A stretch of DNA of 64,000 bases, taken from NCBI GenBank assembly GCA_977017575.1, contig CDRNVI010000041.1, positions 409,898 through 473,897 on the forward strand, read 5' to 3'. A program made the position numbers and the translations under genes. The DNA comes from Paramoeba atlantica (taxonomy: Eukaryota; Protista; Discosea). Position 1 is the stretch's first letter, and every line of letters begins with the position of its first letter. Positions 1-64,000 of this stretch are shown piece after piece. Below the pieces are notes generated by a model. The model ran no database searches, was not told the DNA's origin, and saw only the letters and a list, made by a program, of their open reading frames with translations.

Positions 1-1
1 C

Positions 2-1291
2 AATCAGCGCAGAAGATTTATTTCATGGACAAGGGACGATAACGATAGATTAAAATCATATGAACCAAAGGTCCCATTATATCATCCCTCCAAGTATCTT
101 CATAAGGCGCACGAGCCGATGGCTGTGAAGCGGGACTTCACATGCGGGTTTTACCAGATTGGTATCCCGAAGAGGGCGCGGCCCAAATTCCGCCTTAGAA
201 CGAACAGTGGAGACGTGTATGAGATGAACGTCCTCCCGATGGGCCATAGGTGTGCACCGGAGGTTATGCACACGGTTACCGCCGCGATTGCTGGCGAGGC
301 GTCGATTTGTTCTCAGCGCTACTCGTTTCACCGAGGCGCTATCGACGTTTATGTTGACGGAGTTCGGTTTGCAGGAACCGACTCCGAGGCCACCACGTAC
401 GCTCAGTTCATTGACGAGCGTTGCGACAAGGCGAACGGTCTTTTCAAAGATCGGGGTCAGCCCCCTGTAGCACGGTACGTCTTCAATGGGGTGGCGTTCG
501 ACCATAACGCGCATACGGTCTGCCTGGGACCGCGAGTGATCAGGAAACTGCGAGCCGACTCTTTCTTCAACATTTCCTTTGTTGACCTAGAGGCGGTGGT
601 GGGGCGCCTCATTTATGGCTCCGCAGTTCTCCGACTCAATATGCCGCGGTTTTATTTCGCTTTGAAGGTGGCGCAACGGCGTATCAACTTGTTGAACCGT
701 TGCCCGAAGTTATGTGACCGTCCGGTCGCACTCCCTGTCGTCACTCGCTCCATGCTAGCAGAGTGGAGAAACGAGTTGTTGGAGAATGTTCCACGGTCTC
801 CACCTCCCCATCCCGATGTTGTTCCACACAAGCATCGTCTCTACACCGATGCCTCGGTGAAAGGGTGGGGAGCGATTATGTATTTAGACAGCGGAGAGGT
901 TTTGATTACGGGAGAGGCGTGGCCTGAGTCATCCTCGTATGAGGTGAATCGTGCGGAAGCTGCAGCAGTCCGCTTAGCCCTCGAGAAGTTTTCCGCGCAT
1001 TGCCCCCGTGGAACCTGCTTGGATGTTTTTGTTGATAACACCTCCTGTCAGGCTGCACTGAACAGGAGGATCTCCAAGTCAGAGGGGGTTTCAATGGAAT
1101 TGCGCGAAGTCCTGCGACTGACAGAGGAGAAAGGTATTTGTGTCAAGGCAGCGTATATATCCACGGATGAGAACCCGGCGGATGCTGTCAGTCGCGGGAA
1201 GGATATTGAGATGGAGAAGGTCAAGAGATATGAAGGTAAGATCGAGAGAGACATTAGTGATGTAGACAGTCATATTCAGAGAAAACCCTAA
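2..1291 (+). CDS. Reverse transcriptase-RNase H of YR retrotransposon (5' partial, frame open from window start)
   Basis: Motifs KRDFTCGFYQI, LPMGH, YVDG; RNase H LYTDAS..GWGA, EAAAV, FVDNTS, NPADAVSR. Confidence 0.9.
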   Translation, partial: NQRRRFISWTRDDNDRLKSYEPKVPLYHPSKYLHKAHEPMAVKRDFTCGFYQIGIPKRARPKFRLRTNSGDVYEMNVLPMGHRCAPEVMHTVTAAIAGEASICSQRYSFHRGAIDVYVDGVRFAGTDSEATTYAQFIDERCDKANGLFKDRGQPPVARYVFNGVAFDHNAHTVCLGPRVIRKLRADSFFNISFVDLEAVVGRLIYGSAVLRLNMPRFYFALKVAQRRINLLNRCPKLCDRPVALPVVTRSMLAEWRNELLENVPRSPPPHPDVVPHKHRLYTDASVKGWGAIMYLDSGEVLITGEAWPESSSYEVNRAEAAAVRLALEKFSAHCPRGTCLDVFVDNTSCQAALNRRISKSEGVSMELREVLRLTEEKGICVKAAYISTDENPADAVSRGKDIEMEKVKRYEGKIERDISDVDSHIQRKP

Positions 1292-1310
1292 GGGACAGGA
1301 TCACCAAATA

Positions 1311-1392
1311 CAAAAAAAAAAGACAAGAAAAAAAGAAAAAAAAACAAAGACAAAAAAACAAAGACAAAAAAACAAAGACAAAAAAACAAAGA

Positions 1393-1426
<34 letters not shown>
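1311..1426 (+). repeat. A-rich tract with (CAAAGACAAAAAAA)n inside YR family 1 3' region
   Basis: Directly visible; similar tracts at about 5441-5559 and from 31488. Confidence 0.9.
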
Positions 1427-1427
<1 letters not shown>

Positions 1428-1868
1428 CGGACGGGGTGCTGGGGTATGGAGGTTGTCCCTATAATTTTGGAAGGTTATGGATGTTAATCGGTTAACAGGT
1501 CTTTATTCTCACTCCTTGTTTTTTCGGAAGCAAGGTTCCCCAATGTGAGGTAGGGATGAGTAAAGGTTTCCTTTGCACTACGGTTAGCGCCTTAATGTTT
1601 TTAGCCGCGTCACTGTTGACACGGCCCTACGCATCACGCCTAGTTGCTCCACACTTCTAGGTACACAAGTTGGTCTAGGGCAGAGGATAAAAACGTAACC
1701 TGCGTAGCTCGTGTGAGCTTGTAAAGGGCGTGGCAGTGGACTGGTCATCTATTGCTATCGTTATCCTTTTGTGAGTTCTGGGATGGTATATGAAAAATTA
1801 TTTTACTATGTGATTGGGCATTTCTTTTGTTTATTTATATTGATTGTGTGACGTGTGTGTGGGCAGGT

Positions 1869-2520
1869 TGGCCGAGGGTTCCGGTGGGGGGGAACCCCGT
1901 TAACAACGTGACATATGATTTTTGGTTTTATGCAGGCTTTCTTTTGAACGAGGTATAAGCGTGTGAATTCTATCTACTATACGTTCTTGGATTTCGGGAC
2001 GATTTCGCTGTGTGATTATATTAGTCATAGTTGTTTACTTATATTTGTTTGTTTACGTATATGTTTTCATGGAGCCCCTCGGCGTGGATTTCTAATAGTC
2101 CACGTTTTGAAATTTAGCCGAGGGGTTGTTATGTATTTGCCTGCTGGCCCTTCGGGGCACATAATTTCTTCAAATTATGATTTGTGTTCTATAATTACAT
2201 GGATTGGATATTCTACTATTTCTTATATATCCTTGTTAGGTTGTTAGTCGTACTACGTTTAAGTTTTTGTGCCCACCCACCAAGCCCCCAGCCATTTGGC
2301 CGAGGGTTCCGGTGGGGGGGAACCCCGTTAACAACGTGACATATGATTTTTGGTTTTATGCAGGCTTTCTTTTGAACGAGGTATAAGCGTGTGAATTCTA
2401 TCTACTATACGTTCTTGGATTTCGGGACGATTTCGCTGTGTGATTATATTAGTCATAGTTGTTTACTTATATTTGTTTGTTTACGTATATGTTTTCATGG
2501 AGCCCCTCGGCGTGGATTTC
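1869..2520 (+). repeat. Split direct repeats B1 (1869-2092), A2 (2093-2270), C-rich linker, B2 (2297-2520)
   Basis: Two 224-bp B copies flank an A copy matching the 5' terminus of the family-1 element at 27025-27202. Confidence 0.9.
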
Positions 2521-5420
2521 CACTAGGAAATGCCCCCCACCCCAATTACTGCTCGTGCCCGTCGTCCCAGGCGACGACGGGTGGATATTCTTACCCCCGT
2601 TTCCTCCCCGTCTCTCCGCCAGCGCGAAAGACGGCCACGCGTGCGTGGCACTACTCCTCCTCCCCGCCCTCTCTCCCCGTTACGTCTAAGGCGCAGAAGC
2701 GTCTCCCTCCCAATCCGTCCTCTACCCCGGCTTCCCGTTCCCGTTTACACCGCCGCCAAGACCGCCGCCGCCAAAACCGCTGCCGTCGTAACCGCCGACG
2801 CCGCGCAGCCTCCAGGAGGACGCCGCCAGGAGCTGCTGAGGGCGATTCTTCGAATGCCCCCCGAGGACCCGCGCGCCACTCAATTGGGCGAGGCGCTCCA
2901 GCCCATGTGGGCAACGGCCACGTGGGCCACAAGGGAGCGACTGTGGTTCCGCCTGCGCGAGTATTGCCAGGCGAAGGGAATCACCGCGAATCCTGCAAAC
3001 GCGGTGCTCTTCCTGGAGACTCTGCCTCTCGCTACCTCGACGCGCATGGGGTACGCAGGGGCATTGAGGACTCTGTTCGAGCTCATGGGAATCGAAGGTA
3101 CCCCATTGAGTCTCTACGTAAAGGCCCTGCAAGCGCAGGGGGGTCTAGAACCCACGCGGCAGATGCTACCAATCACGCCACTTCTTCTAAAGAAGCTGAG
3201 ACGTCATCTCGACGTAAAGGAGAGCATGTGTTGCCTCCTGTGTTGGAAAGCCGCTGCGAGATGGACCGAGACCGCCGACCTGAGGCGGGAGCAGTTTGTG
3301 AGTGTGGCCAGTCACGAGGTAGTCATTTATTGGGGCAGGGGGACCAAGACAACCCGTCTGAATCCTTACCGGCCGTACCTCTACGCGATAGTGACTGGAC
3401 CGGGGACACCCGAACTGGCTCAGTTTGTGGGAAGTTTGAGACCAGGCCAGCGCCTGTGTTACACGACGGTCCGGGAGATGGACCACAGGATGAATCAACT
3501 TCTCGGTCCGGGGTATGGAACACATTCCATAAAAAGAGGTGCAATTACTTACCTATTCCACGAGATCTCCCTCGGGAATCTCAGGATGGAGGACGTCCAG
3601 AACCTCACGAAACACCTCAACGTCGAATCACTGTTGCGCTACAACGCAAGCAGTATTACAACGGCAAGGGCTCTCGGGACGCAGAGAGTCTCAGCACGTC
3701 TCCCAGTGCTGTAACCTCGGAGCACGTGGCAAAGTGCTTCGAGGAAGTGCCTTACCTTCGCAGGCACTCCGTTGTTTGTGCACGCCGCTCTTCACGGCTA
3801 GCCAAGGCACACGACGCTCACCTACCTTTGCACGTTAAGAAGTCGATACCTGTTATCCATTTGGATCAGGTTAAGGAGTGGATGAGTCTGTCAGCTGCCA
3901 CTCGTTTTCGCAAGGTAGTGGATGAATTATTATGGGTACCTAAAGCCCCGTACCCCGAACCTAGTGTGAAAGGTTCATTGCCTGAGGCGGACGTCCGATT
4001 GTTGGAGGACGCAGGCATAATCTCCAAGGTCCCGGCGCAGGAGTTGAGAAAGCGCCCATCGATGCAGTTCATGATTCCCTTCACGGTTGTGGAGACCGAT
4101 GATCAGGGCAATCAGCGCAGAAGGTTTATTTCGTGGACACGGGACGATAATGATAGACTTAAAGGATATGAACCACAGGTCCCTTTATATCATCCCTCCA
4201 AGTACCTTCATAAGGCGCACGAGCCGATGGCTGTGAAGCGGGACTTCACATGCGGGTTTTACCAGATTGGTATCCCGAAGAGGGCGCGGCCCAAATTCCG
4301 CCTTAGAACGAACAGTGGAGACGTGTTTGAGATGAACGTCCTCCCGATGGGCCATAGGTGTGCACCGGAGGTTATGCACACGGTTACCGCCGCGATTGCT
4401 GGCGAGGCGTCGATTTGTTTTCAGCGCTACTCGTTTCACCGAGGCGCTATCGACGTTTATGTTGACGGAGTTCGGTTTGCAGGAACCGACTCCGAGGCCA
4501 CCACGTACGCTCAGTTCATTGACGAGCGTTGCGACAAGGCGAACGGTCTTTTCAAAGATCGGGGTCAGCCCCCTGTAGCACAGTACGTGTTCAATGGGGT
4601 GGCGTTCGACCATAACGCGCATACGGTCTGCCTGGGACCGCGAGTGATCAGGAAACTGCGAGCCGACTCTTTCTTCAACATTTCCTTTGTTGACCTAGAG
4701 GCGGTGGTGGGGCGCCTCATTTATGGCTCCGCAGTTCTCCGGCTCAATATGCCGCGATTTTATTTCGCTTTGAAGGTGGCGCAACGGCGTATCAACTTGT
4801 TGAACCGTTGCCCGAAGTTATGTGACCGTCCGGTCGCACTCCCTGTCGTCACTCGCTCCATGCTAGCAGAGTGGAGAAACGAGTTGTTGGAGAATGTTCC
4901 ACGGTCTCCACCTCCCCACCCCGATGTTGTTCCACACAAGCATCGTCTCTACACCGATGCCTCGGTGAAAGGGTGGGGAGCGATTATGTATTTAGACAGC
5001 GGAGAGGTTTTGATTACGGGAGAGGCGTGGCCTGAGTCATCCTCGTATGAGGTGAACCGTGCGGAAGCTGCAGCAGTCCGCTTAGCCCTCGAGAAGTTTT
5101 CCGCGCATTGCCCCCGTGGAACCTGCTTGGATGTTTTTGTTGACAACACCTCCTGTCAGGCTGCACTGAACAGGAGGATCTCCAAGTCAGAGGGGGTTTC
5201 AATGGAATTGCGCGAAGTCCTGCGACTGACAGAGGACAAAGGTATTTGTGTCAAGGCAGCGTACATATCCACGGATGAGAACCCGGCGGATGCTGTCAGT
5301 CGCGGGAAGGAGATTGAGAGAGAGAAGGTTGAGAAATATAAAGGCAACATCGACAAATACAGCGATAATCAGCATCATCATATTGGTAAGCTAGACAGTC
5401 ATATTGAAGGAAAACCCTAG
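2520..5420 (+). CDS. RT-RNase H with a long N-terminal extension overlapping the YR gene
   Basis: Single open frame; RT/RH motifs as in copy 1; the ORF-track start at 2391 lies in repeat B and is a junction artefact. Confidence 0.85.
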   Translation, partial: PLGNAPHPNYCSCPSSQATTGGYSYPRFLPVSPPARKTATRAWHYSSSPPSLPVTSKAQKRLPPNPSSTPASRSRLHRRQDRRRQNRCRRNRRRRAASRRTPPGAAEGDSSNAPRGPARHSIGRGAPAHVGNGHVGHKGATVVPPARVLPGEGNHRESCKRGALPGDSASRYLDAHGVRRGIEDSVRAHGNRRYPIESLRKGPASAGGSRTHAADATNHATSSKEAETSSRRKGEHVLPPVLESRCEMDRDRRPEAGAVCECGQSRGSHLLGQGDQDNPSESLPAVPLRDSDWTGDTRTGSVCGKFETRPAPVLHDGPGDGPQDESTSRSGVWNTFHKKRCNYLPIPRDLPRESQDGGRPEPHETPQRRITVALQRKQYYNGKGSRDAESLSTSPSAVTSEHVAKCFEEVPYLRRHSVVCARRSSRLAKAHDAHLPLHVKKSIPVIHLDQVKEWMSLSAATRFRKVVDELLWVPKAPYPEPSVKGSLPEADVRLLEDAGIISKVPAQELRKRPSMQFMIPFTVVETDDQGNQRRRFISWTRDDNDRLKGYEPQVPLYHPSKYLHKAHEPMAVKRDFTCGFYQIGIPKRARPKFRLRTNSGDVFEMNVLPMGHRCAPEVMHTVTAAIAGEASICFQRYSFHRGAIDVYVDGVRFAGTDSEATTYAQFIDERCDKANGLFKDRGQPPVAQYVFNGVAFDHNAHTVCLGPRVIRKLRADSFFNISFVDLEAVVGRLIYGSAVLRLNMPRFYFALKVAQRRINLLNRCPKLCDRPVALPVVTRSMLAEWRNELLENVPRSPPPHPDVVPHKHRLYTDASVKGWGAIMYLDSGEVLITGEAWPESSSYEVNRAEAAAVRLALEKFSAHCPRGTCLDVFVDNTSCQAALNRRISKSEGVSMELREVLRLTEDKGICVKAAYISTDENPADAVSRGKEIEREKVEKYKGNIDKYSDNQHHHIGKLDSHIEGKP
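2530..3714 (+). CDS. Tyrosine recombinase
   Basis: Catalytic set R (ARWTE), K (GTK), HSIKRG (HxxR), KH, LLRY; near-identical to 28613-29782. Confidence 0.88.
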   Translation: MPPTPITARARRPRRRRVDILTPVSSPSLRQRERRPRVRGTTPPPRPLSPLRLRRRSVSLPIRPLPRLPVPVYTAAKTAAAKTAAVVTADAAQPPGGRRQELLRAILRMPPEDPRATQLGEALQPMWATATWATRERLWFRLREYCQAKGITANPANAVLFLETLPLATSTRMGYAGALRTLFELMGIEGTPLSLYVKALQAQGGLEPTRQMLPITPLLLKKLRRHLDVKESMCCLLCWKAAARWTETADLRREQFVSVASHEVVIYWGRGTKTTRLNPYRPYLYAIVTGPGTPELAQFVGSLRPGQRLCYTTVREMDHRMNQLLGPGYGTHSIKRGAITYLFHEISLGNLRMEDVQNLTKHLNVESLLRYNASSITTARALGTQRVSARLPVL

Positions 5421-5998
5421 GGGACAGGATCACCAAATACAAAAAAAAAAAAAAAAAAAAAAACAAGACAAGAAAAAAAGAAAAAAAACAAAGACAAGAA
5501 AAAAAGGAAAAAAAACAAAGACAAGAAAAAAAGAAAAAAAAAAAAAAAAAAAAAAAAAAGAGAGCGGACGGGGTCCTGGGGTTTGGAGGTTGTCCCTATA
5601 ATTTTGGAAGGTTATGGATGTTAATCGGTTGACAAACTTTATCCTCACGCCTTGGTTTTCGAAAAAAACAAGGTTCCCCAATGTGAGATAAAGGTGAGTA
5701 AAGTTTTCTTTACTCTGCGATTAGCGCCTTAATGTTTTTAACCGCGTCATTGTTGACACGGCCGTACACCACGCCTAGTTGCTCCACACTTCTAGGTCCC
5801 AAGTTGGTATATGGGCAGAGGTTGAAAGCGTAACCTGTGTAGCTCGTGTGAGCTTGTAAAGGGCGTGGTAATGGACTGGTCATCTATTGCTATCGTTATC
5901 CTTTTGTGAGCTCTGCATATTTTGATATTTTCTATCTATTAATATTTGACTACGTGATTGGGCATTTTGCGTTTATTGTGACGTGTGTGTGGGCAGGT

Positions 5999-6633
5999 TG
6001 GCCGAGGGTTCCGGTGGGGGGGAACCCCGTTAACAGAGTGACATTGATTGTGTTGTTTTATGCAGGCTTGTTTCTTTTCCATCTTTGTGCGTGTGAAATG
6101 AATGAATGATATGTTGTGTCATTTTGAATTACGATTGAGCTATTCATAGTTGTTCATTTATTCATATATGTTATCAGTGTATATGTTTCCAGGGAGCCCC
6201 TCGGCGTGGATTTCTAATAGTTCACGTTTTGAAATTTAGCCGAGGGGCGGCTATATATTTGCCTGCTGGCCCTTCGGGGCACATAATTTTCTCAAATTAT
6301 GATGTAGTATTCTCTAATTGCATGGAGGGGGGTGTTTACTCGTTTGTTATATTCTTGTTAGGTTGTTATTTTGTTACGTTTAAAGTTTTGTGCCCACCCA
6401 CCGAGCCCCCAGCCATTTGGCCGAGGGTTCCGGTGGGGGGGAACCCCGTTAACAGAGTGACATTGATTGTGTTGTTTTATGCAGGCTTGTTTCTTTTCCA
6501 TCTTTGTGCGTGTGAAATGAATGAATGATATGTTGTGTCATTTTGAATTACGATTGAGCTATTCATAGTTGTTCATTTATTCATATATGTTATCAGTGTA
6601 TATGTTTCCAGGGAGCCCCTCGGCGTGGATTTC
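5999..6633 (+). repeat. Split direct repeats B1 (5999-6214), A2 (6215-6391), B2 (6418-6633)
   Basis: Two 216-bp B copies ending GGCGTGGATTTC; A begins TAATAG. Confidence 0.9.
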
Positions 6634-6634
6634 A

Positions 6635-8197
6635 TATTTAAAGCGACATTCGTTAATTTGCACACGACGTAGCTCTAAGCTAGCTAAGGAAAAGGATTTC
6701 GCGATTTCGTTGCATGTCAAACCGAATATTCCGAAACTTGATGTTAATAAGGTCCGGAAATGGATGTCCCCAGCTGTTGACACGAGATTTCAAGAAGTAT
6801 GGCAAGAAGCGCTTAAGATGCCCGTACATCCAGAAGAACCTCCTGCGGTTAAAAGCGGACTGTCTTCCTCAGACTTTCAACTACTTGAAAAGCATAATAT
6901 CATTAAGAAACTAACGGCGGAGGACGTTGCTAAGAGACCTTCAATGCAGTACCTTATTCCATTTACGGTGGTAGAATCGAATGATGAAGGGCGACAACGC
7001 AGGCGATTCATTTCCTGGACCAAATCTGATAACACACGTCTTTCTAGTTATGAACCTTTCGTTCCGTTAATGCATCCCGCGAAATATTTGCACCGCGTAA
7101 AAGAAAGTTCGGGAGTGAAGAGAGATTTGGTGTGCGGCTTTTACCAAATATCGATACCAGAAAAATCTCGCCGGAAATTTCGTTTTTTGGACGAAGCAGG
7201 AGAAGTGTACGAGATGTGCGTTCTCCCAATGGGGCACAGATGTGCCCCTGAAATCATGCATTCCATTATGGGGACTATCGCTGGATCAAGTGATTATTGT
7301 TCTAAGCCGGCCACTTTTGATAAGGGCCACATCGATGTATATGTCGATGGAGTTCGTTTTGCTGGTGCGACGCACGAAGCGTTGCGTTATACGACGTGGG
7401 TTGATCGCCGGGCGGAAGGTGTGAACGCAGGATTCAAGGATTCCGGTATGTTGCCTATGAAAAAGTATGTTTTTAATGGGGCACAGTACAACCACAGCAC
7501 GCATAGGGTCAGCCTGGGGCCCAAAGTGTTGCTCAAACTACGCGAAGATTCATTTATGAAGCCGACATTTGTGGAGCTAGAGGCGGCGGTGGGGCGCCTT
7601 TTGTATTGCTCCGCAATCTTAGGACTCATAATCCCCAAATATCATTTCGTATTAAAAATCTGTCAGCGCAGAATAAATTTGCTCAACCGAGTGCCGCATA
7701 TGGCTAATCAAGTCGTGGACCTTCCGTATAAGATTCGTTCTAAGCTGGGAGAATGGCGCAACAAACTGCTTGAAAACGTACCCGTTGAGCCCTCTCCGCA
7801 TCCGGAGTTATCACCGCCGCGTCATAACCTTTATACCGATGCGTCAGCCAAGGGATGGGGGGCGATCTTATATCTCGACAATGGGGAGGTATGTATTGTC
7901 GGAAGTCCGTGGGAGCCGGGGACAGAATATGAAGTCAACAAGGCCGAAGCTCAAGCGGTACGACTCGCACTTGAAAAATTTGCGGACAAATTTGAGCCAC
8001 AGACGTGTCTTCAGTTGTGGATCGATAACACTTCCTGCAAGGCCGCATTCAACAGAAAAATTTGTAAATCAGACGGGATTGCACCAGAGTTGTGCAGTGT
8101 TTTGGAGTGGGCGAAAGAACGACACCTTTGCATCAAAGCGAATTACGTTTCGACAAAGCTCAATCCTGCAGATCATTTTAGTCGGAATTTCGAGTGA
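6635..8197 (+). CDS. RT-RNase H, YR family 2 (5' partial)
   Basis: KRDLVCGFYQI, LPMGH, YVDG, LYTDAS..GWGA, WIDNTS, NPADHFSR. Confidence 0.88.
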   Translation, partial: YLKRHSLICTRRSSKLAKEKDFAISLHVKPNIPKLDVNKVRKWMSPAVDTRFQEVWQEALKMPVHPEEPPAVKSGLSSSDFQLLEKHNIIKKLTAEDVAKRPSMQYLIPFTVVESNDEGRQRRRFISWTKSDNTRLSSYEPFVPLMHPAKYLHRVKESSGVKRDLVCGFYQISIPEKSRRKFRFLDEAGEVYEMCVLPMGHRCAPEIMHSIMGTIAGSSDYCSKPATFDKGHIDVYVDGVRFAGATHEALRYTTWVDRRAEGVNAGFKDSGMLPMKKYVFNGAQYNHSTHRVSLGPKVLLKLREDSFMKPTFVELEAAVGRLLYCSAILGLIIPKYHFVLKICQRRINLLNRVPHMANQVVDLPYKIRSKLGEWRNKLLENVPVEPSPHPELSPPRHNLYTDASAKGWGAILYLDNGEVCIVGSPWEPGTEYEVNKAEAQAVRLALEKFADKFEPQTCLQLWIDNTSCKAAFNRKICKSDGIAPELCSVLEWAKERHLCIKANYVSTKLNPADHFSRNFE

Positions 8198-8394
8198 CGT
8201 TCATATACATGTAGTTTTAAAAAAAAAAAAAAAAAAAAAAAAATTGTTTTCTTTAGTTCAGAATCTAGGCAGGGCTAGTTCCTCGGAAAAGCGTGTCACG
8301 AAGGTTTGGTCACCCTTTTTGGCATTCTATCATGACAAGCGACATTGGATAAACGCGAGAAAGGAGCTCAATAGCTACGCGTGAGCGGGTTGGA

Positions 8395-9077
8395 GGCTGC
8401 GAGTGTTGGGGGGCTTAGCCCCTTCACATAGTATTTACTTGTTTTATTATTGATTTTAGATTCGGTACCAAGTTATTATCTTATTAGCGTGCGCATTATA
8501 GATCGTAGTATACATGTATTCCTGTTCTATAAAAATATTGTATGTTCAGTGAAAAGAGACAGAAGTGTGTATTTCTGGAATTAGATACTTTATATTGTTT
8601 CTGCTTTATTGAATGTTCGGACGCCTCGCTGCGGATTTCTAATAGTTTACGGTAAGAAATTCAGGCGAGAGCTTATTACGTATAGTTTTACTTATCATTG
8701 AAAATGTGACTGTTGATTGATTGATTTCGTAAATTCATTAGAAAAGTTATTAACGGATGTGTATGTGCTTAGGGACTATTCAAATACAAAATCTACACGT
8801 TTTCGAAGCCCACCCACCCAACCCCCAGCCACGGCTGCGAGTGTTGGGGGGCTTAGCCCCTTCACATAGTATTTACTTGTTTTATTATTGATTTTAGATT
8901 CGGTACCAAGTTATTATCTTATTAGCGTGCGCATTATAGATCGTAGTATACATGTATTCCTGTTCTATAAAAATATTGTATGTTCAGTGAAAAGAGACAG
9001 AAGTGTGTATTTCTGGAATTAGATACTTTATATTGTTTCTGCTTTATTGAATGTTCGGACGCCTCGCTGCGGATTTC
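8395..9077 (+). repeat. Split direct repeats B1 (8395-8639), A2 (from 8640), B2 (8833-9077) of family 2
   Basis: Two 245-bp copies ending GCGGATTTC; TAATAG follows B1. Confidence 0.88.
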
Positions 9078-9244
9078 ATGATAGAAGTTTACGAATAGAA
9101 TTGTTCGAAGGGATTTATACGCCGATAAATGGCCGGCGGGCATTGTACGCTTGTATTTAGAATGATTTGAATATGCAGTTTAGTCCATACGATTATCGCC
9201 TTTATTTGAAGAAGTGTTTTTTCTCCATACAAAACTTTTTGTTT

Positions 9245-10330
9245 ATGCCTTCGTCGCCGCGAGAATCCCCACGTGAAACGCGAAGTTGTTCTCCCGACAT
9301 GGTGCCGGATAATCCGATGGGACGGGAGGAAATGTCAGTGTTGAAGTCAAGGGTTTGCGAGCAACTGCTCTTATCTAAGGAGTCTCATCCAGTTTTGCAT
9401 ATCAAGGCAGTGTGGCGACGAAAAAACGCGGCGACTTCGGCAAAGCGCATGTCTCATGGGAAAGTACGGCGGGAAGGGATGGAGATGTGGGCTGTTTGGG
9501 ATGACGAGCCGGGTAAAGAGTACCCTTTTCCGCATCAGCAGCTCGACTATTTCCGCGTGGATGTGGAGGACATGGGAGTGGTGGAAGGGAGTGGTGGGTT
9601 AGAGTTTATAGAGCTGGAAGGCGGACGGCCCCTGCCTCCCGGTGCACAGCCGGTGGTGCCCACGAGTGGAGTGAAGATTGACCCGTACGAGCCAATTACA
9701 TGGCCGGGGTATATCGACGCCAAACATGATGACGGATTTCGTCTCAGGGACTTATTTCGGGAATTGAAGGAGGCACCCGAATATGGATTGCGTCTAAATC
9801 AGTTTTTCCAGGATAGGTCTTTTCAGAGGCAGCAGGAGCGCAATTTCGATCAACTTCTTGGGAAATGGATTATACTAGCGCGTAAAACTCCAGGATGGAA
9901 TGAGGGTGAATTTCTCGAACTGGGCAAAGCAATCATTCAAAGTCTTCGCGATGCATATTGGAGGGCGTGTAAAGTTGATGTAGAAGCAGTGCATCGCAAA
10001 ATGGATAAGGATGACCGGGCTCACGACAAATTTTTTCAACATGTAACTGACCAATTGAGTGAGCGAGAAAAGTATAGGAACAGGTATGGTGCCACTTTCT
10101 TTGCGGGTCGCGCTGGTACGTTTGCACAATCGGGACCAGGGATCCAATCTACTCGTTCTCAACGTCCGCCATACGGGAATTACGGTCCCTCACCAACGTA
10201 TCGCCAACTTTGTTACAATTGTCGATCACCGGAGCACATAATCAAAGATTGCCCGTACAAACGTAGCTCCCTTCCGGATTTTCGCCAGCGGGCGGCTGGC
10301 AGCGCCTTCCAGGGCGCCAAGACGTTATGA
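9245..10330 (+). CDS. Gag-like protein with CCHC zinc knuckle
   Basis: CYNCRSPEHIIKDC (CX2CX4HX4C); homologous to 27212-28609. Confidence 0.85.
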   Translation: MPSSPRESPRETRSCSPDMVPDNPMGREEMSVLKSRVCEQLLLSKESHPVLHIKAVWRRKNAATSAKRMSHGKVRREGMEMWAVWDDEPGKEYPFPHQQLDYFRVDVEDMGVVEGSGGLEFIELEGGRPLPPGAQPVVPTSGVKIDPYEPITWPGYIDAKHDDGFRLRDLFRELKEAPEYGLRLNQFFQDRSFQRQQERNFDQLLGKWIILARKTPGWNEGEFLELGKAIIQSLRDAYWRACKVDVEAVHRKMDKDDRAHDKFFQHVTDQLSEREKYRNRYGATFFAGRAGTFAQSGPGIQSTRSQRPPYGNYGPSPTYRQLCYNCRSPEHIIKDCPYKRSSLPDFRQRAAGSAFQGAKTL

Positions 10331-10343
10331 AACGCCCGCCCGT
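10276..10343 (+). promoter_or_regulatory. Candidate -1 ribosomal frameshift site (G GAT TTT) with downstream stems
   Basis: In phase with gag; the -1 frame is open into the RT ORF; the same heptamer is at the same place in family 1. Confidence 0.6.
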
Positions 10344-13131
10344 CATTCGCCAGTGTTCCTACGATAAATTACAAACCAGTCAAGACGGGAACGACATTTT
10401 CGCATCGAACACCCACCAAACTCAGTCGGGGTGCAAAAGTAAGATACAGAAAGATTTATCCGGAGAGCGTCGAGGAAACGAGAAAGAAGAGGAGAACCGT
10501 TATGCCACCGGCTGCAGTGAATGTCACCAATTGCAGAGGAAAGTTGATTCCATGTGGGAGTATATATCAAGGCACGTTAAGCCTTCAGAGTATTACAGCG
10601 GGGCGGAAAAATCTGTTAAGTCTACTGATGGGAGTCAAGGAATTTACACCGGAAGTACGGGTAGCACTAGACGCGATGTCGGGGATGTGGAGTACGTCGA
10701 CTTGGGAAACAAGAGCACGAATATGGGAAAGATTTCGACAATTTTGCCAAGGGAAAAACGTTCATCTGACACCGATCCACGCAGTAGCTTTTGTACAATG
10801 CCTTCCAGTCACAATACAAACGAGAATAACCTACGGCCGAGCGTTGATGACGCTATTCAATCTGATCGGCGAATGTACTGTACCAATAAAATTTTTCTGC
10901 AAGGCACTCCAAGCACAAGGAGCAGAGGAACCCACACATCAGATGGAACCCTTGACACCATACCTGCTAAACAAGATACGGAGAAGGGTCACGCAAGCGG
11001 AAGGGCTAACGTTAATGATGAGTTGGAAGGCTGCATCACGATGGTCGGAAACAGCAAATTTGACACGAGAAAAGTTTGTCGAAGTGACTCCAGAACGGAT
11101 CGTAGTAGCTTGGGGAAGAGGCACCAAAGCAACTCGATGCAACCCATGGCGCGCATCAATGTATACAGTCATCAAGGGGGAAGGAACACGAGAACTAGCT
11201 CAGTACGTACTTACGCTGAAGCCGTGGGACAGAATGTGTCGCACCAATGTGAGACAGATGGACAAACTTATCAAGAGCGTTCTGGGCCAAGGCTTTGGAA
11301 CGCACTCCGCAAAGCGAGGCGCGGTGACGGAACTTTTCAAGGAAGTTGCAAACGGGAAATTGACGATCGAGGAGGTCAAGAATTTAGCAAAACATCAGCA
11401 GATCGAGTCTCTCCTCAGATACAATTCCAATCCGGTAACGACAGCCCTTGCACTTGGAACAGCAAACGCAACAGACAAACTGAAAACGCTCTAAAAACAG
11501 AATATTTATTTCGCCAGTACTTGCGGGACATGCCGCAAGAGAAAAACCGACATACGATTGTGCGTACGCGACGCACGACAAAGCTAGCGACGAATGAACA
11601 ATTGAATTTGCCGTTGCATGTGAAAAAGATTCCTGCTATGGATGTAAAAGCGATTGAGATGAAAATGAATGATACAACGAAAAGGCGGTTTCAAGACACT
11701 ATGGAGAAGTTATTGCTTTTACAACGAACACCGGATAGGGAGCCGAACATGGGGCCAAAATTATCAGTGCCAGACATTGAGGACTTAGTTCAAGCCAAAA
11801 TTCTATCAAAAGTTACACACGAAGAGGAGCGGAAACGTCCTTCCAACCAATGGATAATACCATTTACCGTGATTGAGCCAGCAGACGATACAGCAGAAAC
11901 TGAAAGAAGAAGATTTATAGCTTGGACAAAGGAGGATAACACGAGAATAAAGAACGAATATCTGCCATATGTTCCCCTGAAACATGCGGCTTATTACTTA
12001 CATCGAGCCAAGGAATCATATGGGTTGAAGCGAGACATGGCATGCGGATTCTATCAGGTGCCAATTCCGTTATATTCTCGAGCAAAATTTCGATTTCGAT
12101 CAGAGAACGGTGAATTGTATGAGCTAAACGTAATGCCGATGGGACATCGTTGTGCGCCTGAAATAATGCACACAATCACCGCTACACTGGCAGGAGACCC
12201 GAAGTACTGCACAGAGCAGGGTGCATATTCCGACTCTTTTCAGGCAGATGTTTATGTCGATGGGTTGAGATTTGCTGGTACAATTGAACAAACCGAAAAA
12301 TATAAGGATTTTGTGGATAAGCGCGCACAGGAAGTGGGAGTAACGTTCAAGGATATAGGCAAAGAACCGATGCAACAGTACGTTTTTAATGGAGTAGAAT
12401 ACTGCCATGAGGAAGGAAAAGTTAGAATGGGACCTAAAATCGTGAAGCGCATGCAAAACGATCGTTTTCGGAACACGACTTATGGAAAATTGGAGTCAGC
12501 AGTTGGAAGGTTGGTTCACGCATCGTCGGTTCTGGGTGAGCCCATCGCGAATTATCATTTTACGTTAAAATTGGTTCGTCGGCGTATAAATGCACTAAAC
12601 AACAATCCATCATTACTGGACAGGACAGCGTATCTCCCCCCGTATGTAACGATAGAGTTAACCAGGTGGAAGCACATATTGATTTCCAACAGATTAATAA
12701 CCCCACCACCGCATCCTGACACAGTGCCACACCGCCACAGAATTTACACCGACGCATCGGGAACAGGTTGGGGAGCGATTCTCTACTTAGATTTTGGTCC
12801 TATTGTTTGTGTGGGAGATAGGTGGGAAGATGATTTCGTGTACGAAGTAAACCGAGCCGAGACGAGGGCCGTTCGTCTTGCGTTCGAAAAATTAGCGCAT
12901 CACTTTCGACGTGGAACCTGTATCGATTTATTTATCGATAACACTTCGTGTCTAGCATCCATCAAGAAGAAGTCTACGAAGTCGGATGGGATCAGTATGG
13001 AGCTCACTGGGCTGTTGAATTTTTTAAGGAAGCAAGGAATTGCAGTTCAACCCCATTATGTAGCATCGAAAGAGAACCCCGCTGACCCATTGAGCCGGCA
13101 AAGAATTGCGAAAGGGGAAACAAGTGACTAG
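10327..13131 (+). CDS. RT-RNase H with N-terminal extension spanning the YR gene, family 3
   Basis: KRDMACGFYQV, MPMGH, YVDG, IYTDAS..GWGA, FIDNTS, NPADPLSR. Confidence 0.9.
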   Translation: MKRPPVIRQCSYDKLQTSQDGNDIFASNTHQTQSGCKSKIQKDLSGERRGNEKEEENRYATGCSECHQLQRKVDSMWEYISRHVKPSEYYSGAEKSVKSTDGSQGIYTGSTGSTRRDVGDVEYVDLGNKSTNMGKISTILPREKRSSDTDPRSSFCTMPSSHNTNENNLRPSVDDAIQSDRRMYCTNKIFLQGTPSTRSRGTHTSDGTLDTIPAKQDTEKGHASGRANVNDELEGCITMVGNSKFDTRKVCRSDSRTDRSSLGKRHQSNSMQPMARINVYSHQGGRNTRTSSVRTYAEAVGQNVSHQCETDGQTYQERSGPRLWNALRKARRGDGTFQGSCKREIDDRGGQEFSKTSADRVSPQIQFQSGNDSPCTWNSKRNRQTENALKTEYLFRQYLRDMPQEKNRHTIVRTRRTTKLATNEQLNLPLHVKKIPAMDVKAIEMKMNDTTKRRFQDTMEKLLLLQRTPDREPNMGPKLSVPDIEDLVQAKILSKVTHEEERKRPSNQWIIPFTVIEPADDTAETERRRFIAWTKEDNTRIKNEYLPYVPLKHAAYYLHRAKESYGLKRDMACGFYQVPIPLYSRAKFRFRSENGELYELNVMPMGHRCAPEIMHTITATLAGDPKYCTEQGAYSDSFQADVYVDGLRFAGTIEQTEKYKDFVDKRAQEVGVTFKDIGKEPMQQYVFNGVEYCHEEGKVRMGPKIVKRMQNDRFRNTTYGKLESAVGRLVHASSVLGEPIANYHFTLKLVRRRINALNNNPSLLDRTAYLPPYVTIELTRWKHILISNRLITPPPHPDTVPHRHRIYTDASGTGWGAILYLDFGPIVCVGDRWEDDFVYEVNRAETRAVRLAFEKLAHHFRRGTCIDLFIDNTSCLASIKKKSTKSDGISMELTGLLNFLRKQGIAVQPHYVASKENPADPLSRQRIAKGETSD
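10502..11494 (+). CDS. Tyrosine recombinase, family 3 (entirely within the RT frame)
   Basis: SRWSE, GTK, HSAKRG, KH, LLRY; frame already open from 10331. Confidence 0.88.
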   Translation: MPPAAVNVTNCRGKLIPCGSIYQGTLSLQSITAGRKNLLSLLMGVKEFTPEVRVALDAMSGMWSTSTWETRARIWERFRQFCQGKNVHLTPIHAVAFVQCLPVTIQTRITYGRALMTLFNLIGECTVPIKFFCKALQAQGAEEPTHQMEPLTPYLLNKIRRRVTQAEGLTLMMSWKAASRWSETANLTREKFVEVTPERIVVAWGRGTKATRCNPWRASMYTVIKGEGTRELAQYVLTLKPWDRMCRTNVRQMDKLIKSVLGQGFGTHSAKRGAVTELFKEVANGKLTIEEVKNLAKHQQIESLLRYNSNPVTTALALGTANATDKLKTL

Positions 13132-13142
13132 CGAAAGGGTGG

Positions 13143-14325
13143 TCCCCGCGTGGACACCCGTTCGCGATAGGGAGGGATGTATATCTCTCTGGGAGGTGAA
13201 AAGGATAGGTATAAAATATTTGATTATTTTGCGTACAAATAATGAAAGATGCATCATATTGGAAATTCAGCATACAGATGGATAGTAGGTTTAAAAGATA
13301 ATGAGAAATACATGTATGTTAAAATATTTTGAGATATTTCAATAGCAGATTAATATTAGGACTCGAGTAGTATGTACTTGTGAAATTAATGTTTCTTTCC
13401 CGGAGAGCAATTCTAGAAGTTTACGAATAGAATTGTTCGAAGGGATTTATACGCCGATAAATGGCCGGCGGGCATTGTACGCTTGTATTTAGAATGATTT
13501 GAATATGCAGTTTAGTCCATACGATTATCGCCTTTATTTGAAGAAGTGTTTTTTCTCCATACAAAACTTTTTGTCCCACCCACCAGCCCCCAAACCACTC
13601 CCCGCGTGGACACCCGTTCGCGATAGGGAGGGATGTATATCTCTCTGGGAGGTGAAAAGGATAGGTATAAAATATTTGATTATTTTGCGTACAAATAATG
13701 ATAGATGCATCATATTGGAAATTCAGCATACAGATGGATAGTAGGTTTAAAAGATAATGAGAAATACATGTATGTTAAAATATTTTGAGATATTTCAATA
13801 GCAGATTAATATTAGGACTCGAGTAGTATGTACTTGTGAAATTAATGTTTCTTTCCCGGAGAGCAATTCTAGAAGTTTACGAATAGAATTGTTCGAAGGG
13901 ATTTATACGCCGATAAATGGCCGGCGGGCATTGTACGCTTGTATTTAGAATGATTTGAATATGCAGTTTAGTCCATACGATTATCGCCTTTATTTGAAGA
14001 AGTGTTTTTTCTCCATACAAAACTTTTTGTCCCACCCACCAGCCCCCAAACCACTCCCCGCGTGGACACCCGTTCGCGATAGGGAGGGATGTATATCTCT
14101 CTGGGAGGTGAAAAGGATAGGTATAAAATATTTGATTATTTTGCGTACAAATAATGAAAGATGCATCATATTGGAAATTCAGCATACAGATGGATAGTAG
14201 GTTTAAAAGATAATGAGAAATACATGTATGTTAAAATATTTTGAGATATTTCAATAGCAGATTAATATTAGGACTCGAGTAGTATGTACTTGTGAAATTA
14301 ATGTTTCTTTCCCGGAGAGCAATTC
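13143..14325 (+). repeat. B1-A2-B2-A3-B3 terminal repeats (456-bp period)
   Basis: 271-bp B x3, 161-bp A x2, C-rich linkers. Confidence 0.92.
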
Positions 14326-14892
14326 TGTTGTAAACGTGATCTGGAGCTTTGGAGTGTGAGTTTATCTCTTCTTGGTGTTCTTTTTCGTCCCCGCCGTCCA
14401 TAGACATTTGATCGCGCATCTCCTCGTCGGTGGCCTTGGATTCGACTTCCGTATCACTTGTTAAATCTTGATCGAACTCCATTTCCAACGGTACCTCTTT
14501 TGACTTCGCTGAGGATGTCTCCATTCGAAAAGTTGTTGTTTTAATCTTGATCGTGTTTCGAGGATGGGGTTTTCGAGGCTCGACGTCGTCGTTCATACCG
14601 TGATCTGCCCAGTTTCTTGGTAATTCCTTGGGCTCGATGAATTTGATTCGTGGCTTCTTTTTCAGAGTTGCTGCTACTTTTATTTCTGGTGAAGTTTGTT
14701 CACATTTTTCCTCGCATTGAAGATGAATTCTTGTAGCCTCTATATCTTTATGATTTTTTGGCTTCGAGAGCCGTCCATGATTCACTGTGGGTTCCTTCAA
14801 TTTCTTCTTGACTTGTGTGGTACTTCGCGTCGGTGTCCGAGAAAGGCGTGTCATGAGAAAGAAAAATTAAAGAAAGCAACAAGGTACAGAAA
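14326..14892 (-). pseudogene. SL-capped 5' fragment of a probable CRE-like element ORF, cut by YR family 3
   Basis: SL 3' part at 14877-14892; ORF MTRLSRTP...APDHV resembles the APDHV end of the ORF at 24912-25681. Confidence 0.55.
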
Positions 14893-14909
14893 GTAGTGGT
14901 ACAGAAAGT

Positions 14910-15124
14910 AGAGGTGGTCCAGGCAACTCACCACCTCTTTACGCAGCCGGAGGGGCGTACTGCAACCGACTCGGTCCCAGTCGGTAGAGGTGGTCCAGGC
15001 AACTCACCACCTCTTTACGCAGCCGGAGGGGCGTACTGCAACCGACTCGGTCCCAGTCGGTAGAGGTGGTCCAGGCAACTCACCACCTCTTTACGCAGCC
15101 GGAGGGGCGCACTGCAACCGACCG
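14910..15124. repeat. 76-bp tandem repeat (about 2.8 copies), two hairpins per unit
   Basis: Unit starts at 14911, 14987, 15063; stems AGAGGTGGT/ACCACCTCT and ACCGACT/AGTCGGT. Confidence 0.9.
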
Positions 15125-15323
15125 CTGCCTCGCGATAATGCGAGGCAGAGTCACGCCCAGTGGTCCTCAAGGGAGGCCACCATGGCGCATAGCTCCCGGG
15201 AAGAGACAGGCGCGAGAAGAAGAAAGCCGGGGAGGGAAGAAAACTCACTCAAGGAGTGAGCCGGGGAGGGGTGAAAAGTCGGAAGTACGTCCCCTACTTC
15301 CACGACAAAGAGGGACAGTCCCT

Positions 15324-15437
15324 GCTAGCCGTCAGCCGGAAACGGGCATTTAAAAGGAAAATGTATGCCCGTTTCCGGGAAAAGAAAGGAAGGGCTAGCA
15401 AAATGTACCAACAAGGTACAGAAACTGTATCTTTATC
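15324..15437 (-). ncRNA. Candidate spliced-leader RNA gene or pseudogene (SL exon + GT intron)
   Basis: GATAAAGATACAGTTTCTGTACCTTGTTG|GTACATTTTG; TGTAC/GTACA stem across the donor; Sm-like ATTTTG; nested 7-bp and 14-bp stems. Confidence 0.45.
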
Positions 15438-16982
15438 ACGGGATCGCCGATAACCCAAGGGACGTAGGGTCAAATTGAAACGTGTTGACTTCCGCAAGGG
15501 AAAACGATGTGCGACATGCCCCCGTCCCATCACGCGTTCGCTTGCTTGCGTTGAACGCACAAGTTTGAAAGCACGCCAAGATTTCGACACAGAACAACGC
15601 AGGGACGACCAAGCCTCTCTCGTAGAGCATGTCCCTGACGGTGCCTGTTTGCTGGACCGTGTTTCAGCAACGCAAATTGGCGTGAGGAAGACGAGTTTGT
15701 CAATTCCCCTGCGCTTTTCAGCACTTTACGTGTTGGACGCGTTGAAAAGGGTTATTTTCTGACCAATCACCGCAACGACCGAACGCGACAACGAAACGGC
15801 TCACGTACGAAGTTGCTTAACAGTGGGCCACTGGTTCGCGAGGTCTGAAATCAAGCTGTGTTTTGTGAGATGAAGCAGATTGCTTCTTTGTAGAGCCTCG
15901 ATGGGGATGTTTTGGAGTAATGGCGGATGCCCCCTTGTTCTATTCTATTCTATTTGACACCCATTTGGCCTTGACAGGCTGTGGGTCCTCTACCGTCCAC
16001 GCGAGGGGGCCCGACGGCTCGGATGTTACTCCGATGCGTACGACCGGTCCTTGCGGACCGGCGGGCGAAACCCACACAGCTGTTCGTGTGGACTATTGTG
16101 TGTGTGTGTGTTGGAAGATTGAACTCCATGGATAAAGTTCTGCGTATGCTTGCCTTTTATTTGTGCGTGGTTTTAAATTTCTTTGGCATTGGCAAATTTT
16201 GTTTTGTTTCTCTTTTCCACATGCCGTCCATTTTTGTGCGCTTGTGTTTGTGGAATGTTGTGCCCACTCCACTGCGCAGTGAGTGTTACAAGGGCTGCCG
16301 CCCCCACACGCCCTTTGCTTCACGTTACGGTGGGTATGGCACTTTCGGTGCGTAGACCACTTTACGAAGCGATTGGGAGATGCACAAACCCTCCATCACA
16401 ACGGGGCGTTCGACGCCCCCCTCCCCTCGTGCAAATACGTAGAAATGACTGCACCTCGCCATTCCAGGCCCTGTGCGGACACACGGGATCGCCGATAACC
16501 CAAGGGACGTAGGGTCAAATTGAAACGTGTTGACTTCCCCAAGGGAAAACGATGTGCGACATGCCCCCGTCCCATCACGCGTTCGCTTGCTTGCGTTGAA
16601 CGCACAAGTTTGAAAGCACGCCAAGATTTCGACACAGAACAACGCAGGGACGACCAAGCCTCTCTCGTAGAGCATGTCCCTGACGGTGCCTGTTTGCTGG
16701 ACCGTGTTTCAGCAACGCAAATTGGCGTGAGGAAGACGAGTTTGTCAATTCCCCTGCGCTTTTCAGCACTTTACGTGTTGGACGCGTTGAAAAGGATTAT
16801 TTTCTGACCAATCACCGCAACGACCGAACGCGACAACGAAACGGCTCACGTACGAAGTTGCTTAACAGTGGGCCACTGGTTCGCGAGGTCTGAAATCAAG
16901 CTGTGTTTTGTGAGATGAAGCAGATTGCTTCTTTGTAGAGCCTCGATGGGGATGTTTTGGAGTAATGGCGGATGCCCCCTTG

Positions 16983-17846
16983 TTCTATTCTATTCTATTT
17001 GACACCCATTTGGCCTTGACAGGCTGTGGGTCCTCTACCGTCCACGCGAGGGGGCCCGACGGCTCGGATGTTACTCCGATGCGTACGACCGGTCCTTGCG
17101 GACCGGCGGGCGAGCCAGCCGTAGAAAGCCACGGCTGGCACTTCACTTAGGACGGGAGTCGGAGACGCAGCGTGGCTAGGCCACACACTGACCAGCGGTC
17201 CCTACGAGAGGGGCAACCAATCCTCCGCGCGCCTTCAAAGAAGGTGGTACAAAACGTTTAATTTAAAGTTATTGAATTCCAGATGCCCTACGTTTCCTTT
17301 TTCGAGCCCACGTCCCGTCTTCTTTGTGGTTCTTTATAGCTTGGGCCCACCTATTTCTGTTCTGGGCCATCGTCTTCCACAGTTGTGGTGGTATTCCTGA
17401 CCTTTCACACGCTTTTTCTACGGCTTGAACGTAAGGAGGATTTGTGCATGGTAAGCGGTGGTGCATTAGTATCCCGAATAGCGTCTTATTAGGGTGCCGA
17501 TGTTCATCCATACGAGCTACGTGCCCTGCATAGCTGAGAATTCTTAGGTCATAAAGCAGTTGAGTAGGCTCCATGTCAGACATTCCCATCACCTCGGAGT
17601 TGCTGGTTCGTTTGCGTTCGGGGCAGGTATTTCCATCAATTGGGCTCCATGGAATCTTGAGTGCCCTCCGGATCATACTCAAGTAGTGGACATCTAGTGT
17701 ACTTTGGAGTTTGGCGTCCAGCGCCCGGGACACACTTCCGTACATCAACCGTGGATAGACGTAAATCTTAAAGACAGTTGACTTCCGGTGCCTGGAGATG
17801 AGTTTGTTATTCCAAATCGATTTTAACTCGTGTATTTTAGTCTGTG
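16983..17846 (-). mobile_element. 5'-truncated RTE-type LINE fragment (RT C-terminus, structured 3' UTR, (AATAG)n tail), array copy 1
   Basis: LKSIW...YPRLMYG...YAGHVARM...AQNRNRW; short-repeat tail at 16983-16999. Confidence 0.75.
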
Positions 17847-18920
17847 CAACAAGGTACCCCCTTGTTAGGGTCGCATAAATGTATTTTGCCCCCGACCGCT
17901 CTCAATTTCCGTTTTTGTGGATTCGAATTGTTGCTTGGAAATGTTGATTTTGGTGATTGGGACCGTGGTGGTCAGGTCGGGAATGTACCTTGCCTCTGTA
18001 GATGGGGGCCCACACAGCTGTTCGTGTGGACTATTGTGTGTGTGTGTGTTGGAAGATTGAACTCCATGGATAAAGTTCTGCGTATGCTTGCCTTTTATTT
18101 GTGCGTGGTTTTAAATTTCTTTGGCATTGGCAAATTTTGTTTTGTTTCTCTTTTCCACATGCCGTCCATTTTTGTGCGCTTGTGTTTGTGGAATGTTGTG
18201 CCCACTCCACTGCGCAGTGAGTGTTACAAGGGCTGCCGCCCCCACACGCCCTTTGCTTCACGTTACGGTGGGTATGGCACTTTCGGTGCGTAGACCACTT
18301 TACGAAGCGATTGGGAGATGCACAAACCCTCCATCACAACGGGGCGTTCGACGCCCCCCTCCCCTCGTGCAAATACGTAGAAATGACTGCACCTCGCCAT
18401 TCCAGGCCCTGTGCGGACACACGGGATCGCCGATAACCCAAGGGACGTAGGGTCAAATTGAAACGTGTTGACTTCCCCAAGGGAAAACGATGTGCGACAT
18501 GCCCCCGTCCCATCACGCGTTCGCTTGCTTGCGTTGAACGCACAAGTTTGAAAGCACGCCAAGATTTCGACACAGAACAACGCAGGGACGACCAAGCCTC
18601 TCTCGTAGAGCATGTCCCTGACGGTGCCTGTTTGCTGGACCGTGTTTCAGCAACGCAAATTGGCGTGAGGAAGACGAGTTTGTCAATTCCCCTGCGCTTT
18701 TCAGCACTTTACGTGTTGGACGCGTTGAAAAGGGTTATTTTCTGACCAATCACCGCAACGACCGAACGCGACAACGAAACGGCTCACATACGAAGTTGCT
18801 TAACAGTGGGCCACTGGTTCGCGAGGTCTGAAATCAAGCTGTGTTTTGTGAGATGAAGCAGATTGCTTCTTTGTAGAGCCTCGATGGGGATGTTTTGGAG
18901 TAATGGCGGATGCCCCCTTG

Positions 18921-19784
18921 TTCTATTCTATTCTATTTGACACCCATTTGGCCTTGACAGGCTGTGGGTCCTCTACCGTCCACGCGAGGGGGCCCGACGG
19001 CTCGGATGTTACTCCGATGCGTACGACCGGTCCTTGCGGACCGGCGGGCGAGCCAGCCGTAGAAAGCCACGGCTGGCACTTCACTTAGGACGGGAGTCGG
19101 AGACGCAGCGTGGCTAGGCCACACACTGACCAGCGGTCCCTACGAGAGGGGCAACCAATCCTCCGCGCGCCTTCAAAGAAGGTGGTACAAAACGTTTAAT
19201 TTAAAGTTATTGAATTCCAGATGCCCTACGTTTCCTTTTTCGAGCCCACGTCCCGTCTTCTTTGTGGTTCTTTATAGCTTGGGCCCACCTATTTCTGTTC
19301 TGGGCCATCGTCTTCCACAGTTGTGGTGGTATTCCTGACCTTTCACACGCTTTTTCTACGGCTTGAACGTAAGGAGGATTTGTGCATGGTAAGCGGTGGT
19401 GCATTAGTATCCCGAATAGCGTCTTATTAGGGTGCCGATGTTCATCCATACGAGCTACGTGCCCTGCATAGCTGAGAATTCTTAGGTCATAAAGCAGTTG
19501 AGTAGGCTCCATGTCAGACATTCGCATCACCTCGGAGTTGCTGGTTCGTTTGCGTTCGGGGCAGGTATTTCCATCAATTGGGCTCCATGGAATCTTGAGT
19601 GCCCTCCGGATCATACTCAAGTAGTGGACATCTAGTGTACTTTGGAGTTTGGCGTCCAGCGCCCGGGACACACTTCCGTACATCAACCGTGGATAGACGT
19701 AAATCTTAAAGACAGTTGACTTCCGGTGCCTGGAGATGAGTTTGTTATTCCAAATCGATTTTAACTCGTGTATTTTAGTCTGTG
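18921..19784 (-). mobile_element. RTE-type LINE fragment, array copy 2
   Basis: Copy of 16983-17846 (+1938). Confidence 0.75.
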
Positions 19785-20858
19785 CAACAAGGTACCCCCT
19801 TGTTAGGGTCGCATAAATGTATTTTGCCCCCGACCGCTCTCAATTTCCGTTTTTGTGGATTCGAATTGTTGCTTGGAAATGTTGATTTTGGTGATTGGGA
19901 CCGTGGTGGTCAGGTCGGGAATGTACCTTGCCTCTGTAGATGGGGGCCCACACAGCTGTTCGTGTGGACTATTGTGTGTGTGTGTGTTGGAAGATTGAAC
20001 TCCATGGATAAAGTTCTGCGTATGCTTGCCTTTTATTTGTGCGTGGTTTTAAATTTCTTTGGCATTGGCAAATTTTGTTTTGTTTCTCTTTTCCACATGC
20101 CGTCCATTTTTGTGCGCTTGTGTTTGTGGAATGTTGTGCCCACTCCACTGCGCAGTGAGTGTTACAAGGGCTGCCGCCCCCACACGCCCTTTGCTTCACG
20201 TTACGGTGGGTATGGCACTTTCGGTGCGTAGACCACTTTACGAAGCGATTGGGAGATGCACAAACCCTCCATCACAACGGGGCGTTCGACGCCCCCCTCC
20301 CCTCGTGCAAATACGTAGAAATGACTGCACCTCGCCATTCCAGGCCCTGTGCGGACACACGGGATCGCCGATAACCCAAGGGACGTAGGGTCAAATTGAA
20401 ACGTGTTGACTTCCCCAAGGGAAAACGATGTGCGACATGCCCCCGTCCCATCACGCGTTCGCTTGCTTGCGTTGAACGCACAAGTTTGAAAGCACGCCAA
20501 GATTTCGACACAGAACAACGCAGGGACGACCAAGCCTCTCTCGTAGAGCATGTCCCTGACGGTGCCTGTTTGCTGGACCGTGTTTCAGCAACGCAAATTG
20601 GCGTGAGGAAGACGAGTTTGTCAATTCCCCTGCGCTTTTCAGCACTTTACGTGTTGGACGCGTTGAAAAGGGTTATTTTCTGACCAATCACCGCAACGAC
20701 CGAACGCGACAACGAAACGGCTCACATACGAAGTTGCTTAACAGTGGGCCACTGGTTCGCGAGGTCTGAAATCAAGCTGTGTTTTGTGAGATGAAGCAGA
20801 TTGCTTCTTTGTAGAGCCTCGATGGGGATGTTTTGGAGTAATGGCGGATGCCCCCTTG

Positions 20859-21722
20859 TTCTATTCTATTCTATTTGACACCCATTTGGCCTTGACAGGC
20901 TGTGGGTCCTCTACCGTCCACGCGAGGGGGCCCGACGGCTCGGATGTTACTCCGATGCGTACGACCGGTCCTTGCGGACCGGCGGGCGAGCCAGCCGTAG
21001 AAAGCCACGGCTGGCACTTCACTTAGGACGGGAGTCGGAGACGCAGCGTGGCTAGGCCACACACTGACCAGCGGTCCCTACGAGAGGGGCAACCAATCCT
21101 CCGCGCGCCTTCAAAGAAGGTGGTACAAAACGTTTAATTTAAAGTTATTGAATTCCAGATGCCCTACGTTTCCTTTTTCGAGCCCACGTCCCGTCTTCTT
21201 TGTGGTTCTTTATAGCTTGGGCCCACCTATTTCTGTTCTGGGCCATCGTCTTCCACAGTTGTGGTGGTATTCCTGACCTTTCACACGCTTTTTCTACGGC
21301 TTGAACGTAAGGAGGATTTGTGCATGGTAAGCGGTGGTGCATTAGTATCCCGAATAGCGTCTTATTAGGGTGCCGATGTTCATCCATACGAGCTACGTGC
21401 CCTGCATAGCTGAGAATTCTTAGGTCATAAAGCAGTTGAGTAGGCTCCATGTCAGACATTCGCATCACCTCGGAGTTGCTGGTTCGTTTGCGTTCGGGGC
21501 AGGTATTTCCATCAATTGGGCTCCATGGAATCTTGAGTGCCCTCCGGATCATACTCAAGTAGTGGACATCTAGTGTACTTTGGAGTTTGGCGTCCAGCGC
21601 CCGGGACACACTTCCGTACATCAACCGTGGATAGACGTAAATCTTAAAGACAGTTGACTTCCGGTGCCTGGAGATGAGTTTGTTATTCCAAATCGATTTT
21701 AACTCGTGTATTTTAGTCTGTG
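20859..21722 (-). mobile_element. RTE-type LINE fragment, array copy 3
   Basis: Copy of 16983-17846 (+3876). Confidence 0.75.
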
Positions 21723-22796
21723 CAACAAGGTACCCCCTTGTTAGGGTCGCATAAATGTATTTTGCCCCCGACCGCTCTCAATTTCCGTTTTTGTGGATTC
21801 GAATTGTTGCTTGGAAATGTTGATTTTGGTGATTGGGACCGTGGTGGTCAGGTCGGGAATGTACCTTGCCTCTGTAGATGGGGGCCCACACAGCTGTTCG
21901 TGTGGACTATTGTGTGTGTGTGTGTTGGAAGATTGAACTCCATGGATAAAGTTCTGCGTATGCTTGCCTTTTATTTGTGCGTGGTTTTAAATTTCTTTGG
22001 CATTGGCAAATTTTGTTTTGTTTCTCTTTTCCACATGCCGTCCATTTTTGTGCGCTTGTGTTTGTGGAATGTTGTGCCCACTCCACTGCGCAGTGAGTGT
22101 TACAAGGGCTGCCGCCCCCACACGCCCTTTGCTTCACGTTACGGTGGGTATGGCACTTTCGGTGCGTAGACCACTTTACGAAGCGATTGGGAGATGCACA
22201 AACCCTCCATCACAACGGGGCGTTCGACGCCCCCCTCCCCTCGTGCAAATACGTAGAAATGACTGCACCTCGCCATTCCAGGCCCTGTGCGGACACACGG
22301 GATCGCCGATAACCCAAGGGACGTAGGGTCAAATTGAAACGTGTTGACTTCCCCAAGGGAAAACGATGTGCGACATGCCCCCGTCCCATCACGCGTTCGC
22401 TTGCTTGCGTTGAACGCACAAGTTTGAAAGCACGCCAAGATTTCGACACAGAACAACGCAGGGACGACCAAGCCTCTCTCGTAGAGCATGTCCCTGACGG
22501 TGCCTGTTTGCTGGACCGTGTTTCAGCAACGCAAATTGGCGTGAGGAAGACGAGTTTGTCAATTCCCCTGCGCTTTTCAGCACTTTACGTGTTGGACGCG
22601 TTGAAAAGGGTTATTTTCTGACCAATCACCGCAACGACCGAACGCGACAACGAAACGGCTCACATACGAAGTTGCTTAACAGTGGGCCACTGGTTCGCGA
22701 GGTCTGAAATCAAGCTGTGTTTTGTGAGATGAAGCAGATTGCTTCTTTGTAGAGCCTCGATGGGGATGTTTTGGAGTAATGGCGGATGCCCCCTTG

Positions 22797-23660
22797 TTCT
22801 ATTCTATTCTATTTGACACCCATTTGGCCTTGACAGGCTGTGGGTCCTCTACCGTCCACGCGAGGGGGCCCGACGGCTCGGATGTTACTCCGATGCGTAC
22901 GACCGGTCCTTGCGGACCGGCGGGCGAGCCAGCCGTAGAAAGCCACGGCTGGCACTTCACTTAGGACGGGAGTCGGAGACGCAGCGTGGCTAGGCCACAC
23001 ACTGACCAGCGGTCCCTACGAGAGGGGCAACCAATCCTCCGCGCGCCTTCAAAGAAGGTGGTACAAAACGTTTAATTTAAAGTTATTGAATTCCAGATGC
23101 CCTACGTTTCCTTTTTCGAGCCCACGTCCCGTCTTCTTTGTGGTTCTTTATAGCTTGGGCCCACCTATTTCTGTTCTGGGCCATCGTCTTCCACAGTTGT
23201 GGTGGTATTCCTGACCTTTCACACGCTTTTTCTACGGCTTGAACGTAAGGAGGATTTGTGCATGGTAAGCGGTGGTGCATTAGTATCCCGAATAGCGTCT
23301 TATTAGGGTGCCGATGTTCATCCATACGAGCTACGTGCCCTGCATAGCTGAGAATTCTTAGGTCATAAAGCAGTTGAGTAGGCTCCATGTCAGACATTCG
23401 CATCACCTCGGAGTTGCTGGTTCGTTTGCGTTCGGGGCAGGTATTTCCATCAATTGGGCTCCATGGAATCTTGAGTGCCCTCCGGATCATACTCAAGTAG
23501 TGGACATCTAGTGTACTTTGGAGTTTGGCGTCCAGCGCCCGGGACACACTTCCGTACATCAACCGTGGATAGACGTAAATCTTAAAGACAGTTGACTTCC
23601 GGTGCCTGGAGATGAGTTTGTTATTCCAAATCGATTTTAACTCGTGTATTTTAGTCTGTG
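22797..23660 (-). mobile_element. RTE-type LINE fragment, array copy 4
   Basis: Copy of 16983-17846 (+5814). Confidence 0.75.
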
Positions 23661-24868
23661 CAACAAGGTACCCCCTTGTTAGGGTCGCATAAATGTATTT
23701 TGCCCCCGACCGCTCTCAATTTCCGTTTTTGTGGATTCGAATTGTTGCTTGGAAATGTTGATTTTGGTGATTGGGACCGTGGTGGTCAGGTCGGGAATGT
23801 ACCTTGCCTCTGTAGATGGGGGCCCACACAGCTGTTCGTGTGGACTATTGTGTGTGTGTGTGTTGGAAGATTGAACTCCATGGATAAAGTTCTGCGTATG
23901 CTTGCCTTTTATTTGTGCGTGGTTTTAAATTTCTTTGGCATTGGCAAATTTTGTTTTGTTTCTCTTTTCCACATGCCGTCCATTTTTGTGCGCTTGTGTT
24001 TGTGGAATGTTGTGCCCACTCCACTGCGCAGTGAGTGTTACAAGGGCTGCCGCCCCCACACGCCCTTTGCTTCACGTTACGGTGGGTATGGCACTTTCGG
24101 TGCGTAGACCACTTTACGAAGCGATTGGGAGATGCACAAACCCTCCATCACAACGGGGCGTTCGACGCCCCCCTCCCCTCGTGCAAATACGTAGAAATGA
24201 CTGCACCTCGCCATTCCAGGCCCTGTGCGGACACACGGGATCGCCGATAACCCAAGGGACGTAGGGTCAAATTGAAACGTGTTGACTTCCCCAAGGGAAA
24301 ACGATGTGCGACATGCCCCCGTCCCATCACGCGTTCGCTTGCTTGCGTTGAACGCACAAGTTTGAAAGCACGCCAAGATTTCGACACAGAACAACGCAGG
24401 GACGACCAAGCCTCTCTCGTAGAGCATGTCCCTGACGGTGCCTGTTTGCTGGACCGTGTTTCAGCAACGCAAATTGGCGTGAGGAAGACGAGTTTGTCAA
24501 TTCCCCTGCGCTTTTCAGCACTTTACGTGTTGGACGCGTTGAAAAGGGTTATTTTCTGACCAATCACCGCAACGACCGAACGCGACAACGAAACGGCTCA
24601 CGTACGAAGTTGCTTAACAGTGGGCCACTGGTTCGCGAGGTCTGAAATCAAGCTGTGTTTTGTGAGATGAAGCAGATTGCTTCTTTGTAGAGCCTCGATG
24701 GGGATGTTTTGGAGTAATGGCGGATGCCCCCTTGTTCTATTCTATTCTATTTGACACCCATTTGGCCTTGACAGGCTGTGGGTCTTCTACCGTCCACGCG
24801 AGGGGGCCCGACGGCTCTGATCGTTACTCCGATGCGTACGACCGGTCCTTGCGGACCGGCGGGCGAGC

Positions 24869-27024
24869 CTGTACCTTGTTGACATTTTTTTTACTATCTC
24901 TCTCACGCATTATGCAGCAGCGAGTGCTTGTCATCCACAGTGGAACTGTGCAGGATAATGACTCAGTCTTCACCTTCGGTTCGGCGAAAGAGCAGATGTG
25001 TGATACGGAACAAAAATCTGTTTCGCAACCGCGCACGCGAAGAGGTGGACCCATCACAGTACAAACTTTGGACGACATTGGTTTTGGAAAACGTAAGAAA
25101 AAGCATCGCCGGCCAGTGTGGCGTCCGCTCGACCTTGATCCAACTAAAGAGGGAAATTCCACCGGTTCTGACAGTGAGAAACGTGAAATGCCACGCAAAG
25201 TGTCCAGGAGCCGCGTTCCGGATTCGCCGCAACCCAAAAGCTTGGGAAAAGCAGAGAAGCCGAGTGCGAAAACGAAAAGCCAAAATAAAGGGCAAAAAGG
25301 CGAGATTATGGGGAAGGAGGACGCGCAAAAGAAGGATCAACACTCATTCGAGAGCAAGAGTCTACAAAGCCCACCTCCCCCAGTAAATATACAAGACAAC
25401 TGGACGAAACAAGGACGGGGCGTTTCCAAACAAGAAAACAATGAAATATCCGAATCCAAGCACCAGACGCCCTCGACTGTGAAGGGACACAATCCACGAG
25501 AACGTGCGCCAGTTGAACACCTTGTACCTCAAGAACGCGATTCAGACATAGAGGCCGATGCTGAGTACTGTGACTCGTCGGAAGATAACGAAAATGCAGG
25601 AAACTCGCCCATAGCTCCCGACCACGTTCTTCGGAAAATCTCGGATTGGGGTAAAGGAACGACGTGTGCAGTACGGTGGTGTAATAGTCCACGTTTGGAA
25701 ATTTAGCCGCGGGGCAGGGAGTTGTTTATGCCTGCTTGGCCCTTCGGGGCACATAATTTCTTCAAATTATGATTTGTTTCAAATAGTGTTGTAATTTCAT
25801 TATTCATTCTTTATATTCTTGGTAGGCTATTTTTTCTACTTACGTTTCAAAAGTTTTTGTGCCCGCCCACCGAGCCCCCAGCCATTTGGTCGAGGGTTCC
25901 GGTGGGGGGAACCCCGTTAACAGAGTGACAGTGACATATATGTTTGCAGGCCTAAAATTGTCGTGAGAACATATTATTTACAGTTTAATGTTGATGTTAT
26001 GTTTTGAGATTGGGAAATAGGGCTTGTGAGCAATCAGATACATTTTAGTTGTTTCTTTGTTTACTATTCGATACATGTTATTTATTATGCCCCGCGGCGT
26101 GGATTTCTTTTCGAAACCCTCAGAATCGAATCTACGAATCGATTGGTGAAGTTGTTTCCAGAAAACTGCGAAAGAAAGCGTTGAACATCAAAATTTCGTA
26201 CCATCCAGCCCCTGACGAAGCCGGGCCCTCTGGAAATCTTTATCTTCCCCAGTCGACGAAAATCAAGGTTTTCGGCATCCGAGCAACTCATCTACGCCGT
26301 GATCCAGATTGTGAAGTTTCAACGACGATATGCGCGGCAGAAGATGCGGACGACACAGATCACGGGTGTGACCTAGGGCCTTTGCCTTCTTTCTCCCAGA
26401 TCGATCCGACGTTTTCTGTGCATGTGGTAGCTATTTTCCGTTCGATCATAAGAGACTATCCGAGACTTAAACTATCCTCAGAAAAAGATGCATTATGGCA
26501 AAAATTCCTCAACGCCCCACGAGACTCACTAGTAAGCGTGCGGAAAGCTATCCAAAGACGGGAAAGCATCCCGCATAGCCATAAGAGCGCCAATGCCAAG
26601 GAAAATGTATTTTTATCCAAAGAGGAGGTAAAGGAGCTCGAAGTTGACCGCCGCTCAATACGCAACGCTCTCCATGCAGCTCGTGCAGGAAATTTAAGTA
26701 AAGCAACCAGAGTCCTGGACAACGTTTATGTAGACTCCCAACTCAGCGTGGAAAAAGTGCGAAAATTGAAAGACCTTCATCCCACAGGTGATCCACCACC
26801 TGCGTCATCAGTAGAATACCCACGGGCTGGCGTAATCGAGATGGACGAGGTTCGCTCAGCGGTAAACAAACTCGCGCATGGAGCAGCCCCAGGCCCGACG
26901 GGATTGAGCGAAAACATCCTCCGCTTACTGACTGATGACGTGGTATGTTGTTCAGGTTTGTGCCACATGATTAGAGATGTCATCAACGGAGAAATAAGCA
27001 CATCAGTTCGCAACCGTCTGACAC
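24869..27024 (+). mobile_element. SL-capped CRE/SLACS-like non-LTR element (5' half), interrupted by a solo YR repeat and truncated by a YR element
   Basis: CTGTACCTTGTTG at 24869-24881; frame restored when 25682-26107 is removed; AGNLSKATRVLDN and PGPTGLSE shared with the RT at 47179-49550. Confidence 0.8.
25682..26107 (+). mobile_element. Solo A-B terminal repeat of a family-1-like YR element (solo-LTR analogue, 426 bp)
   Basis: Begins TAATAGTCCACG, ends GGCGTGGATTTC, no ORFs; no target-site duplication. Confidence 0.85.
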
Positions 27025-27211
27025 TAATAGTCCACGTTTTGAAATTTAGCCGAGGGGCTGTTATGTATTTGCCTGCTGGCCCTTCGGGGCACATAGTTTC
27101 TTCGAATTATGATTTGTATTCCGAATTTTACATGGGCTGGGTATTTACTATTATCTTATATATCCTTGTTAGGTTGTTATTTACTTCGCTTTAAGTTTTT
27201 GTGAGATCCCA

Positions 27212-28609
27212 ATGAGATCCCAACGTTTGCGGGCTCCTCAGGAGCCGAGCCAGGACCGTGATCGCTCTCCAAAGCGTGACCGGGCGCCAACACCCGTTGA
27301 AACCTCCTCTTTTGCTTCCAAACGCCAGTCTCTTTCATGTCCTCCCGTGCGCCCCCCTCTCCCTCCTCTCCCCACGCAGCCGGCTCCGCAGGTATCCGCG
27401 CGACCTCCTCCTGTTCCCCTTACCCCTGGACCGGCGCGGCGCAAGGTACGCCCTTCAGGAAGAGCACTCAGCCCCGCCCGCGAACCGCCTAGCCCTCTCC
27501 CTTCTAACCTCCCCAGTTTGCCGGCGAGCTCCCTCCCTAGCCCGTATCCATTTCCGCTGGAGGCTCCGGAGCCCCATATTCGACGTAGAGGAACCCTCAA
27601 CCCCGACCAGGTTGAGGCTTCTCGCTCGCCGCGCCGTTACGAGGCCCTCGACCTTGACCACGTCGGGATGCCTCAGCGTTCACGCTGTGATGCGCGTGGG
27701 ATCATGACACAATCTAGCAAAGAAGAATTCATCACGAAAGTGATTGAGCTTCTGCGCAAAGACTACGAGGTCACCGTTGAAGCTGTATGGTCTCTTCCCC
27801 GGGATGGCCTACGGCAGACGGTTATAGGGTTGGTGCATATGACGCATCCAAAGGACCCTAACTCAACTGAGTTGTTCGCCGAGTGGGATGGGGACAAGAA
27901 CACTGCCTACCGTTTTCCCCATCCCGAGATCAACTACCACTCTTTGGAACTGTCCCATGTTCGGGCGCAGATGCCGGGTGGGAAACCAGTTGAAGATCTG
28001 ATCCCCACGTTTGAACGCGTCCGTATTACGGACCCGAAAGGCTTCTCCCCCTACGATCCGGTTACTTGGCAACCGTGGATCGACACGGATGATTTGTTCA
28101 AGCCACGTGAACTCATCCGTGAGCTGCGCGAAGCTCCGCAGCTTGGGGTACGCTTCAACCCTCCGCCGCAGCGTGAGCGCCTGTTCAAGATGTTAACTGA
28201 ATGGGTGTACGCTGCGTGCAATACGGAGGGATGGCTAGAGAAGCACAACCTCGCCGTAGCCCTTCTCATCATCGAAGAGCTTCGCAACCATTATTGGGCT
28301 GCGGCGGGCGTTGCTGTCGAACGTGTGCAACAGCGGTTGCACCGCGACGACGATCCTCAGGACCGTTACGGTCAGCTCGTTGTGGATGAGCAACTGAGGG
28401 GCCGAACCGCTCAGCGTGCTCCCCGACGACGCAGCCAAGGACCTTTCTGTTTTGGCTGCCATCAGCCAGGCCACCTACGATCGAACTGCCCCCAATCGTC
28501 CCAACAGCAGGGGGGGCAGTTCCGTACCCAGCGCACCCCGCAACAGGATTTTCGCGGCGGGGTGGTGGGCGGCGCCAACCGTTACGGCGCAACACGGGCT
28601 TTCCACTAG
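27212..28609 (+). CDS. Gag-like protein, Pro-rich N-terminus, CCHC knuckle
   Basis: CFGCHQPGHLRSNC; homologous to 9245-10330. Confidence 0.85.
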   Translation: MRSQRLRAPQEPSQDRDRSPKRDRAPTPVETSSFASKRQSLSCPPVRPPLPPLPTQPAPQVSARPPPVPLTPGPARRKVRPSGRALSPAREPPSPLPSNLPSLPASSLPSPYPFPLEAPEPHIRRRGTLNPDQVEASRSPRRYEALDLDHVGMPQRSRCDARGIMTQSSKEEFITKVIELLRKDYEVTVEAVWSLPRDGLRQTVIGLVHMTHPKDPNSTELFAEWDGDKNTAYRFPHPEINYHSLELSHVRAQMPGGKPVEDLIPTFERVRITDPKGFSPYDPVTWQPWIDTDDLFKPRELIRELREAPQLGVRFNPPPQRERLFKMLTEWVYAACNTEGWLEKHNLAVALLIIEELRNHYWAAAGVAVERVQQRLHRDDDPQDRYGQLVVDEQLRGRTAQRAPRRRSQGPFCFGCHQPGHLRSNCPQSSQQQGGQFRTQRTPQQDFRGGVVGGANRYGATRAFH

Positions 28610-28627
28610 GAAATGCCCCCCACCCCA
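28546..28627 (+). promoter_or_regulatory. Candidate -1 frameshift site (G GAT TTT) with stimulatory stem
   Basis: In gag phase; -1 frame read codon by codon is open to the RT ORF; 28558-28569 can pair with 28616-28627. Confidence 0.6.
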
Positions 28628-31467
28628 ACTACTGCTCGTGCCCGTCGTCCCAGGCGACGACGGGTGGATATTCTTACCCCTGCTTCCTCTCCGTCCCTCC
28701 GCCAGCGCGAAAGACGGCCACACGTGCGTGGCACTACTCCTCCTCCCCGCCCTCTCTCCCCGTTACGTTTGAAGCGCAGAAGTGTCTCCCTCCCGGCCCG
28801 ACCTCTACCTCGGTTCCCTGTTCCCGTTTACGCCGCCGCCCAAACCGCCGCCGTCGTAACCGCCGACGCTCTACAGCCGCCAGGAAAACACCGCAAGCAG
28901 CTGCTCGAGGCCATTCTGAGGATGCCCGCCGACGATCCTCGCGCCACCCAGATGAACGAGGCGCTCCAGCCCATGTGGGCAACGGCCACGTGGGCCACAA
29001 GGGAGCGACTGTGGTTCCGCCTGCGCGAGTATTGCCAGGCGAAGGGAATCACCGCGAATCCTGCAAACGCGGTGCTCTTCCTGGAGACTCTGCCTCTCGC
29101 TACCTCGACGCGCATGGGGTACGCAGGGGCATTGAGGACTCTGTTCGATCTCATGGGAATCGAAGGTACCCCATTGAGTCTCTACGTAAAGGCCCTGCAG
29201 GCGCAGGGGGGGCTAGAACCCACGCGGCAGATGCTACCAATCACGCCACTTCTTCTAAAGAAGCTGAGACGTCATCTCGACGTAAAGGAGAGCATGTGTT
29301 GCCTCCTGTGTTGGAAAGCCGCTGCGAGATGGACCGAGACCGCCGACCTGAGGCGGGAGCAGTTCGTGAGTGTGGCCAGTCACGAGGTAATCATCTATTG
29401 GGGCAGGGGGACCAAGACAACCCGTCTGAATCCTTACCGGCCGTACCTCTACGCGATAGTGACTGGACCGGGGACACCCGAACTGGCTCAGTTTGTGGGA
29501 AGTTTGAGACCAGGCCAGCGCCTGTGTTACACGACGGTCCGGGAGATGGACCACAGGATGAATCAACTTCTCGGTCCGGGGTATGGAACACATTCCATAA
29601 AAAGAGGTGCAATTACTTACCTATTCCACGAGATCTCCCTCGGGAATCTCAGGATGGAGGACGTCCAGAACCTCACGAAACACCTCAACGTCGAATCACT
29701 GTTGCGCTACAACGCAAGCAGTATTACAACGGCAAGGGCTCTCGGGACGCAGAGAGTCTCAGCACGTCTCCCAGTGCTGTAACCTCGGAGCACGTGGCAA
29801 AGTGCTTCGAGGAAGTGCCTTACCTTCGCAGGCACTCCGTTGTTTGTGCACGCCGCTCTTCACGGCTAGCCAAGGCACACGACGCACACCTACCTTTGCA
29901 CGTTAAGAAGTCGATACCTGTTATCCATTTGGATCAGGTTAAGGAGTGGATGAGTATGTCAGCTGCCACTCGTTTTCGCAAGGTAGTGGATGAATTATTA
30001 TGGGTACCTAAAGCCCCGTACCCCGAACCTAGTGTGAAAGGTTCATTGCCTGAGGCGGACGTCCGATTGTTGGAGGACGCAGGCATAATCTCTAAGGTCC
30101 CGGCGCAGGAGTTGAGAAAGCGCCCATCGATGCAGTTCATGATTCCCTTCACGGTTGTGGAGACCGATGATGAGGGCAATCAGCGCAGAAGATTTATTTC
30201 ATGGACAAGGGACGATAACGATAGATTAAAATCATATGAACCAAAGGTCCCATTATATCATCCCTCCAAGTATCTTCATAAGGCGCACGAGCCGATGGCT
30301 GTGAAGCGGGACTTCACATGCGGGTTTTACCAGATTGGTATCCCGAAGAGGGCGCGACCCAAATTCCGCCTTAGAACGACCAGTGGAGACGTGTATGAGA
30401 TGAACGTCCTCCCGATGGGCCATAGGTGTGCACCGGAGGTTATGCACACGGTTACCGCCGCGATTGCTGGCGAGGCGTCGATTTGTTCTCAGCGCTACTC
30501 GTTTCACCGAGGCGCTATCGACGTTTATGTTGACGGAGTTCGGTTTGCAGGAACCGACTCCGAGGCCACCACGTACGCTCAGTTCATTGACGAGCGTTGC
30601 GACAAAGCGAACGGTCTTTTCAAAGATCGGGGTCAGCCCCCTGTAGCACAGTACGTGTTCAATGGGGTGGCGTTCGACCATAACGCGCATACGGTCTGCC
30701 TGGGGCCGCGAGTGATCAGGAAACTGCGAGCCGACTCTTTCTTCAACATTTCCTTTGTTGACCTAGAGGCGGTGGTGGGGCGCCTCATTTATGGCTCCGC
30801 AGTTCTCCGACTCAATATGCCGCGATTTTATTTCGCTTTAAAGGTGGCGCAACGGCGTATCAACTTGTTGAACCGTTGCCCGAAGTTATGTGACCGTCCG
30901 GTCGCACTCCCTGTCGTCACTCGCTCCATGCTAGCAGAGTGGAGAAACGAGTTGCTGGAGAATGTTCCACGGTCTCCACCTCCCCATCCCGATGTTGTTC
31001 CACACAAGCATCGTCTCTACACCGATGCCTCGGTGAAAGGATGGGGAGCGATTATGTATTTAGACAGCGGAGAGGTTTTGATTACGGGTGAGGCGTGGCC
31101 TGAGTCATCCTCACATGAGGTGAATCGTGCGGAAGCTGCAGCAGTCCGCTTAGCCCTCGAGAAGTTTTCCGCGCATTGCCCCCGTGGAACCTGCTTGGAT
31201 GTTTTTGTTGACAACACCTCCTGTCAGGCTGCACTGAACAGGAGGATCTCCAAGTCAGAGGGGGTTTCAATGGAATTGCGCGAAGTCCTGCGACTGACAG
31301 AGGAGAAAGGTATTTGTGTGAAGGCAGCGTATATATCCACGGATGAGAACCCGGCGGATGCTGTCAGTCGCGGGAAGGAGATTGAGATGGAGAAAGTCAA
31401 GAGATATGAAGGTAAGATCGAGAGAGACATTAGTAATGTAGACAGTCATATTCAGAGAAAACCCTAA
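28546..31467 (+). CDS. RT-RNase H (-1 frame relative to gag; ORF-track start 28975)
   Basis: RT/RH motifs as in other family-1 copies; no stop from 28546. Confidence 0.88.
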   Translation, partial: GFSRRGGGRRQPLRRNTGFPLGNAPHPNYCSCPSSQATTGGYSYPCFLSVPPPARKTATRAWHYSSSPPSLPVTFEAQKCLPPGPTSTSVPCSRLRRRPNRRRRNRRRSTAARKTPQAAARGHSEDARRRSSRHPDERGAPAHVGNGHVGHKGATVVPPARVLPGEGNHRESCKRGALPGDSASRYLDAHGVRRGIEDSVRSHGNRRYPIESLRKGPAGAGGARTHAADATNHATSSKEAETSSRRKGEHVLPPVLESRCEMDRDRRPEAGAVRECGQSRGNHLLGQGDQDNPSESLPAVPLRDSDWTGDTRTGSVCGKFETRPAPVLHDGPGDGPQDESTSRSGVWNTFHKKRCNYLPIPRDLPRESQDGGRPEPHETPQRRITVALQRKQYYNGKGSRDAESLSTSPSAVTSEHVAKCFEEVPYLRRHSVVCARRSSRLAKAHDAHLPLHVKKSIPVIHLDQVKEWMSMSAATRFRKVVDELLWVPKAPYPEPSVKGSLPEADVRLLEDAGIISKVPAQELRKRPSMQFMIPFTVVETDDEGNQRRRFISWTRDDNDRLKSYEPKVPLYHPSKYLHKAHEPMAVKRDFTCGFYQIGIPKRARPKFRLRTTSGDVYEMNVLPMGHRCAPEVMHTVTAAIAGEASICSQRYSFHRGAIDVYVDGVRFAGTDSEATTYAQFIDERCDKANGLFKDRGQPPVAQYVFNGVAFDHNAHTVCLGPRVIRKLRADSFFNISFVDLEAVVGRLIYGSAVLRLNMPRFYFALKVAQRRINLLNRCPKLCDRPVALPVVTRSMLAEWRNELLENVPRSPPPHPDVVPHKHRLYTDASVKGWGAIMYLDSGEVLITGEAWPESSSHEVNRAEAAAVRLALEKFSAHCPRGTCLDVFVDNTSCQAALNRRISKSEGVSMELREVLRLTEEKGICVKAAYISTDENPADAVSRGKEIEMEKVKRYEGKIERDISNVDSHIQRKP
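28613..29782 (+). CDS. Tyrosine recombinase
   Basis: ARWTE, GTK, HSIKRG, KH, LLRY. Confidence 0.88.
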   Translation: MPPTPTTARARRPRRRRVDILTPASSPSLRQRERRPHVRGTTPPPRPLSPLRLKRRSVSLPARPLPRFPVPVYAAAQTAAVVTADALQPPGKHRKQLLEAILRMPADDPRATQMNEALQPMWATATWATRERLWFRLREYCQAKGITANPANAVLFLETLPLATSTRMGYAGALRTLFDLMGIEGTPLSLYVKALQAQGGLEPTRQMLPITPLLLKKLRRHLDVKESMCCLLCWKAAARWTETADLRREQFVSVASHEVIIYWGRGTKTTRLNPYRPYLYAIVTGPGTPELAQFVGSLRPGQRLCYTTVREMDHRMNQLLGPGYGTHSIKRGAITYLFHEISLGNLRMEDVQNLTKHLNVESLLRYNASSITTARALGTQRVSARLPVL

Positions 31468-31517
31468 GGGACAGGATCACCAAATACAAAAAAAAAAGAA
31501 AAAAAAAGACAAGACAC

Positions 31518-32195
31518 ATCTTTAACGATAAAGATACAGTTTCTGTACCTTGTTGAATTATTTCCCCTTTTCTTCCATACACCATCTTCCAGACCATGGG
31601 AGGGCACCCCCCTCAAATACACTCCTTTTTGTCGGCATCCCCCTTCCCCGTCTCGTCCCATCACCCCCCTGCGCCGCATCCCCCCACCTCACCCTCCCTC
31701 CGCAGTGCGCTTGCCCCCCTGTTGTGTTTCTCTCTCGCGTCCCCCACCCCCGTGTCAGCAGCCAAAAGTATACAATACTTGCTCACGGGGTGGGGGCAGA
31801 GTTCCTGGCAGATGGGCCCGTGCTTCGCCTCCTCTCGCCCCTGCGTCAGTCGCCCCGTGTCTCTCTCCGCGCTCTTCTCCCTCGGCGTGACGACGTCTTT
31901 GTGTTTCGTGGCCTCCACGTCTCCCACCCTCGTACGGCAACCAAAAGTATTTATTACTGCTAACGGGGTGGGAGCGGAGGTGCAGGACCATACGGGCCTG
32001 GGTGCATGCGGATCGGTGAGTGGGGTAGGGAGTGAGGGAAGGGAAGTACGAGAGGGCTAAGAGGAGTAGGTGTGGAAAGTATGCGGAGTAAGGGAAAGTG
32101 AAGGGCCGTAAGTGTGGAAATTGTGGAAAAGTTGGACTCCATACATAAAAAGTTAGACCCAATACTATTCCCCCCAATTATTTGCAAAAAAAAAA
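31518..32195 (+). mobile_element. SL-capped, poly(A)-tailed non-coding retroelement (SINE-like, about 670 bp)
   Basis: Full 32-nt SL at 31524-31555; ends CCCCCCAATTATTTGC-poly(A), like the CRE-type 3' ends at about 36800 and 51200. Confidence 0.65.
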
Positions 32196-32199
32196 CGAT

Positions 32200-35100
32200 A
32201 AAAGAAATCAACAAGGTACAGAAACTGTATCTTTAACGATAAAGATACAGTTTCTGTACCTTGTTGATTTCTTTTCCCTTTATATCATCCTTACGCCCTA
32301 TGGTGACAACCCGGTCCAAAGCTAAGCAGGGTACCGACTTCCAGCACGAAGCTAGCGCGCACAAGCTTGGCTCTTGGGATCAATTTGAAGCCAATAAAGA
32401 TCTAGTCGAAGGGGTGAGTACATTCGAGGAGAGTCTTTATACCACGCCACTTCCACCTGATCCCTCATCTGAATTATTGGAGCGCGCTGACAAGATTGCC
32501 TGCGACATTAAGAACTCCACAGAAGGCGAAACGCCAGACACAGGACACCAGAATGCTACCACCGAAGAAGAACTGTTCTCCAGTGCCCGCCCGACGGAAA
32601 GCCTCGAGTTCCAATTCGAAGGAGCCAATTCCTCTTCACTCAGCCAATTAAAGTCCTCTAGAAAGGCTGTGAAGGAGAAGTACGAGCGCCATAACCGCAG
32701 GGTAGGCTGTGCCGAATATGACTATGCTGATAACAGGCTAGTTTTTCCCGATCTCACGCCTCCTGATCTTCGCTTCTCAGTAAAGGGTAGCAGTAAAGGC
32801 CGTAAAAAGAAGAAACGCCCGAAGGGCATCAATCTTTCTCAGCTGGGTGCAGTGTCCGGGGCCGACAGCGAGGAACGCGACAATATAGAGTCCAGCGCGA
32901 ATTCACCCGGGCCACGCACTCATGCCACCGGAGTCATGGACAGCCCGTCTATCAAATTGTCCCAAAAGGAACAGAACACTAACACCCCCACGGGTAAGCG
33001 TAAACGTCACGTGCAGGTGTCGAAACCAGGGCCACGCGATTCCTCAGATACCGAAAGGCTCAATCAACCCCCCAATACCACTCCAGAAAAGCCACCTACA
33101 GTCAATGGAAACACGCGGAAATGTCCTTCTCAGGGATGTGCATGGCAAACTGTGCCTCACGGGGGCCAATGGCAATCCTTTTATAACCACGTATCCCACA
33201 GACACGGGGACGAGGTGCCTGATACCTGGTGGAACGAGGAGGGACGTTTCCGATGCAGGGATTGCAACAGGCACTACAACCTAAGCAAACAGGTCACCCA
33301 TGCCGAAAACTGCGCTTTCCGCTGCTCTTCTCCCCCACCTATCTCCGAACCTACACAGACAGGGGGCGACCCGAGGGACAACCCTGCATTTTTTGCCGCA
33401 CAAGCCGTCGCCGAACCCCTTCCCTCCCTGGCGTCAATCTGTTCGACACCTCTCAACACATGCAAAGACATTCCCAACAGCTGTCGCCAGGGGTGGGCGA
33501 AAGTCTTCTGTGATTGTCTCTCTTCCGCTGTACGAGACAATACAGTTGAGGCCTGGACTCTTCTCGCCATGCTACCGAAATGCGTACTACCGGCACCTCA
33601 TCGTGGGGGGAGCAGGGCAAAACTATCGTACGCCTCGCACGTTCGGAAGTGTCTCGCCCGGTGGTCACGGAAAGAATTTCTCCCCCTTTGGAACGAAACA
33701 ATTGCGAGCCTACAACACAAAAAACGCGTCGCACAAGCACAGAGTCCGGAGGACGAGATATCCAAATCTGCTATGCGAGCTGAAAGACTCGTTCGCGACT
33801 CGGAACTATCTCGAGCCATGGCTGCCCTAACCTCTGAACCAGTAGCCCCGGATGACGATGATACTTACACTAAACTCCAAGCTAAGCATCCATCCCGACT
33901 CGCTACGTCGGTGAAACCCCTCAGTTCATCGACGGAAATGGGACCAAAACCACTTCGAGCCACAGAGGAAGACGTAACGCAGGCTCTTGCAACTTTTCAC
34001 CGGGGGTCATCGGGTGGCGCTTTTGGGCTACGCCCTGAACACGTACAAGTGGCACTAGAGTACCACCATGACGGCCGTACGGATCCATTGGGTACACTGA
34101 CCGACTTTACGAACCACATGCTCGCGGGGCAAGTGCCGCTCGAAGTTCAGTGCTATTTCGCTGGAGGCCGCTTATGCGCGTTAAAGAAAGGGGAGCGCGA
34201 CGTGCGGCCAATAGCGGCCGGAGAGACGCTCCGTCGCCTGGTGAGCAAAGTCGCCTGTCTCTCCGCCAAAACAACAGCTCGTAAGCTCTTCAAAGGACAC
34301 CAATACGGTGTGGCCACTCCAGCAGGGTCTGAGCGCGTCATCCATCGATGCAGACAGACATTCGATTCTCACGTTGACGACAATGACTTCATTCTATGCA
34401 AAATTGACCTGAAAAACGCATTTAACCATGTCTCACGGGACTGGATCATTGCCCTTACTCGCGAACACTTTCCCGCTCTCAGTCACTACGTAGATTGGTG
34501 TTACTCTTCGGACAGCCTACTTACTTTCGGAACACGCACCATTCCGTCTTCTGAAGGAGTGCAACAAGGCGACCCCTTAGGTCCTCTCCTTTTTTCCCTG
34601 GTCCTGAGAGAAGTAGCGGCGGAAATTCACGCGGTAGCCCCAATGCTCGATTTGAATCTGTGGTATCTGGACGACGGGGTGCTGGCTGGATCATCTGCTG
34701 ATGTGCGGCACGCATTCGACGTGCTGGAAACCAAAGGACCACAACGGGGACTCCATATCAACGCCGCTAAATGTGAACTCGCCTTACACCCCTCATCATC
34801 CCCTCGCGCCTCCGTTTTCCCTGACATCCCTGGCCCGAATAAAAATTTAGAGGGTAATTTCAACATTTTAGGTAGCCCAGTCGAATCCACTGAATACTGT
34901 CATAAATTCCATTTGGACAATGCCTTCGAACTGGCCCAAGATTCCCTAACCGCTATAACTTTGCTCGAGGATCCCCAGATCGCTCTCTCCCTCATCCGGC
35001 ATTGTACAGGCTTCTGCAAGATGGTCTACTCTCTCCGTACCACCCCGACATCTGCACTGCAAGATATATGTCGACGCCTGGACGACACTGTTCAGTCCAC

Positions 35101-36870
35101 TGTCGAAAACTTTTTCCACCCACTTGGCGATGACGCCCGGAGACAGACACAACGAGACAAGCGCTTCGGAGGGCTAGGGCTCCGTTCAGCAGAGGAACAT
35201 TCCTCTTCTGCTTACGTGGCCTCCGTGGCATTCGCATCAAGGAAGGATGGCTGGGCCCCCACCGAAGCAAAAGGTTTCGAAGAAGCAGTGAGCGATGTCA
35301 ACAATCGCGCTGGACTGAATCTGGTAGACGGCGAAAATGGCACAATACCCAAGAGCATGGTTGTGTCAGATCGTTCCCTCTTTAGTACTATCGAAGCGAG
35401 CGAATCTAGAAATGAAGCGGTAGTTCCCAGACAACGGGATCTCAGTCACTCGATCTCTTCCCAGGAATACAACAACGCGCTTAATACCGCTGACCCGCGG
35501 ACGAGGGCCCGATGGATCTCTGAAACGGGGGAAGGAGCGTCGGAGTGGGCATTTGTTTTGCCTTCCAAGAAGAACGGTCACGCATATACCCCGACAGAGT
35601 TCCGGATGCTGGTACGCTGGTGGCTTGGGGAGAACATATACCCCGGCACCCGACCTTGCCCCATGGACAAATGCACGCAGCCGCTTGGTCCAGAGGGGGA
35701 TCACGCGATGTCGTGCAAAAGCGGGCATGGTATCATTTCCCGACACAATGCTCTGGCAACACAGTTTGCGGCGGAGTGTTCCAAGGCCGGGCTCGCCCCC
35801 AAACGAGAGGTCAGCCTGGGAAACAAGGGTCCGGGGGGCACCCTCACTAGGCCTGCAGATGTCTTTATAGACAGCCACCTCGGTCGGTCCCTTGTACTCG
35901 ACTTCGCTGTCACCCATGTCCAGCAACAAAAGTATACGGACACAGTCCGTGACGCTAACTGGGTGACGGCGGGGTCGTTCGCGGAACAATATGCCACCGT
36001 GAACAAGAGCATGCAACGCGCAGAGGCGACTGCAGCACACTTTAAGTTCGGAGCCATGGTCGTAGAATCCTACGGCTCGTGGTGTCCCAGCGCAATGTCT
36101 GTTCTCCGAGAGGTCGCAGTAGCTAGGGCGGCTAAATCGGGCAGTGACGTATCGAAGGGGGCGGCCTTACATCAGATTCTCACAGCTCTGAATGTAACAC
36201 TGATGAGGTCGCAGGCCCGAATGCTAGTCTTGCGATTACCCGCAACGGGCCCCGACCTGGCTCTCCTGGGGTACGGGAAGGAAGAGTAGCAAAGCGGCCA
36301 AGAGGTGGAAAACCTCGTGGGCAAGGGTGGGGCGGTAAGTGTCGTGGTTGCTTTGTTTGGTTCCTGGTTCTGCAGGGGGGTTGTGGCCAGCGTCGGACGG
36401 TCCTGCGGGCAATAAGGTCCGGGGTAGTGAGAGAGGTGGCAGGTTGAGGTTTGCTCGTTTCGGGTTTGCTTGGTTTGGGTTTGCTCGGTTTGGTTGGGCT
36501 TTACATACATTTGCTAGTTTTGGGCTCACCAAAAAAAAAAAAGAAAAAGACATTTTATGTATAAAATGGTTTTCTATAGACGCAAATTAAGAAAATTTCA
36601 TGTTGGAGTTTCTTGAACACACAACATTCTATAAATTGAATCAAAAAAAAAAAAACAAAACTGAGATAAAATTGCTAATTTGATTGCTTGTTTTCAACTC
36701 GTTTCCCCCCCCCCCCCCAATGGACCTACTTGGTTCGTCTACTGGGTCAAAATATAGAGGCAATGCCGCGACTCATACTTCTCCCCCCTCATTAATTGCA
36801 AAAAAAAAAAAGAAGAAAGAAAGGAAAAAAAACAAAGACAAAAAAACAAAGACAAAAACACAAAAAAAAT
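32200..36870 (+). mobile_element. Full-length CRE-clade non-LTR retrotransposon A (SL-capped, LsmAD-ZnF-RT-RLE)
   Basis: SL at 32235-32266, intact ORF, 3' UTR and poly(A). Confidence 0.9.
32300..36289 (+). CDS. Polyprotein: LsmAD-like domain, C2H2/C2HC zinc fingers, RT, CCHC motif, restriction-like endonuclease
   Basis: WDQFEAN...STFEESLYTT; CPSQGC..HVSHRH; QQGDPLGPLLF, WYLDDG; CPMDKC..DHAMSC, RHN, RPADV, LDFAVTH. Confidence 0.9.
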   Translation: MVTTRSKAKQGTDFQHEASAHKLGSWDQFEANKDLVEGVSTFEESLYTTPLPPDPSSELLERADKIACDIKNSTEGETPDTGHQNATTEEELFSSARPTESLEFQFEGANSSSLSQLKSSRKAVKEKYERHNRRVGCAEYDYADNRLVFPDLTPPDLRFSVKGSSKGRKKKKRPKGINLSQLGAVSGADSEERDNIESSANSPGPRTHATGVMDSPSIKLSQKEQNTNTPTGKRKRHVQVSKPGPRDSSDTERLNQPPNTTPEKPPTVNGNTRKCPSQGCAWQTVPHGGQWQSFYNHVSHRHGDEVPDTWWNEEGRFRCRDCNRHYNLSKQVTHAENCAFRCSSPPPISEPTQTGGDPRDNPAFFAAQAVAEPLPSLASICSTPLNTCKDIPNSCRQGWAKVFCDCLSSAVRDNTVEAWTLLAMLPKCVLPAPHRGGSRAKLSYASHVRKCLARWSRKEFLPLWNETIASLQHKKRVAQAQSPEDEISKSAMRAERLVRDSELSRAMAALTSEPVAPDDDDTYTKLQAKHPSRLATSVKPLSSSTEMGPKPLRATEEDVTQALATFHRGSSGGAFGLRPEHVQVALEYHHDGRTDPLGTLTDFTNHMLAGQVPLEVQCYFAGGRLCALKKGERDVRPIAAGETLRRLVSKVACLSAKTTARKLFKGHQYGVATPAGSERVIHRCRQTFDSHVDDNDFILCKIDLKNAFNHVSRDWIIALTREHFPALSHYVDWCYSSDSLLTFGTRTIPSSEGVQQGDPLGPLLFSLVLREVAAEIHAVAPMLDLNLWYLDDGVLAGSSADVRHAFDVLETKGPQRGLHINAAKCELALHPSSSPRASVFPDIPGPNKNLEGNFNILGSPVESTEYCHKFHLDNAFELAQDSLTAITLLEDPQIALSLIRHCTGFCKMVYSLRTTPTSALQDICRRLDDTVQSTVENFFHPLGDDARRQTQRDKRFGGLGLRSAEEHSSSAYVASVAFASRKDGWAPTEAKGFEEAVSDVNNRAGLNLVDGENGTIPKSMVVSDRSLFSTIEASESRNEAVVPRQRDLSHSISSQEYNNALNTADPRTRARWISETGEGASEWAFVLPSKKNGHAYTPTEFRMLVRWWLGENIYPGTRPCPMDKCTQPLGPEGDHAMSCKSGHGIISRHNALATQFAAECSKAGLAPKREVSLGNKGPGGTLTRPADVFIDSHLGRSLVLDFAVTHVQQQKYTDTVRDANWVTAGSFAEQYATVNKSMQRAEATAAHFKFGAMVVESYGSWCPSAMSVLREVAVARAAKSGSDVSKGAALHQILTALNVTLMRSQARMLVLRLPATGPDLALLGYGKEE

Positions 36871-36873
36871 AAA

Positions 36874-39800
36874 ATCTTTAACGATAAAGATACAGTTTCT
36901 GTACCTTGTTGAATTATTTTCTTTTCTTTATCTCACTCTTACGCCCCATGGTTGTTTTAACTCGACCTAAGGCGAAGCAGGTCTCGAACTTCGAGCGCGA
37001 GGTGAAAGCACACACACTCGGCTGCTGGGACCAATTCGACGCAAACAAGGACCTTGTTGAAGGCAAGAGTACGTACCATGTAGACTTATACACTACGCCC
37101 CTCCCACCTAATCCTTCAGCTGAATCTTTACGGCGAGCGGACGAGATTGCACTCAGCATTACGAACTCTGTGGAAGGTGAGACACCAGATACAGGGCAAC
37201 AGCAGACAAGCACGGAAGAGGAACTTTTCTCCAGTGTCCGTCCAACTGAGGACTTCGAATTCCAGTTTGCGGGAGCAGAATCTTCTTCACTCAGCCTATC
37301 AAAAACCACAAATAAGGCTGTGAAGGAGAGGTGCGAACGACATATCCGGAGGTCATACGACAACGAATATAATTACGAAAAAGATGAATTGCTCTTCCCC
37401 GATCTAACTCCTGAAGACCTTACTGTGTCTGTGAATGGATGCGGAAAAGGACGGAAAAAGAAGAAGCGACCCAAGAGCATCTCCCTTTCCCAATTGTGTG
37501 CTGAGTCCGGGGCCGACAGCGACGACCGTGACACCGCACAATCAAGTTCCAACTCCCCTAGGCCATACACTCCTGAGGCTGAAAGTGACAGCAATCTGTC
37601 TGCGGCATCATCTCCGAAAAAAACGGACACAAAACCCCATGCGGACACTTCAGTAAGTCTCAAGCGACACCGACGCCCATTAACCTCCAGAAACGCCGAG
37701 TCATCTAAAAGCACGCCCGCCCCCATTATTAGCACACCAAGTCGGCCCAGGAAATGCCCCTTGGATTCATGTACCTGGGAAACAGGGCCGCACGGCGACC
37801 AATGGTAAGCCTTTTACAACCACGTGGCTAACAGACATGGGGAAGAAGTGGCGGAATCATGGTGGACAGAGGAGGGAAGATTCCTATGCCCGGGTTGCAA
37901 AAAGCACTACTCCATGCGCAAGCAAGCAACACACAAGATGCACTGCAGGTTTCGCACGCCGTCACCCAAACCTTCGCATGGTTCCTCCGCTGGCTCCAAA
38001 GATTACCCCGTCCCGCCCCCAAATTCCGTTACTGAGCACCACCCTGAGCAGCAGCTTAGCGAGAACACTATGCAAGGCGCCCCAACAGTGGAAGATCTGC
38101 CGTCCCTATCATCAGTATGCGCCTTGTCCGTCAATACCTGCAAAAATATCCCAAACAGCTGTAAGCCTGAATGGGCGAAAACACTTACCGAATGCATGGC
38201 GGCGGCCGTACGTGACAACACCATCGAGGCTTGGACCCTGCTGGCTATGTTACCTAAATGTGTAATTCCAGCACCACGACGCGGCGGGGACAAGGGTAAA
38301 GCCTCATACGCCTCCCACGTCCGCAAATGCCTTTCCAGATGGAAGAACAAGGAATTTCTACCACTTTGGAACGAGGCGTTGTCAAGCCTGAAGCGTAAGC
38401 GGAAAAGTTCTCCACAGGCTCAGAGCATTGAAGAGGAGGATCAGAAAGCTGCTCTCCGAGCAGTACGCCTCGTGCGAGATGGTGAACTTTCCCGCGCAAT
38501 GACTGCGTTGACATCCGAACCACTTGCCCCAAACGATGACACGACTTATCAAAAGCTCCAGGCGAAACACCCGTATCGACTTCTGGGTCCAAGTCCGATT
38601 ACCACGCCTTCTTTGGATATTAAACCGATCACCGCAACCGAAGAGGACATCATTACGGCGCTTTCCAGCTTTCACCGAGGTTCCTCAGGGGGAGCTCTCG
38701 GACTTCGGCCTGAGCACCTACAAGTAGCAGTGCAATTCCATCACGACGCCAGGACAGATCCGCTCGGTACGCTCACGAAACTTATTAGTCATATGCTAGC
38801 GGGCAAAGTACCACTTGAAGTCCAACACTGCCTCGCCGGCGGACGCTTATGTGCTTTACACAAGGGTCAGGGTGATGTCCGCCCCATTGCCGCAGGGGAA
38901 ACCTTCCGCCGACTAGCGAGCAAGATAGGATGTCTGTCTGCAAAGGCTAAATCCAGAACGCTCTTCAAAGATCAACAATATGGAGTGGCGACGCCCGCAG
39001 GAGCCGAACGTGTTATCCACATTTGCAGGCGCCTGGTTGCGCACCACATCAATAACGAGGATTTTGTGCTATGCAAGGTTGACCTTCGCAACGCTTTCAA
39101 TCACATTTCAAGAAATAGCTTTATGGCCTTGACACGGCATCATTTCCCTGAGTTGAGCCCGTTCGTGGAATGGTGCTACAGTTCGGCCAGTAACCTGACA
39201 TTCGGCGCACGTGTAGTTCAATCCTCTGAAGGCGTACAACAAGGAGACCCGCTCGGACCCCTTTTGTTCTCGCTCGTCATGAGAGAAATGGCCGCAGAAA
39301 TTAAGACCGGAGCTCCTGATCTTCATCTCAATCTCTGGTACCTTGATGATGGCGTCCTTGCAGGCCAGGCTTCTGATGTACGTCACGCACTAGATATCAT
39401 CGAAATTGGAGGGCCAAAGTGGGGTCTGAACCTCAATCCGTCCAAGTGCGAAATAATCACACACCCTTCCTCATCTCATCAAACTACCCACTTTCCTGAC
39501 ATTCCCGGGCTCAACATCAACATGGAGGGTAATCTGAGCATCTTGGGAAGCCCCATCGGATCTACGACGTACAGCCGTCAGTTCCTCCTCGACAGCGCGA
39601 TTTCCCAGGCGGAGGAATCCCTTGAAGCGATCGAGAAACTGGAGGACCCTCAGGTCGCTTTCTCTCTCATCCGACAGTGCACAGGGTTTTGCCAGATGGT
39701 TTACTCCCTTCGCACGACGCCGACGGACGAACTACTGGACTTATGTCGCAGACTCGACAACGCCGTTCAGCGTACGGTTGAAACGTTTTGTCGCCCACTG

Positions 39801-41389
39801 AGTGACATGGCTCGACGACAAGCACAAAGAAATAAACAGTTCGGCGGTCTCGGCCTTCGCTCAGCGGAAATGCACGCCACCTCAGCGTACGTAGCTTCAG
39901 TAGCTTTCGCTTCCGACAAGGATCGATGGGATGCAAATGAGGCTGAGGGCTTTTCTTACGCCGTGGAGGACATTAACCGGCGTGTAGGGGGGTGTATGGT
40001 GGACAAATCTACCGGGAAAATCCACAAGGACTCCGTCATAAAGAGATGCCCCTTCTCGCCCTCCCCCGATATTGACCTTTCTCAAGATTTGGCGATTCCT
40101 CGACAACGCGATCTCAGTCATGCGATTTCAGCGAGAGACTTTGAGGAAGATTACGCAAGAGCGGATCCCCGCACTCGGGCTAGGTGGCTCTCACAAACGG
40201 GCGACGGGGCATCCAACTGGGCCTTCACGGTTCCCTCGACTCTCTGCGGTCATGCCTACACCCCTACTGAATTTCGGACTCTGATTCGTTGGTGGCTCGG
40301 GGAGAGTATATACCCTCAAGGTCACAACTGCCCGATTCCGAATTGTCGCCTCCCACTCGGCCCTGGGGGGGACCATGCGCTAGCCTGCAAGTGCGGCCAC
40401 GGAATCATTACAAGGCACAACGCCCTAGCGGAACAGTTCTCCGCTGAATGCAGCAAGGCCGGGTTGAGCCCACAGAGAGAAGTCTCTCTGGGAAACAGGG
40501 GTCCGGGCGGCGCCCTCACGCGACCCGCAGATGTCTATGTCCGGAACGGTGGTCTCGGTCAGGCCCTCGTCCTTGATTTCGCTGTCACACATGTTCAGCA
40601 ACAAAAGTATACGGACCTGGTCCGTGATGCTAACATGGTGGCAGCCGGGTCATTCGCCGAGAGGTACGCCGTCGAACACAAGCGGAAGCAACGGGAGGAA
40701 GCTGAAGAAGCGAAGATCAAGTTCACAGCTATGGCTGTCGAAACATACGGATGCTGGAGTCCGGCCGCTATGTCGGTCTTGCGGGAAGTCTCGAAAGGCC
40801 AAGCTGCGACCTCAGGTGGAACACTTTCGCAAGGGGGGGCGTTACAGCAAATACTAACAAGTCTGAACGTCACCCTCATGCGCTCCCAGGCGCGTATGCT
40901 CGTTCTTCGCCTCCCCTCGGCGAACACAGGCCCTGTACTTGTGGGGTATGGCAAAGAAGAGTAAGGAAAACTTCTGGCCTGGATGTTGGTCGAGTCGACA
41001 GAGTCTATGCTCACGCCTAGCCCGCGAGGGCTAGGTACCCCAAGTGAGGTAGTACACGGGAAGTGAATCTCCTCCCCGTCGGCCAGCATCCTGTTTCGCG
41101 ACCGTGTCGCTGTCGACACAGGCCCGCGCCTGCGCCCTCCCATATAGCAAGGGAAGGGTTCACAAGTCAGGCCGTGGAGAGGTCGAAAGACCCGGTCCGG
41201 AACGCGCGAATGGATTGGGCGTGGATTGCTTGTTTTAGTTTTTACTGTTTCTTGTTTGTAGTATATACTTAGGGGAGATTAAATTGCTAGTTTTGGGCTG
41301 AGAAAAAACAAAAGGTACATCTGTGGAAACAAAAAGATTTGCTAATTTGATTGCTTGTTTTCAACTCGTAAAAAAAAAAAAAAAAAAAA
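36874..41389 (+). mobile_element. Full-length CRE-clade element B (SL-capped)
   Basis: SL at 36880-36911; same domain order as A; poly(A) at 41370-41389. Confidence 0.9.
36948..40964 (+). pseudogene. LsmAD-ZnF-RT-RLE polyprotein with one in-frame TAA (37806-37808)
   Basis: ORFs 36906-37808 and 37824-40964 share a frame; QW*AFYNH aligns with QWQSFYNH (A) and KWQAFYHH (C). Confidence 0.85.
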
Positions 41390-44300
41390 AACGATAAAGA
41401 TACAGTTTCTGTACCTTGTTGAATTAATTTTTCTTTCTCTTTATTGCTTACTAGGGTCGCACCATGCCGCCCGATGATTCCTTTGATGCCAACGCGTTAC
41501 CAATGGATGATGACTCTTTTCGCCAGGAACAAATGTCACACAAACCCGGAGATTGGGACCAATTCGCAGGAAACGCTCACCTGATTTCCGGCCAAAGCAC
41601 CTACAATGAACTTTTGTATACGACACCTATCCCCGAAAACGTACCTAAACACTGGACCGAAAGAGCCTACAAGATCGCGGCAGAGGAACCTACACCGGAC
41701 ACAGGCAGAATGACCGCGGACGAAGAGACAAATCACTCCCTTGTCGTGGCAAACAACGTGGGAATTACTTCGGAGGCCTCATCCGCCCACATTTTCTCTC
41801 CAACTAAGGCTACAAAGCGCAAGAATACTGATTCTGCCCCTACCACATACCACAACGCCAATACGCAGCAGAAGGATGTAGAACGTCAATGCCCAGCAGA
41901 AGGATGTACGTGGAAAACCCCACCACATAGCGGAAAATGGCAGGCATTTTATCACCATGTAGCTCATCGACACGGCAAAAACATTCCAAACGAGTGGTGG
42001 GAGGGAGAGGGAAGATTCCTCTGCAGAGATTGTGGCAGACACTACGCCAAGAACAAGCTCAAGTCTCACCCCAAAAACTGCAGGGGCCGCAACAATTCCG
42101 GACGGTCATTAGCCCCACCAACGGCACGTCCCCAAAACGCAGAAGAAAATCCAACAGACAATTTGCCATCACTCGGCTCCATCTGCGCACTTCCCATGAG
42201 TACCTGCAAAGACGTTCCACACTGTTGCAGATTCCTCTGGGCGAGCATCCTCACGCAATCCTTGACATCCGCAGTGAAGGAAAACACGGTAGAGGCATGG
42301 ACACTTCTCGCAATGCTCCCTAAGTGTGTCCTACCAGCACCTTTCCGAGGCGGTCGCAAAGGCCACACATCATACTCTACGTACGTCGAAAACCGCATGA
42401 AACTGTGGCTAGCGGGGGAGTACCTCTTGCTATGGGAAGATGCCCAGAGGGATCATTATAAAAAGCGCTCCAGATCACGCGACTCCGAAATCGATGCAGA
42501 CAGAGCGGCAATTCGAGCCGAACTCTTGGCCCGCCAGGGGGAATTTTCCAGGGGAATGGCAGCCCTAACCGCAGCCCCCATGGCGCCAGACAATGCAGAT
42601 ACCCTCGAAAAGCTCTTGGAGAAGCATCCAGACCCACACGAAAATCCCTTGCAGAATGATCTACCACCGATCGAGGGCAACCCCCTACACCTAGAGGAAA
42701 CAGAGGTCAAAAAAGCGATCGTCAGCTTCCGCAGGGGATCTTCAGCCGGCACGATGGGCCTTCGTCCAGAGCACCTCCAGGCAGCCATCTTGGAACATGT
42801 GGACAAGGATGTGAATCCTCTCTCGGCCCTCACGCGACTAGTGAACCACATGCTTCAAGGAAAAGCGCCACAAGACGTCCAATCATTCTACGCTGGAGCC
42901 CGGCTCTGCGCCCTGGAAAAAGGCGAGGACGATGTTCGACCAATCGCAGCGGGTGAAACCCTTAGACGCCTCGTAAGCAAGGCGGCATGTATCTCGATAA
43001 AGGAGAAAGCGGGTACTCTGTTCAACGGGCGACAATATGGTGTAGCAGCCCCCGCGGGAGCCGAACGAGTTATCCACCTCTGCCGGAGAGCCATGCTCAA
43101 TAACCTGGGGAGTGACAATTTTGTCTTCTGCAAAGTGGACTTAAGAAACGCTTTCAATAACGTCAGCAGGCCTGTTCTCACCCTAACCACGCGCTTAAAT
43201 TTCCCCGAACTCTCACCTTGGGTAGAGTGGTGTTACTCCAACGTGAGCTGTCTTACCTACAGAGACAATGTCATACCCTCGGCAGAGGGGGTACAACAAG
43301 GAGACCCACTAGGCCCTCTTCTCTTCTCTCTAGTACTATCCAGTGTAACAGAAGAAATATCGTCTCGGTCGAATCTAGACACTCAACTTTGGTACCTAGA
43401 TGACGGGGTACTCATAGGGGAGGCTGAGGAGGTCAGGAAGGCGCTCGATGTTTTTTCCAATGTTGGCTCCCGATGCGGACTTTTCCTAAACCCATCGAAA
43501 TGTGAGATAATAACACCGCCTGCTTCATCCCATCTCACAGGATTATTTCCAGAGATACCGAAGACTAAAACTCGTACTGATGGAAATTTCGACATCTTGG
43601 GCTCCCCGATTGGGTCAGCGGAGCATTGCGTGGAGTTTCTCAGGTCAGAAGCCATTGAGCCCGCACGCGAAACATTAGACGCAATAGGTTTCATAGGAGA
43701 CCCACAAGTAGCCATGTCCCTCATCCGGCAGTGCACTGGATTCTGTCAAATGGTCTACGCACTTCGCACGACACCCCCTCAGGCGCTTTCTGAGCTTTGT
43801 AATTCCCTTGATGAAAATGTTCTAAAAGCCGCGGAATGGGCACTTTTCCCTCTGGATTCCCACGCGCGTGACCAAATCCAACGTAAGAAGCGCAACGGGG
43901 GTTTTGGTCTCAGGTCTTCGCTCCTCCACGCAACAGCAGCATATGTCTCCTCCGTTGCGCACGCCGCCGATGCAGACGATTGGGACCCTTCAGAAGCCGA
44001 GGGATTCACCATTTCCGTGCAGGACGTGAATAGAAAGGCGGGGGTAGAACTTGTGGATCCCGGTACAGGACGCATCCCGAAACAGAATAAACCACATCCA
44101 GAGTCCAGCCAAAGACACAACCTCACCTCGAGAAGCAAACGCCCACGACACATACTCAACAACATGGACGCGGATAAGACGGCCGAGCCGGAAATGGTTA
44201 TACCCCGGCAGCAGCAACTGAGCCAAGCCATATCGCAGCAGGAATTCACTACAGCCTACGGCCAGGCCGACCCCCGCACCCGAGCACGATGGGTTTCACA

Positions 44301-45529
44301 GTCAGGAAAGGGAGCTGGGAGCTGGGCCTTCGTCACGCCCTCAAGGAGTAAAGGTTTTGCTTTCACACCAACCGAGTTCCGCACGTTATCGCGCTGGTGG
44401 TTTGGCATGGACATTTATGGCCAAGACCGCCCCTGCACAGCAAACGGGTGTTCCCTACCCCTACAGAAAAATGGGGAGCATGCATTATTGTGCAAGAACG
44501 GACATGGCCTCATCACGCGGCACAATGCGCTTTGTGTAGAATTCGCCTCCTTTTGCAGCAAGGCCAACATGGCTCCCCAGCGAGAAAAAAGTCTAGGAAA
44601 TCGGGGGCCAGGAGGGGGTCTCACCAGACCGGCTGACGTTTTCCTCCCCACGTACACTCTAGGGAAAGGCATGGTACTAGACTTCGCAGTCACCCACGCA
44701 CAGCAAACAAAGTATTTGGACTCTGTCCGGAATGCTAGCTGGGTGGCTGCAGGGTCTTTCGCCGAGCATTACTCAGAAACGAAGGAAAAACAACGTCAAG
44801 AAGCAGAAGAAGCACAACTAGGGTTCACGGCCATGGTTGTCGAGTCTTTTGGCTCGTGGAGTAAAAGAGCAATGGCGGTCTTATGGAAGGTGGGAGCACT
44901 GCGCGCCAACTCGTCAAAAGGTCTTCTCACGGATGCCCAAGCCCGAAATGACCTTCTGAAAGAGCTTAACGTCACACTCATGCGCTCTCAGGCCCGCATG
45001 ATGGTCTCCCGGATAGTCGTCAGTGACCCCCAAGCTCCCCTGGAAGGGGAGTAGGGCCCACAGGCATGGTCCTCTAGGGTAACAAGACGATTAGGGTGCT
45101 GGTCGCGTCGACAGAGTCTATACTCACGCCTAGCTCGCGAGGGCTAGGTACCCCAAGTGAGGTATTACACGGGCAGTAAATCTCCTCCACGTCGGCCAGC
45201 ATCCTGTTTCGCGACCGTGTCGCTGTCGACACAGGCCCGCGCCTGCGCCCTCCCATATAACAAAGGAAGGGTTCACAAGTCAGGCCGTGGAGTGGTCGAA
45301 AGACCCGGTCCGGAACGCGCGAATGGATTGGGTCTGGATTGCTCGTTTTTATTTTTACTGTGCCTTGTTTGTCGTATATACTTAGGGGAGATTGAATTGC
45401 TAGTTTTGGGCTGAGAAAAAAAAAGAAAAAGAAAATATACTTCTGTGGAAATAAAAAGAATTGCCAATTTGATTGCTTGTTTTAAATTCATATACCCCCC
45501 TAATGGACCAAACAAAAAAAAAAAAAAAA
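41390..45529 (+). mobile_element. Full-length CRE-clade element C (SL-capped)
   Basis: SL at 41390-41421; intact ORF; shared 3' UTR; A-tail at about 45514-45529. Confidence 0.9.
41464..45054 (+). CDS. LsmAD-ZnF-RT-RLE polyprotein
   Basis: WDQFAGN...STYNELLYTT; QQGDPLGPLLF, WYLDDG, RHN, RPADV, LDFAVTH. Confidence 0.9.
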   Translation: MPPDDSFDANALPMDDDSFRQEQMSHKPGDWDQFAGNAHLISGQSTYNELLYTTPIPENVPKHWTERAYKIAAEEPTPDTGRMTADEETNHSLVVANNVGITSEASSAHIFSPTKATKRKNTDSAPTTYHNANTQQKDVERQCPAEGCTWKTPPHSGKWQAFYHHVAHRHGKNIPNEWWEGEGRFLCRDCGRHYAKNKLKSHPKNCRGRNNSGRSLAPPTARPQNAEENPTDNLPSLGSICALPMSTCKDVPHCCRFLWASILTQSLTSAVKENTVEAWTLLAMLPKCVLPAPFRGGRKGHTSYSTYVENRMKLWLAGEYLLLWEDAQRDHYKKRSRSRDSEIDADRAAIRAELLARQGEFSRGMAALTAAPMAPDNADTLEKLLEKHPDPHENPLQNDLPPIEGNPLHLEETEVKKAIVSFRRGSSAGTMGLRPEHLQAAILEHVDKDVNPLSALTRLVNHMLQGKAPQDVQSFYAGARLCALEKGEDDVRPIAAGETLRRLVSKAACISIKEKAGTLFNGRQYGVAAPAGAERVIHLCRRAMLNNLGSDNFVFCKVDLRNAFNNVSRPVLTLTTRLNFPELSPWVEWCYSNVSCLTYRDNVIPSAEGVQQGDPLGPLLFSLVLSSVTEEISSRSNLDTQLWYLDDGVLIGEAEEVRKALDVFSNVGSRCGLFLNPSKCEIITPPASSHLTGLFPEIPKTKTRTDGNFDILGSPIGSAEHCVEFLRSEAIEPARETLDAIGFIGDPQVAMSLIRQCTGFCQMVYALRTTPPQALSELCNSLDENVLKAAEWALFPLDSHARDQIQRKKRNGGFGLRSSLLHATAAYVSSVAHAADADDWDPSEAEGFTISVQDVNRKAGVELVDPGTGRIPKQNKPHPESSQRHNLTSRSKRPRHILNNMDADKTAEPEMVIPRQQQLSQAISQQEFTTAYGQADPRTRARWVSQSGKGAGSWAFVTPSRSKGFAFTPTEFRTLSRWWFGMDIYGQDRPCTANGCSLPLQKNGEHALLCKNGHGLITRHNALCVEFASFCSKANMAPQREKSLGNRGPGGGLTRPADVFLPTYTLGKGMVLDFAVTHAQQTKYLDSVRNASWVAAGSFAEHYSETKEKQRQEAEEAQLGFTAMVVESFGSWSKRAMAVLWKVGALRANSSKGLLTDAQARNDLLKELNVTLMRSQARMMVSRIVVSDPQAPLEGE

Positions 45530-45828
45530 CTTAATACAAAAAGTGGTCTTAATACAAAAAGTGGTCTTAATACAAAAAGTGGTCTTAATACAAAAAGTGG
45601 TCTTAATACAAAAAGTGGTCTTAATACAAAAAGTGGTCTTAATACAAAAAGTGGTCTTAATACAAAAAGTGGTCTTAATACAAAAAGTGGTCTTAATACA
45701 AAAAGTGGTCTTAATACAAAAAGTGGTCTTAATACAAAATGTGGTCTTAATACAAAAAGTGGTCTTAATACAAAAAGTGGTCTTAATACAAAAAGTGGTC
45801 TTAATACAAAAAGTGGTCTTAATGGTCT
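45530..45828. repeat. 18-bp tandem array (GGTCTTAATACAAAAAGT)n
   Basis: Directly visible, about 16 copies. Confidence 0.95.
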
Positions 45829-45978
45829 TACAAAATATTTTTTTTTTTTTTTTTTTGTAAAGGAACGACGTGTGCAGTACGGTGGTGTTTTTTTTTTTTT
45901 AGGAGATTTTTTTTTTCTTTTTAACCTTATAACTGCAACTTGCAGCCTTAACTTATTTCCAATTTACTCGGCTTCCCC

Positions 45979-46623
45979 TGTTGACATCACCGACGTTTCC
46001 TCCGTGCCTCTCGCCAACGATATCCGCAGTCCGAGCGGACACCCAAAACCGAGCAGAAGAGGATTTTCAAGGCTCAAGATTCCAGGCACCCAATTCGGTC
46101 CGCGAAGAAGTGTTGACATCGCCGCCGTTTCCTCCGCGCCTCTCGCCAACGATATCCGCAGTCCGAGCGGACACCCAAAACCGAGCAGAAGAGGATTTTC
46201 AAGGCTCAAGATTCCAGGCACCCAATTCGGTCCGCGAAGAAGTGTTGATATCGCCGCCGTTTCCTCCGCGCCTCTCGCCAACGATATCCGCAGTCCGAGC
46301 GGACACCCAAAACCGAGCAGAAGAGGATTTTCAAGGCTCAAGATTCCAGGCACCCAATTCGGTCCGCGAAGAAGTGTTGACATCGCCGCCGTTTCCTCCG
46401 TGCCTCTCGCCAACGATATCCGCAGTCCGAGCGGACACCCAAAACCGAGCAGAAGAGGATTTTCAAGGCTCAAGATTCCAGGCACCCAATTCGGTCCGCG
46501 AAGAAGTGTTGACATCGCCGCCGTTTCCTCCGCGCCTCTCGCCAACGATATCCGCAGTCCGAGCGGACACCCAAAACCGAGCAGAAGAGGATTTTCAAGG
46601 CTCAAGATTCCAGGCACCCAATT
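45979..46623. repeat. 129-bp tandem array, 5 copies
   Basis: 645 bp = 5 x 129; 43-aa periodic ORFs. Confidence 0.95.
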
Positions 46624-46742
46624 AAGTAAAGGTCTTAATAAAAGTAAAGGTCTTAATAAAAGTAAAGGTCTTAATAAAAGTAAAGGTCTTAATAAAAGTA
46701 AAGGTCTTAATAAAAGTAAAGGTCTTAATAAAAGTAAAGGTC
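46624..46742. repeat. 18-bp tandem array (GGTCTTAATAAAAGTAAA)n
   Basis: Directly visible, about 6.5 copies. Confidence 0.95.
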
Positions 46743-46744
46743 TA

Positions 46745-46830
46745 ACAAACAAATATAAGCAAATACCTATGACTAATATAATCACACTTCCAAATCGTCC
46801 CAAAATCAAAGAACACATAATACGATATTC
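46745..46830 (-). mobile_element. Fragment of a family-1-like YR B repeat
   Basis: Minus strand GGGACGATTT..GTGTGATTATATTAGTCATAG..TATATTTGTTTGTT matches about 1982-2052. Confidence 0.7.
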
Positions 46831-46854
46831 CGTGCGAGAAAGAGCCGCGCTTCT

Positions 46855-49557
46855 TTTTTTTTTTTTTTTTTAGCACAAAGAGATAAGGAGCGCTATTCCG
46901 CTATTGTGGGAACGATTCCCCGCTGAATATATGTTGGACCACATAAAACAGCATAAAACAGCATGGATGACACTTGTCCCCTCGAAACCAGCAAAGCCTC
47001 AAAGTAAAAAAGAACAGTTCCAGGATCAATTATTGTATACGCGCCAATTGTTGTCAAACGTGATGAAGAATCAATGCAGAAGTAGCAGTATCTAATATAT
47101 TCGAAAGGACCTAATATATTCGAAGGCAACTAATCAATACTTATTTGTACGGAGATATACGTGTGGTAGTGAACTCTTTTAGAGTCGTAAACTCCCAATC
47201 CACTTTTCATCGGTGATGTAATCTCGGAGTTGAGACACTACCGTGTAAGCCGATAGCTTTTCAAGTTCCAGCTGAAAAGCCTCACGCACGTTTTCATATT
47301 TTCGATTCGCGCGCTGAGCCAACGCCTTTAATAGTTGTTTTGTGTCGTTGTGCAACACACCACAATCTGAGGCGGCGATGCAACGAAATGCCTCACTGTC
47401 CACACCTTTCTCTGTCACATATTTCTTGAACTTCCTTTCCTGGGCTTGCTGCAGTAGGTAGTTGCTTGTTTGTTTCTTGTAACTGTTGCAGCAAGTGTGA
47501 ACCACTGTGAAATCATAGAGGACTTCTCCCATATAGGGCCACATGATAGCGAGGTCGGGGCCAGATCGAATCCTGCGCGCCTTACATGGATGTTGGTCAG
47601 AAACCTCCGCAGAAATAGAGCATTTGCACTTTGTACAATAAAATGAGGAGTGAATTCGCGGTTCGATAACACACGGAAGTCCTGCCTTCGCGCACAAGTC
47701 AGCTAGATAGCGCACGATGTGAGAGTGTTTACGAGTGCAGTTCATACCTGAGCATCTCGAGCATCCTGCAATATGTGGAATAATACTAGAAGATGTTTCT
47801 GGACCACAGCATCCCGGGCATACGACGTTTATTGGCGCTTTCGGTAGACTTATTCCAAGTCGCATCATTAGGGTGTAGCGGAAAAGGTAAGGATTCACAT
47901 AGTTATTCGTACTCTCTAAATGTAAGTTCGCTTCTTTGCTTCGGTTCAGAATGAGCTCTAAATGCGAATGTTTCTTAAGTTCTGCGACTTGCTTTTCATA
48001 CTCCGTGTTTAAGTTCTTCTTCAGAAGTTTTCGTGCCACCTCTTTTCGATCCTGCATTTTCTTCTGACCTTTGTCGCTACCTTTATAACCTACCGGAGCG
48101 TTAATGGGTTTTGGGTGCTCTTCGATAGATGTTTGGGCAGCTTCAAAGAAGTACTTGTGTTTCAGAATCGTGGATGTGATACCTAAACCACCAAATTTTT
48201 TTGGAAGTGCTGCGAGTTGCAAAGCATTGGAGTCAGCTCCGCACCACTTTTCCAAGACCTTACCCACCTCTGTGTCGAAAACCTGCGCTAAATGAAGAGT
48301 GGCATTCGGTCTGTGTACGCGGAGATGATAATCGTGTCGCGGAATTGTACAGCGTCGCAAAATGGCCAGTGAGAGGTTGCTCGGACCCATCTTTAGGAGT
48401 CTGCGGAACAGACATTTGTGTTTCTCGAGTTTTTGAAGAAGCAAACTTTCTACCACCTGGTCGGCGCCAATGTAAGCACCAAGAATCTTAATGGCATCCG
48501 TCCGAAAGTTTACCCCCAAAGATTCTAATGGAAGTGGTTGGGTAGCACAGGGAGGGGCCTTCTGGAACCACTCACATTTCCGGAAATTGATATCTAAGCT
48601 GAGATCCGCAGTTAACTCTCGTAAATGAAGAAAAGCTGCCTCAAGCGAATGAAGATTCTTAGAGCTGAGCGTCACGTCGTCTTGATAAGCTCTTATATTG
48701 ACCTCGGGGTAAAGATTGGCTACTTCCATTAGAGGGCCTTGCAAGAGTGCACAAAAGTACATGGAAGAGAGAGCTGATCCTTGACGAATTCCAGATGAAC
48801 TTTGTACTGTAGAATGAAGGGCATTGTTGGCAAAGAATAAAAGGTCTGAAGGGAGGCCATATTCCAAGTAGAAAAGTCGCATGAAAGGTTTAAAAATCGC
48901 ATTTCCCAGAAGCGCGCGGGCGATTGCATTTCGATTCGGTGTGTTATACGCATTGGAAAAGTCCACTGTCAGCAGTGCGTGGTCAGTTTCATAATCTTGT
49001 AGCAGCTCGTGGACTATGGATTCGCACGCGTTTTTTTGAAGGATACCTCGCTGAATCGGTGCAAAGAAATTCTTTATCATACAGCCGTGCCGCTCTAGCA
49101 ATACAGAACCGCATATCTTCAAAATTGTGTCTCCCATGGCAACTGGGCGAATGCCGTTTTGAGGCTTGGCCAGTGCAATGATTCTGCATCGAGTCAAACG
49201 GTGACGGACACTTAGCGAGACCTCCCCGTTAATCACATCGCGGATCATACGGCATAAGGAAAGGCATGTTTCTTCGTCGTCCACCAACAACCGCATCATG
49301 CTCTCGCTGAGCCCCGTCGGACCCGGTGAAGCCCCCCGGGACAACTTTTCAGTGGCTTCCCGGATCTCTGAGTTCTCTACGACTCCGATTCGCGGAAAAT
49401 TTGCTTCAGGAATTTCCAGTGGAGAACCATCCGGATGTAGGGTCTTTAGCTTGCTTACTTTTTCCTCGGGTGATAGATTGGATTCCTTGTAGAGATTATC
49501 CAGTACTCTCGTCGCTTTGCTTAAGTTCCCTGCTTTGGCTGTGATTCGGTCCGCGTC
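46855..49557 (-). mobile_element. 5'-truncated CRE/SLACS-like element D with poly(A) tail
   Basis: ORF 47179-49550: PGPTGLSE, IRPVAMG, DFSNAYN, GIRQGSALS, AYQDD, CPGC..H..C, GPDL..YDFTVVH; T-run at 46855-46870. Confidence 0.88.
47179..49550 (-). CDS. RT plus restriction-like endonuclease (N-terminally truncated)
   Basis: Motifs as above; the ORF-track N-terminus MSTLLRGPNW comes from the 129-bp repeat. Confidence 0.85.
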
Positions 49558-49616
49558 CCAATTCGGTCCGCGAAGAAGTGTTGACATCGCCGCCGTTTCC
49601 TCCGCGCCTCTCGCCA

Positions 49617-49855
49617 GAATTGCTCATCATCCGATGGTAGAAAGGTAACAAAAATAAACTCTCAAAACTTAACAAGCATACACTTTCTATAAAGCTCACA
49701 CTACTGTTCGAAACCAAGAATCCATATTCAAACACTATAATTAACTCATAAACAAGACGTCATGACTATAACCAAAGAAAACAAAGTAACCTTCCCATCA
49801 CACAACTTCTCACCTCTCAGCTTGCGAACGGGTCACGCGGGGACCACCCATTCGC
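49617..49855 (-). mobile_element. B-type terminal repeat of a YR element related to family 3
   Basis: Starts GCGAATGGGTGGTCCCCGCGTGACCCGTTCGC (cf. about 13131-13166) and ends GAGCAATTC (cf. 13405-13413); second copy at 56512-56745. Confidence 0.65.
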
Positions 49856-49934
49856 ACGTACTCCAATCACCCAATCGCTTGTATGGCAGATAAATCCGGT
49901 GCCTACTCCAGACGTACCTCCCATTACAATACAT

Positions 49935-51095
49935 TTTTTTTTTTTTTTTTATGAATCGCGGCATTGCCTCTATATTTTGACCCAGTAGACGAACCAAGTA
50001 GGTCCATTGGGGGGGGTATACGAGTTGAAAATAAGCAATCAAATTAGCAAATCTTTTTGTTTCCACAGATGTACCTTTTGTTTTTTTCTCTCAGCCCAAA
50101 ACTAGCAATTTAATCTCCCCTAAGTATATACTACAAACAAGAAACAGTAAAAACTAAAACAAGCAATACAGACCCAATCCATTCGCGCGTCCCGGACCGG
50201 GTCTTTCGACCTCACCACGGCCTGACTTGTGAACCCTTCCCTTGTTATATGGGAGGGCGCAGGCGCGGGCCTGTGTCGACAGCGACACGGTCGCGAAACA
50301 GGATGCTGGTCGACGGGGAGGAGATTCACTACCCGTGTCCTACCTCACTTGGGGTACCTAGCCCTCGCGGGCTAGGCGTGAGCATAGACTCTGTCGACCC
50401 GACCAGCATCCCGACCAGATGTTCATGGGCGCAAACGACCAGTTCGGAATGAATCCAGCCGGTCGTCATGTGTGACGAGTTGGCCAGTGGGATCTTCATC
50501 CGGGAGACGTCGGACCAACATCCGTGCCTGTGAACGCATGAGGGCTATGTTCATACCCCTTATGAGTTGTGCTGTGGCCTGTGCATGGCTCAAAGTCCCA
50601 TTAGAGGTTGAAGCTCGGTGTTTCCCGACGCTTTTTATGATGGTCAGGGCACTTTTGGACCAGGATCCAAAAGATTCTACAACCATCGCTTCAAAACGGT
50701 GACCAGCAGCGACAGCTTCTGCTCTCTCCGATATTTTATGTTCCGAGGCGTAGCGCTCGGCGAATGACCCCGCCTTTACCCATGTAGCAGTTCGGACTAA
50801 GTCCGTATATTTGTTTTGCTGGACATGTGTAACTGCGAAGTCAAGGACGAGAGCTGTTCCAAGGTCATAGTTTGGCAAGTAAACGTCACCTGGTCGTGTC
50901 AAGCCGCCTCCCGGACCATGATTTCCTAGCGTCTTTTCCCTCTGAGGAGCCAGCTGCGCCTTACTACACTCTTGCGCAAACTGTAGACAAAGAGAGTTAT
51001 GTCGTGCCATGATGCCATGTCCAGATTTGCACACTAGAGCGTGGTCCCCATCGAGTCCGATAGACATTTTACATTTTTCCATGGGACATGGTTGG
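49935..51095 (-). mobile_element. 5'-truncated LsmAD-family CRE element (RLE C-terminus plus shared 3' UTR)
   Basis: ORF 50423-51082: DHALVC, RHN, RPGDV, LDFAVTH, MRSQARM; 3' UTR near-identical to B and C. Confidence 0.85.
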
Positions 51096-51179
51096 ACGTT
51101 TTTTTTTTTTTTTTTTTTTTATATATATATATTTATATATAGAGATATAGATGTAATATGAACTATATGCTAGAACTAC

Positions 51180-51525
51180 TTTTTTTTTTTTTTTTTTTTT
51201 TTTTTGCAATTAATAAGGGGGGAGAAGTATGAATCGCGGCATTGCCTCTATATTTTGACCCAGTAGACGAACCAAGTACATAGTAGGTCCATTAGGGGGG
51301 TATATGAATTTAAAACAAGCAATCAAATTAGCAATTCTTTTCTTTTCCACAGAAGTATATTTTCTTTTTCTTTTTTCTCAGCCCAAAACTAGAAATTCAA
51401 TCTCCCCTAAGTATATACGACAAATAAGACACAGTAAAAATAAAAACAAGCAATCCAGACCCAATCCATTCGCGCGTTCCGGACCGGGTCTTTCGACCAC
51501 TCCACGGCCTGACTTGTGAACCCTT
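51180..51525 (-). mobile_element. 3' UTR-only fragment of the LsmAD-family CRE elements with poly(A)
   Basis: Matches about 45270-45510 plus the terminal module. Confidence 0.8.
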
Positions 51526-52020
51526 TTTTTTTTTTTTTTTTTTTTAATTTCATGTTGTCCAAAGTCTCTGCTACAATCTACTATACGGATCCGCAGGGTT
51601 ATCCTCAGAACGAATATACTGCGCTTGGACTGCGATAGTATATTCTATGACTGGAGAACCATCCTAGTATAGTATTTGCTAGTATAGTATTTGCTATGAC
51701 TGGAGAACCATCCGGATGTAGGGTCTTTAGCTTGCTTACTTTTTCCTCGGGTGATAGATTGGATTCCTTGTAGAGATTATCCAGTACTCTCGTCGCTTTG
51801 CTTAAGTTCCCTCCAATCCAATCCAATCCAAAAGACCGACATATGTCGGTTAGAATGTTAAATGTTTTCCCCCCGAACTTATACTCCCTCGCCTTCCAGT
51901 TCAGAGTTTAGTAGTGCCTACTATTTTACTTTCACACAATACTTTTCCTTTATCTTCCTGAACTCTTCCTCAGGGTATTCCGAACCTGCTGGTGGAAACA
52001 CGTCTTCCGCCCAACTCTTA

Positions 52021-55000
52021 CTATGAAGGCGCCCTCTTTCCACCAGTTTTCGCAATCTTCCCGCACAGCGTGACTTTAGCCTCGGCGCCACGCTTGGGTG
52101 CTGGATTGGTTTTCGTCTTTCCCTTTTCCAAGGTTCTATGTTTTATCAGCTTTTCCAAGGATTTGTCGATTTGTGATGCGTTGGAATCATTACTTGTTTT
52201 TCTCTTTTTCTGCTCAGGCGGTCGAGGAACTTTTCGCGCTGCAATCAGTGCTAGCCCATCTGCCTCGTCGTTCCATTTATTTCCTGAGTGACCCTTGACT
52301 TTGCACATATATATTGAGTACAAATCATGTTTTAAGGACCGTAATTTTCCGTCTAACTGGGAGAACAAATCTCCATTTAAAACCCCCTTGTAACCAACGA
52401 TTCGCCGCCGATATCGAAGATTGTGAAAGAAGTCCCATAGATAGTAAGAGTCTGTATGAAACAGACAAGCGCATGGTTTTGACGGCAGTTGGAGAAGGGC
52501 ATGCTGAAAAGCTAAGATCTCTACTCGCTCAATAGTGTCTGATTCCAATGGTATGGATATCCGTGAGGGTTCGCATCGTGGTTTTAGAACTACGATACCT
52601 ATGCCACTTCGAATCTCTTTCGTACTTTTCATCGGCAGAACAGAGCCATCGGTATATATTTGTATGGCTTTATAGGCTGGAAAAGGCACATTTGATTCTT
52701 CAACGAACTGTAATTCTGAAGGACTTTTTTGTTTTTTAGCTTTGGCAAGAGCAGGTTTCCACTTTGCTGACCCAATTTTTTCGTATTCTATGAGCGGTTC
52801 AAGTTCACGTCGCAATTTTTCTGTCAGACGATACCAGTGTTCACGGTCTGACGCAAATACTAATGCCTCTTCCAGTGTAATGTTAAGATCCTTGAAGCAA
52901 GCCTCGCTTGGAGATAAATTGCGTGCATTCGGGCTTTGTTTCCACTGTACAAGCTCTTGAAAATCACTGGAGTGCCTCAGCATGTGCCCGACGAGCTTGG
53001 CCCTCTGAACCTTGTGTATAGTAGAAAAGCGCTCAGTTTCAAGATACAGAGAAGCATTCGGGTAGCTCATTCCGTATTCATCTAATCTGTTGCATTGGCA
53101 AACTATTCTTCTCATGTTATTAACTTCAACGTCAATTCTTCGGAGCATGGATTTTGAAATAGAAAGTGCACCTGTCCCAAAGTTTAGCACCGGATATACT
53201 ATTGAATCGTAGAGGCGCAGCTTAGTCTCCGGGCTAAGTGGTGAAGACCAAATACCATTCATTCGAAAGAGAGATCCCCAAGCTAGTTTCAATCGATCTT
53301 TAACTGTAGATGTAAAATCATTTTCCTGCCGATGCCCTAAGTGTTTGTAAGACGTAACTTTCGGAATCATCCCCGAGAATTTGCTGTTCAGGCTCTCGCT
53401 GCTCATTTGAGATTTACCAAAAGTTAACCAGGCTGTCTTGTTTGCTCCGACGGCTAGTTTCAGATTAGCTTTGCGTGACTCTTCAGCTACATTGTCTATC
53501 ATATTTGTCAAACCACTCTTCGTGTCACTAAATAACGCTATATCGTCCGCATACTCAATGTCACTCAGGCGCTTTTCATGAAGACCCCGCTTTCTTGTAC
53601 CCCTAGAGCTGAGAAGAACCCCGTCTGATTTTCCATCTAGTGCTTTATTGAGAATTCTATCTAACACCATAACGAACAGATAAGGCGCCAATACATCACC
53701 TTGAAGTATTCCTGTAGTGATAGGGAAAGGTTTTGTGATTCCAATAGAAGTTCGTACAGTGCCTTTCAGCTCATCGTATATAGACATTATCATCTTAGAA
53801 AGACATGGACCTACTCGAAATGCATGCAAACTAGCTTTAATAGCAGCGAACGATACCGAAGGAAATGCTTTAGCAAAGTCTATAAAAGCTACAGAAAGGC
53901 CTTGTCCTCTGAATGCTTTGGTTTTTATTTCGTTCATGATAATCTGAGCTCCAGAAGTCGCTCGGTTAGGTCGAAACCCATACTGGTTACCCCGAAGAGA
54001 CTTTTCAATGTTGGGTCTAATGCGGGAGAGTATCATATGATTCATGAGCTTAACTACGCTATTTACTACGCATATAGGCCGCCAATTCTCAATGTTAGTG
54101 AGGTCTCCTTTCTTTGGGATGGGTATTTGAAGAGTGTTGCGCCAGGCTTCCTCTGTGACTCCAGTTTCGTGTACCTGGTTGATTATATTCAGGAGATGCG
54201 ATCTCAGATCAGGGTGGACCGCTATATCTTGAAGGGCTTCCATTGGTATTCCGTCACTTCCCGGTGTTTTTCCTCTTCTGAAATGTTCTAAAGATGTGCT
54301 TAACTCCTCGCTTGTAAATGCTGCATCGGATATTGGTACTAACGGAGGCGGCAGCAGTTCAAAGCTAAGATTTGGATCTCCATCATCAGCGCCACTAAAT
54401 TTCATGAAGTACGATCGAATTTCGTTAAGTTTATCATTTCGTGAGCTTCCGTTCGTGCTAAAGGTATCACGATATTGCCCGCATATCTTTCGAATCGTTC
54501 TCCATGGGTTTGAATGGTTTTTACGAAGCTGTTTTTCAATCTCCAAGCATTCGTCAGAAATAATCTCTTCAACTTCCGCTTTATTCTCCTTTACGAGAGC
54601 GTTGAACACCTTTTTGTTTCTGCTCTTGTGATATAAACCGCGCAAATCATGTATTTTTGAGTCCTTTACAGCTTCTTTGTTCAAATTTCGTTTCGTCGGT
54701 TTTTTGAAAGTTTTTACAGCATTTTTCATATATTGTGCGAGAGCGCCCCATGATCGACAAGAGTTCGAGGTTGCTCGATATTGGTCGTGAACTTTATTGA
54801 TGAAATTCTTCCTATCCTCACTATTTCGAAGAGAAATCCACGAGAGCTGATTCGTATTCGTTTTGGGATCACTGACTCGCCATTTAATTTTAATTCTGGC
54901 TATAACACAACAGTGAGTAGTAGGAATGGGTGCCTTGATCACTTTGTGTCGTTGAATTGCCGATGCAAATCTGCTACAAATAAATATGTGATCTAACTGC

Positions 55001-56100
55001 CTTAAAGCTTTGTTTGGTAATTCGCATGTCCATTTCCGACTACTTGGACAAAGACTGTGCGCAGACTTACAGTCTATAGAACAAGAAAGTCCTTTAAGAC
55101 GGGCGGCCGCAATGGGATCTAGATCCTTATTTGTTATATGTGTCAAAGGTGCATTAAAGTCGCCCAGCACAATTAATGGGCGACGCGGGTTGCTTTCCCT
55201 TATTCTCAAGCAGCAACGTTCGAGTTCTCCGTAGAACTCCGTAACCTCGACGTCCTTAGAATCGCGTGTAGGAGAATATACGTTAATAACTGTTGCGACT
55301 CCTTCCTCCATCTCAAATTCACCCGGCATAATCCTTTCACTGATTTTAGATACCTTAGACAAGGGAAAAGTGCTGACGAATCCCATTCCATTGTATGCAT
55401 CCTTTGCGCGCGCTGGAATGAGGTTCAAGTGAAACTCTGCGTTCCGATATTGTACTTTGTGGTGAAGGACATCCGACTTTTCAGAAGATGGGAATCTGAA
55501 TCGCGTTTCCTGCAGGCCCAGAATATTTATTCCCTTCAGATCAATGAAGGCAAGTACTTCGCAAAGGTGTCCGCACTTTCGTAGGCTAAACTCGTCTTCA
55601 CCTTTCAGCTTAAGAGTAGTCACGTTCAAGGTTACCACACTCAACATTCTCTTCACAGGGGGGCCCCCAGGGCCCACCAAGTCACGTAGAGCACGTTTGC
55701 CAGACTGTGCCCTGTATTTGCGAGAGCGCTTTTTGAAACGACGTCTACGCTTAGGCGCACAAACCCGAGCAGCACAGAGGACGATGTGAGGACTACGTGG
55801 AGGGAACGGAAGCGTAAATCGCGAACACTGAGCGTAGCGAACACGCCAGCGGCTCGGCACCCAACTCTCTACTACCCCCTCCCAAACACTGTAGTTCGAT
55901 GAATCCGCGTACCTCCAAACCACCGCAAGCTTAGCGCCTAAACAAAGCAGTCGCATAATGTGTCCTAACGACCTCGCGCGGAGTTTAGCAGATTCCGTTC
56001 CACCCTTCGCAGGACGGAAAAGAATCCCCCGATCAAGCTTGGAACACGCAAGAAGATTCATAATAGCAGTGGGCATGCGTGCACCGGAAGCATCCGCCAT
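52021..56100 (-). CDS. APE endonuclease-RT-RNase H polyprotein (intact, 1359 aa)
   Basis: TLNVTTL, LQETR, NVYSPT, GDFNA, LDHIF; QYGFR, DFAKAF, LQGDVLAP, YADD; YTDGS, HTDS, KVKGHSG, NDEAD. Confidence 0.92.
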   Translation of the reverse strand: MADASGARMPTAIMNLLACSKLDRGILFRPAKGGTESAKLRARSLGHIMRLLCLGAKLAVVWRYADSSNYSVWEGVVESWVPSRWRVRYAQCSRFTLPFPPRSPHIVLCAARVCAPKRRRRFKKRSRKYRAQSGKRALRDLVGPGGPPVKRMLSVVTLNVTTLKLKGEDEFSLRKCGHLCEVLAFIDLKGINILGLQETRFRFPSSEKSDVLHHKVQYRNAEFHLNLIPARAKDAYNGMGFVSTFPLSKVSKISERIMPGEFEMEEGVATVINVYSPTRDSKDVEVTEFYGELERCCLRIRESNPRRPLIVLGDFNAPLTHITNKDLDPIAAARLKGLSCSIDCKSAHSLCPSSRKWTCELPNKALRQLDHIFICSRFASAIQRHKVIKAPIPTTHCCVIARIKIKWRVSDPKTNTNQLSWISLRNSEDRKNFINKVHDQYRATSNSCRSWGALAQYMKNAVKTFKKPTKRNLNKEAVKDSKIHDLRGLYHKSRNKKVFNALVKENKAEVEEIISDECLEIEKQLRKNHSNPWRTIRKICGQYRDTFSTNGSSRNDKLNEIRSYFMKFSGADDGDPNLSFELLPPPLVPISDAAFTSEELSTSLEHFRRGKTPGSDGIPMEALQDIAVHPDLRSHLLNIINQVHETGVTEEAWRNTLQIPIPKKGDLTNIENWRPICVVNSVVKLMNHMILSRIRPNIEKSLRGNQYGFRPNRATSGAQIIMNEIKTKAFRGQGLSVAFIDFAKAFPSVSFAAIKASLHAFRVGPCLSKMIMSIYDELKGTVRTSIGITKPFPITTGILQGDVLAPYLFVMVLDRILNKALDGKSDGVLLSSRGTRKRGLHEKRLSDIEYADDIALFSDTKSGLTNMIDNVAEESRKANLKLAVGANKTAWLTFGKSQMSSESLNSKFSGMIPKVTSYKHLGHRQENDFTSTVKDRLKLAWGSLFRMNGIWSSPLSPETKLRLYDSIVYPVLNFGTGALSISKSMLRRIDVEVNNMRRIVCQCNRLDEYGMSYPNASLYLETERFSTIHKVQRAKLVGHMLRHSSDFQELVQWKQSPNARNLSPSEACFKDLNITLEEALVFASDREHWYRLTEKLRRELEPLIEYEKIGSAKWKPALAKAKKQKSPSELQFVEESNVPFPAYKAIQIYTDGSVLPMKSTKEIRSGIGIVVLKPRCEPSRISIPLESDTIERVEILAFQHALLQLPSKPCACLFHTDSYYLWDFFHNLRYRRRIVGYKGVLNGDLFSQLDGKLRSLKHDLYSIYMCKVKGHSGNKWNDEADGLALIAARKVPRPPEQKKRKTSNDSNASQIDKSLEKLIKHRTLEKGKTKTNPAPKRGAEAKVTLCGKIAKTGGKRAPS

Positions 56101-56112
56101 TTTGCAAATAAA

Positions 56113-56416
56113 TTTACAAAAAACTTGATCTTACAAAAAACTTGATCTTTACAAAAAACTTGATCTTTACAAAAAACTTGATCTTTACAAAAAACTTGAT
56201 CTTTACAAAAAACTTGATCTTTACAAAAAACTTGATCTTTACAAAAAACTTGATCTTTACAAAAAACTTGATCTTTACAAAAAACTTGATCTTTACAAAA
56301 AACTTGATCTTTACAAAAAACTTGATCTTTACAAAAAACTTGATCTTTACAAAAAAACTTGATCTTTACAAAAAACTTGATCTTTACAAAAAACTTGATC
56401 TTTACAAAAAACTTGA
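56113..56416. repeat. 18-bp tandem array (GATCTTTACAAAAAACTT)n at the LINE 5' end, inside the TSD
   Basis: Directly visible, about 16-17 copies. Confidence 0.95.
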
Positions 56417-56780
56417 TAAGTTCCCTGCTTTGGCTGTGATTCGGTCCGCGTCCCAATTCGGTCCGCAAAGAAGTGTTGACATCGCCGCCGTTTCCTCCGC
56501 GCCTCTCGCCAGAATTGCTCATCATCCGATGGTAGAAAGGTAACAAAAATAAACTCTCAAAACTTAACAAGCATACACTTTCTATAAAGCTCACACTACT
56601 GTTCGAAACCAAGAATCCATATTCAAACACTATAATTAACTCATAAACAAGACGTCATGACTATAACCAAAGAAAACAAAGTAACCTTCCCATCACACAA
56701 CTTCTCACCTCTCAGCTTGCGAACGGGTCACGCGGGGACCACCCGCGTGAACCAACGTGAACGCGGGAACCACCCGCGTA

Positions 56781-57453
56781 TCGCCAACGATATCCGCAGT
56801 CCGAGCGGACACCCAAAACCGAGCAGAAGAGGATTTTCAAGGCTCAAGATTCCAGGCACCCAATTCGGTCCGCGAAGAAGTGTTGATATCGCCGCCGTTT
56901 CCTCCGCGCCTCTCGCCAACGATATCCGCAGTCCGAGCGGACACCCAAAACCGAGCAGAAGAGGATTTTCAAGGCTCAAGATTCCAGGCACCCAATTCGG
57001 TCCGCGAAGAAGTGTTGACATCGCCGCCGTTTCCTCCGCGCCTCTCGCCAACGATATCCGCAGTCCGAGCGGACACCCAAAACCGAGCAGAAGAGGATTT
57101 TCAAGGCTCAAGATTCCAGGCACCCAATTCGGTCCGCGAAGAAGTGTTGATATCGCCGCCGTTTCCTCCGCGCCTCTCGCCAACGATATCCGCAGTCCGA
57201 GCGGACACCCAAAACCGAGCAGAAGAGGATTTTCAAGGCTCAAGATTTCAGGCACCCAATTCGGTCCGCGAAGAAGTGTTGACATCGCCGACGTTTCCTC
57301 CGCGCCTCTCGCCAACGATATCCGCAGTCCGAGCGGACACCCAAAACCGAGCAGAAGAGGATTTTCAAGGCTCAAGATTCCAGGCACCCAATTCGGTCCG
57401 CGAAGAAGTGTTGACATCGCCGACGTTTCCTCCGCGCCTGTCGCCAACGATAT
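56781..57453. repeat. 129-bp tandem array, about 5.2 copies
   Basis: Same unit as 45979-46623. Confidence 0.95.
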
Positions 57454-57488
57454 GGGGCCGGCGCCCCGCCCAGACATAGTGGTTTAAT

Positions 57489-57743
57489 AGTGGTCTTAAT
57501 ACAAAAAGTGGTCTTAATACAAAAAGTGGTCTTAATACAAAAAGTGGTCTTAATACAAAAAGTGGTCTTAATACAAAATGTGGTCTTAATACAAAAAGTG
57601 GTCTTAATACAAAAAGTGGTCTTAATACAAAAAGTGGTCTTAATACAAAAAGTGGTCTTAATACAAAAAGTGGTCTTAATACAAAAAGTGGTCTTAATAC
57701 AAAAAGTGGTCTTAATACAAAAAGTGGTCTTAATACAAAAAGT
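57489..57743. repeat. 18-bp tandem array (GGTCTTAATACAAAAAGT)n
   Basis: Same unit as 45530-45828, about 14 copies. Confidence 0.95.
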
Positions 57744-59094
57744 CAATGCGTCATACGAAGTAAATTTGGCTGGATCCGTGATAGGAGCAATTGAAATTTT
57801 CTCTGCATCTTCAACCCTACGTCCTCCCGGCATCCGTGCACGGACAGAGATGATATGAAGTTCATAGTAGTGAATTTCGGGAAACGGGAAGTCATACGCC
57901 ATTCCACCTTGTTGTTATGTACCTTGTTGATCTTTTCAGTCAATTTCCCCCATGCACCCCTTCACCCCTGGGGAAATTAAGTCCCCCTTCCGCCTCCCAC
58001 TTCACCCCTAGCGCCGCCCCCTTCGCCGTCCCCTCCACCCTGCTCCGTCGCCCCCCCGCGACCTGTTTCGCCCCCCCTCTTGGGGAGGGAGCTTGAGCTA
58101 CCCCATGCGCCGCCGCCGCCGCGCTCCCCGCCGCGCTCCCGCCGCGCCACCATTTCCGCCCCGTTTTCGCCGCCTTCTTTCGTCACCGCTTCGCCGGCCC
58201 TTTCTCCGTCCCCCCAGTCGCCATTCCCCTCCCCGGCCCATTGTGTGGAGCTACCCGGTGTCAGCAAAACAAGGCGCCAAGAAACTAGGGTAGTCTCCAT
58301 ATGCAAAAATTTAAATTGTGAAGGGCACTGGTCGAGCTCCACTGTGAGCCCCGCTGGTGAGAGAGCCTCGCAAGCTCCACACACCCTAGCGTGAGTCATC
58401 CCTGGTGGTGGAACAGAATATAACGACTGTTCCACTACTTCTTTGCCCCAGGATGCGAATCCATCGGGCATTGAAGTCACGGATGACAAGTCAGACCATG
58501 CAACCTGACAGGTATTGCTTGTCTATCTGCGAGTGCGGCATCCCACTGGGAAAGTCTGCGCGCGACTGACAGCGTACCACCCACGGAGTACGGTAATACC
58601 CGGTGCCGTTTCACACGAGCACTAAATAACTAGGGTGTACTCTGAACCCATAGCCAGTCATGGCCAAACGGGTTAAACAACAACAACATACGCCATTCCA
58701 GGTTCATCCGCCCACTTAGCCTCCAGATCGCCGGAACCATCCTCCTTAAGAGATATGTTGCCCAGTACCGTCTCGCGATGAGCTTCGCCAATATGTCCCC
58801 AGACAGCCTGAACGGTCACCTCATAGCCCTTCATCAGAATGCTCCTAACTTTGGAGGCAAATTCCGCCTTCGCTCCCTCCGTCATCGTTTCCCCTCCATC
58901 TCCTTCCCGGAGCAAGGCCGCCACCTGTTCCGGATTGAGAAGTACTGGAGAGTACGCCGCGCCTCCCCTTGAACTAAAGGATCTTGTGGGGGAGGGCTGT
59001 CTTGTCGTCCCATCGATAGGGTACGACGAACGGAGTTGATAATGCCCGACATAGGGGAGAAACGATTTCGTAACAACAAGGTACAGAAACTGTA
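57744..59094 (-). pseudogene. Disrupted YR gag (SL-bearing 5' end, split by a SINE, truncated by the 18-bp array)
   Basis: AEFASKVRSILMKGYEVTVQAVW...MAY|DFPFPEIHYY...RARMPGG aligns with gag at 27212. Confidence 0.8.
57907..58686 (+). mobile_element. SINE-like insertion with SL remnants, (CAA)n tail and 14-bp TSD
   Basis: TSD CATACGCCATTCCA at 57893-57906 and 58687-58700; CCTTGTTG and TGTACCTTGTTG at the 5' end. Confidence 0.8.
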
Positions 59095-60109
59095 CGATTT
59101 CGTAACTGTTTGAAATTGAATGTCTCTATTACACAAGAAATAATATTTGATATAATCCGATCAAACTAGAAAATTCAATAATAACTAGATCAATTAAAAC
59201 ATTCTCTCCGATAATTTATTATTTTTAGGCTCTTCGTTAAACGCGGTGGTTGCTTTTAACTTAGAAGTCACTCATGCTGCGCGCTTCGCGTTGAAAACTA
59301 CCGCCGCGTTTAACGAAGAGCCTAAAAAAGAAAATTTAGCCTGGAAAACGGAAAGATTAAAGGCAAAAATAGCCGAATTTCGGGTAAAAATGGGGTGATT
59401 TTCGCGTATTTTTGCTGTCAGAGCACCAAATCCGACATTTGCGCGTGGGAAATCACTCGTAGGCATGAATGAAAGCCTACCGAACGTATTGGGTAGAGAA
59501 TGCGACTCCAACCATACCATTCTTTCGACACAAAAATGCCCCTTTAGGTCCGAAAAATACTTTTTCACCTTTTTTAGTCAAAATTGGGTCATTTTGGGGG
59601 GCGCACCACGGTTCGAAGAAGTGATACCTTGCGAAAACAACTGCGGAGAAAGCTAGTGTAGGTCCCAAACTATCGAAATACAATAGGGGAAACGATTTTG
59701 GAAAAATATTTTTTTTGTCATTTTTTTCGCCAAACTGAATTTTTTTTCAAAATTTTTTTTCCGAAAAAATCCGAACTTGGCGGACCCGTCATGCGGATAC
59801 GCGGGGGGGTCACCCCGGGGTAGGGGGGTGGAAAATGTGCGCCAAGACCCCGGCTACCCTTTCTGCAGTTTTTCTTCGAAAAAATTTGCTCGACCATGCC
59901 CCCCCCCCCTGGACCCCCCCCCTGGACCCCCCCCCTGGACCCCCCCCATGGACCCCCCCCATGGACCCCCCATTTTTTTCAAAATTTTTTTTCAGTTTTG
60001 GTCCACCGGAGCCCCCTTTTATATTTTTTTCTTCTATTATATTACTGTGTTCCTCTTTATATTTTCACTGTTTTTGTTCACTTCTTTTTCAATAATCGAG
60101 TGTAGAGCG

Positions 60110-60207
60110 GTAGTTTTACAACCACCGCAATCATACTATGTGCCCCGAAGGGCCACCACTCATCACGTATAATAAAAGTCGTCTAAATTTCAAATCGTAT
60201 ACTAATA
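60110..60207 (-). mobile_element. A-type left terminus of a further YR element
   Basis: Minus strand TATTAG..TTTGAAATTTAG..TGGCCCTTCGGGGCACATAG is homologous to the family-1 A repeat; it lies upstream of the gag at 57744-59094. Confidence 0.65.
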
Positions 60208-60365
60208 GAGTATTAGGAGGAAGAGGAGGATGGGAGTAGCTTGGCTAGCGCATCGTCTTTGGCTAGGAAAGAGCAAGCAACTAGGTGGAAGAAGCAAAGT
60301 GAAAGAAGAAGCAAAGTGAGAGAAGACTGGGGGAGGGAGAGTATTCGAACACACTTAGTGACCTT

Positions 60366-61172
60366 CTAGAAGCGAAGTCCACCTATCCAGTTATCCTTCG
60401 GAATGTACTCACGTAGTTGAGATACCACCGTGTATGCGGACATCTTTTCAATCTCAAGTTGAAATCCCTGTCGTACATTGTCGTAGTTCATTTTTGCGCG
60501 CTGCGCTATTGCCTTCAAAAGTGCCTTGGTGTCATTGTGTAGAAGGCCACAGTCTGAGGTGGCCAGACAACGGAAGTATTCACTATCGGCACCCTTTTCG
60601 GAGACATATTTCTTTATTTTTCGATCGATCGCTTGTTGTATGAGTGCTGTATCAACTGGTAGCGGCGATGGGAGCCGATTTTCTTCTGCCGCGTTTTGCG
60701 CATGTCCGGTAGTTTGTGGCGTCGCATTAACGTCTGCAGTTTCCGCTAAGATGTCAAAGGCGCGTACGTCGTGTACATAACCTTCCCCATTGTAGGTGTA
60801 GCCTCTACTCATCATTTTCGTGTGAAATGCTTTGCGCTCGTGTGTCCAAGGAGATTCTCTTTGTGACTGAAGTGTTTCCGCAGGCTCGTTTCCGGTGTTG
60901 AAAACTGCTCCGATGGCTTGTGCGGCGACAGCGCACGTCTTCTTAATTCGGATACGCCATTTTCCTGTTTCTTTTGGCTTTCCTGACGACAGCTCCGCGG
61001 GTGGTTGTTGCTCTGCGGACGGCAGCTGGGTCTCTTTGTCCGCAGGTGTTAGCGTTCGGTCTGTTCTATGTGTTATCTGTGGCGTGGGCGCCGACTGTGT
61101 AGGTTCCGATTGTGGACGCGGAGGTTCCGTTTGTGGAGATATTAGGACCATAACATAAGCCGTAAGAGCCAC
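60366..61172 (-). pseudogene. Internally deleted D-family derivative (low-complexity N-terminus fused to RLE C-terminus)
   Basis: KKYVSEKG..FRCLATSDCGLLHNDTK..SAYTVVSQLR matches the D C-terminus. Confidence 0.75.
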
Positions 61173-61279
61173 GTAACATAAACTTTCATACTTCAGAACA
61201 ATAAGGAATTTTTTTTTTGCCAGAAGAGCTCAACAAGCAATACGCCGCACAAAGGGTTATGCTCCCAGAGGAAGTAGAG

Positions 61280-62438
61280 AGTCAAGTTTTTTTTTTTTTT
61301 AAGGGGGAGAAGTATGAATCGCGGCATTGCCTCTATATTTTGACCCAGTAGACGAACCAAGTAGGTCCATTGGGGGGGGTATATGAGTTGAAAACAAGCA
61401 ATCAAATTAGCAATTCTTTTTGTTTCCACAGATGTACCTTTTGTTTTTTCTCAGCCCAAAACTAGAAATTTAATCTCCCCTAAGTATATACTACAAACAA
61501 GAAACAGTAAAAACTAAAACAAGCAATACAGACCCAATCCATTCGCGCGTTCCGGACCGGGTCTTTCGACCACTCCACAGCCTGACTTGTGAACCCTTCC
61601 CTTGCTATATGGGAGGGCGCAGGCGCGGGCCTGTGTCGACAGCGACACGGTCGCGAAACAGGATGCTGGCCGACGGGGAGGAGATTCACTACCCGTGTAC
61701 TACCTCACTTGGGGTACCTAGCCCTCACGGACTAGGCGTGAGTATAGACTCTGTCGACCCGACCAGCACCCGTCCTGGATACCATGGCGTCTTCGTGCTG
61801 AAATAGGGCTGTCAGACCGAATCCCTACCTATCTCACATTGGGGTACCTCACTCACGAAGGCGAGGCGTGAGAATAGGCACTGTAGGCTCGATCGCTCCT
61901 GCCGGACCGCCGCTGGCACGATTTGGTGTGGTGTCAGAGGGTGCCTCGTGCAGTAAAGCGAGCCTGGCATGGATATCCACGTCTGCCATGCGTCTTACAA
62001 GCATTCGTGCCTGAGACCGCATGAGCGTAACGTTCATGTCCTGGAGAAGAAAAAACATTGACGCTTGCTCGGACATATCACCCTTACATGCTGCGGCTCT
62101 TTTTCCCGCGATCTTCTTCAGCATATGGAGGGACGTCGGACTCCATGATCCGTACGATTCCACTACCATGGCGGTGAAACCATGTCCGGCCTCTAGAGCC
62201 TCTTGCCTTTGTCCACGCTTGTGGATGGCAGGGGCGATGGTGGTGGCGGCGATGGGGGCGGCGGTGAGGGCGGCGATGGGGGCGGCGTTGAGGGCGGCGA
62301 TGGGGGCGGCGGTGAGGGCGGCGATGGGGTCGGCGCTGGCGGGTGCTTTGGGAGCTTCTTGCGGCGCGTGGGGGGAAGCGATTGAACAACGGGAGCTACC
62401 CCCGTATTCTTCGCCGTGGCACGCGTGAGCATGCCCAT
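61280..62438 (-). mobile_element. Internally deleted LsmAD-family CRE derivative (Pro-rich 5' ORF, RLE C-terminus, shared 3' UTR, poly(A))
   Basis: HKRGQRQEALEAGHGFTAMVVESYGSW...MRSQARM; 3' UTR at about 61300-61770 matches B and C. Confidence 0.75.
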
Positions 62439-62440
62439 CT

Positions 62441-64000
62441 AAGAGGAAGAAAGAGGAAGAAAGAGGAAGAAAGAGGAAGAAAGAGGAAGAAAGAGGAAGA
62501 AAGAGGAAGAAAGAGGAAGAAAGAGGAAGAAAGAGGAAGAAAGAGGAAGAAAGAGGAAGAAAGAGGAAGAAAGAGGAAGAAAGAGGAAGAAAGAGGAAGA
62601 AAGAGGAAGAAAGAGGAAGAAAGAGGAAGAAAGAGGAAGAAAGAGGAAGAAAGAGGAAGAAAGAGGAAGAAAGAGAAGAAGAGGAAGAAAGAGGAAGAAA
62701 GAGGAAGAAAGAGGAAGAAAGAGGAAGAAAGAGGAAGAAAGAGGAAGAAAGAGGAAGAAAGAGGAAGAAAGAGGAAGAAAGAGGAAGAAAGAGGAATGAA
62801 AGAGGAAGAAAGAGGAAGAAAGAGGAAGAAAGAGGAAGAAAGAGGAAGAAAGAGGAAGAAAGAGGAAGAAAGAGGAAGAAAGAGGAAGAAAGAGGAAGAA
62901 AGAGGAAGAAAGAGGAAGAAAGAGGAAGAAAGAGGAAGAAAGAGGAAGAAAGAGGAAGAAAGAGGAAGAAAGAGGAAGAAAGAGGAAGAAAGAGGAAGAA
63001 AGAGGAAGAAAGAGGAAGAAAGAGGAAGAAAGAGGAAGAAAGAGGAAGAAAGAGGAAGAAAGAGGAAGAAAGAGGAAGAAAGAGGAAGAAAGAGGAAGAA
63101 AGAGGAAGAAAGAGGAGAAAGAGGAAGAAAGAGGAAGAAAGAGGAAGAAAGAGGAAGAAAGAGGAAGAAAGAGGAAGAAAGAGGAAGAAAGAGGAAGAAA
63201 GAGGAAGAAAGAGGAAGAAAGAGGAAGAAAGAGGAAGAAAGAGGAAGAAAGAGGAAGAAAGAGGAAGAAAGAGGAAGAAAGAGGAAGAAAGAGGAAGAAA
63301 GAGGAAGAAAGAGGAAGAAAGAGGAAGAAAGAGGAAGAAAGAGGAAGAAAGAGGAAGAAAGAGGAAGAAAGAGGAAGAAAGAGGAAGAAAGAGGAAGAAA
63401 GAGGAAGAAAGAGGAAGAAAGAGGAAGAAAGAGGAAGAAAGAGGAAGAAAGAGGAAGAAAGAGGAAGAAAGAGGAAGAAAGAGGAAGAAAGAGGAAGAAA
63501 GAGGAAGAAAGAGGAAGAAAGAGGAAGAAAGAGGAAGAAAGAGGAAGAAAGAGGAAGAAAGAGGAAGAAAGAGGAAGAAAGAGGAAGAAAGAGGAAGAAA
63601 GAGGAAGAAAGAGGAAGAAAGAGGAAGAAAGAGGAAGAAAGAGGAAGAAAGAGGAAGAAAGAGGAAGAAAGAGGAAGAAAGAGGAAGAAAGAGGAAGAAA
63701 GAGGAAGAAAGAGGAAGAAAGAGGAAGAAAGAGGAAGAAAGAGGAAGAAAGAGGAAGAAAGAGGAAGAAAGAGGAAGAAAGAGGAAGAAAGAGGAAGAAA
63801 GAGGAAGAAAGAGGAAGAAAGAGGAAGAAAGAGGAAGAAAGAGGAAGAAAGAGGAAGAAAGAGGAAGAAAGAGGAAGAAAGAGGAAGAAAGAGGAAGAAA
63901 GAGGAAGAAAGAGGAAGAAAGAGGAAGAAAGAGGAAGAAAGAGGAAGAAAGAGGAAGAAAGAGGAAGAAAGAGGAAGAAAGAGGAAGAAAGAGGAAGAAA
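62441..64000 (+). repeat. (GAGGAAGAAA)n purine-only 10-bp tandem repeat running off the window end
   Basis: About 156 near-perfect units; only three visible variants. Confidence 0.97.

Follow-up and report, generated by a model that had tools for sequence, protein, structure and literature searches.

Elements of the VIPER clade of tyrosine recombinase (YR) retrotransposons contribute visibly to the T. cruzi genome. According to one review, overlapping ORFs are not usual in VIPER elements (PMC3266345). The T. cruzi VIPER as published has ORF1 at positions 6599-7939, ORF2 beginning at 7940 and ORF3 beginning at 7816, which corresponds to the -1 frame (PMC6681497, supplement 2). The literature searched contains no mention of frameshifting or readthrough for VIPER, no expression mechanism for the overlapping frames of DIRS1-like elements, and no description of a programmed -1 frameshift signal in nuclear genes of Euglenozoa. 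In plant RNA viruses, the heptamer GGAUUUU is a documented -1 frameshift site, as the preliminary description of the DNA analysed here had noted; the case is Pea enation mosaic virus 2 (PEMV2) (PMC4737148; PMC5009743), and changing the PEMV2 site to GGGUUUU gave 112% of wild-type shifting (PMC4737148).

We analysed a window of 64,000 nt from an assembly of Paramoeba atlantica (contig CDRNVI010000041.1, positions 409,898 to 473,897). It contains two VIPER-type YR retrotransposons of the order DIRS, elements A and B, both with the gene order gag, YR, RT/RNase H, and a further copy (C) of the B family. The features of these elements are as follows.

9082-9242, forward strand: 5' split direct repeat A1 of element A, 161 nt, found again at 13414-13574 and 13870-14030 by repeat search.
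9167-10330, forward strand: gag-like ORF of element A, with a CCHC zinc knuckle at about 10208-10255 (Pfam zf-CCHC, E 2.7e-5) and stop TGA at 10328-10330.
10276-10282, forward strand: heptamer G_GAU_UUU of element A, in gag phase, 9 nt past the last -1-frame stop and 52 nt ahead of the gag stop.
10288-10343, forward strand: putative stimulatory structure of element A, starting 5 nt past the heptamer; strand fold -26.7 kcal/mol, with covariation.
10267-13131, forward strand: -1-frame ORF of element A, with a linker of about 400 codons (to 11494) overprinting YR, then the RT/RNase H core at about 11527-13128.
10331-11494, forward strand: YR of element A, in the gag frame, running open from the first codon behind the gag stop to 11492, with the R-K-H-R-H-Y positions; its AlphaFold model resembles Cre.
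13143-14354, forward strand: 3' split direct repeats of element A, a 456-nt unit present three times (B1-A2-B2-A3-B3).
27212-28609, forward strand: gag-like ORF of element B, with a CFGCHQPGHLRSNC knuckle and stop TAG at 28607-28609.
28546-28552, forward strand: heptamer G_GAU_UUU of element B, in gag phase, 61 nt ahead of the gag stop.
28559-28626, forward strand: putative stimulatory structure of element B, starting 6 nt past the heptamer; strand fold -36 kcal/mol, with covariation.
28390-31467, forward strand: -1-frame ORF of element B, encoding linker and RT/RNase H, open from 28390 to 31465 and ATG-free for 259 codons past the shift site.
28613-29782, forward strand: YR of element B, in the gag frame, with its ATG two codons past the gag stop (TAG GAA ATG), running to 29780.
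28640-28665, forward strand: extra covarying hairpin about 30 nt past the gag stop of element B (RNAalifold), in B-like families only.
2376-5420, forward strand: copy C of the B family (93-96% amino-acid identity), retaining YR (2530-3714) and the -1 ORF.

Copy C is cut off at about 2510 and is therefore without gag and without the heptamer. Elements A and B belong to strongly diverged families, as had been proposed, with amino-acid identities of 29% in gag, 47% in YR and 36% in RT. Both have YR overlapping RT/RNase H in the VIPER order. Split direct repeats of the arrangement A1 ... B1-A2-B2 were found in element A; a search of element B for repeats of 40 nt or more gave none. In one DNA run element A was collapsed to its repeats, with a joint from 9111 to 13142, and the sole run labelled 'RNA?' yielded no sequence from the element. 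Comparison by eye only identified the motifs MW..TW...R, HSIKRGA and AKH....RY in common with published T. cruzi and Crithidia fasciculata VIPER, and the nearest named relatives found by search were a Diplonema papillatum protein and a prokinetoplastid transcript.

Sequence searches gave little for the recombinase. Pfam Phage_integrase matched two of ten YR members (best E 6e-6), a Pfam scan of the window's own YR proteins gave no match, and a sequence profile of YR run against PDB gave marginal integrase matches only. The YR alignment (A5) has invariant R, K, H, H and RY positions, with the second Arg replaced by His in two members, so that the catalytic R-K-H-R-H/W-Y set is present. The AlphaFold model (pLDDT 83) matched full-length Cre with a TM score of 0.6 and E 3e-8; the modelled YR fold is Cre-like, and it was this match that settled the identity of YR. 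The RT/RNase H proteins gave weak Pfam RVT_1 and RT_RNaseH matches; for the -1 ORF of element A, where the RVT_1 match is weak, the RT/RNase H alignment (A2) supports the core. The A2 profile matched 1244 representatives at E<1e-30, and the RNase H motifs TDAS...E...DN...D are present in the element translations. RT and RNase H lie in one ORF, and Pfam identified no other domains in the elements, a methyltransferase included.

The frames at the gag ends were as the preliminary description had read them. GGATTTT lies in phase at 10276-10282 and 28546-28552, with its first G the third base of a gag codon in both elements. From the heptamer the -1 frame is open across YR into RT/RNase H, to 13129 in element A, where the last -1 stop is at 10264, and to 31465 in element B. 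YR is in the gag frame in both, directly behind the stop as TAG GAA ATG in B and, in A, after TGA and 57 open codons, with its first ATG at 10502.

To this pair we added other elements, giving a set of about 25 drawn from this genome's other families, from Logan, ENA and JGI metagenome contigs, and from the published T. cruzi, C. fasciculata and Bodo saltans VIPER. Nearly all intact elements of this set have a single layout of heptamer, stem, open -1 frame and YR behind the stop, although they are related by descent and the counts are of non-independent events. The cassette recurs down to 25-30% protein identity, published VIPER copies included. Its conservation thus extends beyond the two elements originally noticed: six further families of this genome carry GGATTTT, GGTTTTT or GGGTTTT, and a Logan dataset from another organism (SRR22388325) has GGATTTT twice. 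Three ENA/Logan contigs (L010, L011 and L012) have GGGAAAC, GGGTTTT and GGGAAAC, respectively, and the heptamer of L012 is the exact point from which its -1 frame is open. Ten JGI metagenome loci have GGGAAAC (five), GGGTTTT (two), GGATTTT (one) and GGCTTTT (one), with one site unrecognised. At the gag end of L014 no recognisable heptamer was found, L004 has its YR and RT frames displaced by one base after the stop, and the Diplonema papillatum copies (L009) are decayed and gave no junction.

In the published elements, T. cruzi VIPER has TCA AAA AAC separated by 6 nt from a perfectly paired 10-bp stem around TGA ATG, the C. fasciculata site is CAA AAA AAA and that of B. saltans is AAG GGA AAC (PMC6681497, supplement 10, by eye); the frames in these three species were read by eye from supplement text, and the folds alone were computed. 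In the ORF table of the same paper (supplement 3) many ORF lengths are not multiples of three, which makes it unusable for frames in most species, and several tabulated B. saltans copies have other frame relations (PMC6681497). Across all elements the heptamer is GGAUUUU, GGGUUUU, GGUUUUU, GGCUUUU, GGGAAAC, AAAAAAC or AAAAAAA, and in the set of about 25 it lies 22-76 nt upstream of the gag stop, in gag phase. Each gag/-1 overlap contains exactly one in-phase slippery heptamer (13 of 13 elements), whereas outside the overlap such heptamers occupy 0.31% of gag codon positions.

Stems follow the heptamer in both window elements, as the preliminary description had claimed, although it placed the 3' arm in element A one base off: the exact complement of CGGGCGG is 10336-10342. 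In element A the outer stem pairs 10288-10295 with 10336-10343, enclosing hairpins H2 (about 10297-10319) and H3 (10323-10334). In element B it pairs GGGGUGG (28559-28565) with CCACCCC (28620-28626), enclosing H2 (GCGCC/GGCGC, about 28572-28590) and H3 (28600-28613). The GCGCC/GGCGC hairpin is nested within the outer stem in both. H3, which holds the gag stop in its loop (UAG in element B), is absent from the earlier account of the stems. Nearly all elements have 4-7 nt between heptamer and stem; in B. saltans, by contrast, the spacing is non-canonical, the strong hairpin beginning about 28 nt past the heptamer.

Elements folded singly gave the same three-way junction with the stop within a hairpin loop, and the predicted structure in this clade is a three-way junction enclosing the gag stop. 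RNAalifold recovered the outer stem and the inner hairpin, with compensatory changes in 7 of 12 pairs. Of the alignment cells, 86% were paired, compared with 39-58% when the partners were slid; the covariation score was 0.326, compared with 0.04-0.14 for slid partners, and was reached by none of 500 shuffles. This alignment (A3) puts the 3' arm two columns out of place for element A and so undercounts its compensatory pair. H3 rests on single-element folds, since its arms are unaligned in A1 and A3 and lie outside the covariation score; a hand-picked table of H3 arms is biased towards pairing and serves as illustration only. The T. cruzi VIPER structure folds at -33.8 kcal/mol (z = -4.3). Other single-element z-scores were modest (-0.8 to -2.6), an effect of the high GC content. 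An Rfam scan of the whole window at the gathering threshold gave no match. A covariance model (R1) missed the more distant cassettes of L009-L012, and these were located via their reading frames instead.

The -1 frame is stop-free for 900-1000 codons and is often AUG-free for hundreds of codons. In 20 of 21 elements this frame has no stop over YR, whereas 5-17 stops appear there once YR is shuffled synonymously. Between 6 and 488 codons separate the shift site from the first -1 AUG (259 in element B, 370 in L003 and 488 in L017). Since the frame is still open where this AUG lies far past the heptamer, initiation in the -1 frame cannot explain the open stretch. The preliminary description had proposed about 1 kb of dual coding. 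This holds in so far as the -1 frame is kept open, but the peptide it encodes is unconserved, and substitutions in the overlap track YR codon positions only. In the pair of element B and L007a, the YR third-position rate is 0.55, compared with 0.57 at RT third positions outside the overlap. The -1 peptide over YR diverges about twice as fast as YR itself (identity 21-41% for the linker, 43-71% for YR), and 65-73% of its residues are polar or charged. It thus behaves in these alignments as a polar linker of about 400 residues, probably disordered, and not as a second conserved protein. Because substitutions follow YR codons and the -1 peptide diverges twice as fast, the frame appears to be kept translatable without conservation of its protein; on this pattern, selection on the linker is on translatability alone. 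It counts against a Gag-RT fusion that its linker would span 400 unconstrained residues and that no protease domain is present, an unusual combination.

Taken together, an in-phase heptamer within the ORF overlap, a covarying structure at conserved spacing, and a -1 frame that is open and AUG-poor, seen in about 25 elements, provide strong comparative support for the frameshift that had been proposed from two; the downstream ORF, having no start of its own, would depend on the shift. Programmed -1 frameshifting therefore has a firm comparative basis, and very probably yields a Gag-RT fusion in these elements; that ribosomes actually shift, and at what rate, we infer from sequence. In the proposed mechanism, a full-length RNA would be decoded from one gag-terminal recoding module. 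Most ribosomes would terminate at the gag stop and produce Gag. A minority would pause on G_GAU_UUU, held by the GC-rich three-way junction starting 5-7 nt downstream, and would slip back one base into the -1 frame. These would cross about 400 -1 codons that overprint the whole YR gene and reach RT/RNase H, giving a Gag-linker-RT/RNase H product.

RT/RNase H could instead be translated separately, whether by initiation at an internal AUG or on a subgenomic mRNA trans-spliced to a spliced leader, with the heptamer and stems incidental or otherwise used. Euglenozoa use trans-splicing as a rule, and motifs resembling spliced leaders occur within the window. In some elements a -1-frame ATG is found close to the end of gag; the annotation of T. 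cruzi ORF3 begins at an ATG 124 nt ahead of the gag end, and in element A and two relatives ATGA overlaps the stop. However, in many elements the first -1 ATG is 128-488 codons past the heptamer with the frame stop-free back to it, the ATG overlapping the stop is not conserved, and the phase and spacing of the heptamer are conserved although its type varies, so that we regard separate translation of RT as highly improbable. A stop-restart for RT at ATGA, considered since several gene calls overlap by 4 nt, was rejected, as other families have TTG for the -1 codon there or lack it altogether. We consider still less credible that RNA polymerase slips on the U or A run and sets the RT frame in some transcripts, leaving ribosomes unshifted. 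Long A runs are known transcriptional slippage sites (PMC5009743), and T. cruzi has A6 and C. fasciculata A8 at the site, but most elements have only U4-U5 or GGGAAAC, too short for efficient slippage, and DNA contigs are without length variants at 10276-10343. The conserved codon phase of the heptamer would matter to ribosomes alone, and a covarying stem 4-7 nt downstream is at the spacing typical of a ribosomal frameshift stimulator.

As for YR, its translation is probably coupled to the gag stop. As between readthrough, reinitiation and a separate mRNA, we tentatively favour the first, in which ribosomes passing a leaky gag stop would yield a Gag-YR fusion, while placing it somewhat below an even prospect. 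The 0 frame is open from the gag stop in 21 of 21 elements, with up to 99-121 codons before any ATG; from gag stop to first in-frame ATG this amounts to 770 stop-free codons in total (combined conservative null 10^-5.75). Among about 25 intact copies the gag stop is always UGA or UAG, UAA being absent, whereas elements A and B both use TAA as the stop of YR. In 10 of the roughly 25 elements the stop context is UGA-C (UGA-CUN, UGA-CGA or UGA-CAG), but the remainder, about half of stops, have a purine at +4 (UGA-A or UAG-G). Readthrough is also disfavoured by the lack of a downstream structure common to all families at the usual spacing of about 8 nt: folding only the RNA 3' of the stop gave none, and the hairpin at about 30 nt is confined to B-like families. 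The region after the gag stop is variable and basic among elements, and conservation of its peptide could not be demonstrated. Nor is the position of YR in the gag frame independent evidence, since a YR that overlaps RT at +1, with RT itself at -1 relative to gag, can lie in no other frame.

The competing account derives YR from reinitiation coupled to termination, at an AUG beside the gag stop, or from a trans-spliced mRNA of its own; it is a serious possibility that we nevertheless lean against. An AUG lies 0-2 codons past the gag stop in 5 of about 25 elements, namely TGA ATG in T. cruzi and L008, TAG GAA ATG in element B and L001b, and TAG GGA ATG in L007a. Such a stop-adjacent AUG thus occurs in at least three lineages, compared with about 5% expected by chance, and the stop is in a hairpin loop of a conserved structure. 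In most elements, however, the first in-frame AUG is 8-121 codons away, and L002b has AGG where its relatives have ATG. Taken separately, a distinct mRNA or internal initiation seems unlikely, and reinitiation where the AUG abuts the stop a little more so.

If readthrough or restart operates beside frameshifting, the gag-end module of heptamer and stop-holding three-way junction could act as a three-way switch across the VIPER clade of Euglenozoa, T. cruzi included, a proposal we advance with considerable reserve. From a single mRNA, termination would give Gag, a -1 shift would give Gag-linker-RT/RNase H, and readthrough or restart would give Gag-YR or YR. For YR retrotransposons, whose overlapping recombinase and polymerase genes are described in the literature searched with no mechanism of expression, the cassette provides a concrete model in the VIPER clade, and it is a candidate recoding signal in Euglenozoa. 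A frame of about 400 overprinted codons, apparently maintained only for ribosome passage, bears on the recognition of overlapping genes and of 'dual coding' in genome scans. The cassette may also be used as a marker separating intact from decayed elements.

Several described systems share parts of this arrangement. DIRS1-like elements have an extensive overlap of recombinase and polymerase frames (PMC3266345), but also have inverted terminal repeats, an internal complementary region and a methyltransferase domain, unlike the elements here. In murine leukaemia virus, likewise, an enzyme gene follows the gag stop (UAG-G or UGA) directly and in frame, and structured RNA lies close by; in these elements, by contrast, the families have no common pseudoknot about 8 nt past the stop, and the readthrough we infer would run beside a frameshift on the same RNA. 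With the -1 shift of retroviral and LTR-element gag-pol they have in common a heptamer in gag phase, a short overlap, a spacer of a few bases and a stable structure, and, as proposed here from sequence, a polymerase made as a minority Gag fusion. They differ in that about 400 codons overprint a complete YR gene before RT is reached, this stretch being apparently selected only against stops, that no protease domain is present to release RT, and that a third protein is encoded in the zero frame directly behind the gag stop.

PEMV2 and other umbravirus and dianthovirus sites have the identical non-canonical G_GAU_UUU, and its exchange for G_GGU_UUU, experimental in PEMV2 (PMC4737148), is found here as natural variation between retroelement families. 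The PEMV2 stop lies 3 nt past the heptamer and long-distance RNA interactions are involved, whereas the stop in these elements lies 22-76 nt downstream, inside the putative stimulatory structure. The closest likeness is to VIPER of T. cruzi (Ribeiro et al. 2019, PMC6681497), with a gag-like ORF carrying a CCHC knuckle, YR, RT/RNase H, an overlap of YR and RT, no methyltransferase and, in element A, split direct repeats A1...B1-A2-B2. The window families are far diverged from the published copies, protein identity being judged by eye only, but a heptamer and stem of this kind also stand at the end of gag in the copies published for T. cruzi, C. fasciculata and B. saltans.

Retroelements crowd the window, and two of them, elements A and B, are the subject of the finding:

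About 9.08-14.35 kb, (+) strand: element A, three ORFs
About 27.2-31.5 kb, (+) strand: element B, three ORFs

ORF 1 of both elements is gag-like with a CCHC knuckle, ORF 2 (330-390 residues) lies in the gag frame directly after the gag stop, and ORF 3 (2.9-3.1 kb) lies in the -1 frame, begins within the end of gag, spans the entire ORF 2 and terminates in RT/RNase H. The pair is widely diverged, with identities of 29% in gag, 47% in the tyrosine recombinase (YR) and 36% in RT. ORF 2 was identified as YR: ten relatives share its conserved R, K, H, (R), H and RY residues, two YR relatives match Pfam Phage_integrase, and an AlphaFold model (pLDDT 83) matched full-length Cre with a TM of 0.6 and an E of 3e-8. 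Element A carries split direct repeats of the type described for VIPER (PMC6681497); a repeat search of the window with a minimum length of 40 nt did not find them for element B. We classify both as VIPER-type YR retrotransposons, with kinship to the named trypanosomatid elements judged by eye. Among named sequences, those closest to the RT belong to Diplonema papillatum and a prokinetoplastid, and the host of the elements is a euglenozoan.

RT motif C is YxDD. At the place expected for it, an RT/RNase H alignment of 15 relatives (A2) has the consensus Y-[VI]-D-G, T. cruzi has W-I-D-N, and one Asp alone is invariant. Several decayed copies of this element type are present in D. papillatum (L009; GCA_030068145.1, JAPJBO010000842.1), where the gene model KAJ9446256.1 is stitched over them. 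A third copy in the window, of the B family (2376-5420), is truncated at about 2510, a few bases 5' of the gag stop; it retains YR, the -1 ORF and the 3' arm of the outer RNA stem found at the gag end, and is without gag and heptamer. In one public run of unrecorded kind, a contig joins window position 9111 to 13142, collapsing element A to its terminal repeats, a form that resembles SIRE, which derives from VIPER. Depth over the repeats of element A is several-fold greater than over its body.

Seven copies of a spliced-leader core of kinetoplastid type, CAGTTTCTGTAC, are present in the window, where 0.3 would be expected:

15416, (-) strand
31537, (+) strand
32216, (-) strand
32248, (+) strand
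36893, (+) strand
41403, (+) strand
59081, (-) strand

Three of the copies are closely followed by ORFs that encode RVT_1 and LsmAD domains (ORF starts at 32261, 36906 and 41464), and in element B one copy is found 70 nt past the stop of RT. Such placement could reflect insertion of elements into spliced-leader genes or their copying from trans-spliced RNA. The window also contains a tandem array at c. 15900-24450 (period about 1938 bp), in which one set of small ORFs is repeated five times and which had no Rfam match, and a large ORF at 52021-56100 on the (-) strand with endonuclease/exonuclease/phosphatase, RVT_1 and RNase H domains, which looks like an ingi/L1Tc-like non-LTR retrotransposon.

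The preliminary description proposed a -1 frameshift from gag into RT, and the arrangement it reported at the gag end was confirmed in both elements. GGATTTT is present at 10276 and at 28546, its first G being the third position of a gag codon in each case, and the open -1 frame begins 9 nt 5' of the heptamer in A and 156 nt 5' in B. From the heptamer start to the gag stop is 52 nt in A and 61 nt in B. The stems fold as had been described, with one coordinate wrong by a base. A third helix, absent from that description, is a small hairpin with the gag stop in its loop; with this helix added to the two already described, the structure is a three-way junction, beginning 5-6 nt after the heptamer and ending 6-17 nt past the gag stop.

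Relatives were drawn from other contigs of the assembly, Logan assemblies, and ENA and JGI metagenomes, together with three published VIPER sequences from a paper's supplement (PMC6681497). The layout, which had been presented as conserved, recurs in about 25 elements, some at 25-30% protein identity, with these in-phase heptamers:

Families of this genome: GGAUUUU, GGGUUUU, GGUUUUU
Second organism (Logan): GGAUUUU
Metagenomic relatives: GGGAAAC, GGGUUUU, GGAUUUU, GGCUUUU
T. cruzi: A_AAA_AAC
C. fasciculata: A_AAA_AAA
B. saltans: G_GGA_AAC

All of these are in the gag phase, 22-76 nt 5' of the stop, and in one relative (L012) the first heptamer base is the exact opening of the -1 frame. Slippery heptamers occur at 0.31% of codon positions in gag outside the overlap; the gag/-1 overlap contains exactly one per element (13/13 elements). 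In PEMV2, GGAUUUU shifts and can be replaced by GGGUUUU (PMC4737148), so the variation is between working sites. No recognised heptamer was found in the relative L014. The metagenomic relative L004 (1057-1130) has an in-phase GGGUUUU, the stems and a TAA within the hairpin loop, with its YR and RT frames shifted by one base past the stop; a dead copy carrying an indel is the probable explanation, the alternative being a real variant. Two further relatives, L006 and L007b, are decayed copies, and several B. saltans copies in published tables show different frame relations.

RNAalifold analysis of a 12-junction alignment found both the outer stem and its inner hairpin, with compensatory changes in 7 of 12 pairs. 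Pairs were also counted in a covariance-model alignment of 15 junctions, using slid 3' partners and 500 shuffles as controls. Paired cells amounted to 86%, versus 39-58% with slid partners, the covariation score was 0.326 versus 0.04-0.14 in controls, and none of the 500 shuffles matched the observed values. Arm sequences vary by family with complementarity retained:

Outer stem arms: GGGGUGG/CCACCCC; CGGGCGG/CCGCCCG; GGGGGA/UCCCCC
Inner hairpin arms: GCGCC/GGCGC; CUGCU/AGCAG; CUGCC/GGCAG; GCAC/GUGC

The stop-loop hairpin, compared outside the formal covariation scoring, differs in sequence in nearly every family. About 30 nt past the gag stop, the B-like families (window 28640-28665 and its equivalents in L007, L001 and L002) share one more hairpin that covaries; its compensatory changes include CCCGUCGUC/GACGACGGG versus CCCCUUGCC/GGCAAAGGG. 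More distant elements have different stems at the equivalent place, among them T. cruzi, with a perfect 10-bp stem 6 nt past the heptamer (-33.8 kcal/mol, z = -4.3). Within the clade of the window, folding of single sequences gives modest z-scores (-0.8 to -2.6), and it is covariation and position, not stability, that carry the case for a structure.

Over YR, the -1 frame contains no stops in 20 of 21 elements, where synonymous shuffles of YR predict 5-17. Comparison of related copies showed that substitutions in the overlap track YR codon positions; between element B and L007a, the third-position rate was 0.55 in the overlap, equal to the 0.57 measured at RT third positions outside it. The -1 peptide is 21-41% identical where YR is 43-71% identical, and consists of 65-73% polar or charged residues with few hydrophobic ones. 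The protein sequence of the -1 frame over YR is not conserved, and shifted ribosomes would merely need passage through it. Depending on the element, this frame reaches its first AUG 6 to 488 codons past the heptamer. Entry of ribosomes by shifting predicts an open, AUG-poor and unconstrained -1 frame that always extends back to the slippery site, and we see no alternative that would account for every element. The frameshift interpretation is well supported by comparative evidence; at the level of sequence the elements qualify as -1 frameshift cassettes, and programmed -1 frameshifting at the gag end is very likely.

How the recombinase is made is a separate question, for which the position of YR in the gag frame is no independent evidence, because RT is fixed at -1 to gag and YR is fixed to RT by the 1-kb overlap. 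Two of three observations favour readthrough of the gag stop. The zero frame from the gag stop to the first in-frame ATG is stop-free in 21/21 elements (770 codons summed), the longest leads being 121 codons, in B. saltans, and 99 codons, in another element; under a conservative null with the -1 peptide held fixed, the probabilities combine to about 10^-5.75 when elements are treated as independent. The gag stop is also UAA in no intact element, and is UGA-C in ten, eight of which have UGA-CU, a classic leaky stop context. A readthrough-type structure common to the families was not found in the RNA 3' of the stop. The third observation, an AUG at most two codons past the gag stop in at least three lineages, including T. 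cruzi (TGA ATG), favours restart at that AUG. Translation of YR from its own trans-spliced mRNA is possible, and lineages may differ in their solution.

Among retroviruses and LTR elements, frameshifting between gag and pol is textbook knowledge. On tyrosine-recombinase elements, the searched literature, which did not cover the original VIPER paper, mentions overlapping ORFs and makes no mention of recoding, and a review describes VIPER as usually without ORF overlap (PMC3266345). Compared with the known kind, what would be new is the occurrence of a -1 frameshift cassette in Euglenozoa and in elements of this order, a shifted ribosome that traverses a whole recombinase gene in a frame kept open without being conserved, and a third gene in frame behind the same gag stop.

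Follow-up and report, generated by a model that had tools for sequence, protein, structure and literature searches.

The window, by which we mean the whole 64,000-nucleotide stretch of the Paramoeba atlantica assembly that was analyzed, contains three tandem non-LTR retrotransposons, two of them intact (elements A and C) and one carrying a single in-frame stop (element B). Their three long ORFs all lie on the + strand, to which the coordinates below refer, and match RVT_1 at 64-66 bits (Pfam). From N- to C-terminus, the protein encoded by each single ORF is comprised of an LsmAD domain, a variable linker, two zinc fingers, a reverse transcriptase (RT) and a restriction-like endonuclease (RLE), and the LsmAD modules begin 24-29 codons after the ORF starts.

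Element A opens with an exact 33-nt match to the host spliced-leader (SL) exon at 32235..32267, which is abutted upstream by an inverted SL exon copy (about 32203-32235, by sequence inspection) and, further upstream, by an A-run at 32186-32195. Its single intact ORF (32300..36289, 1329 aa from the first ATG) encodes the LsmAD module at 32339..32608, whose core runs from the GSWDQF at 32369 to an SSARP ending at 32593, followed by an indel-rich variable linker (32609..33121) with a basic GRKKKKRPK stretch at 32798-32824. A motif search places C2H2-like and CCHC-like zinc fingers at 33122..33313; the RT domain follows at 34184..34786 (RVT_1 65.8 bits, YLDDG at 34664-34678), and the CCHC, RHN, RPAD and LDF motifs of the RLE region, collinear with those of relatives, occupy 35657..35917. 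The 3' UTR (36290..36549) contains an A-run at 36531-36542 and continues as an A-rich tail until about 36549. In element B, a long A-rich tract precedes the SL exon copy (36880..36912), and the ORF (36948..40964) is collinear with that of A apart from the stop at 37806-37808; elsewhere, another member of this subfamily (L042) is open over 1358 aa. The B module spans 36990..37259, with its core from the GCWDQF at 37020 to an SSVRP ending at 37244. The SL exon copy of element C (41390..41422) comes straight after the A-run that closes element B (41370-41391), and its intact ORF of 1196 aa (41464..45054) belongs to a diverged subfamily with a shorter linker and 51% aa identity to A. The C module lies at 41518..41760, with a core from the GDWDQF at 41548 to about 41748-41760, and the 3' UTR (45055..45529) terminates in an A-run at 45514-45529. 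The original prediction, that three RT-bearing elements in A-rich tracts open with the same module, is confirmed at the coordinates it gave by the ORFs, the module positions and the A-runs that flank all three elements.

Every copy carries the host SL exon in its DNA as its 5' end and an A-run as its 3' end. Thirty-three bases of the SL exon heads are common to all four heads compared, and the five bases preceding them are the same in three of the four. An A-run lies before the SL exon in each copy, and what follows the exon is the element's own 5' UTR and ATG, not the SL intron. Given an SL head and an A-run tail on genomic copies, the template RNA would resemble an ordinary trans-spliced, polyadenylated mRNA. 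The one sequencing run that might be RNA contained just the spliced-leader part of the window.

Profile comparisons solidly identify the N-terminal module as a true homologue of LsmAD, the domain that the original prediction had recognized from its signature. Against Pfam LsmAD (PF06741, curated cut-off 25 bits), A and B score 31.7 and 26.2 bits, while C falls below the cut-off at 17.2 bits but aligns along its full length with the other subfamilies, its N-terminal half well kept and its C-terminal half diverged and shortened; a relative in the protein database, P0001, scores 30.8 bits. Alignment of an element profile with a profile of 32 cellular LsmAD domains (hhalign) gave 99.9% probability and an E-value of 1.8e-32 over 84 columns. 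An hmmsearch of proteins with the element profile (E≤0.001) recovered 1162 sequences, and each of the nine non-element matches scanned contains Pfam LsmAD, with the ataxin-2 Sm domain in 3-4 of the nine. The signature WDQF..N, ST(Y/F).E.LYTT, the A..IA helix and EE...S.V are invariant or near-invariant across 15 element subfamilies and the 32 cellular domains, and the elements keep the invariant LsmAD residues W, Q, F, N, Y and the first T of YTT as well as most near-invariant positions. The second half of the module also has a TPD.G motif found only in elements, in which T, P, D and G are invariant and which reads TPDTG in 14 of 15. AF2 models of element and host LsmAD show the same helix pattern at low confidence (pLDDT 67 and 68), and no PDB chain matched the profile as a solved LsmAD structure (best E 0.6). 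No SM-ATX Lsm domain was matched by Pfam in A, B or C, and across the elements neither a PAM2 motif (regular-expression search over 14 subfamilies) nor the MKT1-binding HNPY motif shows conservation. By this domain content, the element protein is a homologue of the LsmAD domain and not an ataxin-2 orthologue.

The same module recurs throughout the 45.7-Mb assembly, with at least 102 LsmAD matches, at least 85 of them over the Pfam cut-off and nearly all of them in these elements, which rules out a chance origin. In more than 100 copies it is in frame within continuous ORFs of 1190-1480 aa. The family, which is large and recently active in this kinetoplastid protist, comprises at least 14 LsmAD-bearing subfamilies that are 48-82% identical in amino acid sequence (14 compared). 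Between these 14, identity is 63% in the N-half of LsmAD, 59% in the zinc fingers, 65% in the RT and 68% in the endonuclease, and averages 26% in the linker. Because synonymous sites are saturated in most subfamily pairs, dN/dS was taken from closer independent subfamily pairs only; omega (NG86) is 0.05-0.14 for LsmAD, 0.05-0.12 for the RT and 0.05-0.10 for the zinc fingers, and 0.16-0.33 for the linker. Pooled pN/pS is 0.21 (Fisher p 3e-71). Purifying selection on LsmAD is as strong as on the zinc fingers, RT and endonuclease, which bears out the earlier suggestion that the domain has been kept under selection. As the C-terminal half is degraded in the subfamily of element C, the N-half alone may matter.

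In a tree of RT sequences, every LsmAD-bearing row falls in one clade (SH-aLRT 100), whose sister clade has no LsmAD. The tree indicates a single acquisition of the module, basal to a clade with at least 14 subfamilies and more than 100 copies, and the idea that the domain was captured by RT-bearing retrotransposons is supported by this single gain. Host PBP1 is encoded intact at a locus of its own, with SM-ATX (31.5 bits), LsmAD and a PAM2-like FLNPNARAFTP, and it shares with the elements the flanking SH..GSWDQF and the variants LV.G.STY and YTT.IP.N; the Lsm (SM-ATX) domain and PAM2 motif of PBP1 were not taken along with LsmAD. In a maximum-likelihood LsmAD tree built without named kinetoplastid PBP1 sequences, element LsmADs are monophyletic (92) and adjoin host PBP1, and a word-index homologue search with host PBP1 returned nothing at a database-wide E-value. 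The AU test does not reject a clade of the elements with the diplonemid PDZ-LsmAD-RRM family as closest kin (p 0.65); a family of this diplonemid type is absent from the elements' own genome. The module came from a euglenozoan LsmAD gene, and most simply the donor would be the host lineage's own PBP1, the sole cellular gene with LsmAD that was detected among the kinetoplastid sequences of the assembly.

The element body has the features of the RLE-bearing non-LTR group (R2/CRE/NeSL), namely N-terminal zinc fingers, RT, a C-terminal CCHC with an RHN/PD..D endonuclease, a single ORF and an A-tail, and PDB matches of the RT are to R2 retrotransposon proteins only (E 3e-6). A more specific assignment to the CRE clade had been proposed. 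The kinetoplastid LINEs CRE1, CRE2, SLACS and CZAR insert into SL RNA genes, always at one set position (PMC12278014), and they resemble the present elements in their kinetoplastid host, N-terminal zinc fingers, RT, C-terminal RLE, poly(A) tail and spliced-leader association (PMC12278014). The layout is thus CRE-like, but the defining fixed insertion does not hold, as each copy sits between A-runs and has the SL exon for its 5' end, and LsmAD does not feature in descriptions of CRE; compared by such descriptions, membership of the CRE clade is not established. NeSL, Utopia and other RLE LINEs likewise pair this architecture with a domain taken from the host, such as the Ulp1 protease, whereas the captured domain here is LsmAD, or MLLE in the sister-clade proteins P0018 and P0019. 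In the kinetoplastid genome of Perkinsela, hundreds of SL fragments are present, only one intact SL RNA gene is reported, and 24 of the fragments adjoin retrotransposon-like sequences (Tanifuji et al. 2017, PMC5601477); the coding regions were termed ingi-like, however, and LsmAD or ataxin-2 has 0 occurrences in the text and supplements (PMC5601477). Relative to ataxin-2, Pbp1 and kinetoplastid PBP1, homology extends over the full length of LsmAD, but the elements do not have the SM-ATX Lsm domain, PAM2 or the long disordered tail, and they have their own TPD.G motif. A survey from 2026 describes LsmAD as the unique hallmark of the ataxin-2 family, with practically all LsmAD sequences being ataxin-2 orthologues, and lists no reverse-transcriptase chimera (PMC12898128). 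Our literature searches turned up no report of LsmAD fused to an RT or carried by any LINE, and nothing relevant on MLLE in non-LTR retrotransposons.

MLLE is the PABP domain that binds PAM2 of ataxin-2. Two proteins of the sister clade, P0018 and P0019 (from another organism), are without LsmAD and instead end in a C-terminal MLLE (46.8 and 49.3 bits). They are 40% identical to A and collinear with it from the zinc fingers onward, and the MLLE is kept between these copies, which are 75% identical to each other. The MLLE-bearing elements would point to the same PABP-PBP1 hub as LsmAD does. Human LINE-1 is also a poly(A)-tailed LINE, and it relies on the poly(A)/PABP end of its mRNA (PABPC1) both to form its RNP and for its cis-preference. 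It serves as the model for the mechanism proposed here, although LINE-1 uses host PABP and encodes no domain of the PABP network, whereas here the link would lie inside the element protein.

Taken as a whole, the data are best explained, in our judgment with somewhat better than even confidence, by a single-gain LsmAD held under selection that docks the element on the poly(A)/PABP-PBP1 mRNP. The module probably attaches the element to the poly(A)-tail machinery. RNP assembly, granule localization and A-tract targeting, the functions put forward in the original prediction, are likewise hypothetical. The role of LsmAD in ataxin-2 is poorly defined (PMC11898529, PMC7946432, PMC12898128), and the domain in isolation is flexible, with no RNA binding of its own (PMC11898529), which makes a role as a protein-docking peptide probable. 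Being N-terminal, LsmAD would be the first portion to leave the ribosome, so that the nascent protein could attach to the usual LsmAD partner or partners of PBP1 within the PBP1/PABP poly(A) mRNP of its own mRNA. Such docking would confer cis-preference and would place the RT beside the poly(A) tail, which could then prime reverse transcription at A/T-rich targets. It might also stabilize the mRNA and boost its translation, as with tethered PBP1-complex members in trypanosomes; T. brucei PBP1 recruits MKT1, LSM12, XAC1 and PABP2, and tethering these increases expression (bioRxiv 10.1101/2020.03.02.973057). Searches of the genome for LSM12 with PF09793 and PF21166 gave no match, as did the controls, and complex prediction for element LsmAD with the Lsm domain of host PBP1 gave no answer (score 0.00), which weighs neither way on binding.

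Two other functions for the module are, to similar degrees, improbable. An orphan LsmAD could act as a decoy that titrates a host factor off PBP1, for instance one involved in granules, decay or translational repression like a DDX6/DHH1-type helicase, and so shield the element's RNA or protein against control by the host instead of enlisting help. Family-invariant surface residues kept while all other parts of PBP1 are missing would suit a competitor, and the Lsm/LsmAD region of ataxin-2 is reported to bind DDX6 (PMC12898128); however, titration does not call for a decoy fused in cis to the extreme N-terminus of the RT protein, LINE proteins are usually too scarce to be good titrants, and the MLLE of the sister elements reads more easily as recruitment. 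Alternatively, the module could direct the ORF protein or RNP, independently of poly(A), to RNA granules or to perinuclear or ER-associated sites. Ataxin-2 and PBP1 are stress-granule proteins, and human ataxin-2 LsmAD contains putative trafficking signals, a deletion inside which disperses the Golgi (PMC12898128), but granule assembly in the fly needs the disordered regions of ataxin-2 and not LsmAD (PMC7946432). Less probable still is direct binding of U-rich or A-rich RNA by the module together with another fold of the ORF protein: in ataxin-2, LsmAD helps the neighboring Lsm domain to fold and to bind RNA (PMC11898529), and it is this Lsm/SM-ATX domain that was not detected in the elements. 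That the module has no function, as a neutral hitch-hiker or an artefact of PBP1 genes broken by insertions and of chimeric gene calls, is scarcely credible: the sub-cut-off score of C and database calls such as P0002 would favor it, but the module is in frame in more than 100 long ORFs, its residues are kept despite saturated synonymous sites, and host PBP1 is intact at a separate locus.

Docking on the poly(A) mRNP may extend beyond this family. Tentatively, and with less confidence than we place in docking by the present elements, LINEs of euglenozoans and other microbial eukaryotes may repeatedly have built in pieces of the PABP-ataxin-2 hub (LsmAD at the N-terminus, MLLE at the C-terminus), hard-wiring both cis-preference and the priming of reverse transcription by poly(A), with the orphan LsmAD as a self-sufficient docking peptide for a conserved partner. 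If so, the elements would amount to a natural dissection of LsmAD. Carried on a mobile element without Lsm or PAM2 and selected through a long radiation, LsmAD can work as an autonomous module, and the orphan domain could serve as a compact bait for the partner of LsmAD in ataxin-2, a protein linked to SCA2 and ALS. Together, the LsmAD and MLLE cases suggest that a LINE depending on poly(A) can itself encode what connects it to the poly(A) mRNP, and such a connection bears on the origin of cis-preference.

Among database relatives, none carries a family name, and the only name at all is that of P0044, 'hypothetical protein'; some of the gene calls are truncated or chimeric (e.g., P0002). A distant relative, P0037, has a weak Ulp1 match (20.1 bits vs the Pfam cut-off of 20.7), and one Atlas cluster joins RVT_1 to Peptidase_C48.

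Three non-LTR retrotransposons, A, B and C, lie head-to-tail on the + strand at 32.2–45.5 kb of the window. The ORFs of A (32300–36289) and C (41464–45054) are intact, that of B (36948–40964) has one in-frame stop (37806–37808), and in another genomic copy of the same subfamily as B the frame is open over 1358 aa; all three ORFs match Pfam RVT_1 at 64–66 bits. In element A, an N-terminal LsmAD module (aa ~14–103) is followed by a variable linker that includes the basic stretch GRKKKKRPK, C2H2-like and CCHC-like zinc-finger motifs (nt 33122–33313), a reverse transcriptase (RT; YLDDG at 34664) and a C-terminal CCHC/RHN/RPAD/LDF block (nt 35657–35917) typical of restriction-like endonucleases (RLE). 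PDB sequence matches of this protein are R2 retrotransposon proteins only (E 3e-6 over the RT). The GRKKKKRPK stretch (32798–32824 and 37449–37475) is kept in about 9 of 14 subfamilies of LsmAD-bearing elements and is a candidate nuclear localisation signal.

Each copy is headed by an exact match to a 33-nt kinetoplastid-type spliced-leader (SL) exon (32235 in A, 36880 in B and 41390 in C), followed by a 5' UTR of ~30–40 nt and the ATG, and is flanked by A-runs, one before the copy and one at its 3' end, the SL of C adjoining the A-tail of B. With SL heads and A-runs on both sides, the elements resemble trans-spliced, polyadenylated mRNAs that were copied into DNA and inserted at A-runs. The SL is also found at the 5' ends of contigs from a run that we guess to be RNA, where unrelated sequence follows it, which fits a real leader. 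In Perkinsela, SL fragments were likewise noted beside retrotransposon-like sequences (Tanifuji et al. 2017, PMC5601477). The original prediction had placed the elements in the CRE clade, and the body plan is indeed common to CRE/SLACS (PMC12278014), but the site specificity that defines CRE is missing from SL-headed copies at A-runs; among the RLE-type LINEs we place them in the R2/CRE/NeSL group, with no finer clade given. Insertion into SL RNA genes does not account for these copies.

The surroundings of the three copies hold further repeats. Directly upstream, RT and RNase H-like motifs mark a long ORF (28975–31467), presumably the end of a tyrosine-recombinase (VIPER-type) retroelement, after which come an A-rich tract and then a fourth SL match at 31524. 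This match heads an unrelated insert of ~700 bp (31524–32235), C-rich and then G-rich, that closes with an inverted SL copy and lacks LINE coding capacity. An inverted self-copy abuts the SL head of A, forming a near-perfect palindrome (32203–32267) that resembles a snap-back 5' end. Between A-runs, a short sequence at 36722–36811 (translation MDLLGSSTGSKYRGNAA..) recurs at the open-frame start of another copy (L040) and of the database protein P0002, and may either have spread as a small retroposed unit or be a 3' tail that recurs. Downstream of C, 45530–46870 consists of long tandem repeats, with an 18-bp unit and then a ~150-bp unit repeated 5 or 6 times.

The module includes GSWDQF (32369) in A, GCWDQF (37020) in B and GDWDQF (41548) in C, exactly where the original prediction had put an LsmAD-like domain. 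Against Pfam LsmAD (PF06741, cut-off 25 bits), A (31.7) and B (26.2) score above the threshold and C (17.2) below it. A profile built from 15 element modules and searched exhaustively against 1.84 billion representatives recovered 1162 proteins at E<=0.001; beyond element fragments, these are mostly proteins in which the match lies ~130–250 residues in. All nine profile matches that were scanned contain Pfam LsmAD, preceded in three (P0069, P0078 and P0082) by the ataxin-2 Sm domain, with PAM2 also present in P0069. Profile-profile comparison of the elements with 32 cellular LsmADs gave a probability of 99.9% (E 1.8e-32, 84 of 88 columns), and each of the family-invariant residues (W, Q, F, N, Y and the first T of YTT) is lacking in at most one subfamily. 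AlphaFold2 predictions for the element module and for the LsmAD of host PBP1, the cellular ataxin-2 homologue of the kinetoplastid part of the assembly, are of low confidence (pLDDT 67 and 68) and have a common pattern: WDQF..N and E.LY each form a short helix, positions 44–59 a long and confident one, and the EE..FS end another short one; the PDB holds no solved LsmAD for superposition. Judged by its sequence, the module is a genuine LsmAD.

Phylogeny agrees with the proposal that the domain was captured. In the RT-RLE tree, one fully supported clade takes in all LsmAD-bearing rows, with a sister clade that lacks the module, and parsimony requires one gain and one loss, the latter in a rearranged gene call. 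In the LsmAD tree, the element modules form a single clade (SH-aLRT 92), which adjoins host PBP1 and two unnamed environmental LsmAD proteins (P0066 and P0076), this whole group being set apart from the other 109 LsmADs (support 91). Host PBP1 (SM-ATX 31.5 bits, LsmAD 49 bits, PAM2-like FLNPNARAFTP) has in common with the elements an SH..GSWDQF motif just upstream of the Pfam domain and the unusual variants HLV.G.STY and YTT.IP.N, and the N-half of one subfamily (L049) reads almost like host PBP1. PBP1 of Bodo saltans, unlike both, has the canonical KFGV form (PMC12898128 supplement). A grouping of the elements with a diplonemid PDZ-LsmADx2-RRM family (Diplonema papillatum DIPPA_14428 and relatives), in which the second half of the LsmAD domain resembles the elements' TPDTG..EE..HS.V, is not rejected by the AU test in a comparison over only ~100 alignment columns. 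Since a genome search found this family absent here, host-lineage PBP1 is the simplest candidate donor. LsmAD alone was taken: no SM-ATX or PAM2 was found in the elements.

At least 102 LsmAD matches occur in the 45.7-Mb assembly. Host PBP1 accounts for two of them (on contig C44, with a near-identical counterpart on C66), and another two come from exons of a gene with introns on a contig of 33% GC that belongs to a second organism; all others lie in element frames, the longest of which has 1484 aa. The C44/C66 duplication (L031/L032, L059/L060) also includes a leucine-rich-repeat neighbour and a PABP gene and probably represents haplotigs or a large segmental duplication. The second organism, AT-rich, intron-bearing and present beside the kinetoplastid, is indicated by the GC content (31–36%) and the intron-split LsmAD gene, of canonical type, at C163:164000–173999 (L033).

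With the RT-RLE half of A as query, at least 62 genome matches were found at 64–100% identity (61 of 1766 first-look candidates scored), and identical copies within several subfamilies indicate recent activity. Representatives of the 14 subfamilies are 48–82% identical overall; mean identity between subfamilies is 63% in the LsmAD N-half, 55% in the whole LsmAD, 26% with many indels in the linker, 59% in the zinc fingers, 65% in the RT and 68% in the endonuclease. Across six independent pairs, NG86 omega (dN/dS) of LsmAD is 0.14, 0.05 and 0.07 where dS could be estimated, and pooled pN/pS is 0.21 (Fisher p 3e-71), equal to that of the zinc fingers (0.22), with 0.49 in the linker and 0.15 in the RT and endonuclease. 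These low ratios show purifying selection on the module in propagating lineages, as had been predicted.

For the module we propose a docking role on poly(A) mRNPs. An SL-capped poly(A) mRNA template and insertion at A-runs imply a role of the poly(A) end in priming. PBP1 of T. brucei is a hub that recruits MKT1 or MKT1L, LSM12, XAC1 and PABP2; tethered PBP1, LSM12, MKT1 or PABP raises reporter expression, and a genome-wide tethering screen placed XAC1 among its strongest activators (bioRxiv 10.1101/2020.03.02.973057). The structured domains of fly ataxin-2 work via protein partners (PMC7946432). Together, these data lead us to propose a docking step in which the LsmAD at the N-terminus, emerging before the rest of the element protein, would tie the nascent protein to the partner that binds the LsmAD of PBP1 within the poly(A) mRNP on the element's own mRNA. 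Docking would confer cis-preference and bring the RT near the tail, and might also stabilise the element mRNA or promote its translation. LSM12 was not found in the host genome with profiles PF09793 and PF21166, which also gave no match in controls. Rival roles for the module are those of a decoy, a localisation signal or an RNA-binding helper; isolated LsmAD is, by experiment, flexible and without RNA binding (PMC11898529). A neutral relic is contradicted by the abundance of LsmAD matches, nearly all in element frames, by the length of those frames and by the low pooled pN/pS.

Database relatives at least 44% identical, which are ENA entries of this organism or a sister one (with an identical SL at L034, the one locus read), have the module wherever the gene call reaches the N-terminus, and those at most 42% identical lack it. 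Two sister-clade RLE LINEs, P0018 (L035:529–5661) and P0019 (L036:1308–4991), come from GC-rich contigs of JGI metagenome 3300050212 on which no SL match was found. P0019, which starts right at the zinc finger, is collinear with the whole of A from the first finger onwards (40% identity). Neither protein has an LsmAD; both carry an MLLE after the endonuclease (46.8 and 49.3 bits, cut-off 27), conserved between the two copies, which are 75% identical. PABP uses its MLLE domain to bind PAM2 peptides, the one in ataxin-2/PBP1 among them, and in the window's own genome MLLE occurs in two PABP genes only. LsmAD and MLLE are two independent acquisitions from one poly(A)-mRNP hub. PrimPol (27.9 bits) or a weak Ulp1 match (20.1 bits, just under the 20.7 cut-off) is found in other relatives, so that the zinc finger-RT-RLE core is a platform acquiring host domains.

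LINEs are known to capture domains; what is notable here is the identity of the captured domain, its strong conservation and the parallel capture of MLLE. The elements carry only the hallmark domain of ataxin-2 and are not its orthologues. A 2026 survey describes practically all LsmAD-containing sequences as ataxin-2 orthologues and lists many LsmAD chimeras, with no occurrence of reverse transcriptase in its text or supplements (PMC12898128), and we found no report of LsmAD-RT or MLLE-LINE fusions in searches of full-text literature. A second use outside ataxin-2, which also conflicts with the survey's generalisation, is seen in diplonemids, where P0055 (Diplonema papillatum DIPPA_14428), P0064, P0065, P0070 and P0075 have two LsmAD copies without the ataxin-2 Sm domain, some with PDZ and/or RRM matches around Pfam cut-offs. 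Two further architectures, a protein kinase domain fused to three LsmAD repeats (P0071) and an ataxin-2 in which SM-ATX is found three times and LsmAD twice, as identical copies (P0069), may be assembly or gene-call artefacts.
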